Shown here piece after piece: positions 1 to 32,000 of a DNA stretch of 32,000 nucleotides. This DNA comes from Rufibacter sp. XAAS-G3-1. GTDB taxonomy: Bacteria; Bacteroidota; Bacteroidia; Cytophagales; Hymenobacteraceae. The DNA lies in the NCBI RefSeq assembly GCF_013623775.1, contig NZ_JABFAM010000010.1, positions 157,550 to 189,549 of the forward strand. The letters run 5' to 3'. Numbering within the stretch: the stretch's first letter is position 1; each line of letters starts with the position of its first letter. The translations under genes and the position numbers were made by a program. The notes below the pieces were generated by a model. That model was not told the origin of the DNA. It worked only from the letters and a program-made list of their open reading frames with translations, and did not search any database.

Positions 1-517
1 TGCGACCGGTGGCCATAATGGGGCCCATGGCCCAAGGGCCGAAAGACGAAAGCGCCAGAAAAAACAGCGCGGCTTTGACAAAACTGAACGACAATCGGTG
101 CCTGCCTTGCGCCACTCCGGCTGCTTTGGCGTCTTTCAGGAACTGGTAAATAAACCAGTAACTCAGCAGAATATGCGCGGTGCTGAACGTGATGGAAGCC
201 GCCGCGTACCCCTGCACCGGAAACGTGAGCAACATGCCCAGAACCATACCCTGCGACAGCCAGAACTGCCAGGTATAGGTGTGCTTGCCCCGGAGTTCTG
301 GCGGCAAAAACACCAGCAGCAGCGCCACTGTCACCGCCGAATACAGCCAGCCCAGCAGCGCCACGTGCGAGTGGGCGTGCAGCAGGTTTTTGTAGTTCAC
401 CCCGGCCACCGTGCCCACCATCAGGTACCGCAGAAACACCCCCAGCAAAGCCACCACCAGCAGGTTGAGCAGGGCCCCCAACAGCCAGTTCTTTTTTGAA
501 TGTACGTTCAACAACAT
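1..517 (-). CDS. Polytopic membrane protein; C-terminus cut off by the window edge (about 172 N-terminal aa visible)
   Basis: The minus-strand frame is open from ATG (517-515) to the window edge, so it is absent from the ORF track (no stop in window). Hand translation MLLNVHSKKNWLLGALLNLLVVALLGVFLRYLMVGTVAGVNYKNLLHAHSHVALLGWLYSAVTVALLLVF... gives consecutive hydrophobic helices with a HAHSH histidine cluster. The listed + ORF 98..499 (His/Gln/Pro-rich) is its antisense shadow. Confidence 0.6.
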   Translation of the reverse strand, partial: MLLNVHSKKNWLLGALLNLLVVALLGVFLRYLMVGTVAGVNYKNLLHAHSHVALLGWLYSAVTVALLLVFLPPELRGKHTYTWQFWLSQGMVLGMLLTFPVQGYAAASITFSTAHILLSYWFIYQFLKDAKAAGVAQGRHRLSFSFVKAALFFLALSSFGPWAMGPIMATGR

Positions 518-583
518 GCTCTTATAGGTTAAAGCCAAGGCCAGGCGTTTGGCTGCAGTTCCAGGTTTTTCCCCTAAGCACAC

Positions 584-623
584 CCGTTTTAAGGCTACTT
601 TTCTGAAAACAGCCCCCAAACGG
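584..623. repeat. Dispersed palindromic repeat, degenerate full copy
   Basis: ccgttttaaggctactttt-ctg-aaaacagcccccaaacgg. The arms are imperfectly complementary and follow the GTTTT..GGC..TTTT / AAAA..GCC..AAAC pattern seen at more than 12 other sites in the window. Confidence 0.6.
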
Positions 624-743
624 AAGCAAGGGCGGCCCCTTGACTGGCCCTGAAATCAAAGCCAGACCCGCGTATACGCCGGTGCACCCTGCAACCTACT
701 TCTGTATACTGCGTTTCTATTTCGTAACCAACACAATACTACT

Positions 744-977
744 ATGAAAAAGCTACTGATAATAGGCCTGGGAGCGTTTGTTTTCGCCTGCGGCGGCGGC
801 AATGAAACCACCCGAGAAACCACCACCGACCTCTCCAATACCGATGAAAGCGTGGAAATCGGCTCGGGGCAAGAGATTAGCCCGCAACTGGAAGGAGACA
901 GTGACTCTGCCCACGTAGACGTTGATACCGTTTCCAATGCCCAGGAAGTACAGCACGAACAGGAAAAGCACCAGTAA
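744..977 (+). CDS. Small acidic secreted lipoprotein (77 aa), function unknown
   Basis: ATG start. MKKLLIIGLGAFVFAC is a signal peptide with a lipobox-like Cys. The mature part is Glu/Asp/Thr/Ser-rich low complexity. A stem-loop plus T-run follows 22 nt after the stop. Confidence 0.5.
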   Translation: MKKLLIIGLGAFVFACGGGNETTRETTTDLSNTDESVEIGSGQEISPQLEGDSDSAHVDVDTVSNAQEVQHEQEKHQ

Positions 978-999
978 AGGCCCTAGGCCAAAGACCGGC

Positions 1000-1039
1000 A
1001 GGCACCGTCTCCCTTTCTTAAGAGAGGCGGTGCCTTTTG
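1000..1039 (+). terminator. Rho-independent terminator after the small lipoprotein gene
   Basis: aggcaccgtctc (1000-1011) pairs with gagaggcggtgcct (1022-1035): 8 perfect GC-rich bp plus 4 more including a G-U. It is followed by TTTT (1035-1038). Confidence 0.65.
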
Positions 1040-1066
1040 GTTTCCCCGGCTATGGCACAGAGAAAC

Positions 1067-1112
1067 CTTCTGTTTTGGGGCTGTTTTCCTAAAAGCAGCC
1101 CCAAAACAGAAG
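1067..1112. repeat. Dispersed palindromic repeat, near-perfect hairpin; possible terminator for nosY
   Basis: cttctgttttggggctgtttt-cct-aaaagcagccccaaaacagaag. The arms are about 21 bp with one bulge. It lies 55 nt beyond the nosY stop, between convergent genes. Confidence 0.7.
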
Positions 1113-1166
1113 CTCTTAAATTATACTCCCCGCCTAAGCCTGGCAGAGACCACCGGCTCCTGCTGC

Positions 1167-1934
1167 CTATAGATCCCTTCGGGAGAAAATCCTTCGGGAG
1201 CTTAGCACCGGCACCAGAATCCAGACCACCATCAGCCCGAAGGCCAGGGAAATTCCCCAGAGGCTCCCCAGAATGCTCTTGTACAACGCCCCGGTATAGC
1301 CCATGAGGGCCGAAATATCCATGTTCAGAAGTACAATAATGCGGGCCAGGTCAATGGGGTTGAGGGCGGTGAGCACCAACGTGGGCGTTTCCAGCGGGTA
1401 ATCACTGAACGAGTACAGAATGAAGAGCACAATGCCGTCATAAATGAGGGCGAAGTAAAACCAGAGCAGCAGCGCCACGCCAATGCCTTTGGCCTTGTCA
1501 CGGGTTATGACCGAGGCCAGAAACGCCATGCCCACAAAGATGAATGTGATGAGCACGCCGGTGAGCAACAAATATAGCCCGGTCACCGAGGCTCCCAGCA
1601 GCAGCAAGGGCATTCCCACGCCCAACACAAACGCCCCGGCCAGGGAACAGGCCACGCCCAGGTACTCGCTCATGAAAATCTTCCGGCGGTGAATGGGCTG
1701 GGCCACCAGCAGTTCTATGAACTCATAGGAGTTGTAGAAGTGCGTGGTGGCAAACACAATGCTGATGAGCGGCACGGTGAGCAGCACCAGGTTCAGCAAA
1801 CTCAGCACCGCTTTGTCGGGGTTTCCGCCCAGGCTGAACAGCCCAATGGTGAGCAGCAGCAGAAACGCCGTGTACGCCAGCACAATCTTGTTGCGCACAA
1901 TATCATAAAACACGTATTTGATAATCTTGCCCAT
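1167..1934 (-). CDS. nosY: NosY, ABC-2 type permease of the NosDFY complex
   Basis: 255 aa, multi-helix hydrophobic protein. It starts 3 nt after the nosF stop, in the canonical nosD-nosF-nosY order downstream of nosZ. Confidence 0.85.
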   Translation of the reverse strand: MGKIIKYVFYDIVRNKIVLAYTAFLLLLTIGLFSLGGNPDKAVLSLLNLVLLTVPLISIVFATTHFYNSYEFIELLVAQPIHRRKIFMSEYLGVACSLAGAFVLGVGMPLLLLGASVTGLYLLLTGVLITFIFVGMAFLASVITRDKAKGIGVALLLWFYFALIYDGIVLFILYSFSDYPLETPTLVLTALNPIDLARIIVLLNMDISALMGYTGALYKSILGSLWGISLAFGLMVVWILVPVLSSRRIFSRRDL

Positions 1935-1937
1935 GGC

Positions 1938-2645
1938 TTAGTCTTCTTGGTTCATCATTTTGGCAATGGCCCGGCTCAGGCGTTCTTCTTGGGTGTGGGC
2001 CTTGAGGGCCGAAATGGTCTGGTGGAACTTCAGCTGCCCGTCCATGAGGCACATCACCTCATCGGCCACCTCCTCAATCTCGCTCATGATGTGCGAGGTA
2101 ATGAGAATCAGCTTGCCTTTCTTTTTTTCCTTCAGGATTTTGGCCTTCAGGATTTCGGCCGAGACGGGGTCTAGCCCGGCGGTGGGTTCATCCAGAATGA
2201 GCACCTGGGGGTTGAAGAGAAACGCCAGCGCGGCGCTCACTTTCTGCTTGGTGCCGCCAGACAGGGAGCCCATGCGTTTGTCATACATCTCCGGTAGCCC
2301 GTACAGCCCAATCAGTTCCTCGTCTATCTGCTGGGCGTCTTTCCTGATGTCCCGGATCATGGAGATGACCTGCCGGATTTTCATGTTCTCTGGGTAGCGG
2401 CCAATCTGCGGCATGTAGCCAATCTGGCTACGGTAGGCGTACTGTTTGAGAATGCTCTGTCCGTTCATTTTAATGTCACCGCCGTCTGGCAGCACCATGC
2501 CCAGAATACATTTGCTCATGGTGGTTTTGCCCGAGCCGTTGGGCCCAATCACAGAGATGACCCGCCCCGCCTCAAAGTGCACGCTCACGTCTTTCAGCAC
2601 CGAAAGCTTGCCGTACGACTTATGTAAGTTTTCTATGGTTATCAT
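1938..2645 (-). CDS. nosF: NosF, ABC transporter ATP-binding protein
   Basis: Walker A GPNGSGKT, ABC signature LSGGTKQK, Walker B LILDEPTAGLD. The context is between nosD and nosY. Confidence 0.9.
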   Translation of the reverse strand: MITIENLHKSYGKLSVLKDVSVHFEAGRVISVIGPNGSGKTTMSKCILGMVLPDGGDIKMNGQSILKQYAYRSQIGYMPQIGRYPENMKIRQVISMIRDIRKDAQQIDEELIGLYGLPEMYDKRMGSLSGGTKQKVSAALAFLFNPQVLILDEPTAGLDPVSAEILKAKILKEKKKGKLILITSHIMSEIEEVADEVMCLMDGQLKFHQTISALKAHTQEERLSRAIAKMMNQED

Positions 2646-2710
2646 GGAAGCTCAATCAGTTTTTGGAAATACAAGGTAAACCCCTATTGGCTAGCTGTCT
2701 TTCCTGGATT

Positions 2711-2752
2711 TCTGTTTTAGGCCTATTTTCTGGAAAATAGGCCTAAAACAGA
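2711..2752. repeat. Dispersed palindromic repeat, perfect copy (19-bp stem, 4-nt loop)
   Basis: tctgttttaggcctatttt-ctgg-aaaataggcctaaaacaga. It is followed by a partial extra arm, aaaaacaggcctggtttc (2753-2770). It lies inside the nosD-nosF gap. Confidence 0.85.
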
Positions 2753-2771
2753 AAAAACAGGCCTGGTTTCA

Positions 2772-2890
2772 GAGTAAGAATTAAGTTTAGACTTCGCGCT
2801 TCATAAGCGCAAACGGCAAAAGCAAGAATCTGTGTCTGTGCCATTGCCGTTTGCGCTTATGAACCCAACATGCAAACTTAATTCTTACTC
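2772..2890. mobile_element. Nested-hairpin MITE-like element (119 bp) between nosD and nosF
   Basis: Outer 17-bp perfect inverted repeat: gagtaagaattaagttt (2772-2788) / aaacttaattcttactc (2874-2890). Inner 20-bp perfect inverted repeat: ttcataagcgcaaacggcaa (2800-2819) / ttgccgtttgcgcttatgaa (2844-2863). There is no ORF. The mobility claim is inference. Confidence 0.5.
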
Positions 2891-2905
2891 CTTCATCAGG
2901 AAACG

Positions 2906-4180
2906 CTAAACAGCCTGGTGGTCAATTCTCCGCATCAAAGGTTGTTCATCAATCAACTGGTCTGGGATAAAGCTGGGCAGCACCTTCTCTATGCTGTCCA
3001 GCAAATCAACCATAAAGCTGCGCATGAACATGACGGAGGGCGGCACCCGCTCCACCAGCATGGAGTACAGACTTACGGGGCGGTACGGCACATCGCCCTG
3101 CTGGTCTTTGTCCAGGTCATAGCCGGTGTACTTGTCCCAGTAGTTGTGCTCAAAGTGGTTTTCCTGGATGCTGCCGTTGGTGCTCACGTCAAAGGAGTTG
3201 CCGGTGAAGTTGTTCAGCCGGAACGTGTCCTCAATGCATGTGGTCATCAATTTGATGGCCCAGCCGTTGCGCTCAAAATCGTTGCTTTTTATATCCAGTT
3301 GGCTGGAGCTTTCCATGTGAATGGCGGTGGTGTTGCGCCGGAAGGTGTTGTGGTGGATCACACTGTTGCTGATGTCCTTCAGCAGGAGGCCGTAGGAGGC
3401 GGCGCCCCAGTTTTCCTCAAAGGTGTTGTACTCCATCCGGACATTGTTGGTGTACATCACGGCCACGCCCGCCCCGTTGTTCCGGAAGGTGTTATGGGTG
3501 TACGTGTTGCCGTCTGAGAACATGAAGTGCATGCCGTAGCGCATGTTCTGGTGGCTCACGTTGTTGCGTACCTGGCTGTTCTTCACCACCTCCAGGTAAA
3601 TGCCGTCGCGGTGGCCCTGCACGTTGTTGTCGGTAATCTCAACATTGTCTGTGTAGTACAGGTGAATGGCGTTGCCCAGGGAAGATTCTGTTCTGCCCTT
3701 GTTCTCCCCTATGATATTATTCCCCCTGATGACAATATTGTCAGAGTTTTGCAGGTAAATCCCGAAGTAGGTTTTCAGGATGGTATTGTCCAGTAGTTTG
3801 ATATTGCTGCGCTGAAACACCCTGATGGCGGCATCATCCCTGGTATAGCTGGTGGCCACGTTTTTGAGCGTGAGCCCCTGGATGGTCACATCGTCGGCGG
3901 TTACCGCAATAAGCTGCCCCGTGAAGTTGCCGTCAATGACCGGGTTGTTCTTCCCGATTAGGGTGAGTGGCTTGTTTACCTCAATCCTGGATTCCTGGTA
4001 CACGCCGCCGTTCACCAACACGGTATCGCCGGGCTTGGCCTGCTGCACCGCCTGCTTCACTGATGTAAGGGCACAGGTTTTGCATACCGTAAGGGTGGCC
4101 CCCGCTGCGGTTTGCGCCAGTACTAACGGCAGCAAGACACTGGCTACTGTTACCAAATAGTTAATGGAGTTTCTCATCAT
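2906..4180 (-). CDS. nosD: NosD, periplasmic copper-binding beta-helix accessory protein
   Basis: 424 aa with an N-terminal signal peptide. It has the repetitive N-x-I/V-x-x-N beta-helix pattern (e.g. NNIIGEN, DNNVQGH, RNNVSHQN, HNTFRNN) typical of NosD/CASH-domain proteins. It overlaps the nosL stop by about 20 nt. Confidence 0.9.
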   Translation of the reverse strand: MMRNSINYLVTVASVLLPLVLAQTAAGATLTVCKTCALTSVKQAVQQAKPGDTVLVNGGVYQESRIEVNKPLTLIGKNNPVIDGNFTGQLIAVTADDVTIQGLTLKNVATSYTRDDAAIRVFQRSNIKLLDNTILKTYFGIYLQNSDNIVIRGNNIIGENKGRTESSLGNAIHLYYTDNVEITDNNVQGHRDGIYLEVVKNSQVRNNVSHQNMRYGMHFMFSDGNTYTHNTFRNNGAGVAVMYTNNVRMEYNTFEENWGAASYGLLLKDISNSVIHHNTFRRNTTAIHMESSSQLDIKSNDFERNGWAIKLMTTCIEDTFRLNNFTGNSFDVSTNGSIQENHFEHNYWDKYTGYDLDKDQQGDVPYRPVSLYSMLVERVPPSVMFMRSFMVDLLDSIEKVLPSFIPDQLIDEQPLMRRIDHQAV

Positions 4181-4628
4181 TTTTCACGATTGCCAGCACC
4201 TGTTCCCAGGTGAGCAGTTCTGCGCCCTGCTCCTGCTGTATTTTCTTAGCAGCCTCTTCCGTAGAGACGGCCAACAGGTTCATGCCCATGGGGCTGGGTA
4301 AAGCTGCGCTCCGCACAAAGTGCGCATCGTTTACCTTTAGGAGTTCTGTAGGGTTTGAAAAGTCGGTTACCATCAGAAAAGAGGCTTTCTGGGCTTCTTC
4401 CGGGTTACTGTTGACATAGGCGGCCAGGCATTCAACGGCGTCAAAAAAGGAAGGCTTGCCCTTGTCATTCACCAACTCTGCCCCGTACCGCACATCTGTA
4501 ATGGTCATGTTGCAATGCGTGCAGTTGGCATTGCCGTAAGGAACAGGCTTGGGCTCCGTGGAGCAAGCCGTTAGGAATAAAATGGCGGGCACCACCCAGC
4601 CATAGGTGCGGGATAAGATTCGTTTCAT
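4161..4628 (-). CDS. nosL: NosL, copper chaperone lipoprotein
   Basis: 155 aa. It has a canonical lipobox LTAC and the NosL-type CTHCNM motif followed by YGAEL. Its position is between the nosB-like gene and nosD. Confidence 0.85.
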   Translation of the reverse strand: MKRILSRTYGWVVPAILFLTACSTEPKPVPYGNANCTHCNMTITDVRYGAELVNDKGKPSFFDAVECLAAYVNSNPEEAQKASFLMVTDFSNPTELLKVNDAHFVRSAALPSPMGMNLLAVSTEEAAKKIQQEQGAELLTWEQVLAIVKNDEKLH

Positions 4629-4641
4629 GAGAGAAAGAGAT

Positions 4642-5226
4642 TTATTGCAAGGCCGCTTTTGGCTTAGAACTTAGATAATACACCAACCAGGCAAACAAGA
4701 CCGCCAGCAAAATACCCAAACTACCCCAAGATGGCAAAGACAAAGCATCAAAGTTGAGGAGTTGCTTTCTTCCTAGCATAGGCGGTATGTAGGTCATATC
4801 GGGCACTTTGATAGGAGCCTGTGGGTTCAGGTTGGTTCCGAATTCGTGCAACCAAAGGTAAAAGTCCAGTAAACCCACGGCACCGGCCACCATCAGCAGA
4901 ATTACCCAGCCCAGCACCAGCTTTCTTTTCCCTAGAAAGGCCACAAAAACGCCTGTAACCATAAGAAAGACCACAATGTAAGGCATGACTTTCAGCTCGG
5001 CAAACGATTCTGCATGGATGGGGGCCATGCCAATGTAATGGTTCAGGATGTTGAAGTTCTGGAGCACGCCTTCCGTACTACCGCCCAGTTTGTTCACCCA
5101 GATGTGTAATTCCAGCCCTTCGGGGTATTGGGGGGCTTCCAGGTAGATCTTCCACATAGGGAAGAGAAACAACAAGCCCAGCGACAAGGCTGCGAAAGCC
5201 ATCAATCCTTTATGGTAAGCTATCAT
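4642..5226 (-). CDS. Clade-II nos cluster membrane protein (NosB-like)
   Basis: 194 aa with about 4 hydrophobic helices. It lies immediately downstream of nosZ and 13 nt upstream of nosL, the position described for the clade-II-specific membrane protein. Assignment is by context, not by recognised motifs. Confidence 0.55.
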   Translation of the reverse strand: MIAYHKGLMAFAALSLGLLFLFPMWKIYLEAPQYPEGLELHIWVNKLGGSTEGVLQNFNILNHYIGMAPIHAESFAELKVMPYIVVFLMVTGVFVAFLGKRKLVLGWVILLMVAGAVGLLDFYLWLHEFGTNLNPQAPIKVPDMTYIPPMLGRKQLLNFDALSLPSWGSLGILLAVLFAWLVYYLSSKPKAALQ

Positions 5227-5243
5227 CCTTTTTAGGTTAAGGT

Positions 5244-5292
5244 GAAATAAAAAAAAGACAGCGGAGTCTGTTTAGGAACCTCCGCTGTCTTT
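5244..5292 (-). terminator. Intrinsic terminator/attenuator between nosZ and the accessory genes
   Basis: A 13-bp stem, aaagacagcggag (5254-5266) / ctccgctgtcttt (5280-5292), with a 13-nt loop. On the minus (nos) strand it is followed by an 8-U run (plus-strand A-run 5249-5256). Confidence 0.55.
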
Positions 5293-5307
5293 TTCATTTT
5301 GAAGAAA

Positions 5308-7359
5308 TTACTTGCTTAAAGAAGCGGTGGCCGGAGGCACCGGCTTTTTGACACCAGTAGAGAATTTTATAGGAACGGTAGATCCCCTTTTAGACACCCG
5401 TACGTATCCCTGCATTTCCTGGTGCAAGGCAGAGCAGAAGTCTGTACAGTAGAAAGGGAAGATTCCTTCCTGTTTGGGTACCCACCGCAAGGTCTGGGTG
5501 GCACCCGGCATAATCAGGGTCTCGGCGTTAGTAGCCCCCATGATGGCAAAGCCGTGCGGTACGTCCCAGTCCTGCTCCAGGTTGGTTACGTGGAAGAGAA
5601 CGGTGTCCCCTACTTGTATGCCTTCAATGTTATCGGGCGTGAAGTGGCTTCTAATGGAGGTCATGTTCACTTTCACGGTTCTGCCATTGCGGGTTACGCT
5701 CACGTCTTTCTCGTTTTTCACGGCATCTGGGTGTTTGTTTGCATCCAGTTTAAAGAACTTGACGCTGTTAGGCGCTATCTTGTTGGCGGCGATGCCCTGC
5801 GCGTAATGCGGCTCTGCCAGGGTAGGGAAGTCCAGGAGCAGTTTCATCTTCTCCCCGCTGATGTCTATCAACTGGGCAGAGTGCAGCAACTCGGGGCCGG
5901 TGGGCAGGTAGCGGTCTTTGGTGATCTTGTTCATCGCGATCAGGTACTTGCCGTAAGGCTCCTTGGTATCACCGCCCGGGATCATTAAGTGGCCGGGAGA
6001 GTAATACACCGGAATTCTGTCTTTCACCTTGAAGTCTTTCAGGCTCCATTTCACTACCTCAGAAGAAACGAACATAGTAGAGTACGCATTGCCTTTGCCG
6101 TCAAACTCAGTGTGCAACGGCCCTAAGCCCGGTTCTTTCACCTCTGCGTGCAGCACAGACTCATATTTGAACACCGGAATACCGTTCACCTCCCCGTCAA
6201 AGTCTTTGTTCTGGATGGCTTTCTGCATTTTAGAGAAAGAGAACACCGGCAGCGAAGAGGCCAGTTTACCGTTTACCACCATGTACTCGCCACTAGGGTC
6301 TACGTCAATACCGTGCGGCGATTTAGGCGCCGGAATCAGGTACATCATGCCAGGGCATTCTTCCGGCAGCAGGTAGCGTACCTTCTTAATCACGTGAGAT
6401 TTTGCCTGATGCGTGCCATGGTCTTTGATGTTGTGGTAATAGTTGGCAGGCATCTCATGGGTCTTGCCTTCGGCGGCATACTTAGCCGCCAGTTTCCAGT
6501 TGATGGCCGCTAGGTAATCACGGTCATTCTGGGAGGCACCCAGTTCTTTCAAAGTACGAGCCTTCTCTGTGTTGTAGGTGGTGAAAAACACCCAATCTCC
6601 AGAGGGGCCTTTGCCGCCGTTGGCCAGGTCATAGTCAAAGCCGGGTACCAAGATCTGGAAGTCAAGCTCCATGTGCCCATTGCCTTCATTTGTTTTGATG
6701 AAGGAGATAGACCCTCTGAATTTGTCTTTGTATTCGTCAAAACTGGCATCGCCAACCCCTCCTTTAGACAGGTCAATGGGAACGCTGAACCGGGTACCGG
6801 CCAAGATATACTCATTGTTGTTGGTAGGGTAAGGCGAGCAGTGGTTACCGGCGGAGTTAGGGATTTCCATGATCTCGGTGGTTTCAAAAGTCGCTAAATC
6901 AACTTTCGCCACGCGGGGGGTGTTGTTTCCGTTCACGTACAGGAACTTGCCATCGGCCATGCCATCGGTGCGGGACAACTTAGGATGGTGAAGGTCGTCC
7001 CAGGGCACAAAGCCGTGCGAGGTCATCAGCATAGGCTTAGTCTCCTCATTATAGCCGTAGCCGTTCTCGGCGAATTGGCTAAAAACCGGGATTACCTTGA
7101 GTAGCCTGCCGGAAGGGATACCGTAAACAGACACCTGGCCGTTGAACCCGCCGGACAGGAAAGAGTACAGCTCATCGTGCTTGCCCGGTGCCACATACAC
7201 TGCCGTAGCGGCATCTGCGGCAACGGTGTTATCTTTGACATTGGCATCATCCCCTTTTCCAGAGCTATTACAGCTTTGCAGCAAGGTACCAGCAGCCAGC
7301 GCCACAAACAGGCCGACTTTAGGAATAATACTTTTAAATGTATTCATTCGGGTTTCCAT
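5308..7359 (-). CDS. nosZ: Nitrous-oxide reductase NosZ, clade II (Sec/lipoprotein-type signal)
   Basis: 683 aa. It has the CuZ-region DDLHHPK motif and the C-terminal CuA motif CTDFCSALHQEM. The N-terminus MNTFKSIIPKVGLFVALAAGTLLQSC has no twin-arginine motif. Confidence 0.95.
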   Translation of the reverse strand: METRMNTFKSIIPKVGLFVALAAGTLLQSCNSSGKGDDANVKDNTVAADAATAVYVAPGKHDELYSFLSGGFNGQVSVYGIPSGRLLKVIPVFSQFAENGYGYNEETKPMLMTSHGFVPWDDLHHPKLSRTDGMADGKFLYVNGNNTPRVAKVDLATFETTEIMEIPNSAGNHCSPYPTNNNEYILAGTRFSVPIDLSKGGVGDASFDEYKDKFRGSISFIKTNEGNGHMELDFQILVPGFDYDLANGGKGPSGDWVFFTTYNTEKARTLKELGASQNDRDYLAAINWKLAAKYAAEGKTHEMPANYYHNIKDHGTHQAKSHVIKKVRYLLPEECPGMMYLIPAPKSPHGIDVDPSGEYMVVNGKLASSLPVFSFSKMQKAIQNKDFDGEVNGIPVFKYESVLHAEVKEPGLGPLHTEFDGKGNAYSTMFVSSEVVKWSLKDFKVKDRIPVYYSPGHLMIPGGDTKEPYGKYLIAMNKITKDRYLPTGPELLHSAQLIDISGEKMKLLLDFPTLAEPHYAQGIAANKIAPNSVKFFKLDANKHPDAVKNEKDVSVTRNGRTVKVNMTSIRSHFTPDNIEGIQVGDTVLFHVTNLEQDWDVPHGFAIMGATNAETLIMPGATQTLRWVPKQEGIFPFYCTDFCSALHQEMQGYVRVSKRGSTVPIKFSTGVKKPVPPATASLSK

Positions 7360-7389
7360 GATTAATAGGAGGTTTAATTTTAATATCTA

Positions 7390-7908
7390 CTAGCCCTTGC
7401 TGTCGTTCTGTCTCAGATACTCCAAGATAGCCCTGGCATCTGACTCAGAAACGTTCTGGTTGGTCATCTGGGTGAGGTGCTCAGCCAGCAGCTTTTTAGC
7501 TTCGGGGTCTTTCTTGGTCATCTCCTCTGGGTTTACGATCATGTTCATGATCCACTCCGGCTTGCGGCGCTCTGTCACCCCTGCCAGTCCCGGGCCTACT
7601 ACTTTCTGATCACTCAGTTGGTGGCAGGCGGTACACTTACCGTCAAAGATGGCTTTGCCGCTAGTGGCGAGGGCCTGGTCTATCTCCGCTCCCACCTCTA
7701 CGGTCTTCACGGGGCCTACACCTAATCCGTCATCTTCTGCGGCCTCCTCTGCCGGGGCAGCGGCGGTCTGCTCATCCTGCTCATTCTTGTATTGCTCCGC
7801 ATACCCCTCATTTCCACCAGATGAGCAACTGAAGAGCATAGCACTTCCTATAAAGGTTGCAGCGATTAACATTGGCTTGATTTTCAGATTCAAAAGGTTC
7901 TTTTTCAT
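7390..7908 (-). CDS. Class I c-type cytochrome lipoprotein, probable electron donor to NosZ
   Basis: 172 aa. It has the signal plus Cys AMLFSC, an Ala/Glu-rich linker, and a single heme motif CTACH in a GKCTACHQL...GPGL context. It lies 30 nt upstream of nosZ on the same strand. Confidence 0.85.
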   Translation of the reverse strand: MKKNLLNLKIKPMLIAATFIGSAMLFSCSSGGNEGYAEQYKNEQDEQTAAAPAEEAAEDDGLGVGPVKTVEVGAEIDQALATSGKAIFDGKCTACHQLSDQKVVGPGLAGVTERRKPEWIMNMIVNPEEMTKKDPEAKKLLAEHLTQMTNQNVSESDARAILEYLRQNDSKG

Positions 7909-7955
7909 AATGTTAAATTTTAAGGATGAAGCTTATTTTGGGTTTGTTACTGCAA

Positions 7956-7963
7956 CAAAGGTA
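7956..7963 (-). promoter_or_regulatory. Candidate -7 box (TAccTTTG) for the cytochrome c-nosZ operon
   Basis: The minus strand reads TACCTTTG, matching the Bacteroidetes -7 consensus TAnnTTTG. It lies 47 nt upstream of the cytochrome c ATG. No clean -33 TTG is present at canonical spacing. Confidence 0.35.
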
Positions 7964-7986
7964 GATGGGTTACAAAACCAATTATA

Positions 7987-8020
7987 AGACCTTTATCTCT
8001 TTTAATAATGACCTTTATCA
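7987..8020. promoter_or_regulatory. Pair of GACCTTTATC boxes (AGACCTTTATCT / TGACCTTTATCA), 22 bp centre to centre
   Basis: A 10-nt exact direct repeat at 7988-7997 and 8010-8019. The second copy reads TGAC-CTTT-ATCA (TGA-N6-TCA), resembling CRP/FNR/DNR-family half-site geometry. It sits in the divergent nos / qNor-side intergenic region. Confidence 0.4.
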
Positions 8021-8043
8021 TTTTCTCCTGGTGGCTAGTACCA

Positions 8044-8051
8044 GAACTTTG
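8044..8051 (+). promoter_or_regulatory. Candidate -7-like box (gAacTTTG) for the 8072 gene
   Basis: Seven of eight informative positions match TAnnTTTG. It lies 20 nt upstream of the ATG at 8072 and about 42 bp downstream of the centre of the second GACCTTTATC box. Confidence 0.25.
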
Positions 8052-8071
8052 GCGGGAAGAAAGCACTACTC

Positions 8072-8467
8072 ATGGCACACGCCATTTACTACCTACTAAT
8101 AGTCAGCACCTTATCCTTGTCTTTAAGCAAAACAGGGTTCTATGTGCTGTTCAAGGTGAAACAGGAATTTATAGCGGAAAATCTCTGTGAAAAACGCCAT
8201 AATCCTCACGCTCAATGTTATGGAAAATGTTTTTTAAACAAGCAACTTAGAAAGCAAGCCCAGCGGGAAACCCGGTTACCGGTGCAGGAGAAGAAAAGCA
8301 CTCTTGACCTACTGGCCACCGTCACAAAGGTAGAGGTGAAACCGGTTTCTACGGGCGCGCTACCAGCGGTTTATGGCCCCGATTATACTATTGTCGTCTA
8401 CACCATTCCTGCCTTTGCCATCTTCCATCCGCCCCGCCTTTCTGACTTGATCCTTACCATTACCTAA
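8072..8467 (+). CDS. Small membrane-anchored protein with a C-X10-C-X3-C motif, function unknown
   Basis: 131 aa with an N-terminal hydrophobic segment, then ENLCEKRHNPHAQCYGKCFLNKQLRK. I recall similar CxxK..P...CxGKCxLxKQL motifs in uncharacterised Bacteroidetes proteins but cannot name a family. Confidence 0.5.
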   Translation: MAHAIYYLLIVSTLSLSLSKTGFYVLFKVKQEFIAENLCEKRHNPHAQCYGKCFLNKQLRKQAQRETRLPVQEKKSTLDLLATVTKVEVKPVSTGALPAVYGPDYTIVVYTIPAFAIFHPPRLSDLILTIT

Positions 8468-8472
8468 GGCTT

Positions 8473-8506
8473 GCAGGTCTGCCTGCCCTATGGCAAACAG
8501 ACCTGC
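8473..8506 (+). other. GC-rich hairpin after the 8072 gene (no T-run)
   Basis: gcaggtctg (8473-8481) pairs perfectly with cagacctgc (8498-8506) around a 16-nt loop. It could be a processing or partial termination site. Confidence 0.3.
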
Positions 8507-8648
8507 CCTTCCTACCTGCAACCTGCGCGGCCTTGGGTGCAAACCTCAGCAGGAGCATGTGGCTGACACCCTTCTGCCTTTCAAGTTCAGCAGAGAGCCG
8601 CTTCCAGTTTCAGGTACCCTTACAATTCACAGCAATAACATCTGAGTT

Positions 8649-9572
8649 ATGAAAAAGTTTTTAGTACTCACCCTATTTCTTTTCCTGCTAAGCTTCAGTG
8701 GCCATGCCTGTGACGGCGGCTGCACCATGGGCGGCAGCTATCTGGGCATTCTGCCCCAGTTCCATAAAAACTTTGCCGGGGTGCGCTACACCACCCGCAG
8801 CTATACCATACACACCACCCACACCCACCTGCACGAGGGCATGCCCATGACCCATGATGATGTCATGGACGAGGTGTATACCACCGCCGAAGCCTGGGGA
8901 AGATTTGTTCCGTTTAAGAAGGTTCAGGTGCTGGCCTTTGTACCGTATGCCTTCAATGAGGAGCGCACCGCCCGTGGCACCACCAGGTATGCGGGCCTGG
9001 GAGATATAACCCTTTTAGTGAACTACGCCTTATTTAACACCGGTGACAGCACCAAGAACTTGTTTAAGCACTCGCTCCAACTGGGAGGCGGCGTGAAACT
9101 GCCCACCGGCACCCACTCTTTACACCGCAGCGAAGAAGCCTACACGGCCAGCCTGCAGCCCGGTAGCGGCAGTACCGATTACCTACTGAACGGAATCTAC
9201 ACCTTACGCTACGGTAAAATGGGTCTTAGCAATGATTTCACCTACCGCATCAACTCCCAAAACAGCGACGGCTACAAGTTCGGGAACCGGCTGAGCGGCT
9301 CCGGCAATCTCTTTTACTGGTACAATCTTGAAAACGTGCTCACCCTGCTGCCCAGCGCAGGCCTCTACTATGAGCACGCCCAAGCCGATGAGTATGCCCG
9401 CAACCATGACGCCCAAGCCGGAGACGCCTTCTTTGCCAACCTGGGGCTGAACGTGTACGTGAAGAAAGTTGTCCTGGGGGCAACCCTGCAACTGCCTTTG
9501 AGCCACGCCCAGGGCCACCATGCCAGCAAGGCAAACAAGCGTACCATGGCGAACCTCAGCTATCTTTTCTAG
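8649..9572 (+). CDS. Putative outer-membrane beta-barrel (transporter / Phenol_MetA_deg-like) with an N-terminal CDGGC motif
   Basis: 307 aa with a signal peptide ending GHA, then CDGGCTMGG. It shows an alternating beta-strand pattern, a GLGD motif (YAGLGDITLL) and a C-terminal aromatic residue (SYLF). Family assignment is from memory. Confidence 0.5.
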   Translation: MKKFLVLTLFLFLLSFSGHACDGGCTMGGSYLGILPQFHKNFAGVRYTTRSYTIHTTHTHLHEGMPMTHDDVMDEVYTTAEAWGRFVPFKKVQVLAFVPYAFNEERTARGTTRYAGLGDITLLVNYALFNTGDSTKNLFKHSLQLGGGVKLPTGTHSLHRSEEAYTASLQPGSGSTDYLLNGIYTLRYGKMGLSNDFTYRINSQNSDGYKFGNRLSGSGNLFYWYNLENVLTLLPSAGLYYEHAQADEYARNHDAQAGDAFFANLGLNVYVKKVVLGATLQLPLSHAQGHHASKANKRTMANLSYLF

Positions 9573-9657
9573 AATAAACCTGTGCCCGTGCCGCTGAGCA
9601 GAGGCACCTCTCCTTTTTGCAACATCTAGTACTTATCACACCTATAATCCCTTTCCT

Positions 9658-11964
9658 ATGAAATACAAAAAACTCTGGCTAGGCTTTATTGCCGTTATGG
9701 TGGGGTCCTTTGCCGTACTGGGTTATTATGGCTCAGAGATTTACCGCCAGGCCCCGCCCATTCCTGACCAAGTGGTCACCTCCTCGGGCCAAACCGTCTT
9801 CACCGCCCAGGACATCAAAGACGGGCAAAATGTCTGGCAGTCTACCGGGGGGCAGGAGCTGGGTTCCATTTGGGGCCACGGGGCTTACGTAGCCCCAGAC
9901 TGGTCTGCCGACTGGCTGCACAAAGAGGCCATGTTCTTTTTGGACACGTGGGCGCAGCAGGCCAAAGGAACCAAGTATGATGCCCTGGACGAAGAAACCA
10001 AGGCCATGCTACAGGCCCGCCTGCAAAAGCAAATCAGAGCCAACACCTATGACCCCGCCACCGCCACGCTCACTATCTCAGACCTCAGGGCGCAGGCCAT
10101 TGCCGAGGTAAGCAGGCATTATACCGGGCTTTTCATGAACGACCCCGCGCTGGCTGCATACCGTGACGCCTACGCCATGAAAAACTTCACCGTGGAAGAC
10201 CCCGAGCGCATGCGCAAGCTCAACGCGTTCTTTTTCTGGGCCTCCTGGGCGTGCGTGACCGAGCGGCCCGGCCAGGACATCACCTACACCAACAACTGGC
10301 CTGCCGAGGAACTGGTAGGCAACCGCCCCAGCGGCGATCTGCTTATCTGGACGGGGTTTAGCGTGATCGTGCTCATTGCCGGGATTGGCCTGCTGGCCTA
10401 TTACTACGCCTCGCACAAAGAAGAGGAACTGGATCCCAGCCACCTCCCCAAAGAAGACCCGCTGCTGGGCTTGCAGGCCACCCCGTCTATGCGGGCCACG
10501 CTCAAGTATTTCTGGGTTGTGACGGCGCTCATTGTGGTGCAGATTACCCTAGGGGTGGTCACCGCCCACTACGGCGTGGAAGGCCAGGCCCTCTACGGAT
10601 TCCCGCTCGCGGATTCTCTGCCGTACTCCGTTACCCGCACCTGGCACGTGCAGTTGGGCATCTTCTGGATCGCCACCTCGTGGCTGGCCACCGGTCTGTA
10701 TATTGCCCCGGCGGTGTCTGGGTATGAGCCTAAATTCCAGCGGCTGGGCGTGAATTTCCTGTTCATCTGTCTGCTCATTATTGTGGCGGGTTCGCTGGCC
10801 GGGCAATGGTACGGCGTTATGCAGAAACTGGGCTACGGCGAGAACTTCTGGTTTGGGCACCAAGGCTATGAGTACGTAGACATGGGCCGTTTCTGGCAGA
10901 TTTTCCTGCTGGTGGGTCTGTTCCTGTGGCTGTTTTTGATGGTAAGGGCCATCTGGCCGGCGTTCCGGCAGCAAGCCGAAGGACGCCACCTGCTGGGCAT
11001 GTTCCTGATTTCATCTGCCGCCATTGCCTTGTTCTGGGCCGCCGGTCTCATGTGGGGCCAGCACACCAACCTGGCCATTGCCGAGTACTGGCGCTGGTGG
11101 GTGGTGCACCTTTGGGTAGAGGGCTTCTTTGAAGTGTTCGCTACCGTGGTCATTGCCTTCCTGTTCGTGCGCATGGGGCTGCTGCAAACCAAGGTGGCCA
11201 CCGCCACGGTGCTGTTCTCTACCATTATCTTCCTGTTCGGGGGCATTATTGGGACGTTCCACCACCTGTACTTCAGCGGCACGCCCACATCTGTCATGGC
11301 GCTGGGGGCCACCTTTAGCGCGCTGGAAGTGGTGCCGTTGGTGCTTATTGGCAATGAGGCGTACCATAACCTTACCATCAGTAGGCTCACCAAATGGATT
11401 AGGGCGTACAAGTGGCCCATCTACTGTTTCATTGCCGTCGCGTTCTGGAATTTGGTGGGGGCCGGTATCTTCGGATTCGTGATCAACCCGCCCATTGCGC
11501 TGTACTACATGCAGGGGCTAAACACCACGCCCGTGCACGCGCATACGGCCTTGTTTGGGGTGTACGGCGTGCTGGGAATTGGCCTGATGCTGTTCGTCCT
11601 GAAAGGCCTGTCTGGCCGAAGACGCTGGAAAGACGGGGTAATCCGGTTTGCGTTCTGGTCTATCAACATTGGGTTGGCCCTCATGGTCTTGATTAGCGTG
11701 CTGCCCATTGGCCTCCTGCAAACCTGGGCCAGCGTGAAATACGGCCTCTGGTTCGCCCGCTCCATGGAGTTCATGCAAACCGACACCATGGAAACGCTGC
11801 GGTGGCTGCGCGTGATCGGCGACACCATCTTCGCCATTGGCGCGGCGGCGCTGGCGTGGTTTATCATCGGCCTCAAAACCGGCCACTCGCTGCGCGATGA
11901 CCTTGACGTTACCTCAGATTTCAACGTGCCAGACAATGCCTCGCTCCGCGAAAAACTGAAATAA
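9658..11964 (+). CDS. norZ: Quinol-dependent nitric-oxide reductase (qNor, NorZ-type large subunit)
   Basis: 768 aa. It has an N-terminal extension of about 230 aa with one TM helix, fused to a 12+ helix heme-copper oxidase core. Conserved motifs: WWVVHLWVEGF, GTFHHLYFSG and HAHTALFGVYG. Confidence 0.93.
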   Translation: MKYKKLWLGFIAVMVGSFAVLGYYGSEIYRQAPPIPDQVVTSSGQTVFTAQDIKDGQNVWQSTGGQELGSIWGHGAYVAPDWSADWLHKEAMFFLDTWAQQAKGTKYDALDEETKAMLQARLQKQIRANTYDPATATLTISDLRAQAIAEVSRHYTGLFMNDPALAAYRDAYAMKNFTVEDPERMRKLNAFFFWASWACVTERPGQDITYTNNWPAEELVGNRPSGDLLIWTGFSVIVLIAGIGLLAYYYASHKEEELDPSHLPKEDPLLGLQATPSMRATLKYFWVVTALIVVQITLGVVTAHYGVEGQALYGFPLADSLPYSVTRTWHVQLGIFWIATSWLATGLYIAPAVSGYEPKFQRLGVNFLFICLLIIVAGSLAGQWYGVMQKLGYGENFWFGHQGYEYVDMGRFWQIFLLVGLFLWLFLMVRAIWPAFRQQAEGRHLLGMFLISSAAIALFWAAGLMWGQHTNLAIAEYWRWWVVHLWVEGFFEVFATVVIAFLFVRMGLLQTKVATATVLFSTIIFLFGGIIGTFHHLYFSGTPTSVMALGATFSALEVVPLVLIGNEAYHNLTISRLTKWIRAYKWPIYCFIAVAFWNLVGAGIFGFVINPPIALYYMQGLNTTPVHAHTALFGVYGVLGIGLMLFVLKGLSGRRRWKDGVIRFAFWSINIGLALMVLISVLPIGLLQTWASVKYGLWFARSMEFMQTDTMETLRWLRVIGDTIFAIGAAALAWFIIGLKTGHSLRDDLDVTSDFNVPDNASLREKLK

Positions 11965-11983
11965 TTGATTTGTAATTACCTGT

Positions 11984-12179
11984 AGGAAAAGAGGTCTGTT
12001 TTAGAGCTTGTTTAAATTTCATCTTTGCGCTGCAAAAGCCCATAGCAAGAACCTGCGTTCACCTTTTTCTCGCACCGTAGCGCTGCTACGCTGCTCAAAA
12101 AACGCTTCCGCAGAACCTTTCTCTGGCCATTTTCGCCGGCAAACCTGAAATTTAAACAAGCTCTTAGGGCTCTTTTCCT
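11984..12179. mobile_element. Second nested-hairpin MITE-like element (about 196 bp) just after qNor
   Basis: Perfect 18-bp inverted repeat: agagcttgtttaaatttc (12003-12020) / gaaatttaaacaagctct (12147-12164). It is extended by aggaaaagag (11984-11993) / ctcttttcct (12170-12179). The interior shares gcaaaagc...agcaagaaYctgYgt with the 2772-2890 element. It abuts a half copy of the dispersed palindrome (12180-12198). Confidence 0.5.
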
Positions 12180-12397
12180 GAAAACAGGCCTAAAACGGCT
12201 AACCTTCCCTCGGCCAAAGCCGGAGAGATCGCCCTCCTGATTGCTTAAGGCGGGGGGATGCCCAACCGCAAGGCCTGGGTGCGGCACCAGATGGAACCGT
12301 TGCGGCGGCTAAGCAACTCCTGCCCCTCTGTAATGAAGTAGAAGCAGTCAGTACCCAGGCATTACCGTCTGCAACCAATAGCTCAACCCTGTTTCTG

Positions 12398-12436
12398 CTG
12401 TTTTAAGCTTTGTTTTCTGAAAACAGCCGGGAAACG
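12398..12436. repeat. Dispersed palindromic repeat, degenerate full copy
   Basis: ctgttttaagctttgtttt-ctg-aaaacagccgggaaacg. Confidence 0.6.
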
Positions 12437-12441
12437 TCTTT

Positions 12442-12477
12442 GCCAAAGCCTCTCCTATGGTTAGGAGGGGCTTTGGC
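12442..12477 (+). other. Strong hairpin (14-bp stem) in the non-coding region
   Basis: gccaaagcctctcc / ggaggggctttggc with one G-U pair and an 8-nt loop, followed by gttt. Confidence 0.5.
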
Positions 12478-12635
12478 GTTTCGGGTAATACAACCGTTAT
12501 GCTGCTCTAAAGGAGCTTCTCAAAACTTTTTCACCCTGGGCATGTAAGGGAACACAATTCGCTCTATGGTAGAAAAACTTAACATCTGATGTTCCACCAT
12601 CCGGCCGGAAGTTCCCGTCTCGCGCCAGTCGGAAG

Positions 12636-12683
12636 CGCTTACACCTGTGAGGTCTTGGAGACCTCACAGGTGTAAGCGTTTTT
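12636..12683 (+). terminator. Orphan rho-independent terminator (20-bp perfect stem plus T5)
   Basis: cgcttacacctgtgaggtct-tgg-agacctcacaggtgtaagcg followed by TTTTT (12679-12683). There is no credible ORF upstream of it on the plus strand back to qNor. Confidence 0.65.
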
Positions 12684-12694
12684 GATCCGTTTTC

Positions 12695-12716
12695 CGAAAA
12701 ACAGCCCTAAAACAGG
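12695..12716. repeat. Dispersed palindromic repeat, half copy
   Basis: cgaaaaacagccctaaaacagg. It lies in the spurious TTG-initiated 5' extension of ORF 12682..13818. Confidence 0.55.
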
Positions 12717-12777
12717 AGCAACAAGGTCAAGAGGGAAGTTTTTCGTTTCTTTGAAGGCCGTTCATCCAAAGCCCCCC

Positions 12778-13818
12778 ATGCAGCCCACCTCCCGATTGGA
12801 GTTCTTAGATTTTCTACGCTTTATAGCGGCCTTTGCCGTGATGCTCCAGCATACGCTGGAAAGTACCTCTGAGGCTTTCGCGCAGTTCAGCACGCAGTAT
12901 TTTCAGTGTGGGGTGTTTGGCGTCACGCTCTTTTTCCTGACGAGTGGTTTTATTATTCCGGTTTCCTTAGAAAAGGCTCCTTCCCTCAAGGCTTTCTGGC
13001 TGAAACGGGTGTTCCGGCTGCTTCCGTTATATCTCACCAGTCTGTTGGCGACGCTGGCGCTGGTTTCTCTGGGGTGGATGGAAGGAACCCTGCCGTCACT
13101 GACCAGTCTGGTGGCGAACGGGCTGATGTTAGCCAAGTTTCTGGGGCAGCCGCTGGTGCTAGGGCTCTACTGGACGCTTAACCTGGAGATGGTTTTCTAC
13201 CTGCTGGTTTCGGGCTTATTTCTTTTAAAATGGCTGAAGAGAAGTACGCTGCTGGCTTTTTTAGCGCTGGCCTCGGCTTTCCTGGTGGGGGTGGTTGGCA
13301 CCCAGGTGCTGCACTTGTTTGAGAGCGGCTGGGGTCTGTGTTTTCAGTTGGCTTCCATGTTTGTAGGCACCATCTACTTCCGGTACATGGCCGGCCAAGT
13401 CTCCGGCAAAACGTGGACTGCGGTGTTTTTGACGGCTTTATTGGTCTTGGTTTGTATCACGTATTTCAATCTGCACCACCAAAGTACCCCCCATGGACTG
13501 GGCACCAGAAGTTTCTGGCCCGTGACCAATGCGTATTTAGGGGCTTACGTTCTGTTTACTTTCTGTTTTTTCTTGCGGCACCGCTCCTATCCTAAGCCGT
13601 TGGTGTATTTGGGGCTCATCAGCTACTCGCTGTATTTGGTGCAGGCCACCGTGCTGGCCTTGCTTCTTCCGCAAGTCGAGCATCCGTTTTTGGCCTGTTT
13701 TTTAGGAATCAGCATTACGGTTGCCGTTTCGTGCGTTACGTACCGATTTATAGAGAAGCCGTCGGTGCAGTTTGGGCGTTCCTTGCTGCGGAAACCTTCG
13801 GTCACCTTGCCTTCTTAA
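12778..13818 (+). CDS. Acyltransferase family 3 membrane protein
   Basis: From the ATG at 12778 the protein starts MQPTSRLEFLDFLRFIAAFAVMLQH, the typical acyltransferase-3 N-terminus, followed by about 10 hydrophobic helices. The track start (12682, TTG) runs through a terminator and a repeat, so the internal ATG is preferred. Confidence 0.85.
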   Translation: MQPTSRLEFLDFLRFIAAFAVMLQHTLESTSEAFAQFSTQYFQCGVFGVTLFFLTSGFIIPVSLEKAPSLKAFWLKRVFRLLPLYLTSLLATLALVSLGWMEGTLPSLTSLVANGLMLAKFLGQPLVLGLYWTLNLEMVFYLLVSGLFLLKWLKRSTLLAFLALASAFLVGVVGTQVLHLFESGWGLCFQLASMFVGTIYFRYMAGQVSGKTWTAVFLTALLVLVCITYFNLHHQSTPHGLGTRSFWPVTNAYLGAYVLFTFCFFLRHRSYPKPLVYLGLISYSLYLVQATVLALLLPQVEHPFLACFLGISITVAVSCVTYRFIEKPSVQFGRSLLRKPSVTLPS

Positions 13819-13906
13819 GACCTTCTTGGCTCAAGTAAACTATAGGGTTTTAAAGGTGCTTTTGCCAAAACGGGTTGCCCTTATTATCCCGTTCAAGTAT
13901 AATGCC

Positions 13907-13914
13907 TATTTTTG
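13907..13914 (+). promoter_or_regulatory. Candidate -7 box TAttTTTG upstream of ybaB
   Basis: Exact match to TAnnTTTG, 86 nt upstream of the ATG at 14001. No well-spaced -33 element was seen. Confidence 0.25.
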
Positions 13915-14000
13915 GCTTCGGATTACGGGTTATGCCGCAGAGTATCTTCTGTCGTTATTTATCCGTTTACCCTCTGTAGAACTTAAAAAAGAAGAAAACT

Positions 14001-14336
14001 ATGTTTGACATGTTAGGGATGATGAACAAGGTGAAGGAGATGCAGGCCAAAATGAAAGAGGCTCAGGATAACCTTCGGCACATACAGGTTTCGGCCGAGG
14101 CGGGCGGCGGCATGGTGAAAGCCACGGCCAGCGGCGACCGCCGGTTGCTCAAGGTAGAGTTTGACGAGACGCTCATGAACCCCGAGGACAAGGAAATGCT
14201 GGCCGACTTGGTGGTGGCCGCCGTGAACAAGGCCATGGACGAAGCCGGGGAGCGCGGCAAAGAAGAAATCAAGAAACAAACCGAAGGCATGCTGCCCAAC
14301 ATTCCGGGCTTAGATCTGAGCAACTTTGGTTTATAA
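14001..14336 (+). CDS. ybaB: YbaB/EbfC family nucleoid-associated DNA-binding protein
   Basis: 111 aa. The sequence MMNKVKEMQAKMKEAQ...VSAEAGGGMVKATASGDRRLLKVEFDETLMNPEDKEMLADLVVAAVNKA matches the YbaB fold pattern. Confidence 0.9.
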   Translation: MFDMLGMMNKVKEMQAKMKEAQDNLRHIQVSAEAGGGMVKATASGDRRLLKVEFDETLMNPEDKEMLADLVVAAVNKAMDEAGERGKEEIKKQTEGMLPNIPGLDLSNFGL

Positions 14337-15378
14337 TTCCTATTCAGTGGCGGTGGTGATTCTTAACTGGAATGGCCGCCGCTGGTTAGAGCAGTTTTTG
14401 CCCTCGGTTCTCCAAAACAGCCCCGAAACGGAAGTAATAGTGGCCGACAATGCCTCTACCGATGACTCCGTTGCTTTTCTGCGGCAACACTATCCGCAGG
14501 TGCGGCTCATCCAACTGGAGGAGAACCTGGGGTTTTGCGAAGGCTACAACCAGGCGCTCCGGCAGGTAGACGCTACGTATTACGTGCTCCTCAACTCAGA
14601 CGTGGAAGTCACGCTTAACTGGCTGGTGCCCATGGCAGATTTGCTGGAAAAGAACCCGCAGATTGCCGCCTGTCAGCCCAAAATCAAATCCTTTCACCAA
14701 CGCAGCCATTTTGAGTACGCCGGGGCCGCCGGCGGATTTCTGGACGCCTACGGCTATCCTTTCTGCCGGGGCCGCTTGTTTGACACCCTGGAAGAAGACC
14801 AAGGCCAGTATGATGACGTACGTCCGGTTTTCTGGGCCACGGGTGCCTGCCTCTTCATCAGAGCCAAGGCGTATTGGGAGGCGGGCGGACTGGAGCCGAA
14901 GTTTTTCGCGCACATGGAAGAGATAGACCTGTGCTGGCGGTTGCAGAACCTGGGGTACCAGATTTATTACCAGGGCTTCAGCACCGTCTACCACGTGGGC
15001 GGCGGCACGCTACCCAAGGCAAACCCCAGAAAAACGTTTCTTAACTTCAGGAACGGCGCCGCCCTATTGTATAAAAACCTGGCCGACGAAGAAGTTACCA
15101 GAATCCTGTACACCAGATTGGTATTAGACGGCGTGGCTGCGGCCCAGTTTTTCCTGAAAGGCGAATGGCGAGAGGTACAGGCCATCTACCAAGCGCACCG
15201 CGCCTTTTTTGCCGATAAAAGCTTCTGGAAAGAAAAACGCAAAGAGACGGAAAGCAAAAAGAAAACGGCGGAGCTGACCGGTTGGAGTCCGCAGAGCGTG
15301 GTATGGCAGTATTTTGTGAAAGGGAAAAAGAAATTCAGCGCCTTAGATGTCCCAGACGGTGCTGCGCTCCCGGCGTAA
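14326..15378 (+). CDS. Glycosyltransferase family 2
   Basis: It has VAVVILNWNG, VADNASTDDS and LLNSDVEV (DxD-like) motifs. The start is uncertain: TTG at 14326 overlaps ybaB by 11 nt, and GTG at 14347 is the alternative. Confidence 0.85.
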   Translation: MVYNSYSVAVVILNWNGRRWLEQFLPSVLQNSPETEVIVADNASTDDSVAFLRQHYPQVRLIQLEENLGFCEGYNQALRQVDATYYVLLNSDVEVTLNWLVPMADLLEKNPQIAACQPKIKSFHQRSHFEYAGAAGGFLDAYGYPFCRGRLFDTLEEDQGQYDDVRPVFWATGACLFIRAKAYWEAGGLEPKFFAHMEEIDLCWRLQNLGYQIYYQGFSTVYHVGGGTLPKANPRKTFLNFRNGAALLYKNLADEEVTRILYTRLVLDGVAAAQFFLKGEWREVQAIYQAHRAFFADKSFWKEKRKETESKKKTAELTGWSPQSVVWQYFVKGKKKFSALDVPDGAALPA

Positions 15379-15561
15379 GCTTTTGCTTATGTTCAGCCAG
15401 AAAGCCATGACCAGGTACACCAATACCGGCGACCCGAACGTTAAAAAAGACAGGTAGATAAAAGACAAGCGGATGCTGCTGGTGGCAAAGCCTAACCTTT
15501 CCCCAAGTTTGGTGCACACCCCAAAGGCTTGGCTCTCCAGGAAATACTGAATATTCTTCAT
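15343..15561 (-). CDS. PspC-domain membrane protein
   Basis: 72 aa. GVCTKLGERLGFATSSIRLSFIYLSFLTFGSPVLVYLVMAFWL matches the PspC domain pattern (GVCxGLaxyfgid...Rl.Fvl). Its 3' end overlaps the convergent GT2 gene by 36 nt. Confidence 0.7.
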   Translation of the reverse strand: MKNIQYFLESQAFGVCTKLGERLGFATSSIRLSFIYLSFLTFGSPVLVYLVMAFWLNISKSLRRERSTVWDI

Positions 15562-15687
15562 GGTTTGAAAAGTTAAAGACCTAAGTTAAATAAATTTGTA
15601 AAATCTACCGTAACTTTCCCCTAGAAAAGGATTCAAAATTGAGTCCAGCAACGTTTTTATACGTTTCTTTTGCCTTTTAGATTAGAT

Positions 15688-17478
15688 ATGCCTTTAGCTT
15701 TCTCCCGTACCTTTTCTTTCTTCCCTTTTTTTCTTGCCCTTCTCTTTCTTACCGGCTGTACCCTTTCCAGAATGGCGAAGAAGGCCGAGAAAGGCCAGAC
15801 CATTACGGCCCAGCCCGAAGTGTTGATGGTGCGCGGAAACCAAGTACCCGTAGAAGTGCAAGCGCAACTCCCTAAAAACCTACTGCGGGACGACTACCGC
15901 TACGGCATACGGGTGTTTTACAAAGCTGAGAAAGGCGTAGAAGACCACGTGGGCTCTTTGGGCTTCGATTTTGGGAACTACAACTTTGTAGACGGCAAAC
16001 CCACCATGGGCAGTTCCTTTTCTTTTCCGTACGCTCCCTCTAAAATACGGGGCCAACTCATGGCCCAAGGTGTGGTAAGTGACGCCAAGGGCCGCAAGAA
16101 ATTCACCAAAGCCAAGGTGCTGGCGCAGGGCATCATCACTACGCCGCAGCTCATCCAGACCATGCACGCCCCGGCCTACGTGGAAGAAGATTTCAAGAAC
16201 GAAGCCAAAGGCCCGCTGCGTTTCCCCATCTATTTTGACCAGGGTTTGGCGACGCTGCGCCAAGGCTACGGCACCAACCTACAGATGCTAGACGACTTTA
16301 TCCGATCCAACCAGAAAACGAGCAAGATTGAGATTCTGGCCACGCATTCGCCAGACCAGACCGAAACCACCACCCGCAACCTGGCCGCCCGCAGAGCCGT
16401 GGCCGTAGAGCGGTTCATCAAACAGAAAATAGAAACCGAGGTGTACAACAACACCGTCTCCAGCATTGATTTCAACATTGAGACGCTCCAAAAAAACTGG
16501 GGTGCCTTTCTGGGCCGCGTCCAGAATTCGGCCTTGCCCGAAGAGCAGATTCAGCAGATTCTGGCCATTGTGAACGGCCCCGGTTCTTTTAGTGAGAAAG
16601 AAGAGAAACTGCAGACCCTCCCCTCCTATGACTACCTGGAGATGTACGTGTACCCCGTGTTGCGCTACGCCCAGGTCACCATTGACTACCAACCCAACCT
16701 GCGCCGCGACTACGAAATTTACCTCATGGCCAAACGGATAGTAGAGAACCGGGCGAATGCCGATGCCCTCACCGCCGAGGAAATGCAGTACGCCGCCACC
16801 CTTACGCCGCTGCTGGCCGAGAAAAAACGCATCTATGAATCTGCCGTGGAGACGTACATGAGCTGGCAAGCCCTCAACAACCTGGGCATGGTGTTCTTTG
16901 AACAGGCGCAGAAAGAACTTCGGCCCAAGGTGAAGCAAACGCTGCTGGCCAGCGCCATCCTTAACTTACGCTACGCTGCGCACCGCCAGCCACAAGCCCA
17001 GCAGTTCTACAACTTGGCCGTGGCCCACCACCAGCACGGCGACGCGCTGGAAGCGCTGCAAAGCTATGATTACGCCATTCGGCAAGGCGGTTCGCTGCCC
17101 ATTCTGCAACAGGTTTTCTCAGACAAAGCCGCCCTGGAACTAAGCGTAGGTCAGTACGATGATGCCGTGCGCAGCCTGGCCTACGCCGGAAAAGGCTACG
17201 CCGCCCAGTTCAACCTGGCCCTTTTGTACTTCCTGAAAGAAAACTACGAAGGAGCCGCTGAGCTAGGAGAGAAACTGTTAGCCGAATATCCGCAGGATGC
17301 CAATGCCCACTACCTGATGGCCGTGATTGCCGCCCGCAGCCAGAAAGAAGACGCCATGGCCCAGCACTTGAAACAAGCCATAAAAATCAAACCCACGCTG
17401 GCAGGCAAAGCCATTGATGACCTGGAATTCAGAAAGTACCATAAATCGGCGGCGTTTGCGGGCGCGCTGAAGCCTTAA
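15688..17478 (+). CDS. Lipoprotein with an OmpA-like segment and C-terminal TPR-like repeats
   Basis: From the ATG at 15688 the signal peptide ends in the lipobox LTGC. The central ILATHSPDQTETTTRNLAARRAVAVERFI resembles the OmpA C-terminal motif (GHTD...N..LS..RA.aV). The C-terminal third has Ala/Tyr/Leu-rich helical repeats. Confidence 0.65.
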   Translation: MPLAFSRTFSFFPFFLALLFLTGCTLSRMAKKAEKGQTITAQPEVLMVRGNQVPVEVQAQLPKNLLRDDYRYGIRVFYKAEKGVEDHVGSLGFDFGNYNFVDGKPTMGSSFSFPYAPSKIRGQLMAQGVVSDAKGRKKFTKAKVLAQGIITTPQLIQTMHAPAYVEEDFKNEAKGPLRFPIYFDQGLATLRQGYGTNLQMLDDFIRSNQKTSKIEILATHSPDQTETTTRNLAARRAVAVERFIKQKIETEVYNNTVSSIDFNIETLQKNWGAFLGRVQNSALPEEQIQQILAIVNGPGSFSEKEEKLQTLPSYDYLEMYVYPVLRYAQVTIDYQPNLRRDYEIYLMAKRIVENRANADALTAEEMQYAATLTPLLAEKKRIYESAVETYMSWQALNNLGMVFFEQAQKELRPKVKQTLLASAILNLRYAAHRQPQAQQFYNLAVAHHQHGDALEALQSYDYAIRQGGSLPILQQVFSDKAALELSVGQYDDAVRSLAYAGKGYAAQFNLALLYFLKENYEGAAELGEKLLAEYPQDANAHYLMAVIAARSQKEDAMAQHLKQAIKIKPTLAGKAIDDLEFRKYHKSAAFAGALKP

Positions 17479-17481
17479 AAA

Positions 17482-17521
17482 CTGTTTTAGGCCTGTTTTC
17501 TGAAAAAGAAGCCAAAAAGAG
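17482..17521. repeat. Dispersed palindromic repeat; left arm equals the consensus, right arm is degenerate
   Basis: ctgttttaggcctgttttc-tg-aaaaagaagccaaaaagag. It starts 4 nt after the stop codon at 17478. Confidence 0.7.
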
Positions 17522-17620
17522 AAACCCAATCCCTAACTTGCCTCTTGAGACAGATGCGTTTTTTTATTTGTGGCGCATGTCTTAATTTTACCCTTTAGAT
17601 AGACGTTGATAAATCTTACT

Positions 17621-18604
17621 ATGCGAACCATACAATTCAGAGAGGCATTGCGTGAGGCAATGAGCGAAGAAATGCGCCGCGACCCAAAGGTGTTCCTGAT
17701 GGGCGAGGAAGTTGCCGAGTACAATGGTGCTTACAAAGTGAGCCAGGGCATGCTGGACGAGTTTGGGCCAGAGCGCGTGATTGACACGCCTATTGCCGAG
17801 CTGGGCTTTGCCGGTATTGGCGTAGGTGCCGCCATGAACGGCCTTAAGCCTATTATTGAGTTCATGACCTTCAACTTCTCTTTGGTGGCCATTGACCAGG
17901 TCATCAACTCTGCCGCCAAAATCATGTCTATGTCTGGCGGGCAGTACTCTGCCCCCATGGTGTTCAGAGGCCCCACCGGTAACGCCGGTATGTTGTCTTC
18001 GCAGCACTCGCAGAACTTTGAGAACTGGTACGCCAACACGCCCGGCCTCAAAGTAGTGGTTCCATCCAACCCGTATGACGCCAAAGGTCTGTTGAAGTCC
18101 GCCATCCGGGACAATGACCCGGTTATCTTCATGGAGTCTGAGCTGATGTACGGCGACAAAGGCGAAGTGCCGGAAGAAGAATACCTCATTCCCATCGGCG
18201 TAGCCGATACCAAACGCCCGGGCAAAGACGTGACCATCGTTTCCTTCGGGAAAATGGTGAAACTGGCTTTACAGGCGGCGGAGGAATTAGCCAAAGACGG
18301 CGTAGAGGCCGAGGTGATTGACCTTCGTTCGGTACGCCCTATTGACTACAAAGCCATTGTTGAGTCTGTAAAGAAAACCAACCGTCTGGTGGTGGTGGAA
18401 GAAGCGTGGCCGTTGGCCTCTATCTCTTCGGAGATTGCTTTCCACGTGCAGCACAACGCGTTTGATTACCTGGATGCCCCGGTGAAACGCGTTACCTGCC
18501 GCGACGTTCCGCTTCCGTACGCCCCAACGTTGATTGAGGCTTCTTTGCCTAACGTGAAGCGCGTGATTCAAGCCGTGAAAGACGTTACGTACGCAAAAGC
18601 GTAG
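17621..18604 (+). CDS. pdhB: Pyruvate (alpha-keto acid) dehydrogenase E1 component beta subunit
   Basis: 327 aa from the ATG at 17621. [43 protein letters not shown]...[10 protein letters not shown]...FMTFNF is typical of transketolase-like E1-beta proteins. No alpha subunit is adjacent. Confidence 0.9.
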
Positions 18605-18625
18605 TTCATCACACAATAAACCACT

Positions 18626-18665
18626 AGAGCCGACCTTTATAGAAATGGTCGGCTCTTGCTTTTAC
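18626..18665 (+). terminator. Rho-independent terminator after pdhB
   Basis: agagccgacc (18626-18635) / ggtcggctct (18647-18656) form a 10-bp stem with an 11-nt loop, followed by tgctttta. Confidence 0.6.
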
Positions 18666-18667
18666 AG

Positions 18668-18707
18668 GTGTTTTAGGCCTGTTTTCGTCAAAAGCCCCTT
18701 TAAACAG
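18668..18707. repeat. Dispersed palindromic repeat ending 1 nt before a start codon
   Basis: gtgttttaggcctgttttc-gtc-aaaagcccctttaaacagg. The ATG of the next gene is at 18709. Confidence 0.7.
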
Positions 18708-18708
18708 G

Positions 18709-19128
18709 ATGATTCAGAAATATTTCAGAACCTTAATGGCAGCGGCTGTTTTACTCACGGGAACCCTGGCCGCATGTAACGAAACCTCAGAATTGCAGGA
18801 AGTGGTGCTGCCCGTTCCGGCCGAGGAAACCGCTGGCTTCCCCAGAGTTCCGGTGAAAGTAGACACCACGCTTACGCTCAGAGTGCTCTACCGGCCCGCC
18901 AACGGTTGCGGCCGGTTCTCCCGCGTAGATTCCGTGAAATCCACCCAGCAGACAGACATCCGGATTTTCGCCGCTTACCCCGCAGACGACCAGGAAGCCA
19001 TCTGCGCCGACATCGCCAAACTGGTGCCCCTCACGTTCCGGTTCAGCACCACCACGCCAGGCATCCATCGTTTCCGTTTCTGGCAGGCAGACAACACGTA
19101 TTTGCTGGATTCCGTAGAGGTGAAGTAG
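18709..19128 (+). CDS. Lipoprotein, function unknown
   Basis: 139 aa. The signal peptide ends in the lipobox LAAC. No motif was recognised. Confidence 0.55.
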   Translation: MIQKYFRTLMAAAVLLTGTLAACNETSELQEVVLPVPAEETAGFPRVPVKVDTTLTLRVLYRPANGCGRFSRVDSVKSTQQTDIRIFAAYPADDQEAICADIAKLVPLTFRFSTTTPGIHRFRFWQADNTYLLDSVEVK

Positions 19129-19145
19129 GAAATACCACTACTAAC

Positions 19146-19201
19146 AAAGGTCTCCGTTTTGGCGCTGTTTTTAGAAAAACAGCGCCAAAACGGAGACCTT
19201 T
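19146..19201. repeat. Extended perfect copy of the dispersed palindrome (27-bp arms); likely terminator
   Basis: aaaggtctccgttttggcgctgttttt-ag-aaaaacagcgccaaaacggagaccttt. It lies 18 nt after the stop at 19128 and is followed by gtttt. Confidence 0.8.
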
Positions 19202-19618
19202 GTTTTGCTCCTTCTGTTAGGTTATCCTTTCGTAGGATTGATGCGCCTTGGAAGGCCAGAACCCACCCCTACCCCTCTGAGGAGGGGAATACGCCTTTGC
19301 CGGGGATAGGAATGCGTGTAAGAGAAGGCACGGCCTGGTCTCTACAAGTACTTTCTCCATTTCCAGTCTTTCCCGAGCGCGCCTCGCTTTTGGCCATAGA
19401 AAGACATCAGCTAAGAGGAATAAACAGTTCAGGCCGAAAGGGCAGTGCGAGAGGGGAAGGCGCGGCCCCGCGGCCGTGAGCGCATACCGCCAAAGATGAA
19501 ACAACACAGCACCTGCACCCACGCAGAATGCGGATAAGCCAAGGGAACAGCAAACCGCATGCACAAACTAATCACTCTACAAAAGCCAAGGCTAAAAAGG
19601 AACCAATAGAGCTATGAA

Positions 19619-20332
19619 TCAGGCTAAAGTAAGACGGGCGATGTAATGGTCGTCTTCTTCCCGGAGGAGCAACTCGGCGGTGAAACCCGCTTCTTCGGCG
19701 TATTGCTGGAGCAGGTCGAAATCTATAAAAAGCCAGGGAAAAGGTTCGCTTCTCTCCTGTCCAAACTCCATCATGTAGGTAAGTTCGCCGTAGTAGGCAC
19801 CGTTCAAATCCAGCAGCACAGAACCGTCTTCCTCTTCATAAAGGTACAGAATGTCTGAAGACTCTAACAGGATCTGTCCGCTGGGGGCGAGCCATTTTTT
19901 ACAGGTGGCAAGAAACCGCGGCAAACCGTCCAGGGTGCCGGCCAGGCCTATCCCGTTCATGAGCAGCAACAGCGTGTCATGGGGGGTTGGCGAAAGGGTG
20001 AAAAAATCGCCGGGCAAGACGTTTTTAACGCCCCGGGCTTTCTGCACCTCCACGGCCCTGGCCGATATTTCCAACGCGGTGACTTCTACCCCTTTTTCCT
20101 GCAGGGCCAAGGCATGGGAACCGGCCCCGGCGCCAATGTCCAGCACCCGTCCGTGGGCGGCAGAGAGGGCAACCTGTTCCCGTTCGGGCATTTCTGAGAA
20201 AGCCCTGAACAGGTAGGCGACCGGTAGTTCATCGGCTTCCATCTGGTCTGAGTAAACCGTGATGGCGGCCTCTTTGTTTCCTTCCCAAAAGGCTTTGATG
20301 GCGCCTCCCATTGGGTCTGGTGTCTCTAACAT
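19619..20332 (-). CDS. Class I SAM-dependent methyltransferase
   Basis: Motif I is VLDIGAGAGSHALAL, with an acidic residue after beta-2 (VTALE). The ATG at 20332 (MLETPDPMGG...) is preferred over the longer track start at 20365. Confidence 0.8.
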   Translation of the reverse strand: MLETPDPMGGAIKAFWEGNKEAAITVYSDQMEADELPVAYLFRAFSEMPEREQVALSAAHGRVLDIGAGAGSHALALQEKGVEVTALEISARAVEVQKARGVKNVLPGDFFTLSPTPHDTLLLLMNGIGLAGTLDGLPRFLATCKKWLAPSGQILLESSDILYLYEEEDGSVLLDLNGAYYGELTYMMEFGQERSEPFPWLFIDFDLLQQYAEEAGFTAELLLREEDDHYIARLTLA

Positions 20333-20634
20333 GTTGCGGTTTTTTTTGAAAAGCCAAAAATACACATTCTGGGGCAGCCCTGTTCAACAATTGAACTTCT
20401 AAGCTTACTAACGGGAATGGGTGATAATTCTCTGGCTTTACCAAGGTATGGGGAACATTCATCCAAAAGAGGCCATAAATAGAAATAATCCAAAGAAATA
20501 TTAATCTAACTTTCAGGTAAAGCAGCACTCAAACTAGCTGATTTGGCCTTGTTTAGCTTAGCTGGGGCCGTTTCTTATTTTACCCGGCACAGGTAAACCG
20601 AAGCGCCTTCTTAGTGGATAAAGCCCAGAATCCT

Positions 20635-20642
20635 TATCTTTG
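20635..20642 (+). promoter_or_regulatory. Candidate -7 box TAtcTTTG upstream of the CHASE3 kinase gene
   Basis: Exact match to TAnnTTTG, 46 nt upstream of the ATG at 20689, in a comparatively AT-rich divergent intergenic region. Confidence 0.3.
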
Positions 20643-20688
20643 AGCTTTATGCTAGATTCCTCGTCCTCTTTGCACAGAGATCAAACCT

Positions 20689-22197
20689 ATGAAACTAATC
20701 TCCACCATCTATACCGTCATCGGGTTGATATTGGTTATGTTCTGCATTGTCACTATGGGATATATCCAACAAACCCGCAAGGTCAAGAAAAGCATTGAAG
20801 ATGTTTTGTACACTTCCAGCATTATACGGGAGGCCGAACGCGCGCAGAAGTTGCTCCTAGATCTGGAGACGGGTTTGCGCGGCTATCTGCTGACCGGCCA
20901 AAAACCTTTTCTGAAACCTTATCTGGAGGGACAGATAGATTTTGAACGCAGCATCAACCACCTTGATTCTCTGACCAAAGCCTCCCCGGCACAAAACAAG
21001 CAGATTCAACTCATCCGCCATGATGCCCAATTATGGCTGGGAACGTTTGCCCTGCCATTGCTGGAAAACAAAACCGACGTTCAGGTAAGCGCCCAGAACA
21101 GAACATTGTACGATTCCCTGTTCACGGCCACAGCGCAACAGGGCACGGGCAAGAGCATCATGGACAGGGCCCGCCAGCGTTTTGACCAGATCAAGCAAGA
21201 GGAGGAGCGCATCAAAAAAGACCGGTTAGCGGAGATGAATGCGTCTCTTTTCAGGACAAACGAAATTGCCGTGGGGCTTACGTTCCTCTCTGTGCTGGCG
21301 GGAAGTTTCATGGCCTATTTATTGGGAAACACCATTAAACGGCGGTTCAGGCGCATGAACAACCTGGCCCACAGCATTGCCCAGGGAGATTACAGCGTTT
21401 CTTTGGTAGACAGGCACAATGATGAGATCAGCAGCCTGACCAGATCACTGAACAAGATGGCCAGACAGTTGCAGAACAGTTTCAACCACCTCACCAAAAC
21501 CAACAACGAACTAGACCAGTTTGCCTACGTGGTTTCGCATGACCTGAAAGCCCCCCTGCGGGCCATCAACAACCTGGCCGAGTGGATTGCCGAAGACCTG
21601 GTCACCGATGAGCCCGACATTAAGAAGAACCTGTCTATCTTGCGCAGCCGGGTGCATAGAATGGAAAACCTGATCAACGGAATTCTGGCCTATTCTAAGG
21701 TAGGAAAGCAGGTATTGCCCTCCACCAGTTTCTCTGCGCAGGAAGTGGTAAAGGAAACCCTGGAGAACCTGTCCCCGCCTGACACGTTTCGCATCCACAC
21801 CCCGGCCGTTCTGCCCACCATTACCGGTGAACGCACCCTTTTCTATCAGGTTATGTCAAATCTGCTCAGCAATGCGTTCAAGTACCACCACACCCAGCAC
21901 GGCAACATTGAGATCAGAGCTAAGGTATTGCCAGATTTCTATCAGTTTGAAGTGCAGGATGACGGGCCGGGAATTCCCAAGGAATACCAGGCAAAAGTCT
22001 TCGGGATTTTTCAAACCATGGAAGCCCGCGACGTGAAAGAAAGTACCGGCGTGGGGCTTTCCATTGTCAAAAAGATTGTGGAAGAAAAAGGCGGCCAGGT
22101 CTGGATTGAATCTGAGAAAGGGCAAGGCACCACGTTCCTGTTTACCTGGCCCAAGGTTCCGGTTACAAGTCTCACTTCAATTCCCTTACAGCCATGA
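20689..22197 (+). CDS. Sensor histidine kinase, CHASE3-TM-HAMP-HisKA-HATPase
   Basis: An N-terminal TM helix is followed by the CHASE3 signature LETGLRGYLLTGQKPFLKPY, a second TM helix and a HAMP-like linker. H-box FAYVVSHDLKAPLR, N-box NAFKYH, G-boxes DDGPGI and GVGLSIV. Confidence 0.9.
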   Translation: MKLISTIYTVIGLILVMFCIVTMGYIQQTRKVKKSIEDVLYTSSIIREAERAQKLLLDLETGLRGYLLTGQKPFLKPYLEGQIDFERSINHLDSLTKASPAQNKQIQLIRHDAQLWLGTFALPLLENKTDVQVSAQNRTLYDSLFTATAQQGTGKSIMDRARQRFDQIKQEEERIKKDRLAEMNASLFRTNEIAVGLTFLSVLAGSFMAYLLGNTIKRRFRRMNNLAHSIAQGDYSVSLVDRHNDEISSLTRSLNKMARQLQNSFNHLTKTNNELDQFAYVVSHDLKAPLRAINNLAEWIAEDLVTDEPDIKKNLSILRSRVHRMENLINGILAYSKVGKQVLPSTSFSAQEVVKETLENLSPPDTFRIHTPAVLPTITGERTLFYQVMSNLLSNAFKYHHTQHGNIEIRAKVLPDFYQFEVQDDGPGIPKEYQAKVFGIFQTMEARDVKESTGVGLSIVKKIVEEKGGQVWIESEKGQGTTFLFTWPKVPVTSLTSIPLQP

Positions 22198-22901
22198 TGC
22201 CCCCTGAGCAGACCTGTGAACAGCAACTGGAAGCCCTCAGAAAGGAATTTGAGGAATTCGCCTACATTGTATCGCATGATTTGAAAGCGCCGCTGCGGGC
22301 CATCAACAATCTCTCGGCCTGGATTGGCGAAGACTTGGGCGAAAACCAGGAGCCCGAGGTTCAGAACAATCTGCAATTGCTCCAGAACCGCACCCAGCGC
22401 ATGGAACGCATGATCAACGGGTTACTGGAATACTCCAGAGTTTCCAGGCAAGATCTGGAAGTGCAGGAAGTGTCCGTAGAGGCAATGGTACAGCGGCTGG
22501 CGGGTGCCTTCCCACAAAGCCAAACCCTGGAAGTCCACCCTTCGCACTTGCCCACCTTCAAAACCTACGCGAAGAAACTGGAGACGGTGTTTCAGCAGTT
22601 ACTCCAGAATGCCGTTACGTTCAATGAGCAGGAAACCCCAGAGGCCTGGATAGAAGCCCAGGAGCAGGCAGACGCCTTTGTTTTCAAAGTGAGGGACAAC
22701 GGGATAGGCATCCCCGCCGAGGCACAGCCAAAAGTGTTCAACATCTTTTTCACGGTGCAGCCCAAAGACCGGCACGAAACCCTGGGGGTTGGTTTGGCCA
22801 TTACCCGTAAGATCATTCAGTTTGTGGGCGGTTCCATCTCCGTGCAGTCTACGCCGGGGCATGGCACTGATTTTATGTTCACCTGGCCCAAAACAATATA
22901 G
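22194..22901 (+). CDS. Soluble histidine kinase core without any sensor domain (HisKA-HATPase only)
   Basis: 235 aa. The start ATG overlaps the upstream stop (ATGA at 22194-22197). H-box FAYIVSHDLKAPLRAINNL is nearly identical to the upstream kinase. It also has DNGIGI and LGVGLAI. There is no TM helix and no PAS/GAF domain. Confidence 0.85.
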   Translation: MMPPEQTCEQQLEALRKEFEEFAYIVSHDLKAPLRAINNLSAWIGEDLGENQEPEVQNNLQLLQNRTQRMERMINGLLEYSRVSRQDLEVQEVSVEAMVQRLAGAFPQSQTLEVHPSHLPTFKTYAKKLETVFQQLLQNAVTFNEQETPEAWIEAQEQADAFVFKVRDNGIGIPAEAQPKVFNIFFTVQPKDRHETLGVGLAITRKIIQFVGGSISVQSTPGHGTDFMFTWPKTI

Positions 22902-23013
22902 CGGCTCCCGGCCATTTATACGTATAAGAAATTCATTTAAAAAATTCCCCGGCAAACGAACAAGCTCCCCATGGGAAGAAGAGCGTTGGCCTGTTATCTG
23001 GTTAGAAGCAAAC

Positions 23014-23427
23014 ATGGAAGAAAGAGAAGTAACCATTTTACTGGTGGAAGACGACGAGGTAGACATCATGAATGTGCAGCGCGCCTTCAAAAAAAACAAT
23101 ATCACCAATCCGCTGCTTGTTGCCCATAATGGGCTAGAGGCGTTGGAAATGCTTAGATCAGGCGTTATTCCCATGTCCCCCATCATTATTCTGGACATCA
23201 ACATGCCCAAGATGAACGGCATAGAGTTTTTGCAGGAACTCAGGAGTGACCCAGACCTGAACCGGATCAGCGTCTTTGTGATGACTACCTCCAACGAAGA
23301 CAGTGACAAAATCAATGCCTACAACCTCAATGTGGCGGGTTATATTCTCAAGCCGCTGTCCTTTGAGAAATTCCTGACCTCGGTAGCCACCTTAGATAAG
23401 TACTGGAAACTGTGCGTTAGGCCCTGA
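23014..23427 (+). CDS. Single-domain response regulator (REC only)
   Basis: 137 aa from the ATG at 23014. It has ILLVEDDEVD, the phospho-acceptor context IILDINMP, TTS and K in YILKP. There is no output domain. The track ORF start at 22789 is a spurious extension. Confidence 0.9.
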   Translation: MEEREVTILLVEDDEVDIMNVQRAFKKNNITNPLLVAHNGLEALEMLRSGVIPMSPIIILDINMPKMNGIEFLQELRSDPDLNRISVFVMTTSNEDSDKINAYNLNVAGYILKPLSFEKFLTSVATLDKYWKLCVRP

Positions 23428-23490
23428 AAAGAGCCTGAAAACTTCTTTTTTTAACATTCCCCTGCCATTCATCTTCTATTAAATATTACA

Positions 23491-23919
23491 TTGAAAACAA
23501 AGCAAGCCCATATTCTCCTTGTGGAGGATGATCCGCAGGATGTTGCCTCTACCAAACGTGCCTTTCTGTCGCAGGGCATTGATAACCCCGTCCATGTGGC
23601 CCCTTCCGGCAAAGTGGCGCTGGACATGCTGCAAGGGAGAGGAAGACCGGCCCTGGATCCAATTCCCCGCATTATCTTACTGGACTTGGATCTGCCCGAA
23701 ATGAGCGGGCTGGATTTTCTGACGGCCCTCCGCAAAGATCCTTTGCTCAAAGCCTGCAGTGTGTTTGTCATTACCGGCCAGAGCACCCCAAAGGATCTTT
23801 TACAGGCCTATGACCTGAATGTGGCCGGTTATATTGTAAAGCCCATTCAGTACACGTCTTTCGTAGATATCATTGCCACGCTTAACTCTTTCTGGAATTT
23901 AATTGAACTCCCCAACTAA
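23491..23919 (+). CDS. Single-domain response regulator (REC only), TTG start
   Basis: 142 aa with ILLVEDDPQD, ILLDLDLPEMSG and YIVKP. The only in-frame start before the conserved DD is TTG at 23491. Confidence 0.85.
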   Translation: MKTKQAHILLVEDDPQDVASTKRAFLSQGIDNPVHVAPSGKVALDMLQGRGRPALDPIPRIILLDLDLPEMSGLDFLTALRKDPLLKACSVFVITGQSTPKDLLQAYDLNVAGYIVKPIQYTSFVDIIATLNSFWNLIELPN

Positions 23920-26263
23920 CCTCGCCCCTACAGAACCCGCGGTAAAGCTTCTCATTGTGGATGACGATGAGGTAGACCGGATGATTATACAACGGTCACT
24001 GAGAACGGCCCGGGTAGAAGCTTCCATCAAAACCGCCGCCCTGGGAACTGATGCGCTGACTGCCTTGGAGCAGGAAACGTTTGATTTCATTTTCATTGAC
24101 TTCATGCTGCCCGACATGAACGGCCTGGAACTTCTGCAGGAGATACGGGAAAAGGGTATTACCACCCCGGTATTGATTGTGACCTCCCAGGGCGATGAGC
24201 GCATAGCCGTGGAAGCCATTAAAACCGGGGCCTCAGACTATCTGCCCAAGACCTTGCTCACCCCCGAAGGCATCTCCAAAAGCATCAGGTCGGCCATCCG
24301 GCTGCACAGAATAGAACAGGAGCGGCTGCAGACCCAGGAACAACTGGCCAACACCCAGAAGCAACTGGAAACCGTTATCAACGGCGCCCCCATTATCCTC
24401 TGGGCCACTGACCAGAACGGCATCTTCACCATGACGCGCGGCAAAGGGGTTTACCTTATTGGCAAAGAAGAGCATGAATCTGTAGGCCTTTCCATTTTTG
24501 ACGTTTACCAGGACTACCCCAGTATTACCAAATGCGTCCACCACACGTTAAAGGGGCACAAAGCCATGTGCACGGTGAACATCAAAGGCGTCTGGTTTGA
24601 CTGCCTTTTTCTGCCGTTAAGAAGTGCCACCAATGAGATGAACGGCATTATTGGCGTGTGCTACAACATATCTGAGCGCATCCAGATTGAAGAGGAGCTG
24701 AAAAGGGCCAAAGACGAAGCCCTGAGCATGGCGCAGGTGAAAGAGCAGTTTTTGGCCAACATGAGCCACGAGATCAGAACGCCCATGAACGGTATTCTGG
24801 GTTTAACCGAAATTTTGGCAAAAACCCCCTTAAACGAAGAACAAAAAGAATACCTGCAGGGCATCCATACCTCGGCCAATAACCTGATGGTGATCATCAA
24901 TGATCTGCTTGATTTCTCAAAGATAGAGGCCGGTAAAATCACGTTTGAGGTCATCCCCTTCAACGTACAGCAATTGGTCAAACAACTGCTGGATGTGCTG
25001 GAGATAAAAGCCAGGGAACGGCAAAACACCTTGAAGATTCTCTTTGACCAAGACATTCCGCCCTTGGTGGAAGGCGATCCGTTCCGGCTGGGGCAGATCC
25101 TCAACAACCTTCTGGGAAACGCCATCAAGTTCACCCAGCAAGGCACCGTGCGGCTGAATGTGGAGGTAATTGCCCAGGCAGAAAACCAGTTGCAGCTTGA
25201 ATTCACCGTGCAGGATACCGGCATTGGCATCCCCGAAGAGAAACTGGATACCATCTTTGAGAAATTCACCCAGGGCAGCAATGACACCACCCGCAAGTTT
25301 GGCGGTACCGGGCTGGGCCTTTCCATTGCCAAAGAACTGGTGGAGGCGCAGGGCGGCCATATTACGGTGGAAAGCAAAGTCAACCAGGGCAGCACCTTCC
25401 GTTTTGTGCTTCCTTTTCAGAAAATAGACGCAAAACCAGACCAAACCCTCCCCTCCCCCCCGCTCCCAAGCCCGCCCCTCCACGTACTCCGGAACGCCCG
25501 GGTCTTACTGGCCGAAGATAATCTGGTGAACCAGATGCTGGTATCCAAGGTACTGCGCGACCAGGAGGTGGAAGTGACCATGGTCAATGACGGAAAGGAA
25601 GCCCTAGACCTGCTGGCCCAGGAACCGTTTGACCTTATCTTGATGGACATGCAGATGCCCGAGGTAGACGGATATGAGGCCATGCAGCACATACGCGAGC
25701 ACATGCCCGCCCATAAACACATTCCCATCATTGCCTTAACGGCGCACGCCTCTCAGGGCGAGTTCAACCGATGCCTGGCCTCCGGGGCCAATTCCTATAT
25801 CTCCAAACCGTTCAAAGAAGAGGAACTGCTCCAGGAGATTGCCACTTTGCTTCAGGCCAAAGCCCGGGTAAAACCTACCCCCTCGCCAGTTTCCCCGCCA
25901 AGGGAAGTAGAGATAGACCTTACCTATCTGGAAAGCTTCGCGAACGGAAACACTGAGTTCATGCGCGACATTCTCAAGCTGTTCATTGAGCAGACGCCGC
26001 GTCTGGTGCAGGAGTTAGCCAAGGCCGTTTCGCGCTTTAATTGGGCCGAGGCCCGAACCATTGCCCACAAGATCAGGCCCTCCATCTCGTTGGTGGGCAT
26101 CCAGCAATTGGAGGACTTAAACAACACCATTGAACACTCTGCCCAGAACCGTACCCATTTAGATCAACTACCGGCACTAGTAAACCAGTTGGTCACTTTG
26201 GTTGATCGCTCCATTGAACAGTTAAAGCACGAACTGGAGCATCTGCAAGGCAAACCGGTATAA
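23903..26263 (+). CDS. Hybrid sensor kinase REC-PAS-HisKA-HATPase-REC-HPt
   Basis: 786 aa. N-terminal REC (LLIVDDDEVD...FIDFMLPDMNG); PAS-like segment (ILWATDQNGIFT); H-box SHEIRTPMNGILG; DTGIGI and GGTGLGLSI; second REC (VLLAEDN...ILMDMQMPEVDG...ISKP); C-terminal HPt (IAHKIRPSISLVG). It has a TTG start and overlaps the previous gene by 17 nt. Confidence 0.9.
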   Translation: MNSPTNLAPTEPAVKLLIVDDDEVDRMIIQRSLRTARVEASIKTAALGTDALTALEQETFDFIFIDFMLPDMNGLELLQEIREKGITTPVLIVTSQGDERIAVEAIKTGASDYLPKTLLTPEGISKSIRSAIRLHRIEQERLQTQEQLANTQKQLETVINGAPIILWATDQNGIFTMTRGKGVYLIGKEEHESVGLSIFDVYQDYPSITKCVHHTLKGHKAMCTVNIKGVWFDCLFLPLRSATNEMNGIIGVCYNISERIQIEEELKRAKDEALSMAQVKEQFLANMSHEIRTPMNGILGLTEILAKTPLNEEQKEYLQGIHTSANNLMVIINDLLDFSKIEAGKITFEVIPFNVQQLVKQLLDVLEIKARERQNTLKILFDQDIPPLVEGDPFRLGQILNNLLGNAIKFTQQGTVRLNVEVIAQAENQLQLEFTVQDTGIGIPEEKLDTIFEKFTQGSNDTTRKFGGTGLGLSIAKELVEAQGGHITVESKVNQGSTFRFVLPFQKIDAKPDQTLPSPPLPSPPLHVLRNARVLLAEDNLVNQMLVSKVLRDQEVEVTMVNDGKEALDLLAQEPFDLILMDMQMPEVDGYEAMQHIREHMPAHKHIPIIALTAHASQGEFNRCLASGANSYISKPFKEEELLQEIATLLQAKARVKPTPSPVSPPREVEIDLTYLESFANGNTEFMRDILKLFIEQTPRLVQELAKAVSRFNWAEARTIAHKIRPSISLVGIQQLEDLNNTIEHSAQNRTHLDQLPALVNQLVTLVDRSIEQLKHELEHLQGKPV

Positions 26264-26273
26264 AATAAATCTG

Positions 26274-26318
26274 CTTGGTTTTCAGGCCGATTTTAAGAAA
26301 TTAGCCTAAAAACCAAGC
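26274..26318. repeat. Variant copy of the dispersed palindrome
   Basis: gcttggttttcaggccgatttt-aag-aaattagcctaaaaaccaagc. The outer 15 bp are complementary with one mismatch. It starts 11 nt after the stop at 26263. Confidence 0.65.
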
Positions 26319-26335
26319 CAATAAAAACCCACGCC

Positions 26336-26857
26336 ATGAACACGCAACTTCAAACCCTTTTTCAGCAGCTGGAAAAACAGCGGGAAAAATTCAGTTCATG
26401 GGTGGCGAACGCTCCGGCTTCTGCGCAGCACCAGCAACCTGCCCCAGACCAATGGTCGGCGGCGCAGGTGCTGTACCATTTAGCCCAGGTAGACAAACAG
26501 GTGGTAGCGGCCTTGGAGAAGCGAGTGGCCAGCGGCAAACCCCTGCGGCCGCTTCGCTGGAGTACCCGTTTCAGGTCTGTTTTACTGAATCTAGCCCTAA
26601 AACTGCCTATCAGATTCAAAGCCCCGGCCGCCGTGCGTGACGTTCCAGACCAGGTGCAGGTGGCCCAGGTCATTACCCAGTGGCAAGAGACAAGGGCGCG
26701 GCTTCATGCGTTTCTCGCGTCTTTTCCAGAAGGTCAGCTGAACAGAGAGGTCTTTTTCCATCCCCGTTCCGGGATGATCACCCTGCCCCAAACGCTCCGC
26801 TTTCTGCTAGAGCACACCCACCACCACCGAAGACAGATGCGGAGGCTTCTTTCCTAG
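26336..26857 (+). CDS. DinB-family (DinB_2) metal-dependent four-helix-bundle protein
   Basis: 173 aa with WSAAQVLYHL, FFHPRSGMITL and LEHTHHHRRQM, the His-triad pattern typical of the DinB superfamily. Confidence 0.8.
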   Translation: MNTQLQTLFQQLEKQREKFSSWVANAPASAQHQQPAPDQWSAAQVLYHLAQVDKQVVAALEKRVASGKPLRPLRWSTRFRSVLLNLALKLPIRFKAPAAVRDVPDQVQVAQVITQWQETRARLHAFLASFPEGQLNREVFFHPRSGMITLPQTLRFLLEHTHHHRRQMRRLLS

Positions 26858-26929
26858 CTCTCCTTGCGTATCTTTGCAGCCCTTCTGCCGGGAAACGGCG
26901 TACATACTCATTCAACCGTAAACTTGCCC

Positions 26930-27415
26930 ATGGCTGACTCAACCCCGTCCAAAGAAAACTTCATGCGCGAAGCCATCCGGCTTTCCGTTGAGAAAATGAA
27001 GGAAGGCAAAGGCGGCCCCTTTGGGGCCGTGGTGGTGAAAAACGGCGAGATCATTGCCCGGGGCTTCAACAACGTCACCTCCAGCAACGACCCCACGGCC
27101 CACGCTGAGGTAGACGCCATCCGGAAAGCCTGCCAGGTGCTGGGCACCTTCCAACTCACCGGCTGTGAGCTCTACACCAGCTGCGAACCCTGCCCCATGT
27201 GCCTGGGCGCCATCTACTGGGCCCGGCCCGACAAAGTGTACTATGGCAACACCAAAGCAGACGCCGCCGCCGTCGGGTTTGACGACGCCTTCATCTACGA
27301 AGAACTGGAACTCCCCCTCCACTCCCGCTCCCTTTCCATGGAACAGCTCCTGCACCACGAAGCCCTAGAAGGATTCAAAGAATGGGAAAAGCACGAAGGC
27401 CGTACGGAGTATTAG
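26930..27415 (+). CDS. CDA-fold nucleoside/guanine deaminase
   Basis: From the ATG at 26930. The zinc motifs are HAEVDAIRKA and CEPCPMCLGAIYWA. Size and layout resemble GuaD/TadA-like deaminases; the substrate cannot be told from sequence alone. Confidence 0.85.
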   Translation: MADSTPSKENFMREAIRLSVEKMKEGKGGPFGAVVVKNGEIIARGFNNVTSSNDPTAHAEVDAIRKACQVLGTFQLTGCELYTSCEPCPMCLGAIYWARPDKVYYGNTKADAAAVGFDDAFIYEELELPLHSRSLSMEQLLHHEALEGFKEWEKHEGRTEY

Positions 27416-27517
27416 CGGTTGGCTAGGGCTGTGGAGGTTGAGCAGCTGAGCCCCACCCCAGACAAATAGAAACACCTGGTATGAATATTCAGTATCTTTG
27501 GGTAGAAGAAAACAACA

Positions 27518-28435
27518 ATGGCTGAGTTCACGGAAAGATACATCAACCCGTTCACCGACTACGGTTTCAAGAAGCTGTTCGGGGAAGAGCCCAACAAGGA
27601 TTTGCTGCTGGACTTCCTGAACGTGCTCCTGCAGGAGGAACAGGGCGAAATCATAGACTTAACGTACCTGAAGAGCGAACACCTGGGAACGGGCGAACTG
27701 GACAGGAAAGCCATCTTCGACCTGTACTGCGAGAACGAGAGAGGCGAGAAGTTCATCGTGGAGCTGCAGAAGACCAAGCAGAACTTCTTCAAGGACAGGA
27801 CGGTCTACTACTCCACCTTCCCCATCAGGGAGCAGGCCAAGCGGGCCGACTGGAACTACGAGCTGAAGGCGGTCTACACCATCGCCATCCTGGACTTCGT
27901 GTTCGACGAGGACAAGCAAGACCCCGCCAAGTTCCGGTATGACATCAAACTCTCTGACACCGAAACAAAAGAGGTGTTCTACGACAAACTCACCTTCATC
28001 TACCTGGAGATGCCCAAGTTCAACAAGACCATTGAGGAGCTGGAGACCAGGTTTGACAAGTGGCTGTACGTGATCCGGAACCTGAACCGGCTGGACAAGG
28101 TGCCCGAGAAGCTGCGGGAACGGGTCTTCGAGAAGCTGTTTGAGACGGCCGAGATAGCCAAATTCACCCCAGAACAGATCCGCTCCTACGAGGACAGCCT
28201 GAAGTATTACCGCGACATGAAGAACTCGCTGGACACCGCCAGGGAAGAAGGATTGTTGGAGGGAATAGAGAAGGGAATAGAGAAGGGAATAGAAAAAGGA
28301 ATAGAAGAAGGGAAGATGGTGGTAGCCGTTGAAATGATAAAGGCGAAGGAGCCTCTTGAAAAGATAATGCGGTTCACAGGTCTGTCACGTGAGCAAGTGG
28401 AGGAACTGAAAACAAACCAGCGTAACCACTCCTGA
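27518..28435 (+). CDS. Rpn/YhgA-like PD-(D/E)XK recombination-promoting nuclease / putative transposase family protein
   Basis: 305 aa. The N-terminus YINPFTDYGFKKLFGEE and the core IFDLYCENERGEKFIVELQK (D...E.Q/K) match the Bacteroidetes PDDEXK putative-transposase family. The C-terminal tail carries (GIEK)3GIEE. Confidence 0.8.
   Translation: MAEFTERYINPFTDYGFKKLFGEEPNKDLLLDFLNVLLQEEQGEIIDLTYLKSEHLGTGELDRKAIFDLYCENERGEKFIVELQKTKQNFFKDRTVYYSTFPIREQAKRADWNYELKAVYTIAILDFVFDEDKQDPAKFRYDIKLSDTETKEVFYDKLTFIYLEMPKFNKTIEELETRFDKWLYVIRNLNRLDKVPEKLRERVFEKLFETAEIAKFTPEQIRSYEDSLKYYRDMKNSLDTAREEGLLEGIEKGIEKGIEKGIEEGKMVVAVEMIKAKEPLEKIMRFTGLSREQVEELKTNQRNHS
28262..28309 (+). repeat. In-frame 12-bp tandem repeat x4 (GIEK GIEK GIEK GIEE) inside the Rpn-like gene
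   Basis: ggaatagagaag ggaatagagaag ggaatagaaaaa ggaatagaagaa. The repeat is in phase with the CDS: (28262-27518) is divisible by 3. Confidence 0.9.
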
Positions 28436-28464
28436 AAAGCGTAGAAACGCATTCATCAGCCCAT

Positions 28465-28500
28465 GATGTTGGATTGCTGATTGTTGGATTGCTGATTGTT
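28465..28500. repeat. 15-bp tandem repeat (about 2.4 copies) just downstream of the Rpn-like gene
   Basis: gatgttggattgct / gattgttggattgct / gattgtt. Confidence 0.85.
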
Positions 28501-28530
28501 ACCGACGGTGAGTTGCCTTTCTAATTAAAA

Positions 28531-28567
28531 ATCTGTAAGCGCGCGTTTGTAACGCGTGCTTACAGAT
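28531..28567. other. 15-bp-stem hairpin; a T-run is present only on the minus strand
   Basis: atctgtaagcgcgcg-tttgtaa-cgcgtgcttacagat with one G-U pair. The plus strand is preceded by aaaa (a U-run if read on the minus strand). Confidence 0.5.
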
Positions 28568-28763
28568 GCTGGGTAGTCTGGAGGCTACCCTCGTTGCCCG
28601 GCAGCGAAAACGGCATTACTGGTCTACTCCCTGGGCACCAGAACCAAAAGCTGGCCTCTTCGCCGTACCTCTTTTGACCCACTTTCCAGAAAAGAAGCCC
28701 AAAACCAACATAGCCTTGTAGTGACTTCTGCCGTAGTTAAAAGCTCAACCTAAGCTTTACCCT

Positions 28764-29522
28764 ATGGAAAAGAATGTCCCCACCTACCTGAGCTTCCTGG
28801 CCATTCTGCTACTGTTCGGTTGCGGCGGCGGCAACACAGACTCCAACGTGCAAGCCCCCGGCGGCGAGAAAACCACCAAAACCAAAGTGCTGGAAGCCGG
28901 GGCCGATGTGCTGCAAAAGAAAACCCCGCTCTCCAAAATAGATGCCTACCTCAACGGGTTCCACTTCTACAACGGCAACCTGGAGGGACAGATGGAAGCC
29001 CACCACTACGTGACCCAACTCAACGAAGACCTGCACCAGGCGCTCATGTATGACGGCAACGGCGAGAATGCCAAACTGATGGGTGTGGAGTACATCATCT
29101 CTGAGAAACTCTTCAAAACCCTGCCCCTGGAGGAACGCAAACTCTGGCACAGCCACCACTACGAAGTCAAATCAGGGGAGCTGATTGCGCCCGGAATTCC
29201 GGCCGTGGCCGAGCATGAGCTGATGGAGAAACTGGTGAGCACCTACGGCAAGATCTTCCACACCTGGCACACCGACCGTGATTTGGAACTTCCGCTGGGC
29301 AGCCCCATGCTCATGATGGGCTTCACCAAAGACGGCCAACTGAACCCAGAACTGCTGGCCGACCGGGACAAACGCTTCAACGTCTCCACGGCAGAAAAAC
29401 GGAAACAGCGTGCAGACATTCCCCTGCTTACTGTAGTGGAAGGCGCTAATGCCTGGGAAAAAGGCGACGTGCGCCAACTACAGTTCACGAACAAATACGA
29501 GGCCCCCGAGCACCAGCACTAG
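28764..29522 (+). CDS. DUF1264 (OBAP-like) family lipoprotein
   Basis: 252 aa with the lipobox-like signal LLFGC. MGVEYIISEKLFKTLPLEERKLWHSHHYEVKSGELIAPG matches my recollection of the DUF1264 signature (GVEYIIS...LWHSH.YEVKSG). Confidence 0.65.
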   Translation: MEKNVPTYLSFLAILLLFGCGGGNTDSNVQAPGGEKTTKTKVLEAGADVLQKKTPLSKIDAYLNGFHFYNGNLEGQMEAHHYVTQLNEDLHQALMYDGNGENAKLMGVEYIISEKLFKTLPLEERKLWHSHHYEVKSGELIAPGIPAVAEHELMEKLVSTYGKIFHTWHTDRDLELPLGSPMLMMGFTKDGQLNPELLADRDKRFNVSTAEKRKQRADIPLLTVVEGANAWEKGDVRQLQFTNKYEAPEHQH

Positions 29523-29560
29523 CGTTTTAGGCCTACTTTCCCAAAAACAGCCTCAAAACG
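29523..29560. repeat. Dispersed palindromic repeat starting at the first base after a stop codon
   Basis: cgttttaggcctactttc-cc-aaaaacagcctcaaaacg. Confidence 0.7.
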
Positions 29561-29591
29561 AAAGGCCCACCCCAATTTGGAGCGGGCCTTT
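29561..29591. terminator. Bidirectional hairpin between the convergent DUF1264 gene and ffh
   Basis: aaaggccc(a)c / g(c)gggccttt form a stem of 9 bp with one mismatch. A/T runs flank it on both sides. Confidence 0.5.
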
Positions 29592-29643
29592 CTATGAATC
29601 AAGCGGTTAGTCCACTAATAACTCATAACCAACCACTACACTA

Positions 29644-30981
29644 CTATCGTTTTCCCATCATGCTGCCCAGCTTGGCCAGACCGCCTTTGGTGCCGGCCAT
29701 CTTGTTCATGCTCTTCATCATTTTGCGCATGTCATTGAACTGCTTCATGAGGTTGTTTACCTGCTGAATGGTAGTGCCGGAACCCTTCGCAATACGGTTA
29801 CGGCGGCTGCCAGAAATCATATCTGGGTTCTGGCGTTCTTCCTTGGTCATGGATTTGATGATGGCTTCAATCGGGGCGAAGGCGCTTTCGTCAATGTCCA
29901 CGTCTTTCAGCATTTTGCTCACACCGGGGATCATGCCCACCAAGTCTTTGATATCGCCCATCCGCTTGATTTGCTCCAACTGCGACAGGAAGTCATCAAA
30001 GTTGAACTGGTTTTTACGGATGTTCTTGTTGATACGCTTGGCCTCATCCTCGTCAAAGGTCTGTTGCGCACGCTCTACCAACGAGATGACGTCTCCCATG
30101 CCTAAAATACGCTGGGCCATCCGGTCTGGGTAGAACAGGTCCAGGGCTTCCATTTTCTCGCCGGTAGAGATGAACTTGATAGGTTTCTCCACTACGGCTC
30201 TGATGGAAAGAGCGGCTCCACCACGGGAATCACCGTCCAGTTTGGTCAACACCACGCCGTCAAAGTTAATGCGCTCGTTGAAGGTTTTGGCGGTGTTCAC
30301 GGCATCCTGCCCCGTCATGGAATCTACCACAAACAAGGTCTCAGTAGGTCTAATGGCCTCCTTGATGTCATAAATCTCCTGCATCATCGCCTCATCCACG
30401 GCCAGACGACCGGCGGTGTCAATGATGACCACTTTCTTGCCGGTGCGCTTGGCGTGCTCCACGGCATTACGGGCAATAGAAACCGGGTCTTTGGATTCGC
30501 GTTCGGCGTAGAAGTCTACCCCAACTTGCTCGGCCAAGACGTTCAACTGGTCAATCGCGGCGGGGCGGTACACGTCGCAGGCAGCTACCAGAACGCCTTT
30601 GCCTTGTCTTTTCAGGAAATTAGCCAGTTTACCGGTGAAGGTGGTTTTACCGGAACCTTGCAGGCCGGCAATAAGCACAATCGCGGGCGAGCCGTTGATG
30701 TTGATGTCCTGCTTCTCGCCACCCATCAACTCGGTGAGTTCTTCGTGCACAATCTTTACCATCAGTTGGCCCGGCGAGACGGCAATCAGCACGTCGCGGC
30801 CCATGGCCTCGTCCTTGATTTTGTCGGTCACGGTTTTGGCCACCTTGTAGTTCACGTCGGCGTCCACCAGGGCGCGGCGCACTTCTTTTATGGTTTGGGC
30901 GACGTTGATTTCAGTGATGCTGCCCTGGCCCTTCAGGGTTTTAAAGGCACGGTCTAGCTTGGTACTTAAATTCTCAAACAT
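29644..30981 (-). CDS. ffh: Signal recognition particle protein Ffh
   Basis: 445 aa. The NG domain has GLQGSGKTT, DTAGR and TKLDGD. The C-terminal M domain is Met-rich (MRKMMKSMNKM...MMGKR). Confidence 0.95.
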   Translation of the reverse strand: MFENLSTKLDRAFKTLKGQGSITEINVAQTIKEVRRALVDADVNYKVAKTVTDKIKDEAMGRDVLIAVSPGQLMVKIVHEELTELMGGEKQDININGSPAIVLIAGLQGSGKTTFTGKLANFLKRQGKGVLVAACDVYRPAAIDQLNVLAEQVGVDFYAERESKDPVSIARNAVEHAKRTGKKVVIIDTAGRLAVDEAMMQEIYDIKEAIRPTETLFVVDSMTGQDAVNTAKTFNERINFDGVVLTKLDGDSRGGAALSIRAVVEKPIKFISTGEKMEALDLFYPDRMAQRILGMGDVISLVERAQQTFDEDEAKRINKNIRKNQFNFDDFLSQLEQIKRMGDIKDLVGMIPGVSKMLKDVDIDESAFAPIEAIIKSMTKEERQNPDMISGSRRNRIAKGSGTTIQQVNNLMKQFNDMRKMMKSMNKMAGTKGGLAKLGSMMGKR

Positions 30982-31027
30982 GTGGGATATATGACTGAGT
31001 GAATTGTTTTTCAGTGAGTGACAAAGA

Positions 31028-31035
31028 CAAAAATA
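31028..31035 (-). promoter_or_regulatory. Candidate -7 box TAttTTTG upstream of ffh
   Basis: The minus strand reads TATTTTTG, 46 nt upstream of the ffh ATG (30981). No clear -33 TTG was seen. Confidence 0.3.
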
Positions 31036-31115
31036 CGCAGAATTTGCGGAAGTTCACCATCTTTTAGCCGCAGGTACGTATATTCGGACTTGACTATACA
31101 AGAACGCGGCGTCAG

Positions 31116-31155
31116 CTGTTTTGGCCCTGTTTTACCTGAAACACCCTAGAAACAG
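31116..31155. repeat. Dispersed palindromic repeat, degenerate full copy
   Basis: ctgttttggccctgtttta-cctg-aaacaccctagaaacag. Confidence 0.6.
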
Positions 31156-31200
31156 ATTCCGTTCGTTCTCTAGTATCCATCACCTGAAGATAAGAAGCCC

Positions 31201-32000
31201 TTGAAATCACCTGTCGCCCCAACTCCGCAGCCCGCTTTGTTGATTACCTATTACTGGCCGCCTTCGGGCGGGGCCGGCGTGCAGCGGTGCCTCAAGTTTG
31301 TGAAGCACCTGCCCGAGTTTGGCGTGACTCCCACCGTGATTACCGTTGACGCGCAGCAGGCTTCTTACCCGGTGCTGGATTCTTCGCTGCTCTTGGAGGT
31401 TCCCTCATCGGTGCAGGTCATCCGGACGGCAACGCGGGAGCCTTTTGAGTTCTACAAGAAAATCACGGGCAAGAAAGACATCCCCTTCGGCGGATTTGCC
31501 AATACCGGGCAGGAAACCTGGAAGCAGAAGCTCTTCAAGTTCCTGCGCGGCAACCTGTTCATCCCAGACCCGCGCGTGGGCTGGAACCGCTACGCCTACG
31601 CCGCCGCCCAGAAAGTACTGAAAGAGCAGCAAGTAAAGGCCGTGATTACCTCCAGTCCGCCCCACTCCACGCAATTAATCGGGCTGAAGCTAAAACAAAA
31701 GTACGGCTTGCGGTGGATTGCCGACATGCGCGACCCTTGGACGGACATCTATTACTACGCCGACCTGAACCACACGGCCCTGGCCCAAAGGCTAGACGCC
31801 AAATACGAGAAAGAAGTACTGGAGCACGCCGATGCTGTGGTGGTGGTTTCTGAGGACATGAAACGCCTGTTTCTGAATAAGTCCACCACCATCAACCCGA
31901 AGAAAATCCACGTCATCCCCAACGGGTATGATGAAGCCGATTTCGTGCATCCGTCCATGCCTTCTTCTGAGGAGTTCGTCATCACCTACACCGGCACGCT
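31201..32000 (+). CDS. Glycosyltransferase family 4 (group 1), N-terminal part; continues beyond the window
   Basis: The frame is open from the stop at 31171 to the window end, so it is not in the ORF track. Hand translation ...LLITYYWPPSGGAGVQRCLKFVKHLPEFGVTPTVITV...VITSSPPHSTQLIGLKLKQKYGLRWIADMRDPW... is typical of the GT4 N-terminal domain. The start is probably TTG at 31201, 31237 or 31240 (no in-frame ATG upstream of the conserved part). Confidence 0.75.
   Translation, partial: MKSPVAPTPQPALLITYYWPPSGGAGVQRCLKFVKHLPEFGVTPTVITVDAQQASYPVLDSSLLLEVPSSVQVIRTATREPFEFYKKITGKKDIPFGGFANTGQETWKQKLFKFLRGNLFIPDPRVGWNRYAYAAAQKVLKEQQVKAVITSSPPHSTQLIGLKLKQKYGLRWIADMRDPWTDIYYYADLNHTALAQRLDAKYEKEVLEHADAVVVVSEDMKRLFLNKSTTINPKKIHVIPNGYDEADFVHPSMPSSEEFVITYTGT

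Follow-up and report, generated by a model that had tools for sequence, protein, structure and literature searches.

Short palindromes recur between the genes of the 32,000-nucleotide stretch analysed here (the window), which comes from the soil bacterium Rufibacter sp. XAAS-G3-1 (Hymenobacteraceae, Bacteroidota), raising the question of whether they form a genuine family and, if so, what brought them to these sites and what keeps them there. An earlier note on this DNA had described an abundant REP-like palindromic family, and such a family is real: the half-site GTTTTAGGCCTGTTTTC, allowing at most three mismatches, matches the window 13 times as against 0.15 matches expected by chance, a count attained by none of 100 shuffled sequences, and a two-arm scanner found 14 palindrome copies in the window and none in five shuffles. 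A covariance model retrieved all the copies listed in the note, a copy is present at every one of the coordinates given there, and the placements relative to stop and start codons that it cited are correct. The window holds 13 full palindromes of ∼40 bases each, all within the 14.7% of the sequence that is intergenic (13 of 16 matches intergenic, p = 6e-9). The statement that they occupy nearly every intergenic gap was too strong, as a copy is present in 10 of the 21 gaps that measure 60 nt or more. The weak intragenic matches at 14392–14431, 25395–25442 and 26566–26605 and a solo arm at 13686–13702 are probably codon-driven look-alikes; the matches, in genes for a glycosyltransferase, a histidine kinase and DinB, were not accepted as true copies, the kinase match encoding the canonical GSTFRFVLPF at the end of the ATPase domain. 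The matches returned by an Rfam scan of the window were all to microRNA models, below threshold and located at the perfect palindrome (2694–2761), and we ascribe them to chance, and a tRNA scan of the window found no tRNA.

The family consensus reads c-y-GTTTT-AGGCCTG-TTTT-Y-NN-R-AAAA-CAGGCCT-AAAAC-r-g, about 40–48 bp around a 2-nt centre. Good arms have a partner in 231 cases and stand alone in 11, and the unit is the whole palindrome, not the half-site. Its most constant part is a set of four T/A runs, 95–99% conserved family-wide and spaced T4-N7-T4-N4-A4-N7-A4. The palindromes are mostly single copies and hence, contrary to the earlier proposal, not BIME-like: among 225 copies, 33 neighbouring pairs lie less than 400 nt apart and 10 less than 120 nt apart, and no preferred spacing suggestive of REPIN doublets or BIME arrays emerged.

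The copies in the window differ widely in preservation. At 584–623, in the gap 518–1166, lies a degenerate copy (covariance model score 47.9 bits; 14 of 19 arm pairs; minimum free energy −11.1 kcal/mol, z −3.2), followed at 1066–1113, 58 nt downstream of nosY, where the nos operon ends, by a well-kept GGGGCT/AGCCCC variant (56.3 bits; z −11.6), whose orthologue in R. sediminis has the AGGCCT core and whose position in Pontibacter is taken by an ordinary GC hairpin with a T-run. The near-perfect copy at 2709–2754 has 22-nt perfect arms (100% complementary; 58.9 bits), lies in an insert of ∼274 nt between nosD and nosF and adjoins an extra half-unit, AAAAAACAGGCCTGGTTTC, read from the sequence at 2753–2770, such that 2709–2770 contains three AGGCCT boxes spaced exactly 20 bp apart. 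The gap 11965–12777, a synteny breakpoint, contains three degenerate copies, at 12159–12198 (41.5 bits; 13 of 19 pairs; z −2.4), 12398–12437 (39.8 bits; z −1.8) and 12676–12715 (45.2 bits; z +0.6), the left arm of the last overlapping the T-tail of an ordinary terminator hairpin (12633–12681). A copy at 17482–17521 (site B; 48.6 bits; z −2.5) begins 3 nt past the stop of a TPR/OmpA gene and has orthologues in five of six other Rufibacter/Sabulibacter loci, R. tibetensis retaining a degenerate remnant. At 18668–18707 (site C; 40.6 bits; 12 of 19 pairs; z −0.3), between an ordinary terminator (18626–18662) and the ATG at 18709, arm pairing is lost and the T/A runs are kept, with a copy at the same position in all six other loci. 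In inverted-repeat and terminator scans, the copy at 19143–19204 (site D) stands at the apex of a perfectly paired 30-bp hairpin in the gap separating convergent genes; its arms, correctly described before as perfect, are 30 nt long (19143–19172 and 19175–19204) rather than 27. Eleven nucleotides past the stop of a hybrid histidine kinase gene, the copy at 26274–26318 (site E; 44.2 bits; −22 kcal/mol, z −7.2) has recognisable orthologues in three of six other loci and degenerate ones in the remaining three. A weak degenerate copy (28669–28707; 31.6 bits; z −0.2) precedes a DUF1264 gene, and another (29522–29561; 47.8 bits) starts on the last base of the stop codon of that gene, in a gap convergent with ffh, directly followed by an ordinary GC hairpin (29562–29592); in a sediminis-like locus (L104), the DUF1264 gene is likewise followed by a copy at this position. 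The last copy, at 31116–31155 (42.2 bits; z −1.7), occupies the divergent gap upstream of ffh. The elements at 12180–12198, 12695–12716 and 28687–28707 had been correctly located and taken for halves; they are full, degenerate palindromes.

How far the family extends bears on its age. Copies occur in the seven sampled Rufibacter species, in Sabulibacter ruber and in one Cytophagales metagenome-assembled genome (MAG) at ∼1 copy per 2–3 kb, a density that refers to about 0.9 Mb of sampled loci, partly picked for the exact half-site; exact half-sites cluster in the same seven species, Sabulibacter and the MAG. Scanning metagenomes for the perfect 36-mer brought up a single short, uninformative contig. 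By comparison, 42 kb of syntenic Pontibacter DNA gave no match, as against 4–11 sites in each 21-kb locus from Rufibacter or Sabulibacter. The copies occupy orthologous sites in every locus of the two genera that was compared, and such positional conservation across the genus implies that they are old: the comparisons show that they reached intergenic DNA ahead of the divergence of these species and were kept since then at the same gene-3′-proximal sites. The one clear gain is at the nosD/nosF junction, where in R. sediminis and Pontibacter akesuensis the two genes overlap without a gap, and it is a composite insert of 274 nt, not a clean 40-bp insertion; among the compared loci, we found no pair of empty and filled sites with clean boundaries. 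Judging from this insert, gains would still occur occasionally. The proposal that the family is spreading in this genome, or did so until recently, is thus not borne out, given orthologous sites in all compared loci and a single clear gain.

A transposase acting on the palindromes was likewise not apparent. As noted before, the window lacks a RAYT, and no Y1 transposase was found in it. A tblastn search with E. coli RayT uncovered a RAYT in the clade whose HUH motif reads SHAH and which therefore escaped regular-expression searches of the loci for Y1 transposases. Two RAYT lineages were examined, at three loci in total; in these genomes, the RAYT genes are single-copy and have a fixed location. 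The GTAG hairpins GCGTAGAG..CTCTACGC and CTCGTAG..CTACGAG flank RAYT-A (L012), and private palindromes, GGAAGTTTATAAACTTCC and CACAAGTT..AACTTGTG, flank RAYT-B (L116, L118). No copy of the repeat directly flanks a RAYT at any of the three loci, the nearest to RAYT-B lying 68–160 nt further out, which is background level, and the two RAYTs are probably not the enzyme that spreads the palindromes. The GTAGCGTCG-type pattern matches the loci 29 times, by estimate about chance level, though L014 and L006 contain clear pairs of the REPIN type. Within the window, 27518–28435 encodes a PDDEXK_2 ‘transposase-like’ protein; this gene occurs nowhere else in the sample, and the copy close to it has an orthologue in a genome without the gene, so that we discarded a link to the repeat. 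Classification as a MITE was also rejected, since the flanks are inverted-complementary and not direct, no solo arms bracket a transposase gene and the PDDEXK_2 gene is unlinked. Integron attC and Xer sites were dismissed by reasoning, the copies in the sampled loci following housekeeping genes and not a cassette array.

In a small test, copy identity was 0.654 for the same site in different genomes, 0.651 for different sites in the same genome and 0.632 otherwise. Orthologous copies are thus no more alike than unrelated ones, which points to a force that restores the consensus. In orthologous alignments, the T/A runs are far better conserved (pairwise identity 0.77) than the centre (0.53) or the loop (0.29), and in the MAG 21 of 94 copies have perfectly matching arms, at sites where orthologues elsewhere are degenerate. 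By these comparisons, the copies hover around the family consensus rather than decay freely, with the T/A runs kept most tightly. The restoring force, putatively strongest in the MAG lineage, could be (i) sequence-specific selection exerted via a host factor able to recognise a hairpin or cruciform with T/A runs, or (ii) copy correction of the kind suggested for E. coli REPs, in the form of gene conversion or re-templating; for the maintenance of REPs, gene conversion was reportedly put forward by Higgins and colleagues in 1988.

A pull towards the consensus that is independent of orthology would also be predicted for paired DNA-uptake sequences, akin to the inverted DUS pairs in Neisseria terminators, kept by biased uptake and recombination. 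The high copy number, the consensus common to the whole genus and the placement at gene ends fit this idea, which we nonetheless consider very improbable: good arms are almost never alone, the palindromes are nearly absent from coding DNA, and conservation covers a long stretch broken into four runs. Rufibacter is not known to be competent.

Placement and folding bear on the suggestion that the palindromes act as general terminators or stabilising hairpins. They lie predominantly between genes and favour gene 3′ ends: with crude gene calls (longest ORFs), convergent gaps carry 0.86 copies each on average, tandem gaps 0.55 and divergent gaps 0.34, and in tandem gaps the median distance of a copy is 61 nt to the preceding stop and 130 nt to the start that follows. 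Strong folding is predicted for 4 of the 13 window copies, and a T-rich tail (six or more T among the 12 nt that follow the stem) follows 26 of 114 copies in tandem context, leaving about 77% without a U-tract. The scarcity of strong folds and of U-tracts argues that the palindromes are not a general terminator, and ordinary terminators stand beside some copies; a hairpin-dependent role is doubtful for the majority, since most copies in this genome fold poorly. The features of intrinsic terminators are confined to individual copies such as that at 19143–19204. With A-rich and T-rich flanks, site D has the shape of a bidirectional terminator, and its long, compensated hairpin recurs in six of the seven genomes compared, this one and five of six other species (z −10 to −15; R. 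radiotolerans weaker, z −3.8), pointing to terminator co-option; the basal stem is species-specific and the centre fully compensated, pairs having been counted by per-sequence folding because indels shift the register and make a fixed-column alignment unsuited.

The same placement invites a different reading, namely that the palindrome is a dedicated host signal and not a mobile element: a sequence-specific protein would read it where transcription units end, either as RNA hairpin or as cruciform or duplex DNA, and the signal could serve factor-dependent or roadblock termination, 3′-end processing or protection from exonucleases, selection for recognition keeping the consensus. A density of about one copy per transcription-unit end, with convergent and tandem gaps favoured, agrees with such a role, as do the positional conservation throughout the genus, the T/A runs retained at site C where arm pairing is lost, the equal closeness of copies to the consensus regardless of orthology and the ordinary terminators found in Pontibacter at two of the same sites. 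The orientation of the palindrome is symmetric by loop counts, which would suit action in both directions. We regard this reading as unlikely. Eighteen copies in the sampled loci, and the window copy at 31116 likewise, occupy divergent gaps that contain only promoters; about half of the window’s gaps, some operon ends included, have no copy; ordinary terminators adjoin copies at 12633–12681 and 18626–18662; one copy was gained within an operon (nosD/nosF); many copies are very degenerate; and no candidate protein emerged. A more specific form, a lineage-specific transcription-unit-end signal with a dedicated protein reader, acting as RNA hairpin or two-way DNA roadblock and restored to consensus at fixed sites without a RAYT, strikes us as rather improbable. 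If true, an end signal read by a protein would mean that Bacteroidota have a factor-dependent 3′-end system or a new way of correcting copies.

The conserved runs can also be viewed as an architectural DNA site, with four T/A runs, phased ∼11 bp apart around the dyad, that could produce a bent or cruciform-prone segment for a putative nucleoid protein or topoisomerase and would lie between genes merely because they are tolerated there. Gyrase and IHF bind E. coli REP/BIME elements. Conserved runs with a centre free to vary, their regular spacing and the exact 20-bp phase of the boxes at 2709–2770 are in line with this possibility, and so is the weakness of covariation family-wide, 76.0% of positions being paired as against 74.9% in shuffles. 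We nevertheless find it quite doubtful, as arm centres show some covariation (both-sided changes at 11 positions versus 8.1 expected, matched in 11 of 500 shuffles), the site D centres are compensated, G.U mismatches outnumber A.C mismatches on the sense strand (123 versus 88, p = 0.019), a weak signal that points to RNA, and the 3′-end bias is not predicted.

Taken together, the account we favour, and hold to be reasonably likely, is that these are lineage-specific, REP-like but untagged small palindromic intergenic repeats of Rufibacter, Sabulibacter and one related Cytophagales MAG. Most copies would form at most weak 3′-UTR hairpins, and a minority, exemplified by site D, may have become real terminators through an added GC-rich basal stem and A/T flanks. 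In the literature searched, neither this palindromic family nor the genus Rufibacter appeared, and we take the family to be undescribed. As REP-like repeats are well studied in Proteobacteria and poorly charted in Bacteroidota, the family offers a clean comparative system, several genomes having copies at the same sites, and near-perfect copies in one lineage versus drifting centres with held T/A runs elsewhere make selection, gene conversion and re-insertion testable. The repeat marks synteny breakpoints and could serve strain typing. Some MAG contigs end near copies, and for this reason the repeat probably breaks short-read assemblies.

Among known systems, the inverted DUS pairs of Neisseria resemble the palindromes in their short genus-wide consensus, their position at gene ends and their thousands of copies, whereas Rufibacter half-sites occur neither alone nor in genes. 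REPIN–RAYT systems (Bertels and Rainey) share prolonged vertical persistence, variants that form a cloud about one master sequence, a unit of two inverted halves that can fold into a hairpin and a single-copy RAYT at a fixed locus; in Rufibacter, however, the halves are not themselves REP hairpins, no spacer separates them and different structures flank the RAYTs. Palindromic families that have no tag or no transposase are recognised in the literature, and CGTC-tagged repeats have been reported in Bacteroidetes (Di Nocera et al. 2013, PMC3733652); the CGTC-tagged and untagged families are, like ours, small, abundant intergenic stem-loops for which no dedicated transposase was found, and the Rufibacter palindromes differ from the tagged ones in having no CGTC head. 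From the REP/PU elements of E. coli and Salmonella they are set apart by the absence of a GTAG or CGTC tag (the position profile ends in C-Y-G-TTTT, with flanks devoid of consensus), by a near-perfect dyad with a 2-nt centre instead of an asymmetric stem with a bulge, by conserved phased T/A runs in a Bacteroidota host, and by copies that are mostly single rather than in BIME arrays and were not found flanking a RAYT. What they have in common with REP/PU is the imperfect palindrome of about 35–40 bp in hundreds of copies or more, the extragenic location, mostly in 3′ regions or between the genes of operons, a nature distinct from classical terminators, and a consensus that spans related species and genera while flanks diverge, some copies being orthologous.

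The half-site GTTTTAGGCCTGTTTTC, searched with up to three mismatches, returned 13 matches in the window against 0.15 expected, a number reached in none of 100 shuffles, and a scan requiring both arms found 14 copies in the window and none in shuffled sequence. A covariance model trained on the copies recovered all of them, and a palindrome does lie at each position where the earlier note had placed one, including three listed as 'half' copies that are in fact full, though degenerate, palindromes. The best copy (19143-19204) has perfect arms of 30 nt. Thirteen of the 16 window matches are intergenic (intergenic share of the window, 14.7%; p = 6e-9); the three intragenic matches are weak and look codon-driven. 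Occupancy of nearly every intergenic gap, as first described, was an overestimate: of the 21 gaps measuring 60 nt or more, 10 hold a copy. No Rfam family matches the palindrome, and no description of it was found in literature searches.

The repeat unit is the whole palindrome, and well-kept arms were partnered in 231 cases versus 11 unpartnered. Each arm has the consensus c-y-G-TTTT-AGGCCTG-TTTT, with two T runs whose starts are separated by 11 nt and whose conservation is 95-99% (slightly less at the ends facing the centre of the palindrome), and an arm centre conserved at 60-90%. The centre of the palindrome is 2 nt long in 204 of 225 copies and variable in sequence; since the base to its left is Y and that to its right R, with no covariation between the two, the loop is effectively Y-NN-R. 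Well-kept copies carry about four extra, copy-specific palindromic bases outside the consensus (72, 62, 47 and 45% complementary, baseline 25%), and no direct target duplication is visible in the flanks.

The window encodes, among others, a clade-II nos cluster, a quinol NO reductase, histidine kinases and ffh, and its pyruvate dehydrogenase E1-beta is 98-99% identical to the Rufibacter sediminis, R. tibetensis and R. glacialis proteins. With one genome scanned per species, the exact half-site occurred at multiple loci in seven Rufibacter species, Sabulibacter ruber and the Cytophagales MAG SVL1_sbin.7; matches in unrelated phyla were single, about the number estimated for a 17-mer in a collection that large. 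Half-site loci held several full palindromes in the Rufibacter/Sabulibacter/MAG clade, as opposed to none or one in unrelated phyla. Density was about one copy per 1.7-3 kb in a sample partly selected for the exact half-site; on unselected syntenic loci the model found 4-11 sites in each 21 kb of Rufibacter or Sabulibacter DNA, and 42 kb of Pontibacter had none. Some short MAG contigs (e.g. L086, L018 and L047) start or stop within about 100 nt of a copy, which suggests that the repeat fragments short-read assemblies.

By crude gene calls, copies per gap numbered 0.86 in convergent, 0.55 in tandem and 0.34 in divergent gaps; between tandem genes, the median distances to the upstream stop and to the next start were 61 nt and 130 nt, with many copies 30 nt or less from the stop. 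With the asymmetric centre as guide, no orientation bias relative to transcription was seen. Copies are mostly single, which does not fit the BIME-like organisation proposed earlier. Weak palindrome-like matches also occur inside CHU_C-domain or DUF1858/DUF2249 protein genes, at orthologous positions and read through in frame (e.g. VLSLFSEKQPQN; L104 4178-4217, L106 5467-5505, L107 4134-4172, L108 4329-4367, L109 5512-5551, L111 20113-20152 and L038 2508-2546 in the sampled related loci); they may be ancient insertions kept in frame, or coincidence.

As a whole, the family does not consist of terminators, the general role the earlier note had offered. A T-rich tail (6 or more T among the 12 nt past the stem) follows 26 of 114 tandem-context copies, only four window copies (1070, 2712, 19154 and 26274) fold far better than shuffles while the remaining nine have z-scores of +0.6 to -3.2, and ordinary GC-hairpin-plus-T terminators of the same genome directly adjoin copies (12633-12681 and 18626-18662). 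At two of the sites that carry a palindrome in Rufibacter, an ordinary terminator is present in Pontibacter. The copy between convergent genes at 19143-19204 is clearly part of a terminator: the palindrome sits at the tip of a long hairpin that in six of seven genomes has a species-specific GC-rich basal stem and a compensated centre (z -10 to -15), flanked in most of the six by A-rich and T-rich sequence; in R. radiotolerans the hairpin is shorter and weaker (z -3.8).

When syntenic loci of 21 kb were compared across six further genomes, copies were seen to share sites. These follow the TPR/OmpA gene, E1-beta, the small gene that comes next and the hybrid kinase, with one more upstream of ybaB. 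Some shared sites hold only a degenerate remnant, in one to three species, and near-perfect MAG copies also occupy sites with degenerate orthologues in other species. One clear gain was found, at nosD/nosF, which overlap in R. sediminis and Pontibacter akesuensis and are separated in the window by an insert of ~274 nt containing a unique 120-nt hairpin, a half-unit and a near-perfect copy (2709-2754). The shared sites and the single clear gain indicate that the family is old and that gains in the Rufibacter sp. XAAS-G3-1 genome would be rare; they do not support the recent activity first proposed. The insert hairpin (2771-2891) is near-perfect, with nested inverted repeats (GAGTAAGAATTAAGTTT... 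and ATAAGCGCAAACGGCAA...); the 261-nt region containing it folds at -118.6 kcal/mol (z -12.5), and ~0.9 Mb of related loci hold no second copy.

Other features were noted alongside. The nos cluster and NO reductase (1167-11964) occupy the place that in other Rufibacter genomes is taken by hisS, a gene of the aromatic-amino-acid-lyase family and one encoding a CHU_C domain, and the synteny break lies within an 813-nt gap (11965-12777) that houses three palindrome copies. Within it, an 18-bp perfect inverted repeat (AGAGCTTGTTTAAATTTC; 12001-12018 and 12147-12164) encloses 128 nt with a GTAG-type palindrome (GTAGCGCTGCTAC); its outer parts look like palindrome arms, giving the appearance of a copy interrupted by an insertion. 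Upstream of the E1-beta gene, a block with a small hairpin (17545-17620; CAGATGCGTTTTTTTATTTGTG.CGCATGTCTTAATTTTACC...TAGATAGACG) is almost invariant in all seven genomes and is a candidate leader or promoter element. Short intergenic tandem repeats occur at 28470-28500 (GATTGCTGATTGTTG, twice) and in R. sediminis after nosY (L111 12850-12900; 14-nt unit TTTCTAGTCTACAC, three times).

The copies do not decay freely. When orthologous copies were aligned, pairwise identity was 0.77 in the T/A runs, 0.53 in the centre and 0.29 in the loop, compared with 0.54 for the remaining gap sequence, a value that takes in highly conserved promoter and terminator blocks. Sharing a site did not make copies more similar: those at one site in different genomes were 0.654 identical and those at different sites of one genome 0.651, barely above the 0.632 of any two, and the within-genome excess is small (permutation p = 0.03). 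Arm covariation was weak family-wide (76.0% of positions paired versus 74.9% in shuffles); the expected number of positions changed in both arms was 8.1 and the observed number 11, a count that 11 of 500 shuffles matched. Sense-strand mismatches were more often G.U (123) than A.C (88; p = 0.019), a mild hint of RNA-level selection. Arms match perfectly in 21 of 94 MAG copies, whereas elsewhere the commonest mismatch number is 6-7. Taken together, the identity, covariation, G.U and MAG results point to some force that would return copies toward the consensus. This could be selection via a sequence-specific partner or, alternatively, copy correction; compensated arms alone cannot separate the two, because template switching inside a palindrome also matches the arms.

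As the earlier note had observed, there is no Y1 transposase within the window. A tblastn search with E. coli RayT detected, in MAG contig L012, a gene of 188 aa that reaches 93.9 bits with the NCBIfam REP-associated tyrosine transposase model (cut-off 80) and has GTAG-type hairpins on both sides and no flanking T/A-run palindrome. Its homologues revealed two RAYT lineages in Rufibacter, the second in the same place, after hgmA, in both R. radiotolerans and R. roseus, where it is flanked by palindromes confined to that locus among the sequences sampled; the T/A-run repeat 68-160 nt beyond these flanks is what background density predicts. Because both lineages are flanked by other hairpins or palindromes, the defining REP-RAYT link is absent at the loci examined. 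In the same clade, GTAG-tagged REP hairpins and REPIN-like inverted pairs occur (L012 1776-2775, L014 960-1130 and L006 4210-4380), some between two T/A-run copies and, in L012, flanking the bona fide RAYT gene. A PDDEXK_2 (Rpn-type 'transposase') gene (27518-28435), between deaminase and DUF1264 genes, is present in this genome only; the sampled loci contain no homologue of it, and nothing links it to the palindrome.

The Rufibacter palindromes are thus a real, previously undescribed, genus-level REP-like family. Bacteroidetes RAYT subclasses have atypical flanking structures in a published classification (PMC6006769), and CGTC and untagged palindromic families without known transposase have been described (PMC3733652). 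The Rufibacter family resembles classical REPs in size, number, placement and a consensus conserved across species, but differs from them in having no tag, a near-perfect dyad with phased T/A runs, mostly single copies and no RAYT link seen.

Follow-up and report, generated by a model that had tools for sequence, protein, structure and literature searches.

The nos region of Rufibacter sp. XAAS-G3-1 raises the question of what two genes between the N2O reductase operon and the qNor gene contribute, and to which process they belong. N2O reductase contains 12 copper atoms per dimer, copper limitation causes denitrifiers to emit N2O, and Bacteroidota with clade II NosZ are considered important N2O sinks. 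We analysed a 32,000-nucleotide stretch of contig NZ_JABFAM010000010.1, hereafter the window, in which the genes concerned are arranged as follows.

5308-7908, minus strand: cytochrome c gene and Sec-type clade II nosZ; genomic context, encoding the copper enzyme proposed as beneficiary.
8072-8467, plus strand: ORF1, 131 aa; N-terminal signal/anchor helix, Cys loop, variable linker and C-terminal FHPP motif.
8468-8648, plus strand: long, structured, C-rich intergenic region with a strong hairpin at 8473-8506.
8649-9572, plus strand: ORF2, 307 aa; signal peptide and predicted 12-stranded outer-membrane beta-barrel.
9658-11964, plus strand: qNor (PF22085 and COX1); genomic context, possibly co-transcribed with ORF1 and ORF2.

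The leftward nos operon comprises cytochrome c (7390-7908), nosZ (5308-7359), a conserved ORF of 194 aa, nosL, nosD, nosF and nosY, in that order. The initial annotation had placed two same-strand genes between nos and qNor with no convincing terminator before the latter, and this layout was reproduced in full: both genes lie on the plus strand, the gap between them is 181 bp (8468-8648) and that between ORF2 and qNor is 85 bp (9573-9657). No terminator-like site was found on the plus strand of the 85-bp gap, the sole candidate lying on the minus strand (9600-9583).

ORF1 and ORF2 are real genes and a genuine conserved pair. Neither window protein matched a Pfam or NCBIfam model, and neither displayed homology in these collections to nosZ/D/F/Y/L/R/X/B/G/H/C or norB/C/D/E/Q, in keeping with the original view that the pair stands outside the canonical nos and nor gene sets. 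Both belong to large Bacteroidota families. For ORF1, a word-indexed search returned no homologue, whereas an exhaustive HMMER search identified 1,847 cluster representatives with full-length coverage at E<=1e-3; ORF2 homologues numbered 461. Representation in the protein collection was poor, with an identical ORF2 entry (P0001) of 281 aa that starts at Met27 and thus lacks the signal peptide, and ORF1 present only as a 61-aa C-terminal fragment (P0121). The empty word-indexed search, the missing Pfam and NCBIfam matches and the absence of ORF1 from two related loci might have been taken to indicate an ORF open by chance in the spacer between nos and qNor, but this explanation is already refuted by the full-length representatives, the invariant motifs, the synonymous variation of FHPP codons and the conserved synteny described below, and was dropped. 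Profiles of the ORF1 and ORF2 families had no meaningful match among PDB sequences, and 40 ORF1 relatives searched against Pfam and NCBIfam at E<=10 returned neither DUF2946 nor HYC_CC_PP nor any other meaningful family. A full-text search of the literature for FHPP or IFHPP motifs yielded nothing relevant.

The region separating the two divergent transcripts contained several elements with counterparts in related loci.

7955-7962, minus strand: candidate Bacteroidota -7 element, TAccTTTG, for the leftward cytochrome c-nosZ operon, as read from the sequence.
7987-7998, no strand assigned: box 1, an imperfect FNR/CRP-like box, AGACCTTTATCT, approximately 43 bp from the inferred leftward transcription start site and part of the conserved composite motif.
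7995-8021, plus strand: conserved composite motif, ATCTCTTYTANNNRTGAYNNNNRTCAT, always upstream of ORF1 or ORF2.
8009-8020, no strand assigned: box 2, an FNR/CRP-like palindrome, TGACCTTTATCA, approximately 42 bp upstream of the inferred rightward transcription start site and conserved in related loci.
8044-8051, plus strand: candidate -7-like element, GAACTTTG, putatively serving as promoter for the ORF1-ORF2 transcript.

The leftward element was assigned with what we take to be the Bacteroidota -7 promoter consensus, and an equivalent TAnnTTTG was present at the corresponding place in eight of nine related nos-linked loci compared. The composite motif matched the window once at <=3 mismatches, with 0 matches expected, and among 85 loci it was confined to 10 nos-linked Hymenobacteraceae-type loci. 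TGAYN4RTCA occurred four times in the window (1.3 expected), box 2 being the sole intergenic match. Every related locus has a GAnnTTTG-like element after box 2, the variant in L006 reading TTTA, and the distance between the two is 27 nt both in the window and in L085. The location of the pair behind an FNR/CRP-like box, noted at the outset, was borne out and extended; the box belongs to a motif in common with the nos promoter in 10/10 related nos-linked loci. The TTTGTTactgcAACAAA palindrome (approximately 7944-7960) was considered as an operator and dropped, not being conserved in related loci; its AACAAAGGTA half fits the -7 element of the leftward operon better.

Comparison with related loci placed the pair in a wider genomic context. 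A same-strand ORF1-family gene preceded the ORF2 homologue in approximately 70 of 80 related loci, and in approximately 50 the order was ORF1, MbnP, MbnH (a di-haem enzyme), ORF2, with the two intervening genes assigned to PF20243 (MbnP, 6.8e-55) and TIGR04039 (MbnH-like CCP_MauG, 3.3e-65). MbnP has been shown experimentally to be a kynurenine-dependent copper-binding protein (PMC11951088). The copper chaperone SCO1/SenC was present in five of these loci, directly downstream of ORF2 in four of them, and TonB-dependent receptors in four. In the window, tblastn with 12 MbnP and 12 MbnH homologues returned no match; the pairing of ORF1 with ORF2 persists where MbnP and MbnH have been lost.

The initial annotation had proposed an accessory module of denitrification. 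Flanking by nos and qNor, together with an FNR/CRP-like motif in common with nos, would suit such a module, be it a conduit for NO or N2O or a device that counters NO stress and is tied to qNor. In one locus (L068), moreover, ORF2 interrupts the nos operon between nosF and nosY, following an ScdA/RIC NO-repair gene. The distribution of the family is against it, however. Because only 8/80 loci had nosZ within 10 kb and only 3/80 had qNor, the ORF2 family is not denitrification-specific; 72/80 had neither nos nor nor nearby, and the majority context is MbnP, MbnH and SCO1. A distribution of homologues independent of nor/nos had been named in the initial annotation itself as grounds for refuting its proposal, and most homologues are so distributed. 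To our knowledge, moreover, NO and N2O require no outer-membrane channel. We consider a denitrification-specific function very improbable. What the pair is linked to, where such a link exists, is nos, encoding a copper enzyme, rather than qNor: ORF2 also lies beside nos where qNor is elsewhere (L002, L004, L007 and L083), whilst qNor follows ORF2 in L003, L005, L006, L084 and L085. Orthologues of the window genes in Rufibacter, Nibribacter, Pontibacter, Adhaeribacter and Flammeovirgaceae bacterium 311 were always nos-adjacent. The arrangements differ: the Hymenobacteraceae-type clade has the ORF1/ORF2 module and nos transcribed divergently, L061 has the pair on the same strand as nos and upstream of it, and in L068 ORF2 is within the operon. 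Linkage of the ORF2 family to nos has arisen at least two to three times.

We then considered what ORF2 might transport. Three of its segments are of particular interest.

8709-8729, plus strand: C21-D-G-G-C25-T-M27, the mature N-terminus, whose Cys and Met residues cluster on a predicted plug-like segment.
8811-8867, plus strand: HTTHTHLHEGMPMTHDDVM, residues 55-73, a stretch rich in His and Met that forms the tip of the first beta-hairpin in predicted extracellular loop 1; such enrichment is specific to nos-linked members.
9084-9110, plus strand: family signature GGGVKLPTG, residues 146-154, invariant in alignment A3.

The earlier description of ORF2 as an outer-membrane beta-barrel with a mature CDGGC start agreed with our results: a signal peptide precedes CDGGC, and the AF2 model is a barrel of 12 strands (pLDDT 78.5, pTM 0.76). 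SPase I cleavage before Cys21 appears more likely from the sequence; a lipoprotein was considered and set aside, the residues at -2 being bulky or charged and the protein a barrel. Across the family C21 is invariant and C25 at least 90 % conserved (consensus ACDxCGC), and residues 13-30, modelled at pLDDT <50, are yet the most conserved part. The first hairpin of nos-linked barrels contains 6-12 His/Met among approximately 69 residues, against a median of approximately 3 elsewhere, and the L010 barrel displays an independent enrichment of the same hairpin. A pattern search with GGGVKLPTG, built from a 16-sequence subset, recovered 244 genomic relatives. Foldseek placed the model closest to FapF (E 7e-9) and the COG4313 channel 4rl8 (E 1.4e-8, TM 0.56-0.65). 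The window protein itself did not match PF13557, its only Pfam hit being a sub-threshold one to Autotransporter (3e-4), whilst 2/27 relatives did (best 2.8e-8). In COG4313 the N-terminal plug resides in the lumen (PMC4493636), and a plug position for the Cys-rich N-terminus of ORF2 is suggested only by this analogy.

As genomic neighbours, SCO1, MbnP and NosZ each indicate copper, and the His/Met loop and Cys/Met N-terminus, as predicted, resemble typical copper ligands. Of the roles initially proposed for ORF2, that of a metal conduit is the best supported, with copper as the probable metal. Against this, the characterised structural relatives carry hydrophobic compounds in the case of COG4313 and polypeptides in that of FapF rather than metals. 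The cargo could accordingly be a hydrophobic or amphipathic molecule, a chalkophore-like ligand or a polypeptide, for example MbnP on its way to the surface. The MbnP homologues of these operons, 44 in number, all carry a lipoprotein signal, and in 32/44 acidic residues follow the Cys, resembling what we take to be the Bacteroidota surface-export signal. We regard a cargo other than ionic copper as unlikely, since ORF2 is kept in nos-linked versions that lack MbnP and both its putative ligands and its surroundings indicate copper itself.

Two motifs define ORF1.

8186-8230, plus strand: Cys motif C39-X9-C49-x-G-x-C53, which includes CxxxC; invariance assessed in alignment A2.
8423-8434, plus strand: F118-H119-P120-P121, a putative ribosome-arrest-like motif; conservation assessed in alignment A2.

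The spacing of the cysteines is C39-X9-C49-X3-C53 (LCEKRHNPHAQCYGKC), correcting the C-X10-C-X3-C of the initial annotation. In the alignment C39, C49, G51 and C53 are invariant, and 141 of 147 family representatives have the C-X9-C-x-G-x-C pattern. P120 and P121 are likewise invariant, with F118 and H119 at least 90 % conserved, and homologues use synonymously different FHPP codons whilst the peptide is unchanged. The Pro-Pro pair lies one to five residues from the stop codon in 126/147 representatives (mostly two to four) and 10 residues from it in the window. Spacing from the Cys motif to Pro-Pro is 61-72 residues, peaking at 65 and falling at 64-66 in 92/147, despite a variable linker. The model is confident over residues 1-70, comprising a transmembrane helix (residues 2-29; homologues open with MKR and a hydrophobic run) and a Cys-loop helical hairpin, after which a linker of approximately 50 residues is of low confidence. 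A variant subfamily, ORF1b, has kept FHPP without the Cys motif. ORF1 is dispensable, being absent from two close relatives (L002 and L003) in which the promoter motif and ORF2 remain; a pseudogenised remnant was looked for in Nibribacter and Rufibacter DG15C and none was found.

ORF1-family genes are always first in their module, heading MbnP-MbnH-ORF2 where these are present, and are followed by a spacer with a median length of 128 nt where MbnP comes next and 88 nt where ORF2 does; that of the window is 181 nt. It folds with an MFE of -62 kcal/mol (z = -2.19), and 59 spacers 3' of ORF1-family genes gave a mean z of -2.44 with C exceeding G.

These features recall CruR and CutF, small copper-responsive upstream ORFs; homologues of cruR are also the first genes of MbnPH-like and OprC operons (PMC9426467, PMC9973294). 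CruR (Bp2923) and CutF are DUF2946/PF11162 proteins of Proteobacteria, and ORF1 has in common with them a length under 150 aa (131 aa in ORF1), an N-terminal export signal or anchor, a Pro-Pro motif close to the stop ((I/V)FHPP in ORF1, RAPP in CruR/CutF), and a position at the head of copper-gene operons, with a long structured spacer after it. The metal-binding Cys motif is CxxxC in CutF and CXXC in CruR; the C-X9-C-x-G-x-C of ORF1, a putative counterpart, contains a CxxxC (C49-YGK-C53) but differs from CXXC. The differences are that the Cys-to-Pro-Pro spacing of the ORF1 family is approximately 65 residues rather than 45 and, at 61-72, looser than the +/-2 of CruR; that neither ORF1 nor any of 40 family members matched DUF2946/PF11162 at E<=10; and that the ORF1 family is confined to Bacteroidota, in which translation initiation and Rho differ. 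By analogy, ORF1 would represent the CruR/CutF design without detectable DUF2946 homology; the published 'CutF-like' list also has Bacteroidota entries.

ORF1 was first proposed as a thiol-based partner of ORF2. It looks more like a regulatory leader, and its traceless loss from two close relatives that keep ORF2 speaks against the partner role, as do its constant first position before a long structured spacer, the highly variable middle of the protein and the existence of ORF1b. A stable, inner-membrane-anchored periplasmic partner of the barrel, acting as a thiol/copper chaperone or as a TonB-like tether whose disordered linker and FHPP end reach the outer membrane, is a doubtful alternative with several points in its favour: the confident helix and hairpin followed by a linker, the three invariant cysteines, potentially a site for metal binding or a disulfide, and a pairing with ORF2 that outlasts the loss of MbnP and MbnH. 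The leader interpretation has difficulties of its own. A disposable leader would not need so much structure as a confidently predicted fold of 70 residues, and since Pro-Pro lies 10 residues from the stop in the window, a ribosome stalled there would be short of the hairpin at 8473. Attenuation would also place co-transcribed qNor, an iron enzyme, under copper regulation, which would be odd, and we know of no arrest peptide in Bacteroidota.

The reading that we favour, at a probability of roughly 0.5, is that ORF1-ORF2 represents a reduced, nos-docked form of a widespread Bacteroidota copper-acquisition operon, in full ORF1, MbnP, MbnH and ORF2, that encodes a channel and a copper-sensing leader. 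Beyond the genes, their family membership, synteny, predicted fold and motif conservation, we infer copper as the substrate, ORF1 as the regulator and the direction of regulation. ORF2 would be a 12-stranded channel of the COG4313/FapF fold passing copper through the outer membrane, with its conserved Cys-rich mature N-terminus, by analogy with Pput2725, probably in or under the barrel lumen. In most Bacteroidota it would act together with MbnP, a copper-binding lipoprotein, and with MbnH, which matures it, whereas in the clade of the window, which lacks both, a barrel with a His/Met-rich predicted surface loop may channel copper towards NosL and NosZ. ORF1 would be a translated leader ORF of the CruR/CutF type whose nascent exported chain senses copper via the Cys motif, and its near-C-terminal FHPP would modulate ribosome progress and thereby act on termination or on accessibility within the long structured stretch ahead of the following gene. 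Transcription may start from the FNR/CRP-type box promoter mirroring that of nos, and the channel would therefore be made upon induction of N2O respiration and presumably throttled when copper is plentiful.

A precedent for such a channel is OprC/NosA, an outer-membrane copper importer with anaerobic expression, repression by copper and a link to NosZ; NosA is tied to copper loading of NosZ in P. stutzeri, with a strain-dependent role in NosZ maturation (PMC8610252). Both are outer-membrane proteins tied to copper supply (proposed in the case of ORF2), oprC is preceded by a cruR homologue, and Cys/Met and His/Met ligands are located on plug and surface (predicted for ORF2). OprC/NosA is, in contrast, a 22-stranded barrel with a plug and Ton box, whilst ORF2 is a predicted 12-stranded barrel of approximately 290 residues with neither and did not match the TonB-dependent barrel and plug families (PF00593/PF07715) in Pfam; transport would therefore be passive. 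The CxxxM-HxM copper site was also not found in ORF2, in which CxxxM is absent (the N-terminus being C-DGG-C-T-M) and no equivalent HxM could be placed. With COG4313/PF13557 (Pput2725, PDB 4rl8) and FapF, ORF2 shares a 12-stranded barrel, as predicted (Foldseek TM approximately 0.6), and a conserved segment before strand 1, but it differs in its Cys-rich N-terminus, the GGGVKLPTG signature and a copper context, that of its relatives being aromatic/lipid catabolism or amyloid secretion. As for MbnP and MbnH, bracketed by the ORF1 and ORF2 families in approximately 50/80 loci and both missing from the window, the outer-membrane partner in Proteobacteria is the TonB-dependent transporter MbnT, not an ORF2-type barrel.

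More broadly, and tentatively, Bacteroidota may possess their own equivalent of cruR-oprC/nosA without detectable sequence kinship. This would consist of C-X9-C-X3-C/FHPP copper-sensing arrest leaders and a TonB-independent 12-stranded copper channel, accompanied by MbnP/MbnH in most species and recruited by several lineages under FNR-type control as a source of copper reserved for the clade II N2O reductase. If so, a recently discovered copper-sensing leader-peptide mechanism would reach a second phylum via a family without detectable DUF2946 similarity. The pair also provides a working hypothesis for two large families of 'hypothetical proteins', the ORF1 family counting approximately 1,800 cluster representatives and the ORF2 family hundreds of homologues, and a candidate outer-membrane partner for the enigmatic MbnP/MbnH copper proteins outside methanotrophs. 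For Bacteroidota with clade II NosZ, a dedicated and co-regulated copper channel would, if true, be a testable answer to how copper enters across the outer membrane, and its genes would serve as a genomic marker for copper-robust N2O reducers.

The two uncharacterised genes lie on the same strand between the nitrous oxide reductase (nos) operon and the nitric-oxide reductase gene qNor, at the positions reported in the initial annotation.

4642–5226, − strand: 194-aa ORF between nosZ and nosL
5308–7359, − strand (leftward): nosZ, Sec-type (TIGR04246, 7e-271)
7390–7908, − strand (leftward): cytochrome c gene of the clade II nos cluster
8072–8467, + strand: ORF1, 131 aa
8649–9572, + strand: ORF2, 307 aa
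9658–11964, + strand: qNor, 3′ of ORF2

Further members of the clade II nos cluster (nosL, nosD, nosF and nosY) are also read leftwards. The reported gaps of 181 bp (ORF1/ORF2) and 85 bp (ORF2/qNor) were both correct, and the lack of a terminator before qNor was confirmed, with no terminator-like site on the + strand between ORF2 and qNor. The 194-aa ORF matched no Pfam or NCBIfam model, is kept at 44–73 % identity across all nos clusters examined, and is fused to nosL in two of the fetched loci (L007 and L068). A PD-(D/E)XK nuclease-family transposase-like gene (27518–28435, + strand; PF12784, 1.8e-79), ~18 kb downstream, is unrelated to ORF1–ORF2.

Both genes are real and conserved. ORF1 had been suspected of being a chance ORF, given that a word-indexed search returned zero matches and that two relatives, Nibribacter koreensis and Rufibacter sp. 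DG15C, lack it. This was ruled out by an exhaustive HMMER search, which recovered 1,847 cluster representatives (E≤1e-3), nearly all of 120–130 aa and aligning end to end. No Pfam or NCBIfam family matched ORF1 above threshold, and its relatives are annotated as hypothetical proteins throughout. Invariant residues were C39, C49, G51, C53, L55, P120 and P121, and the family consensus was LCENRxxPxxxCxGKCYLxKQL ... IFHPP. The three cysteines described initially are present, at a spacing of C39-X9-C49-X3-C53 rather than C-X10-C; C-X9-C-x-G-x-C occurred in 141 of 147 representatives. The last Cys precedes PP by 61–72 residues (64–66 in 92/147) across an otherwise unconserved linker, and PP is followed by 2–4 residues before the stop in 107/147 and by 10 in the window. 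Among 81 family genes the FHPP codons vary synonymously, with all four Pro, both Phe and both His codons in use, indicating selection on the peptide. Structural modelling of ORF1 gave a confident N-terminal helix (residues 2–29), a Cys loop (38–51) and a second helix, followed by low-confidence coil up to FHPP. In the protein collection, ORF1 itself turned up only as a 61-aa C-terminal fragment (P0121), and the identical ORF2 match (P0001) is a 281-aa protein from Met27 without signal peptide and Cys motif; both appear to result from errors in start-site choice or annotation, which conceal the key motifs of the two families.

We called ORFs in 80 genome loci around ORF2 relatives and ran HMMs of both families. 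A same-strand ORF1-family gene lay 5′ of ORF2 in ~70 of these, and in ~50 the order was ORF1, a 272-aa lipoprotein, a 356-aa protein and ORF2. The lipoprotein is the copper-binding protein MbnP (PF20243, 6.8e-55), and the 356-aa protein is a CCP_MauG di-haem enzyme nearest the MbnH family (TIGR04039, 3.3e-65). ORF1 and ORF2 form a conserved module that normally encloses MbnP and MbnH. The copper site of MbnP depends on a Trp-derived kynurenine made by MbnH (PMC11951088), and genome mining has placed MbnPH pairs far outside methanobactin operons, beside TonB-dependent transporters (PMC3621798). The four-gene ORF1–MbnP–MbnH–ORF2 operon was not found in the literature searches made. Other recurrent neighbours were SCO1/SenC (5 loci), TonB-dependent receptors (4), ECF sigma factors (6) and c4, a lipoprotein family, and shorter modules of ORF1–ORF2 with or without c4 were also seen; in the window, no MbnP, MbnH, SCO1 or c4 was found. 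MbnP homologues from L009–L082 carried a lipoprotein signal peptide in 44/44 cases, with at least two Asp/Glu within six residues past the lipobox Cys in 32. These acidic residues resemble the Bacteroidota surface-lipoprotein export signal, and on this sequence feature MbnP may be surface-exposed in Bacteroidota.

Several variants of the module were observed. The c4 protein (~135 aa; L057 5058–5465, L061 7209–7616 and 12 other loci) had no significant Pfam match, adjoins ORF2 where the operon lacks MbnH, lies between ORF1 and ORF2 in Adhaeribacter (L037, L054, L079), and may take the part of an alternative partner in the periplasm or at the surface. A variant subfamily, ORF1b (L043 7654–8034 and nine other loci, of Chryseolinea, Ohtaekwangia and Cyclobacteriaceae type), has the N-terminal helix and terminal IFHPP, lacks C-X9-C-X3-C, and still heads MbnP–MbnH–ORF2 operons. 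Tandem copies of the whole module or of MbnP–MbnH occurred at L033, L082, L009, L030, L041, L044 and L049; Runella defluvii (L033) has three ORF1 genes in 8 kb, and among the tandem-copy genomes a second MbnP–MbnH pair was found directly 3′ of ORF2.

The initial annotation had proposed a module specific to denitrification. Presence of nosZ within 10 kb of ORF2 was limited to 8 of the 80 loci, and of qNor to 3, an independent distribution that contradicts this proposal. Every examined member of the window clade (Nibribacter, two Rufibacter, four Pontibacter, Adhaeribacter rhizoryzae and Flammeovirgaceae bacterium 311) is divergent from cytochrome c–nosZ, and qNor follows ORF2 in five and is not next to it in four. 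The stable partner is nos, encoding a copper enzyme, rather than qNor. An NJ tree grouped the nos-linked loci of the window clade into one clade, with L010 as its sister, and placed the nos-linked L061 and L068 elsewhere. In L061, ORF1–ORF2–c4 lies upstream of cytochrome c-nosZ-B-L-D-F-Y in the same direction, whilst in L068 (a Saprospiraceae MAG; 9262–10894) a ScdA/RIC di-iron repair gene (PF04405 and Hemerythrin) and then ORF2 lie between nosF and nosY. As a 20-kb window covers ~0.4 % of a genome, the three nos hits outside the main clade are far above chance, on a rough reckoning that ignores kinship. The segment 3′ of qNor in Pontibacter actiniarum (L085, 13253–16237) encodes a cytochrome c fusion of a NirK-like multicopper protein, an FGE-sulfatase (NirV-like) and SCO1/SenC, which makes it a copper-rich denitrification island.

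The region between the divergent genes contained the following elements, the −7 elements being assigned by what we take to be the Bacteroidota −7 consensus.

7955–7962, reverse complement: leftward candidate −7 element, TAccTTTG
7987–7998: box 1, FNR/CRP-like, AGACCTTTATCT
7995–8021: composite motif upstream of ORF1, ATCTCTTTTAATAATGACCTTTATCAT
8009–8020: box 2, FNR/CRP-like, TGACCTTTATCA
8044–8051: rightward candidate −7 element, GAACTTTG

Both boxes belong to the composite motif; they are 22 bp apart, each ~42 bp from a candidate −7 element. The rightward element begins 27 nt past box 2 in the window and L085, and other loci have an equivalent GAnnTTTG-like element past box 2. The degenerate motif ATCTCTTYTANNNRTGAYNNNNRTCAT was unique in the window even at 3 mismatches (0 expected). 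Among 85 loci it occurred only in the 10 nos-linked Hymenobacteraceae-type ones (L001–L007, L083–L085), always 5′ of ORF1 or, in loci without ORF1, of ORF2, and it was duplicated in L005 and L084 at a cupin gene insertion. We regard 7987–8051 as a candidate bidirectional promoter architecture, kept in all nos-linked Hymenobacteraceae-type loci. At the sequence level, this arrangement supports probable co-regulation of ORF1–ORF2 with the nos operon.

ORF2 had 461 homologues, led by Rufibacter, Nibribacter and Pontibacter (84–53 % identity) and followed by many other Bacteroidota, annotated as 'hypothetical', 'transporter' or 'MetA-pathway of phenol degradation'. In their alignment, an almost invariant A-C-D-x-C-G-C comes directly after the signal peptide, and GGGVKLPTG stands out as a signature. 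No Pfam or NCBIfam model matched ORF2 above threshold, an Autotransporter beta-domain match being sub-threshold; PF13557 was reached by 2 of 27 relatives, and the family profile had no match among PDB sequences. The proposed outer-membrane beta-barrel was supported by an AlphaFold2 model from 27 sequences (12 strands, pLDDT 78.5, pTM 0.76), for which the best Foldseek PDB matches were FapF (5o67, 7e-9) and the COG4313 channel Pput2725 (4rl8, 1.4e-8), at TM ~0.6. The most conserved part of the family is the pre-strand segment C21-DGG-C25-T-M27 ... GILPQFHKNF. By analogy only with Pput2725, in which the 14 residues at the N-terminus are folded inside the lumen (PMC4493636), this segment (pLDDT <50) could be a plug. 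At the tip of hairpin 1, which barrel topology predicts to be extracellular, members of the nos-linked clade have a His/Met-rich insert, HTTHTHLHEGMPMTHDDVM. From the mature N-terminus through the first hairpin, nos-linked ORF2 proteins have 6–12 His and Met against a median of ~3 elsewhere, and the L010 barrel is equally rich with a different sequence. His and Met are classic copper ligands. In the copper transporter OprC, Cys and Met make up a site on the plug, and methionines form a track on the surface (PMC8610252). ORF2 is probably a copper-related outer-membrane channel, although those relatives of the barrel that have been characterised transport hydrophobic molecules or polypeptides.

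In L002 and L003, ORF1 is gone without remnant whilst the promoter motif and ORF2 are retained, a pattern more readily expected of a regulator than of an obligate structural partner. The DUF2946 proteins CruR (Bordetella pertussis) and CutF (Rhodobacter capsulatus) are small and exported, with a CXXC or CxxxC copper motif, a RAPP or Pro-rich C-terminal arrest motif and conserved inter-motif spacing; they are the first genes of copper operons, including those with OprC-type transporters and MbnPH-like genes, and precede a long intergenic region, with control by Rho-dependent termination (CruR) or stem-loop melting (CutF) (PMC9426467, PMC9973294, bioRxiv 2025.02.05.636593). ORF1 shares this architecture in its small size, near-terminal PP, first position and long structured spacer; its Cys motif contains a CxxxC but differs from CXXC, and its inter-motif spacing is looser than that of CruR. 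The spacer 3′ of ORF1 is long (median 128 nt where MbnP follows, 88 nt where ORF2 follows), is richer in C (3,109) than G (2,333), and has more structure than its shuffled counterparts (mean z −2.44 over 59 loci; z <−2 in 33); that of the window (181 nt, MFE −62 kcal/mol, z=−2.19) contains a 13-bp composite hairpin at 8473–8506. Sequence homology to DUF2946, in contrast, was undetectable, with 0 of 40 family members matching it or any other meaningful model at E≤10; the 'CutF-like' list of the CutF study is 19 % Bacteroidota and may include the ORF1 family. Several features weigh against a leader: the modelled N-terminal half seems to be folded, a feature unnecessary in a disposable leader; the long tail past PP in the window breaks the usual geometry; ORF1b lacks the Cys motif; and attenuation would also catch qNor, if co-transcribed. 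We know of no arrest peptides in Bacteroidota. A CruR-like leader is a tentative assignment by analogy, at somewhat less than even odds.

We consider ORF1–ORF2 to be a general Bacteroidota copper module docked, lineage-specifically, onto the nos locus, and give this composite reading a probability of about 0.5. Copper would cross the outer membrane through ORF2, in most species in cooperation with MbnP. In the nos-linked clade the surface loop of the barrel would take over copper capture, and the metal would pass to NosL and NosZ. ORF1 would act as a copper-sensing leader gating read-through or translation of downstream genes, and an FNR/CRP-family activator would turn the pair on together with nos. 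The nearest precedent in function is cruR-oprC/nosA: in P. stutzeri JM300, though not in another strain, copper-containing NosZ requires NosA, an outer-membrane protein that is expressed anaerobically and repressed by copper (PMC8610252). The initial proposal was half right, in that a metal conduit co-regulated with N2O respiration fits and a denitrification-specific module does not. Leader ORFs that respond to copper have precedents, as do outer-membrane importers that supply it to NosZ; the ORF1 and ORF2 families are without names or models. The locus gives a way to test how copper reaches clade II N2O reducers, and likewise what MbnPH does outside methanotrophs.

Follow-up and report, generated by a model that had tools for sequence, protein, structure and literature searches.

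Described systems related to the cluster

The systems nearest to the cluster described here, which encodes two kinases (HK1 and HK2), two single-domain receivers (REC1 and REC2) and a hybrid kinase (HHK), are the Lhf system of R. palustris and the cyanobacterial dpxABC operon. In Lhf (bphP2-bphP3-lhfD-lhfE and lhfA), the kinases are a tandem pair of phytochromes that phosphorylate LhfD, a single-domain receiver working as a phosphate sink, and the REC-kinase LhfE lies downstream of the phytochromes (PMC6879726). The cluster likewise possesses two tandem kinases of the phytochrome-transmitter class, followed by an Rcp-type single-domain receiver and, further downstream, a cytoplasmic REC-kinase; RPA3017/RphyB (4zyl), from the Lhf side, is among the structures matched by REC1, and a phosphate-sink role of the small receiver is proposed for the cluster as well. 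However, the Lhf kinases are bilin photoreceptors, whereas the inputs of the cluster are a CHASE3 domain and a core-only kinase, and the redox-active cysteine of Lhf (Cys262) lies in LhfE, whereas the candidate redox cysteine of the cluster lies in the minimal kinase HK2. Lhf also has a linked REC-HTH output, LhfA, of which no counterpart was present in the window (the whole 32-kb stretch of DNA that was analysed), and the cluster has in addition a REC-HPt tail on the hybrid kinase and a second small receiver.

The dpxABC genes of Fremyella diplosiphon, found also in other cyanobacteria, encode a kinase, a small receiver and a hybrid kinase; they are co-transcribed and all three affect one phenotype, acting in one pathway (PMC13492139). 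As in the cluster, no output domain is encoded in the operon, and conservation of the small receiver is unusually high (at least 73% identity), as it is for REC1. A dpxABC-like layout was observed in cyanobacterial loci recovered in this study, DpxB and DpxC being likened to the cluster proteins by description. Unlike the inputs of the cluster, DpxA is a light sensor of the cyanobacteriochrome (GAF) type, and dpxABC has neither a second core-only kinase nor a second receiver, nor is a REC-HPt tail reported for it.

Cph1-Rcp1, CphA-RcpA and BphP-BphR share with the cluster the H-box/DHp class (SHDLxxPLR) and the receiver class with a C-terminal dimerisation tail, and they provided the best solved-structure matches. 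In contrast to these pairs of one kinase and one receiver, the cluster has two of each as well as a linked hybrid kinase, and it lacks a PAS-GAF-PHY photosensory module by Pfam. In most phytochrome two-component pairs, too, the small receiver has no known downstream target. The kinase-REC-HPt tail of HHK corresponds to the layout of unorthodox kinases of the ArcB, BvgS and TorS type, which contain an internal His-Asp-His relay; those kinases are membrane sensors with no N-terminal receiver and with known partner regulators, whereas HHK is cytoplasmic and has an N-terminal REC.

Two further systems are comparable in part. RedCDEF of Myxococcus xanthus (PMC2755868) is also output-less, with two kinase-type and two receiver-type proteins in one circuit and one of the kinase-type proteins soluble and sensor-less. 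However, RedE is a phosphatase lacking autophosphorylation, whereas no kinase motif is missing from HK2; RedD combines two receivers in one protein, unlike REC1 and REC2; and both a hybrid kinase and an HPt are absent from RedCDEF, whose sequences are unrelated to those of the cluster beyond common domain families. Regulation of a kinase through its N-terminal receiver by another kinase, as proposed for HHK, is found in R. centenum, where a receiver domain of the kinase CheS3 is phosphorylated by CheA3 (PMC3868531), although CheA3, unlike HK1 and HK2, is a CheA-class kinase within a chemotaxis-like cluster.

Organization of the five-gene cluster

Five genes in the order given by an earlier note on this DNA were recovered as plus-strand ORFs at nt 20689–26263. 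They encoded HK1, a CHASE3-HAMP kinase of 502 aa (nt 20689–22197); HK2, a core-only (DHp and CA) kinase of 235 aa (nt 22194–22901); REC1, an Rcp-type single-domain receiver of 137 aa (nt 23014–23427); REC2, a single-domain receiver of 142 aa with a TTG start (nt 23491–23919); and HHK, a cytoplasmic hybrid kinase of 786 aa, also with a TTG start (nt 23903–26263). The tight linkage described in that note agreed at every junction with the ORF coordinates: HK1 and HK2 shared a 4-nt ATGA overlap (agccATGAtgccc), gaps of 112 nt and 63 nt separated HK2 from REC1 and REC1 from REC2, respectively, and REC2 overlapped HHK by 17 nt. A candidate promoter motif, TATCTTTG, matching the Bacteroidota-type -7 consensus TAnnTTTG, was located on the plus strand at nt 20635–20642, 46 nt upstream of the HK1 ATG. 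In a motif scan of the plus strand from nt 20635 to 26868 this was the sole match, the internal gaps thus having none; across the whole window the motif was not enriched (20 found versus 16.6 expected from shuffles), and its position before HK1 lends weak support to a single promoter for the cluster.

All H, N, G1, F and G2 motifs were intact in the three kinases, as were the acidic pair, acceptor Asp, Thr and Lys in the four receivers. HK1 possessed two hydrophobic segments, and none was found in HK2, REC1, REC2 or HHK; residues outside the assigned domains made up just the transmembrane segments and short Pro-rich linkers. In agreement with the earlier observation that output domains are absent, Pfam searches (E ≤ 0.01) recovered no effector family (DNA-binding, GGDEF/EAL, CheB/CheW or other) in the five proteins; no Pfam output domain was found in the rest of the 32-kb window, and no terminal regulator for the relay was present there.

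All findings here are compatible with the branched or convergent relay, acting on a target elsewhere, that had been suggested for these genes. We give an even chance to the reading that they form one operon-like unit, a multi-input kinase cascade, rather than three separate two-component systems; counted for a single unit were the ATGA overlap, the gaps of at most 112 nt, the lone motif before HK1 and the conserved order amid changing flanks. In such a cascade, HK1 would read a periplasmic cue via CHASE3, while HK2, a cytoplasmic DHp+CA paralogue translationally coupled to HK1, would add a further input, probably thiol or redox status read by Cys8, which sits at the N-terminal end of the DHp helix, and both kinases would converge on the same receivers. 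The first target would be REC1, as a phosphate sink, buffer or branch, with REC2 as a dispensable, fast-decaying accessory, and the second would be the N-terminal REC-PAS of HHK, gating the HHK autokinase. The internal His-Asp-His relay of HHK would end at the HPt, which would pass the integrated signal to a response regulator that we infer to be encoded elsewhere in the genome.

Conservation of the cluster and its core triad

Distribution counts from the genome scan were lower bounds from a biased sample. Among the matches listed, five-gene synteny was found in Rufibacter glacialis and Flavobacterium; in Pontibacter, Adhaeribacter and a Cyclobacteriaceae MAG, REC2 was missing and the other four genes remained. 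At least three Bacteroidota families kept the order sensor-HK, short-HK, REC1, (REC2), REC-x-HK-REC-(HPt), the genes flanking the cluster changing from family to family, and the HK1-HK2 junction was at most 30 nt in all 8 syntenic loci listed. A synteny check across Bacteroidota found the genes kept together in several families. Chance adjacency of independent two-component parts with no functional cross-talk is hardly credible: although a Bacteroidota genome contains many hybrid kinases and the cluster is known from sequence alone, its order persists despite differing flanks, its genes overlap or nearly abut, its core triad recurs across phyla (see below), and the two studied homologous arrangements, Lhf and dpxABC, are single pathways.

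The core triad, consisting of a phytochrome-class kinase, an Rcp-type receiver and REC-X, with a kinase or GGDEF(-EAL) as X, was observed in cyanobacteria and proteobacteria. In the loci listed, the gene after the Rcp-type receiver always began with REC(-PAS), which of the four receivers in the window matched the HHK N-terminal REC best. Its C-terminal part was GGDEF-EAL in L017 and L055, GGDEF in L026, a kinase in the cyanobacterial loci L018, L023 and L037, kinase-REC in L016 and Pfam-confirmed kinase-REC-HPt in L006; L011 also had a kinase-REC-HPt layout, but its HPt was seen just as a weak blastp match with no Pfam match. Homologues of the REC-PAS module were mostly REC-kinase and REC-GGDEF proteins. 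This combination of a fixed REC(-PAS) start and a variable C-terminal part argues that HHK would act downstream, as a regulator with a kinase for its output. The cluster is genuine and conserved, and it enlarges the known kinase/small receiver/receiver-kinase operon; the earlier description is refined in that the cluster elaborates a three-gene module of wide occurrence and is no isolated oddity.

The kinases HK1 and HK2

In HK1, Pfam domains CHASE3 (residues 38–181, E = 9e-24), HAMP (211–262), HisKA (275–338) and HATPase_c (382–489) were identified, and hydrophobic segments 3–21 and 193–211 flanked CHASE3, giving the layout TM, periplasmic CHASE3, TM, HAMP, HisKA (H284 in SHDLKAPLR) and HATPase_c. 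The sensor at the HK1 position was GAF-PAS in Flavobacterium and GAF in the Cyclobacteriaceae MAG, whereas the residues from H to H+7 (HDLKAPLR) were invariant in 9 of 9 syntenic orthologues listed, regardless of sensor domain; CHASE3, singled out in the earlier note, is one among several interchangeable inputs. HK1 lay next to REC1 in about 40 of the 80 related loci listed, including loci without HK2, and both proteins were exceptionally conserved; adjacency, conservation and structure matches to phytochrome kinases and response regulators point to HK1-REC1 as a probable cognate pair.

HK2 contained only HisKA (21–83) and HATPase_c (126–234), and its AF2 model (mean pLDDT 90.8) showed helices 8–51 and 54–82 and the CA domain, with nothing more; the best solved-structure matches were full-length bacteriophytochromes (9ys3 and 8uph). 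The cores of HK1 and HK2 were 42% identical, residue-for-residue the same from H to H+12 and similar in alpha2, while HHK, with its different H-box (SHEIRTPMN, as had been noted), was unrelated to them over these regions. HK1 and HK2 are best read as presenting one DHp recognition helix and hence, presumably, a common specificity, and this identity underlies their proposed convergence on the same receivers. The residue at H+4 was Ala in HK1 and HK2 and Thr in HHK. Phosphatase activity is governed by Thr, Asn or Glu at H+4, and the E536A substitution in DrBphP weakens it (PMC8292422); the Ala of HK1 and HK2 was thus counted as pointing to a possible need for a sink. This argument is not universal, since Flavobacterium HK2 has Thr at H+4, Ala being found in HK2 of the window and of other Hymenobacteraceae.

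Alternatively, HK2 might be no input but a RedE-like phosphatase or phosphoryl acceptor, or the obligate heterodimer partner of HK1. HK2 lacks a sensor domain, its translation is coupled to that of HK1, its near-identical DHp alpha1 would also allow heterodimerisation, and in the output-less four-gene RedCDEF system a kinase-like protein acts as a phosphatase (PMC2755868). However, the autokinase motifs were invariant or nearly so in 66 homologues (H28, N139, D168, G172, G198 and G200 invariant; G170 in at least 90%; D at H+1 and F182/F185 likewise invariant or nearly so), in contrast to RedE, which cannot autophosphorylate, and Ala at H+4 in the window and other Hymenobacteraceae goes with weak phosphatase activity, making this alternative decidedly improbable.

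With HK2 as a second input, which we prefer, sensing may occur via its sole cysteine. Cys8 (codon nt 22215–22217) lies precisely 20 residues ahead of the phospho-His, His28 (codon nt 22275–22277). Cys at H-20 was present in 43 of 55 short orthologue clusters (78%) versus 0 of 50 longer homologues, and at neighbouring positions of the N-terminal stretch any one residue reached at most 24% in the short orthologue clusters. In the AF2 model, Cys8 is the first helical residue of alpha1, and it falls on a 4-3-4-3-4 hydrophobic stripe (-20, -16, -13, -9, -6 and -2). Such a conserved Cys on the DHp core stripe may be a thiol switch, yet on the core stripe of a coiled coil it could be a purely structural residue; the switch argument is not universal either, since Cys occupies H-20 in 8 of 9 syntenic HK2 proteins listed, the exception, L065, having Pro. 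The minimal kinase HK2, whose sole distinctive residue is this conserved cysteine, is the one new feature of the cluster.

The receivers REC1 and REC2

Response_reg was the only Pfam domain in REC1 and in REC2. The nearest solved structures of REC1 were phytochrome response regulators, among them 8avv (a bacteriophytochrome-RR fusion), Rcp1 (1i3c/1jlk), RcpA/RcpB (1k68/1k66) and RPA3017/RphyB (4zyl); together with the bacteriophytochromes matched by HK2, they bear out the phytochrome-type transmitter/receiver class assigned previously. The C-terminal tail of REC1 followed the pattern F..F...V..L..YW.LC, the W-x-L-C-E part being conserved. REC1 shared 91% identity with R. glacialis, 79% with Pontibacter and Adhaeribacter, 71–75% with Flavobacterium and about 60% with cyanobacteria, compared with 64%, 39–49% and 42–43% for HK2 in R. 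glacialis, Pontibacter and Adhaeribacter, and Flavobacterium, respectively; REC1 was conserved far above any of its kinases. Its identity of about 60% across phyla suggests that REC1 may have more partners than a passive sink needs.

REC1 could be regarded as the output itself, binding and regulating in CheY-like manner, once phosphorylated, a non-two-component target such as an enzyme or machine, with HHK as a parallel input or a phosphatase/sink for REC1 and not a later step. Conservation of this degree typifies hubs that bind several partners, the W-x-L-C-E tail is retained, the whole cluster has no output domain, and for DpxB, too, homologues from different cyanobacterial orders share at least 73% identity (PMC13492139). 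This reading is possible but doubtful, in that the homologous LhfD is dispensable in R. palustris, whereas LhfE is required and lies downstream of the phytochromes (PMC6879726), and the proteobacterial third gene carries a true effector, GGDEF-EAL, after the shared REC-PAS module, which points to the third gene as the likely output arm.

In the cascade with REC1 as sink, buffer or branch, REC2 would be an accessory. It is a paralogue of REC1 (44% identity) and canonical in the window; REC2 of R. glacialis has Ser in place of the acceptor Asp, the Flavobacterium copies are without the DD pair, and the gene was absent from the Pontibacter, Adhaeribacter and Cyclobacteriaceae MAG loci. REC2 is an evolutionarily unstable accessory, unequal to REC1.

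The hybrid kinase HHK

HHK comprised REC (about 9–135), a PAS-like region (about 155–255), HisKA (280–344, H289 in SHEIRTPMN), HATPase_c (391–506), REC (534–646) and HPt (689–774, His in AHKIRPSISLVG; 27.6 bits versus a Pfam cut-off of 24.6), and orthologues with the same layout were found in at least 8 syntenic loci. The HPt and its conserved His were present, beside free receivers, in the window and in the Rufibacter, Adhaeribacter and Flavobacterium clusters, and small receivers that feed HPt-like domains have precedents in Spo0F and RcaF. A linear relay of that style would run from HK1/HK2 through REC1/REC2 to the HPt of HHK, joining there the input of the HHK kinase-REC, and on to a distal regulator. 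It appears unlikely, as many clusters pair the Rcp-type receiver with REC-X and encode no HPt in their third gene (cyanobacterial REC-kinases, proteobacterial REC-PAS-GGDEF-EAL and the kinase-REC of L016), so that this conserved partnership cannot depend on an HPt. Moreover, the Pontibacter HHK orthologue gave no blastp match for HPt, and the C-terminal REC of HHK itself directly precedes the HPt and is the obvious donor.

In the preferred cascade, the N-terminal REC of HHK would be a target alongside REC1. Across 9 genomes, its alpha1 agreed with that of REC1 at 4–7 of 14 positions, a modest similarity (36–50%), versus 1–3 of 14 for the C-terminal REC. The alpha1 of the N-terminal REC differed between genera, whereas the HK1 DHp did not, unlike a strictly co-evolving pair. 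The domain census of the earlier note was reproduced by Pfam with one soft point, the PAS of HHK, which in the window protein fell under the cut-off (19.4 versus 22.6 bits, E = 1.1e-3) while covering model positions 2–110 of 113; the PAS of the Adhaeribacter terreus orthologue scored above threshold (27.6 bits), and that of the A. aerolatus orthologue was strong. The TTG at nt 23903 was the lone start codon upstream of strand beta1 of HHK.

Gene organization and domain composition

Five orfs were found on the plus strand of nt 20689–26263, exactly where an earlier note had placed them. They encoded, in order, the sensor kinase HK1 (nt 20689–22197, 502 aa), the short kinase HK2 (nt 22194–22901, 235 aa), the small receivers REC1 (nt 23014–23427, 137 aa) and REC2 (nt 23491–23919, 142 aa), and the hybrid kinase HHK (nt 23903–26263, 786 aa), with ATG as the start codon of the first three and TTG as that of the last two. 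HK1 and HK2 overlapped at an ATGA (agccATGAtgccc), and the spacings that followed, a 112-nt gap, a 63-nt gap and a 17-nt overlap, agreed with the earlier note.

Pfam search assigned CHASE3, HAMP, HisKA and HATPase_c to HK1, HisKA and HATPase_c and nothing else to HK2, Response_reg as the sole domain to each of REC1 and REC2, and two Response_reg, HisKA, HATPase_c and Hpt to HHK. The sole soft point of this census was the PAS domain of HHK, which scored 19.4 bits against a cut-off of 22.6 (E = 1.1e-3) with near-full coverage of the model; the domain was above the cut-off in the Adhaeribacter terreus orthologue and strong in that of A. aerolatus. No effector domain was found by Pfam in the five proteins, whose unassigned stretches were all too short to conceal one. 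CHASE3 of HK1 was flanked by two hydrophobic segments, one on either side, and is therefore predicted to be periplasmic; the other four proteins possessed no such segment. The phospho-acceptor and catalytic residues were intact in the three kinases, the four receivers and the HPt, HHK carrying His-Asp-His in one chain (H289, the acceptor Asp in LILMDMQMP, and the HPt His in AHKIRPSISLVG). The orfs, the domain census and the intact residues bear out the earlier description of a five-gene cluster lacking an output domain.

Distribution and synteny

HK2 homologues of about 235 aa were observed in Rufibacter (best named match 66%), Sabulibacter, Nibribacter, Pontibacter and Adhaeribacter. Genomes were scanned with an alignment of the short kinase as seed, followed by domain-wise BLAST of all orfs; the counts given are lower bounds. 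The full five-gene order was shared by Rufibacter glacialis and at least four Flavobacterium genomes. Among the matches listed, the order minus REC2 was present in Pontibacter oryzae, two Adhaeribacter species and a Cyclobacteriaceae MAG, and pieces of it in Chitinophagales and Flavobacteriales MAGs. By Pfam, the first kinase had an exchangeable sensor, which was CHASE3-HAMP among Hymenobacteraceae, a GAF together with several PAS in Flavobacterium, and GAF in the Cyclobacteriaceae MAG; the DHp of this kinase was invariant, with HDLKAPLR from the phospho-His (H) to H+7 in 9 of 9 syntenic loci.

One explanation of such a cluster is that its members are independent parts with nothing but adjacency in common. 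The flanking genes were common within Hymenobacteraceae, where the conserved ones were housekeeping genes only (methyltransferase, DinB_2, deaminase and Ffh), whereas Flavobacterium had others, including PEP synthase/PPDK-like, CheY-like REC and SulP-STAS genes. Since the flanks differ between the two groups, linkage of the five genes appears to have been selected, not passively inherited. In Flavobacterium, a third CheY-like receiver (119–120 aa) followed the hybrid kinase in three loci (L004, nt 12183–12542; L006 and L007, nt 12134–12496 in each), and a similar REC-like orf was located at nt 12052–12414 of a fourth (L003), which also encoded a further PAS-kinase-REC hybrid (nt 12856–15426). 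A SulP-STAS transporter was encoded downstream in L006 and L007 (nt 12898–14430; Pfam on L006).

A core triad with an exchangeable third gene

Output-less clusters of phytochrome-class kinases and small Rcp-type receivers are common. In about half of the 80 loci listed, a phytochrome-class kinase was directly followed by a REC1-like receiver, with or without HK2, and in about 30 of the 80 the next gene began with a receiver. Many of these loci were cyanobacterial, and some came from proteobacteria, Nitrospinota, Aminicenantes and Victivallales. Among the four receivers of the window, the N-terminal REC of HHK was always the top BLAST match of the third-gene receiver, which was often followed by a PAS in the same position. 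The C-terminal part of the third gene varied: GGDEF-EAL in two proteobacterial loci, GGDEF in one Victivallales locus, a plain kinase in cyanobacteria, kinase-REC in a Sphingobacteriia MAG, and kinase-REC-HPt in Flavobacterium gillisiae (L006), as confirmed by Pfam. Chryseosolibacter had the kinase-REC-HPt layout with an HPt that was a weak blastp match and absent in Pfam. A protein search for REC-PAS homologues returned mostly REC-kinases and some REC-GGDEF proteins, a result of qualitative use only since the 36 proteins were mostly short and known full-length orthologues were missed.

The cluster thus belongs to a module common to Bacteroidota, cyanobacteria and proteobacteria. In the loci listed, the third gene of this module always opens with such a REC-PAS unit and closes with one of several exchangeable effectors (a kinase, kinase-REC-HPt or GGDEF-EAL). 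Most simply read, REC-PAS would be a receiver module in control of whichever effector comes next, that effector being, in this window, a kinase with its own His-Asp-His relay. A concrete and testable wiring follows, in which the sensor kinase would act on a REC-PAS-effector and the small receiver would be a branch or sink.

Receivers

REC1 was the most conserved component of the cluster by BLAST among the matches listed. Identities of REC1, HK2 and REC2 were 91%, 64% and 71% with R. glacialis and 71–75%, 42–43% and 36–41% with Flavobacterium; with Pontibacter and Adhaeribacter, REC1 shared 79% and HK2 39–49%, REC2 being absent. REC1 shared about 60% with cyanobacterial proteins, and no cyanobacterial HK2 or REC2 was identified among the matches listed. 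The housekeeping proteins flanking the cluster (Ffh and the transketolase C-terminal subunit) were 98% identical to those of R. glacialis, whereas CHASE3 (60%), HK2 (64%), the PAS region (65%) and the C-terminal REC of the hybrid (66%) were less so. The signalling proteins therefore diverge far faster than their neighbours between the two genomes, with REC1 staying at 91%.

REC2 is evolutionarily unstable and, as judged from its alignments, degenerating in relatives. That of R. glacialis (L001, nt 9284–9712) had Ser in place of the acceptor Asp (IILLSLDLP versus IILLDLDLP in the window), those of Flavobacterium (L003, nt 9149–9574; L004, nt 9164–9589; L006, nt 9170–9592) had lost the acidic DD pair and the MP motif (LLVDSC..., INEEG), and in several genera the gene was missing altogether. 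The R. glacialis and Flavobacterium copies may be pseudo-receivers.

Helix alpha1 of a receiver is its main kinase-recognition surface. Between REC1 and the N-terminal REC of the hybrid, 4–7 of 14 alpha1 positions matched in all nine genomes, whereas the C-terminal REC matched REC1 at only 1–3 of 14. The difference, modest but consistent, hints that REC1 and the N-terminal REC have a common kinase. Covariation analysis between DHp and receiver alpha1 would have no power with nine syntenic genomes and an invariant HK1 DHp. Two rivals to a branch or sink role of REC1 are that the signal runs in a Spo0F-type relay through the HPt, whose His is intact, and that REC1, a single-domain protein of high conservation, is itself the terminal effector.

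As to a sink, phosphatase activity of HisKA kinases is governed by Thr, Asn or Glu at H+4, and an E-to-A change weakens the phosphatase of DrBphP (PMC8292422). H+4 was Ala in HK1 and HK2 and Thr in the hybrid; phosphatase activity of the two input kinases may therefore be low, in which case a sink receiver would make sense, although the argument is not universal, HK2 of Flavobacterium having Thr at H+4.

HK2, a minimal kinase with a single cysteine

The AF2 model of HK2 (mean pLDDT 90.8) consisted of a DHp hairpin (helices 8–51 and 54–82) and a CA domain only. The protein shared 42% identity with the HK1 core, residues H to H+12 being identical and alpha2 similar. Since Bacteroidota HK2 formed one clade apart from all sensor-kinase cores in a neighbor-joining tree without bootstrap support, HK2 points to an old duplication, not repeated truncation. 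Core-only short kinases were also encoded by Nitrospinota/Aminicenantes clusters with the same component types in a different gene order (L027, nt 7782–8693; L080, nt 4523–5242; L012, nt 7959–8699); these appear to be independent of the Bacteroidota clade, and the two read at H-20 had no Cys there (Ser in L080, Leu in L012).

A rival view of HK2 is that it serves as a RedE-like phosphatase or as a heterodimer partner. Its reduction to DHp and CA could suit such a role, but by sequence all its kinase motifs were invariant or nearly so in 66 homologues, and with Ala at H+4 the phosphatase role is disfavored. HK2 is thus taken here as a kinase.

The only Cys of HK2, Cys8, lies exactly 20 residues ahead of the phospho-His, His28. 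Cys was present at this position (H-20) in 78% of 55 short orthologue clusters, in which no residue exceeded 24% at the four positions ahead of it, and in none of 50 longer homologues bearing PAS or HAMP. Among syntenic loci it was found in 8 of 9 HK2 and in none of the HK1 or hybrid kinases. In the AF2 model Cys8 was the first residue of helix alpha1, and it fell on an a/d hydrophobic stripe with 4-3-4-3-4 spacing (positions -20, -16, -13, -9, -6 and -2). Where a parallel dimeric helix begins, a Cys on its core stripe is in a good position to bridge the two subunits by a disulfide, and RegB and ArcB are kinases regulated by redox-active cysteines. Cys262 of LhfE is another such cysteine (PMC6879726). 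HK2 thus possesses what a thiol-switch kinase would be expected to have, a conserved Cys placed for an inter-subunit disulfide or modification.

We put forward, tentatively and as a proposal rather than a demonstration, that HK2 might be the founding example of a kinase of DHp and CA only, conserved across Cytophagia, Flavobacteriia and Chitinophagia, whose whole sensor would be Cys8, at the N-terminal end of the DHp coiled coil. The output of HK2 would be set by reversible oxidation of Cys8, or by a disulfide cross-linking the two Cys8 of the dimer, and the cytoplasmic thiol-redox state would thereby enter a phytochrome-type relay. We consider this reading rather unlikely; if true, that relay would gain a cytoplasmic thiol-redox input in addition to its CHASE3 cue from the periplasm and its PAS cue. 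In the Bacteroidota version of the cluster, the added kinase is thus pared down and has one conserved Cys, which offers a way to ask whether a kinase can sense with one residue.

A second conserved Cys was located in the C-terminal tail of REC1-type receivers, within the motif W-x-L-C-E (Cys134, nt 23413–23415). It was present in about 70% of REC1-like proteins of Bacteroidota and cyanobacteria, the others having Ser, Asn or Ile, and REC2-type paralogues had Ile or Val there. An intermolecular disulfide between Cys8 of HK2 and Cys134 of REC1 had been suggested by their joint loss in one locus (L065); this was rejected, as the tail Cys did not track with the presence of the short kinase and was equally common in clusters without it.

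Comparison with known systems

HK1 and HK2 both carried the SHDLKAPLR H-box of the SHDLxxPLR class, and the best PDB matches of HK2 were the full-length bacteriophytochromes 9ys3 and 8uph (E about 9e-28). The best matches of REC1 were 6xvu, 5te9, 8avv (a bacteriophytochrome-RR fusion), Rcp1 (1i3c/1jlk), RcpB (1k66), RcpA (1k68), 5brj and 4zyl, with alignments extending through the C-terminal ...YW motif of Rcp-type receivers. Transmitter and receiver class are thus as in Cph1-Rcp1 and BphP-BphR. However, neither a bilin-binding PAS-GAF-PHY nor a CBCR GAF photosensory module was found in HK1 or HK2 by Pfam, nor in the HK2 model, and the cluster is therefore not a phytochrome system.

In the Lhf system of R. 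palustris, a tandem pair of phytochrome-class kinases is accompanied by a small receiver that serves as a sink, by a REC-kinase that acts downstream and by a REC-HTH output encoded in linkage (PMC6879726). The cluster likewise had two tandem kinases of the same class, followed by a single-domain receiver and a REC-kinase; for Lhf-like transfer of phosphate from both kinases to the small receiver, and for a REC-kinase epistatic to them, the sequence offers only the identical DHp alpha1 helices of HK1 and HK2. The cluster differed in its second receiver and REC-HPt tail, and in having no counterpart of the output LhfA: no receiver-plus-output protein was found among the orfs scanned in the 32-kb window or in the flanks of the syntenic loci, no terminal response regulator with an output domain for the HPt within the window, and no conserved output gene when all flanking orfs of the syntenic loci were clustered.

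The co-transcribed genes of cyanobacterial dpxABC, which serve a single pathway, encode a sensor kinase, a small receiver of high conservation and a PAS-variable hybrid kinase (PMC13492139). By gene order and description, the cluster resembled dpxABC (a single-domain receiver between a sensor kinase and a PAS-containing hybrid kinase, and no gene for an output), with HK2 and REC2 inserted into the order and CHASE3 in place of the cyanobacteriochrome GAF sensor of DpxA; plain-triad cyanobacterial loci were also recovered among the matches listed. HHK was similar to ArcB-type unorthodox hybrids in that a single chain combined HisKA-HATPase_c, REC and HPt and kept the conserved His, Asp and His. 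RedCDEF (PMC2755868) and CheA3-to-CheS3 (PMC3868531) are functional analogies only; in RedCDEF a kinase-like protein without autophosphorylation is the phosphatase, whereas HK2 keeps the motifs. Compared with all of these, the cluster adds a core-only, Cys-bearing kinase, a second receiver, a REC-HPt tail and a CHASE3 input, with no linked output. A literature search on CHASE3 systems in Bacteroidota found nothing relevant.

The cluster is a variant of the known multi-kinase, output-less relay type; it reveals no new kind of signalling chemistry and does not overturn the current understanding of two-component signalling. Two features deserve to be followed up, namely the triad recurring across phyla, in which the effector of the third gene is exchangeable, and the minimal kinase with its single cysteine.

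Possible signal flow

From the observed anatomy, conservation and modularity of the cluster we infer a cascade in which every phosphotransfer step is conditional and to which, as a whole, we give an even chance. HK1, responding to a periplasmic CHASE3 cue, and HK2, possibly responding to thiol/redox state via Cys8, would converge through their common DHp surface on REC1 and on the N-terminal REC-PAS of the hybrid kinase. REC1 would drain or buffer phosphate flux and may have more partners, REC2 being accessory. The phosphorylation state of the N-terminal REC, possibly with a PAS-sensed cue, would set the autokinase of the hybrid, whose kinase-REC-HPt relay would pass the signal to an unlinked regulator. 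The cautious interpretation in the earlier note, a branched or convergent relay with its target encoded elsewhere, stands.

Surrounding genes and regulatory elements

A single TAnnTTTG, the Bacteroidota -7 promoter consensus, was observed on the plus strand of nt 20635–26868, 46 nt upstream of the HK1 start; the motif was not enriched window-wide. Counts from sigma-70 promoter and intrinsic-terminator scans did not exceed shuffle expectation, and are uninformative since Bacteroidota promoters differ; the terminator scan found none on the plus strand in an intergenic gap. Rfam search of nt 20200–26500 (E ≤ 1) found no riboswitch or leader, the only match, to Fibro-purF, being at chance level (19.3 bits versus a 60-bit cut-off).

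The cluster was flanked by housekeeping genes, with a methyltransferase gene upstream on the opposite strand and genes for DinB_2, a cytidine/tRNA-type deaminase, a PDDEXK_2 transposase-like protein, DUF1264 and Ffh downstream. The PDDEXK_2 gene (nt 27518–28435, plus strand, E = 2e-79), between the deaminase and DUF1264 genes, was the only one without a counterpart in R. glacialis, the stretch from TPR/OmpA to Ffh being otherwise collinear, and is therefore probably a recent insertion. This collinearity and the 98% identity of the flanking housekeeping proteins place the window close to Rufibacter. The DinB_2/MST-like gene (nt 26336–26857, plus strand) started 72 nt past the hybrid kinase and was in the same position in R. 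glacialis (63% identity) and not in Adhaeribacter or Pontibacter; its family includes thiol S-transferases, and a tie to the proposed thiol switch would be pure speculation. Farther upstream, about 9–19 kb away from the kinase cluster, was a denitrification-end gene set, consisting of a nos cluster on the minus strand (nt 1167–7908; ABC-2 permease, ABC ATPase, NosD, NosL, an unknown 194-aa orf, a NosZ-like protein with nos_propeller, and cytochrome c) and, on the plus strand (nt 9658–11964), a gene for a NorB-like nitric-oxide reductase with an N-terminal cytochrome c-like domain.
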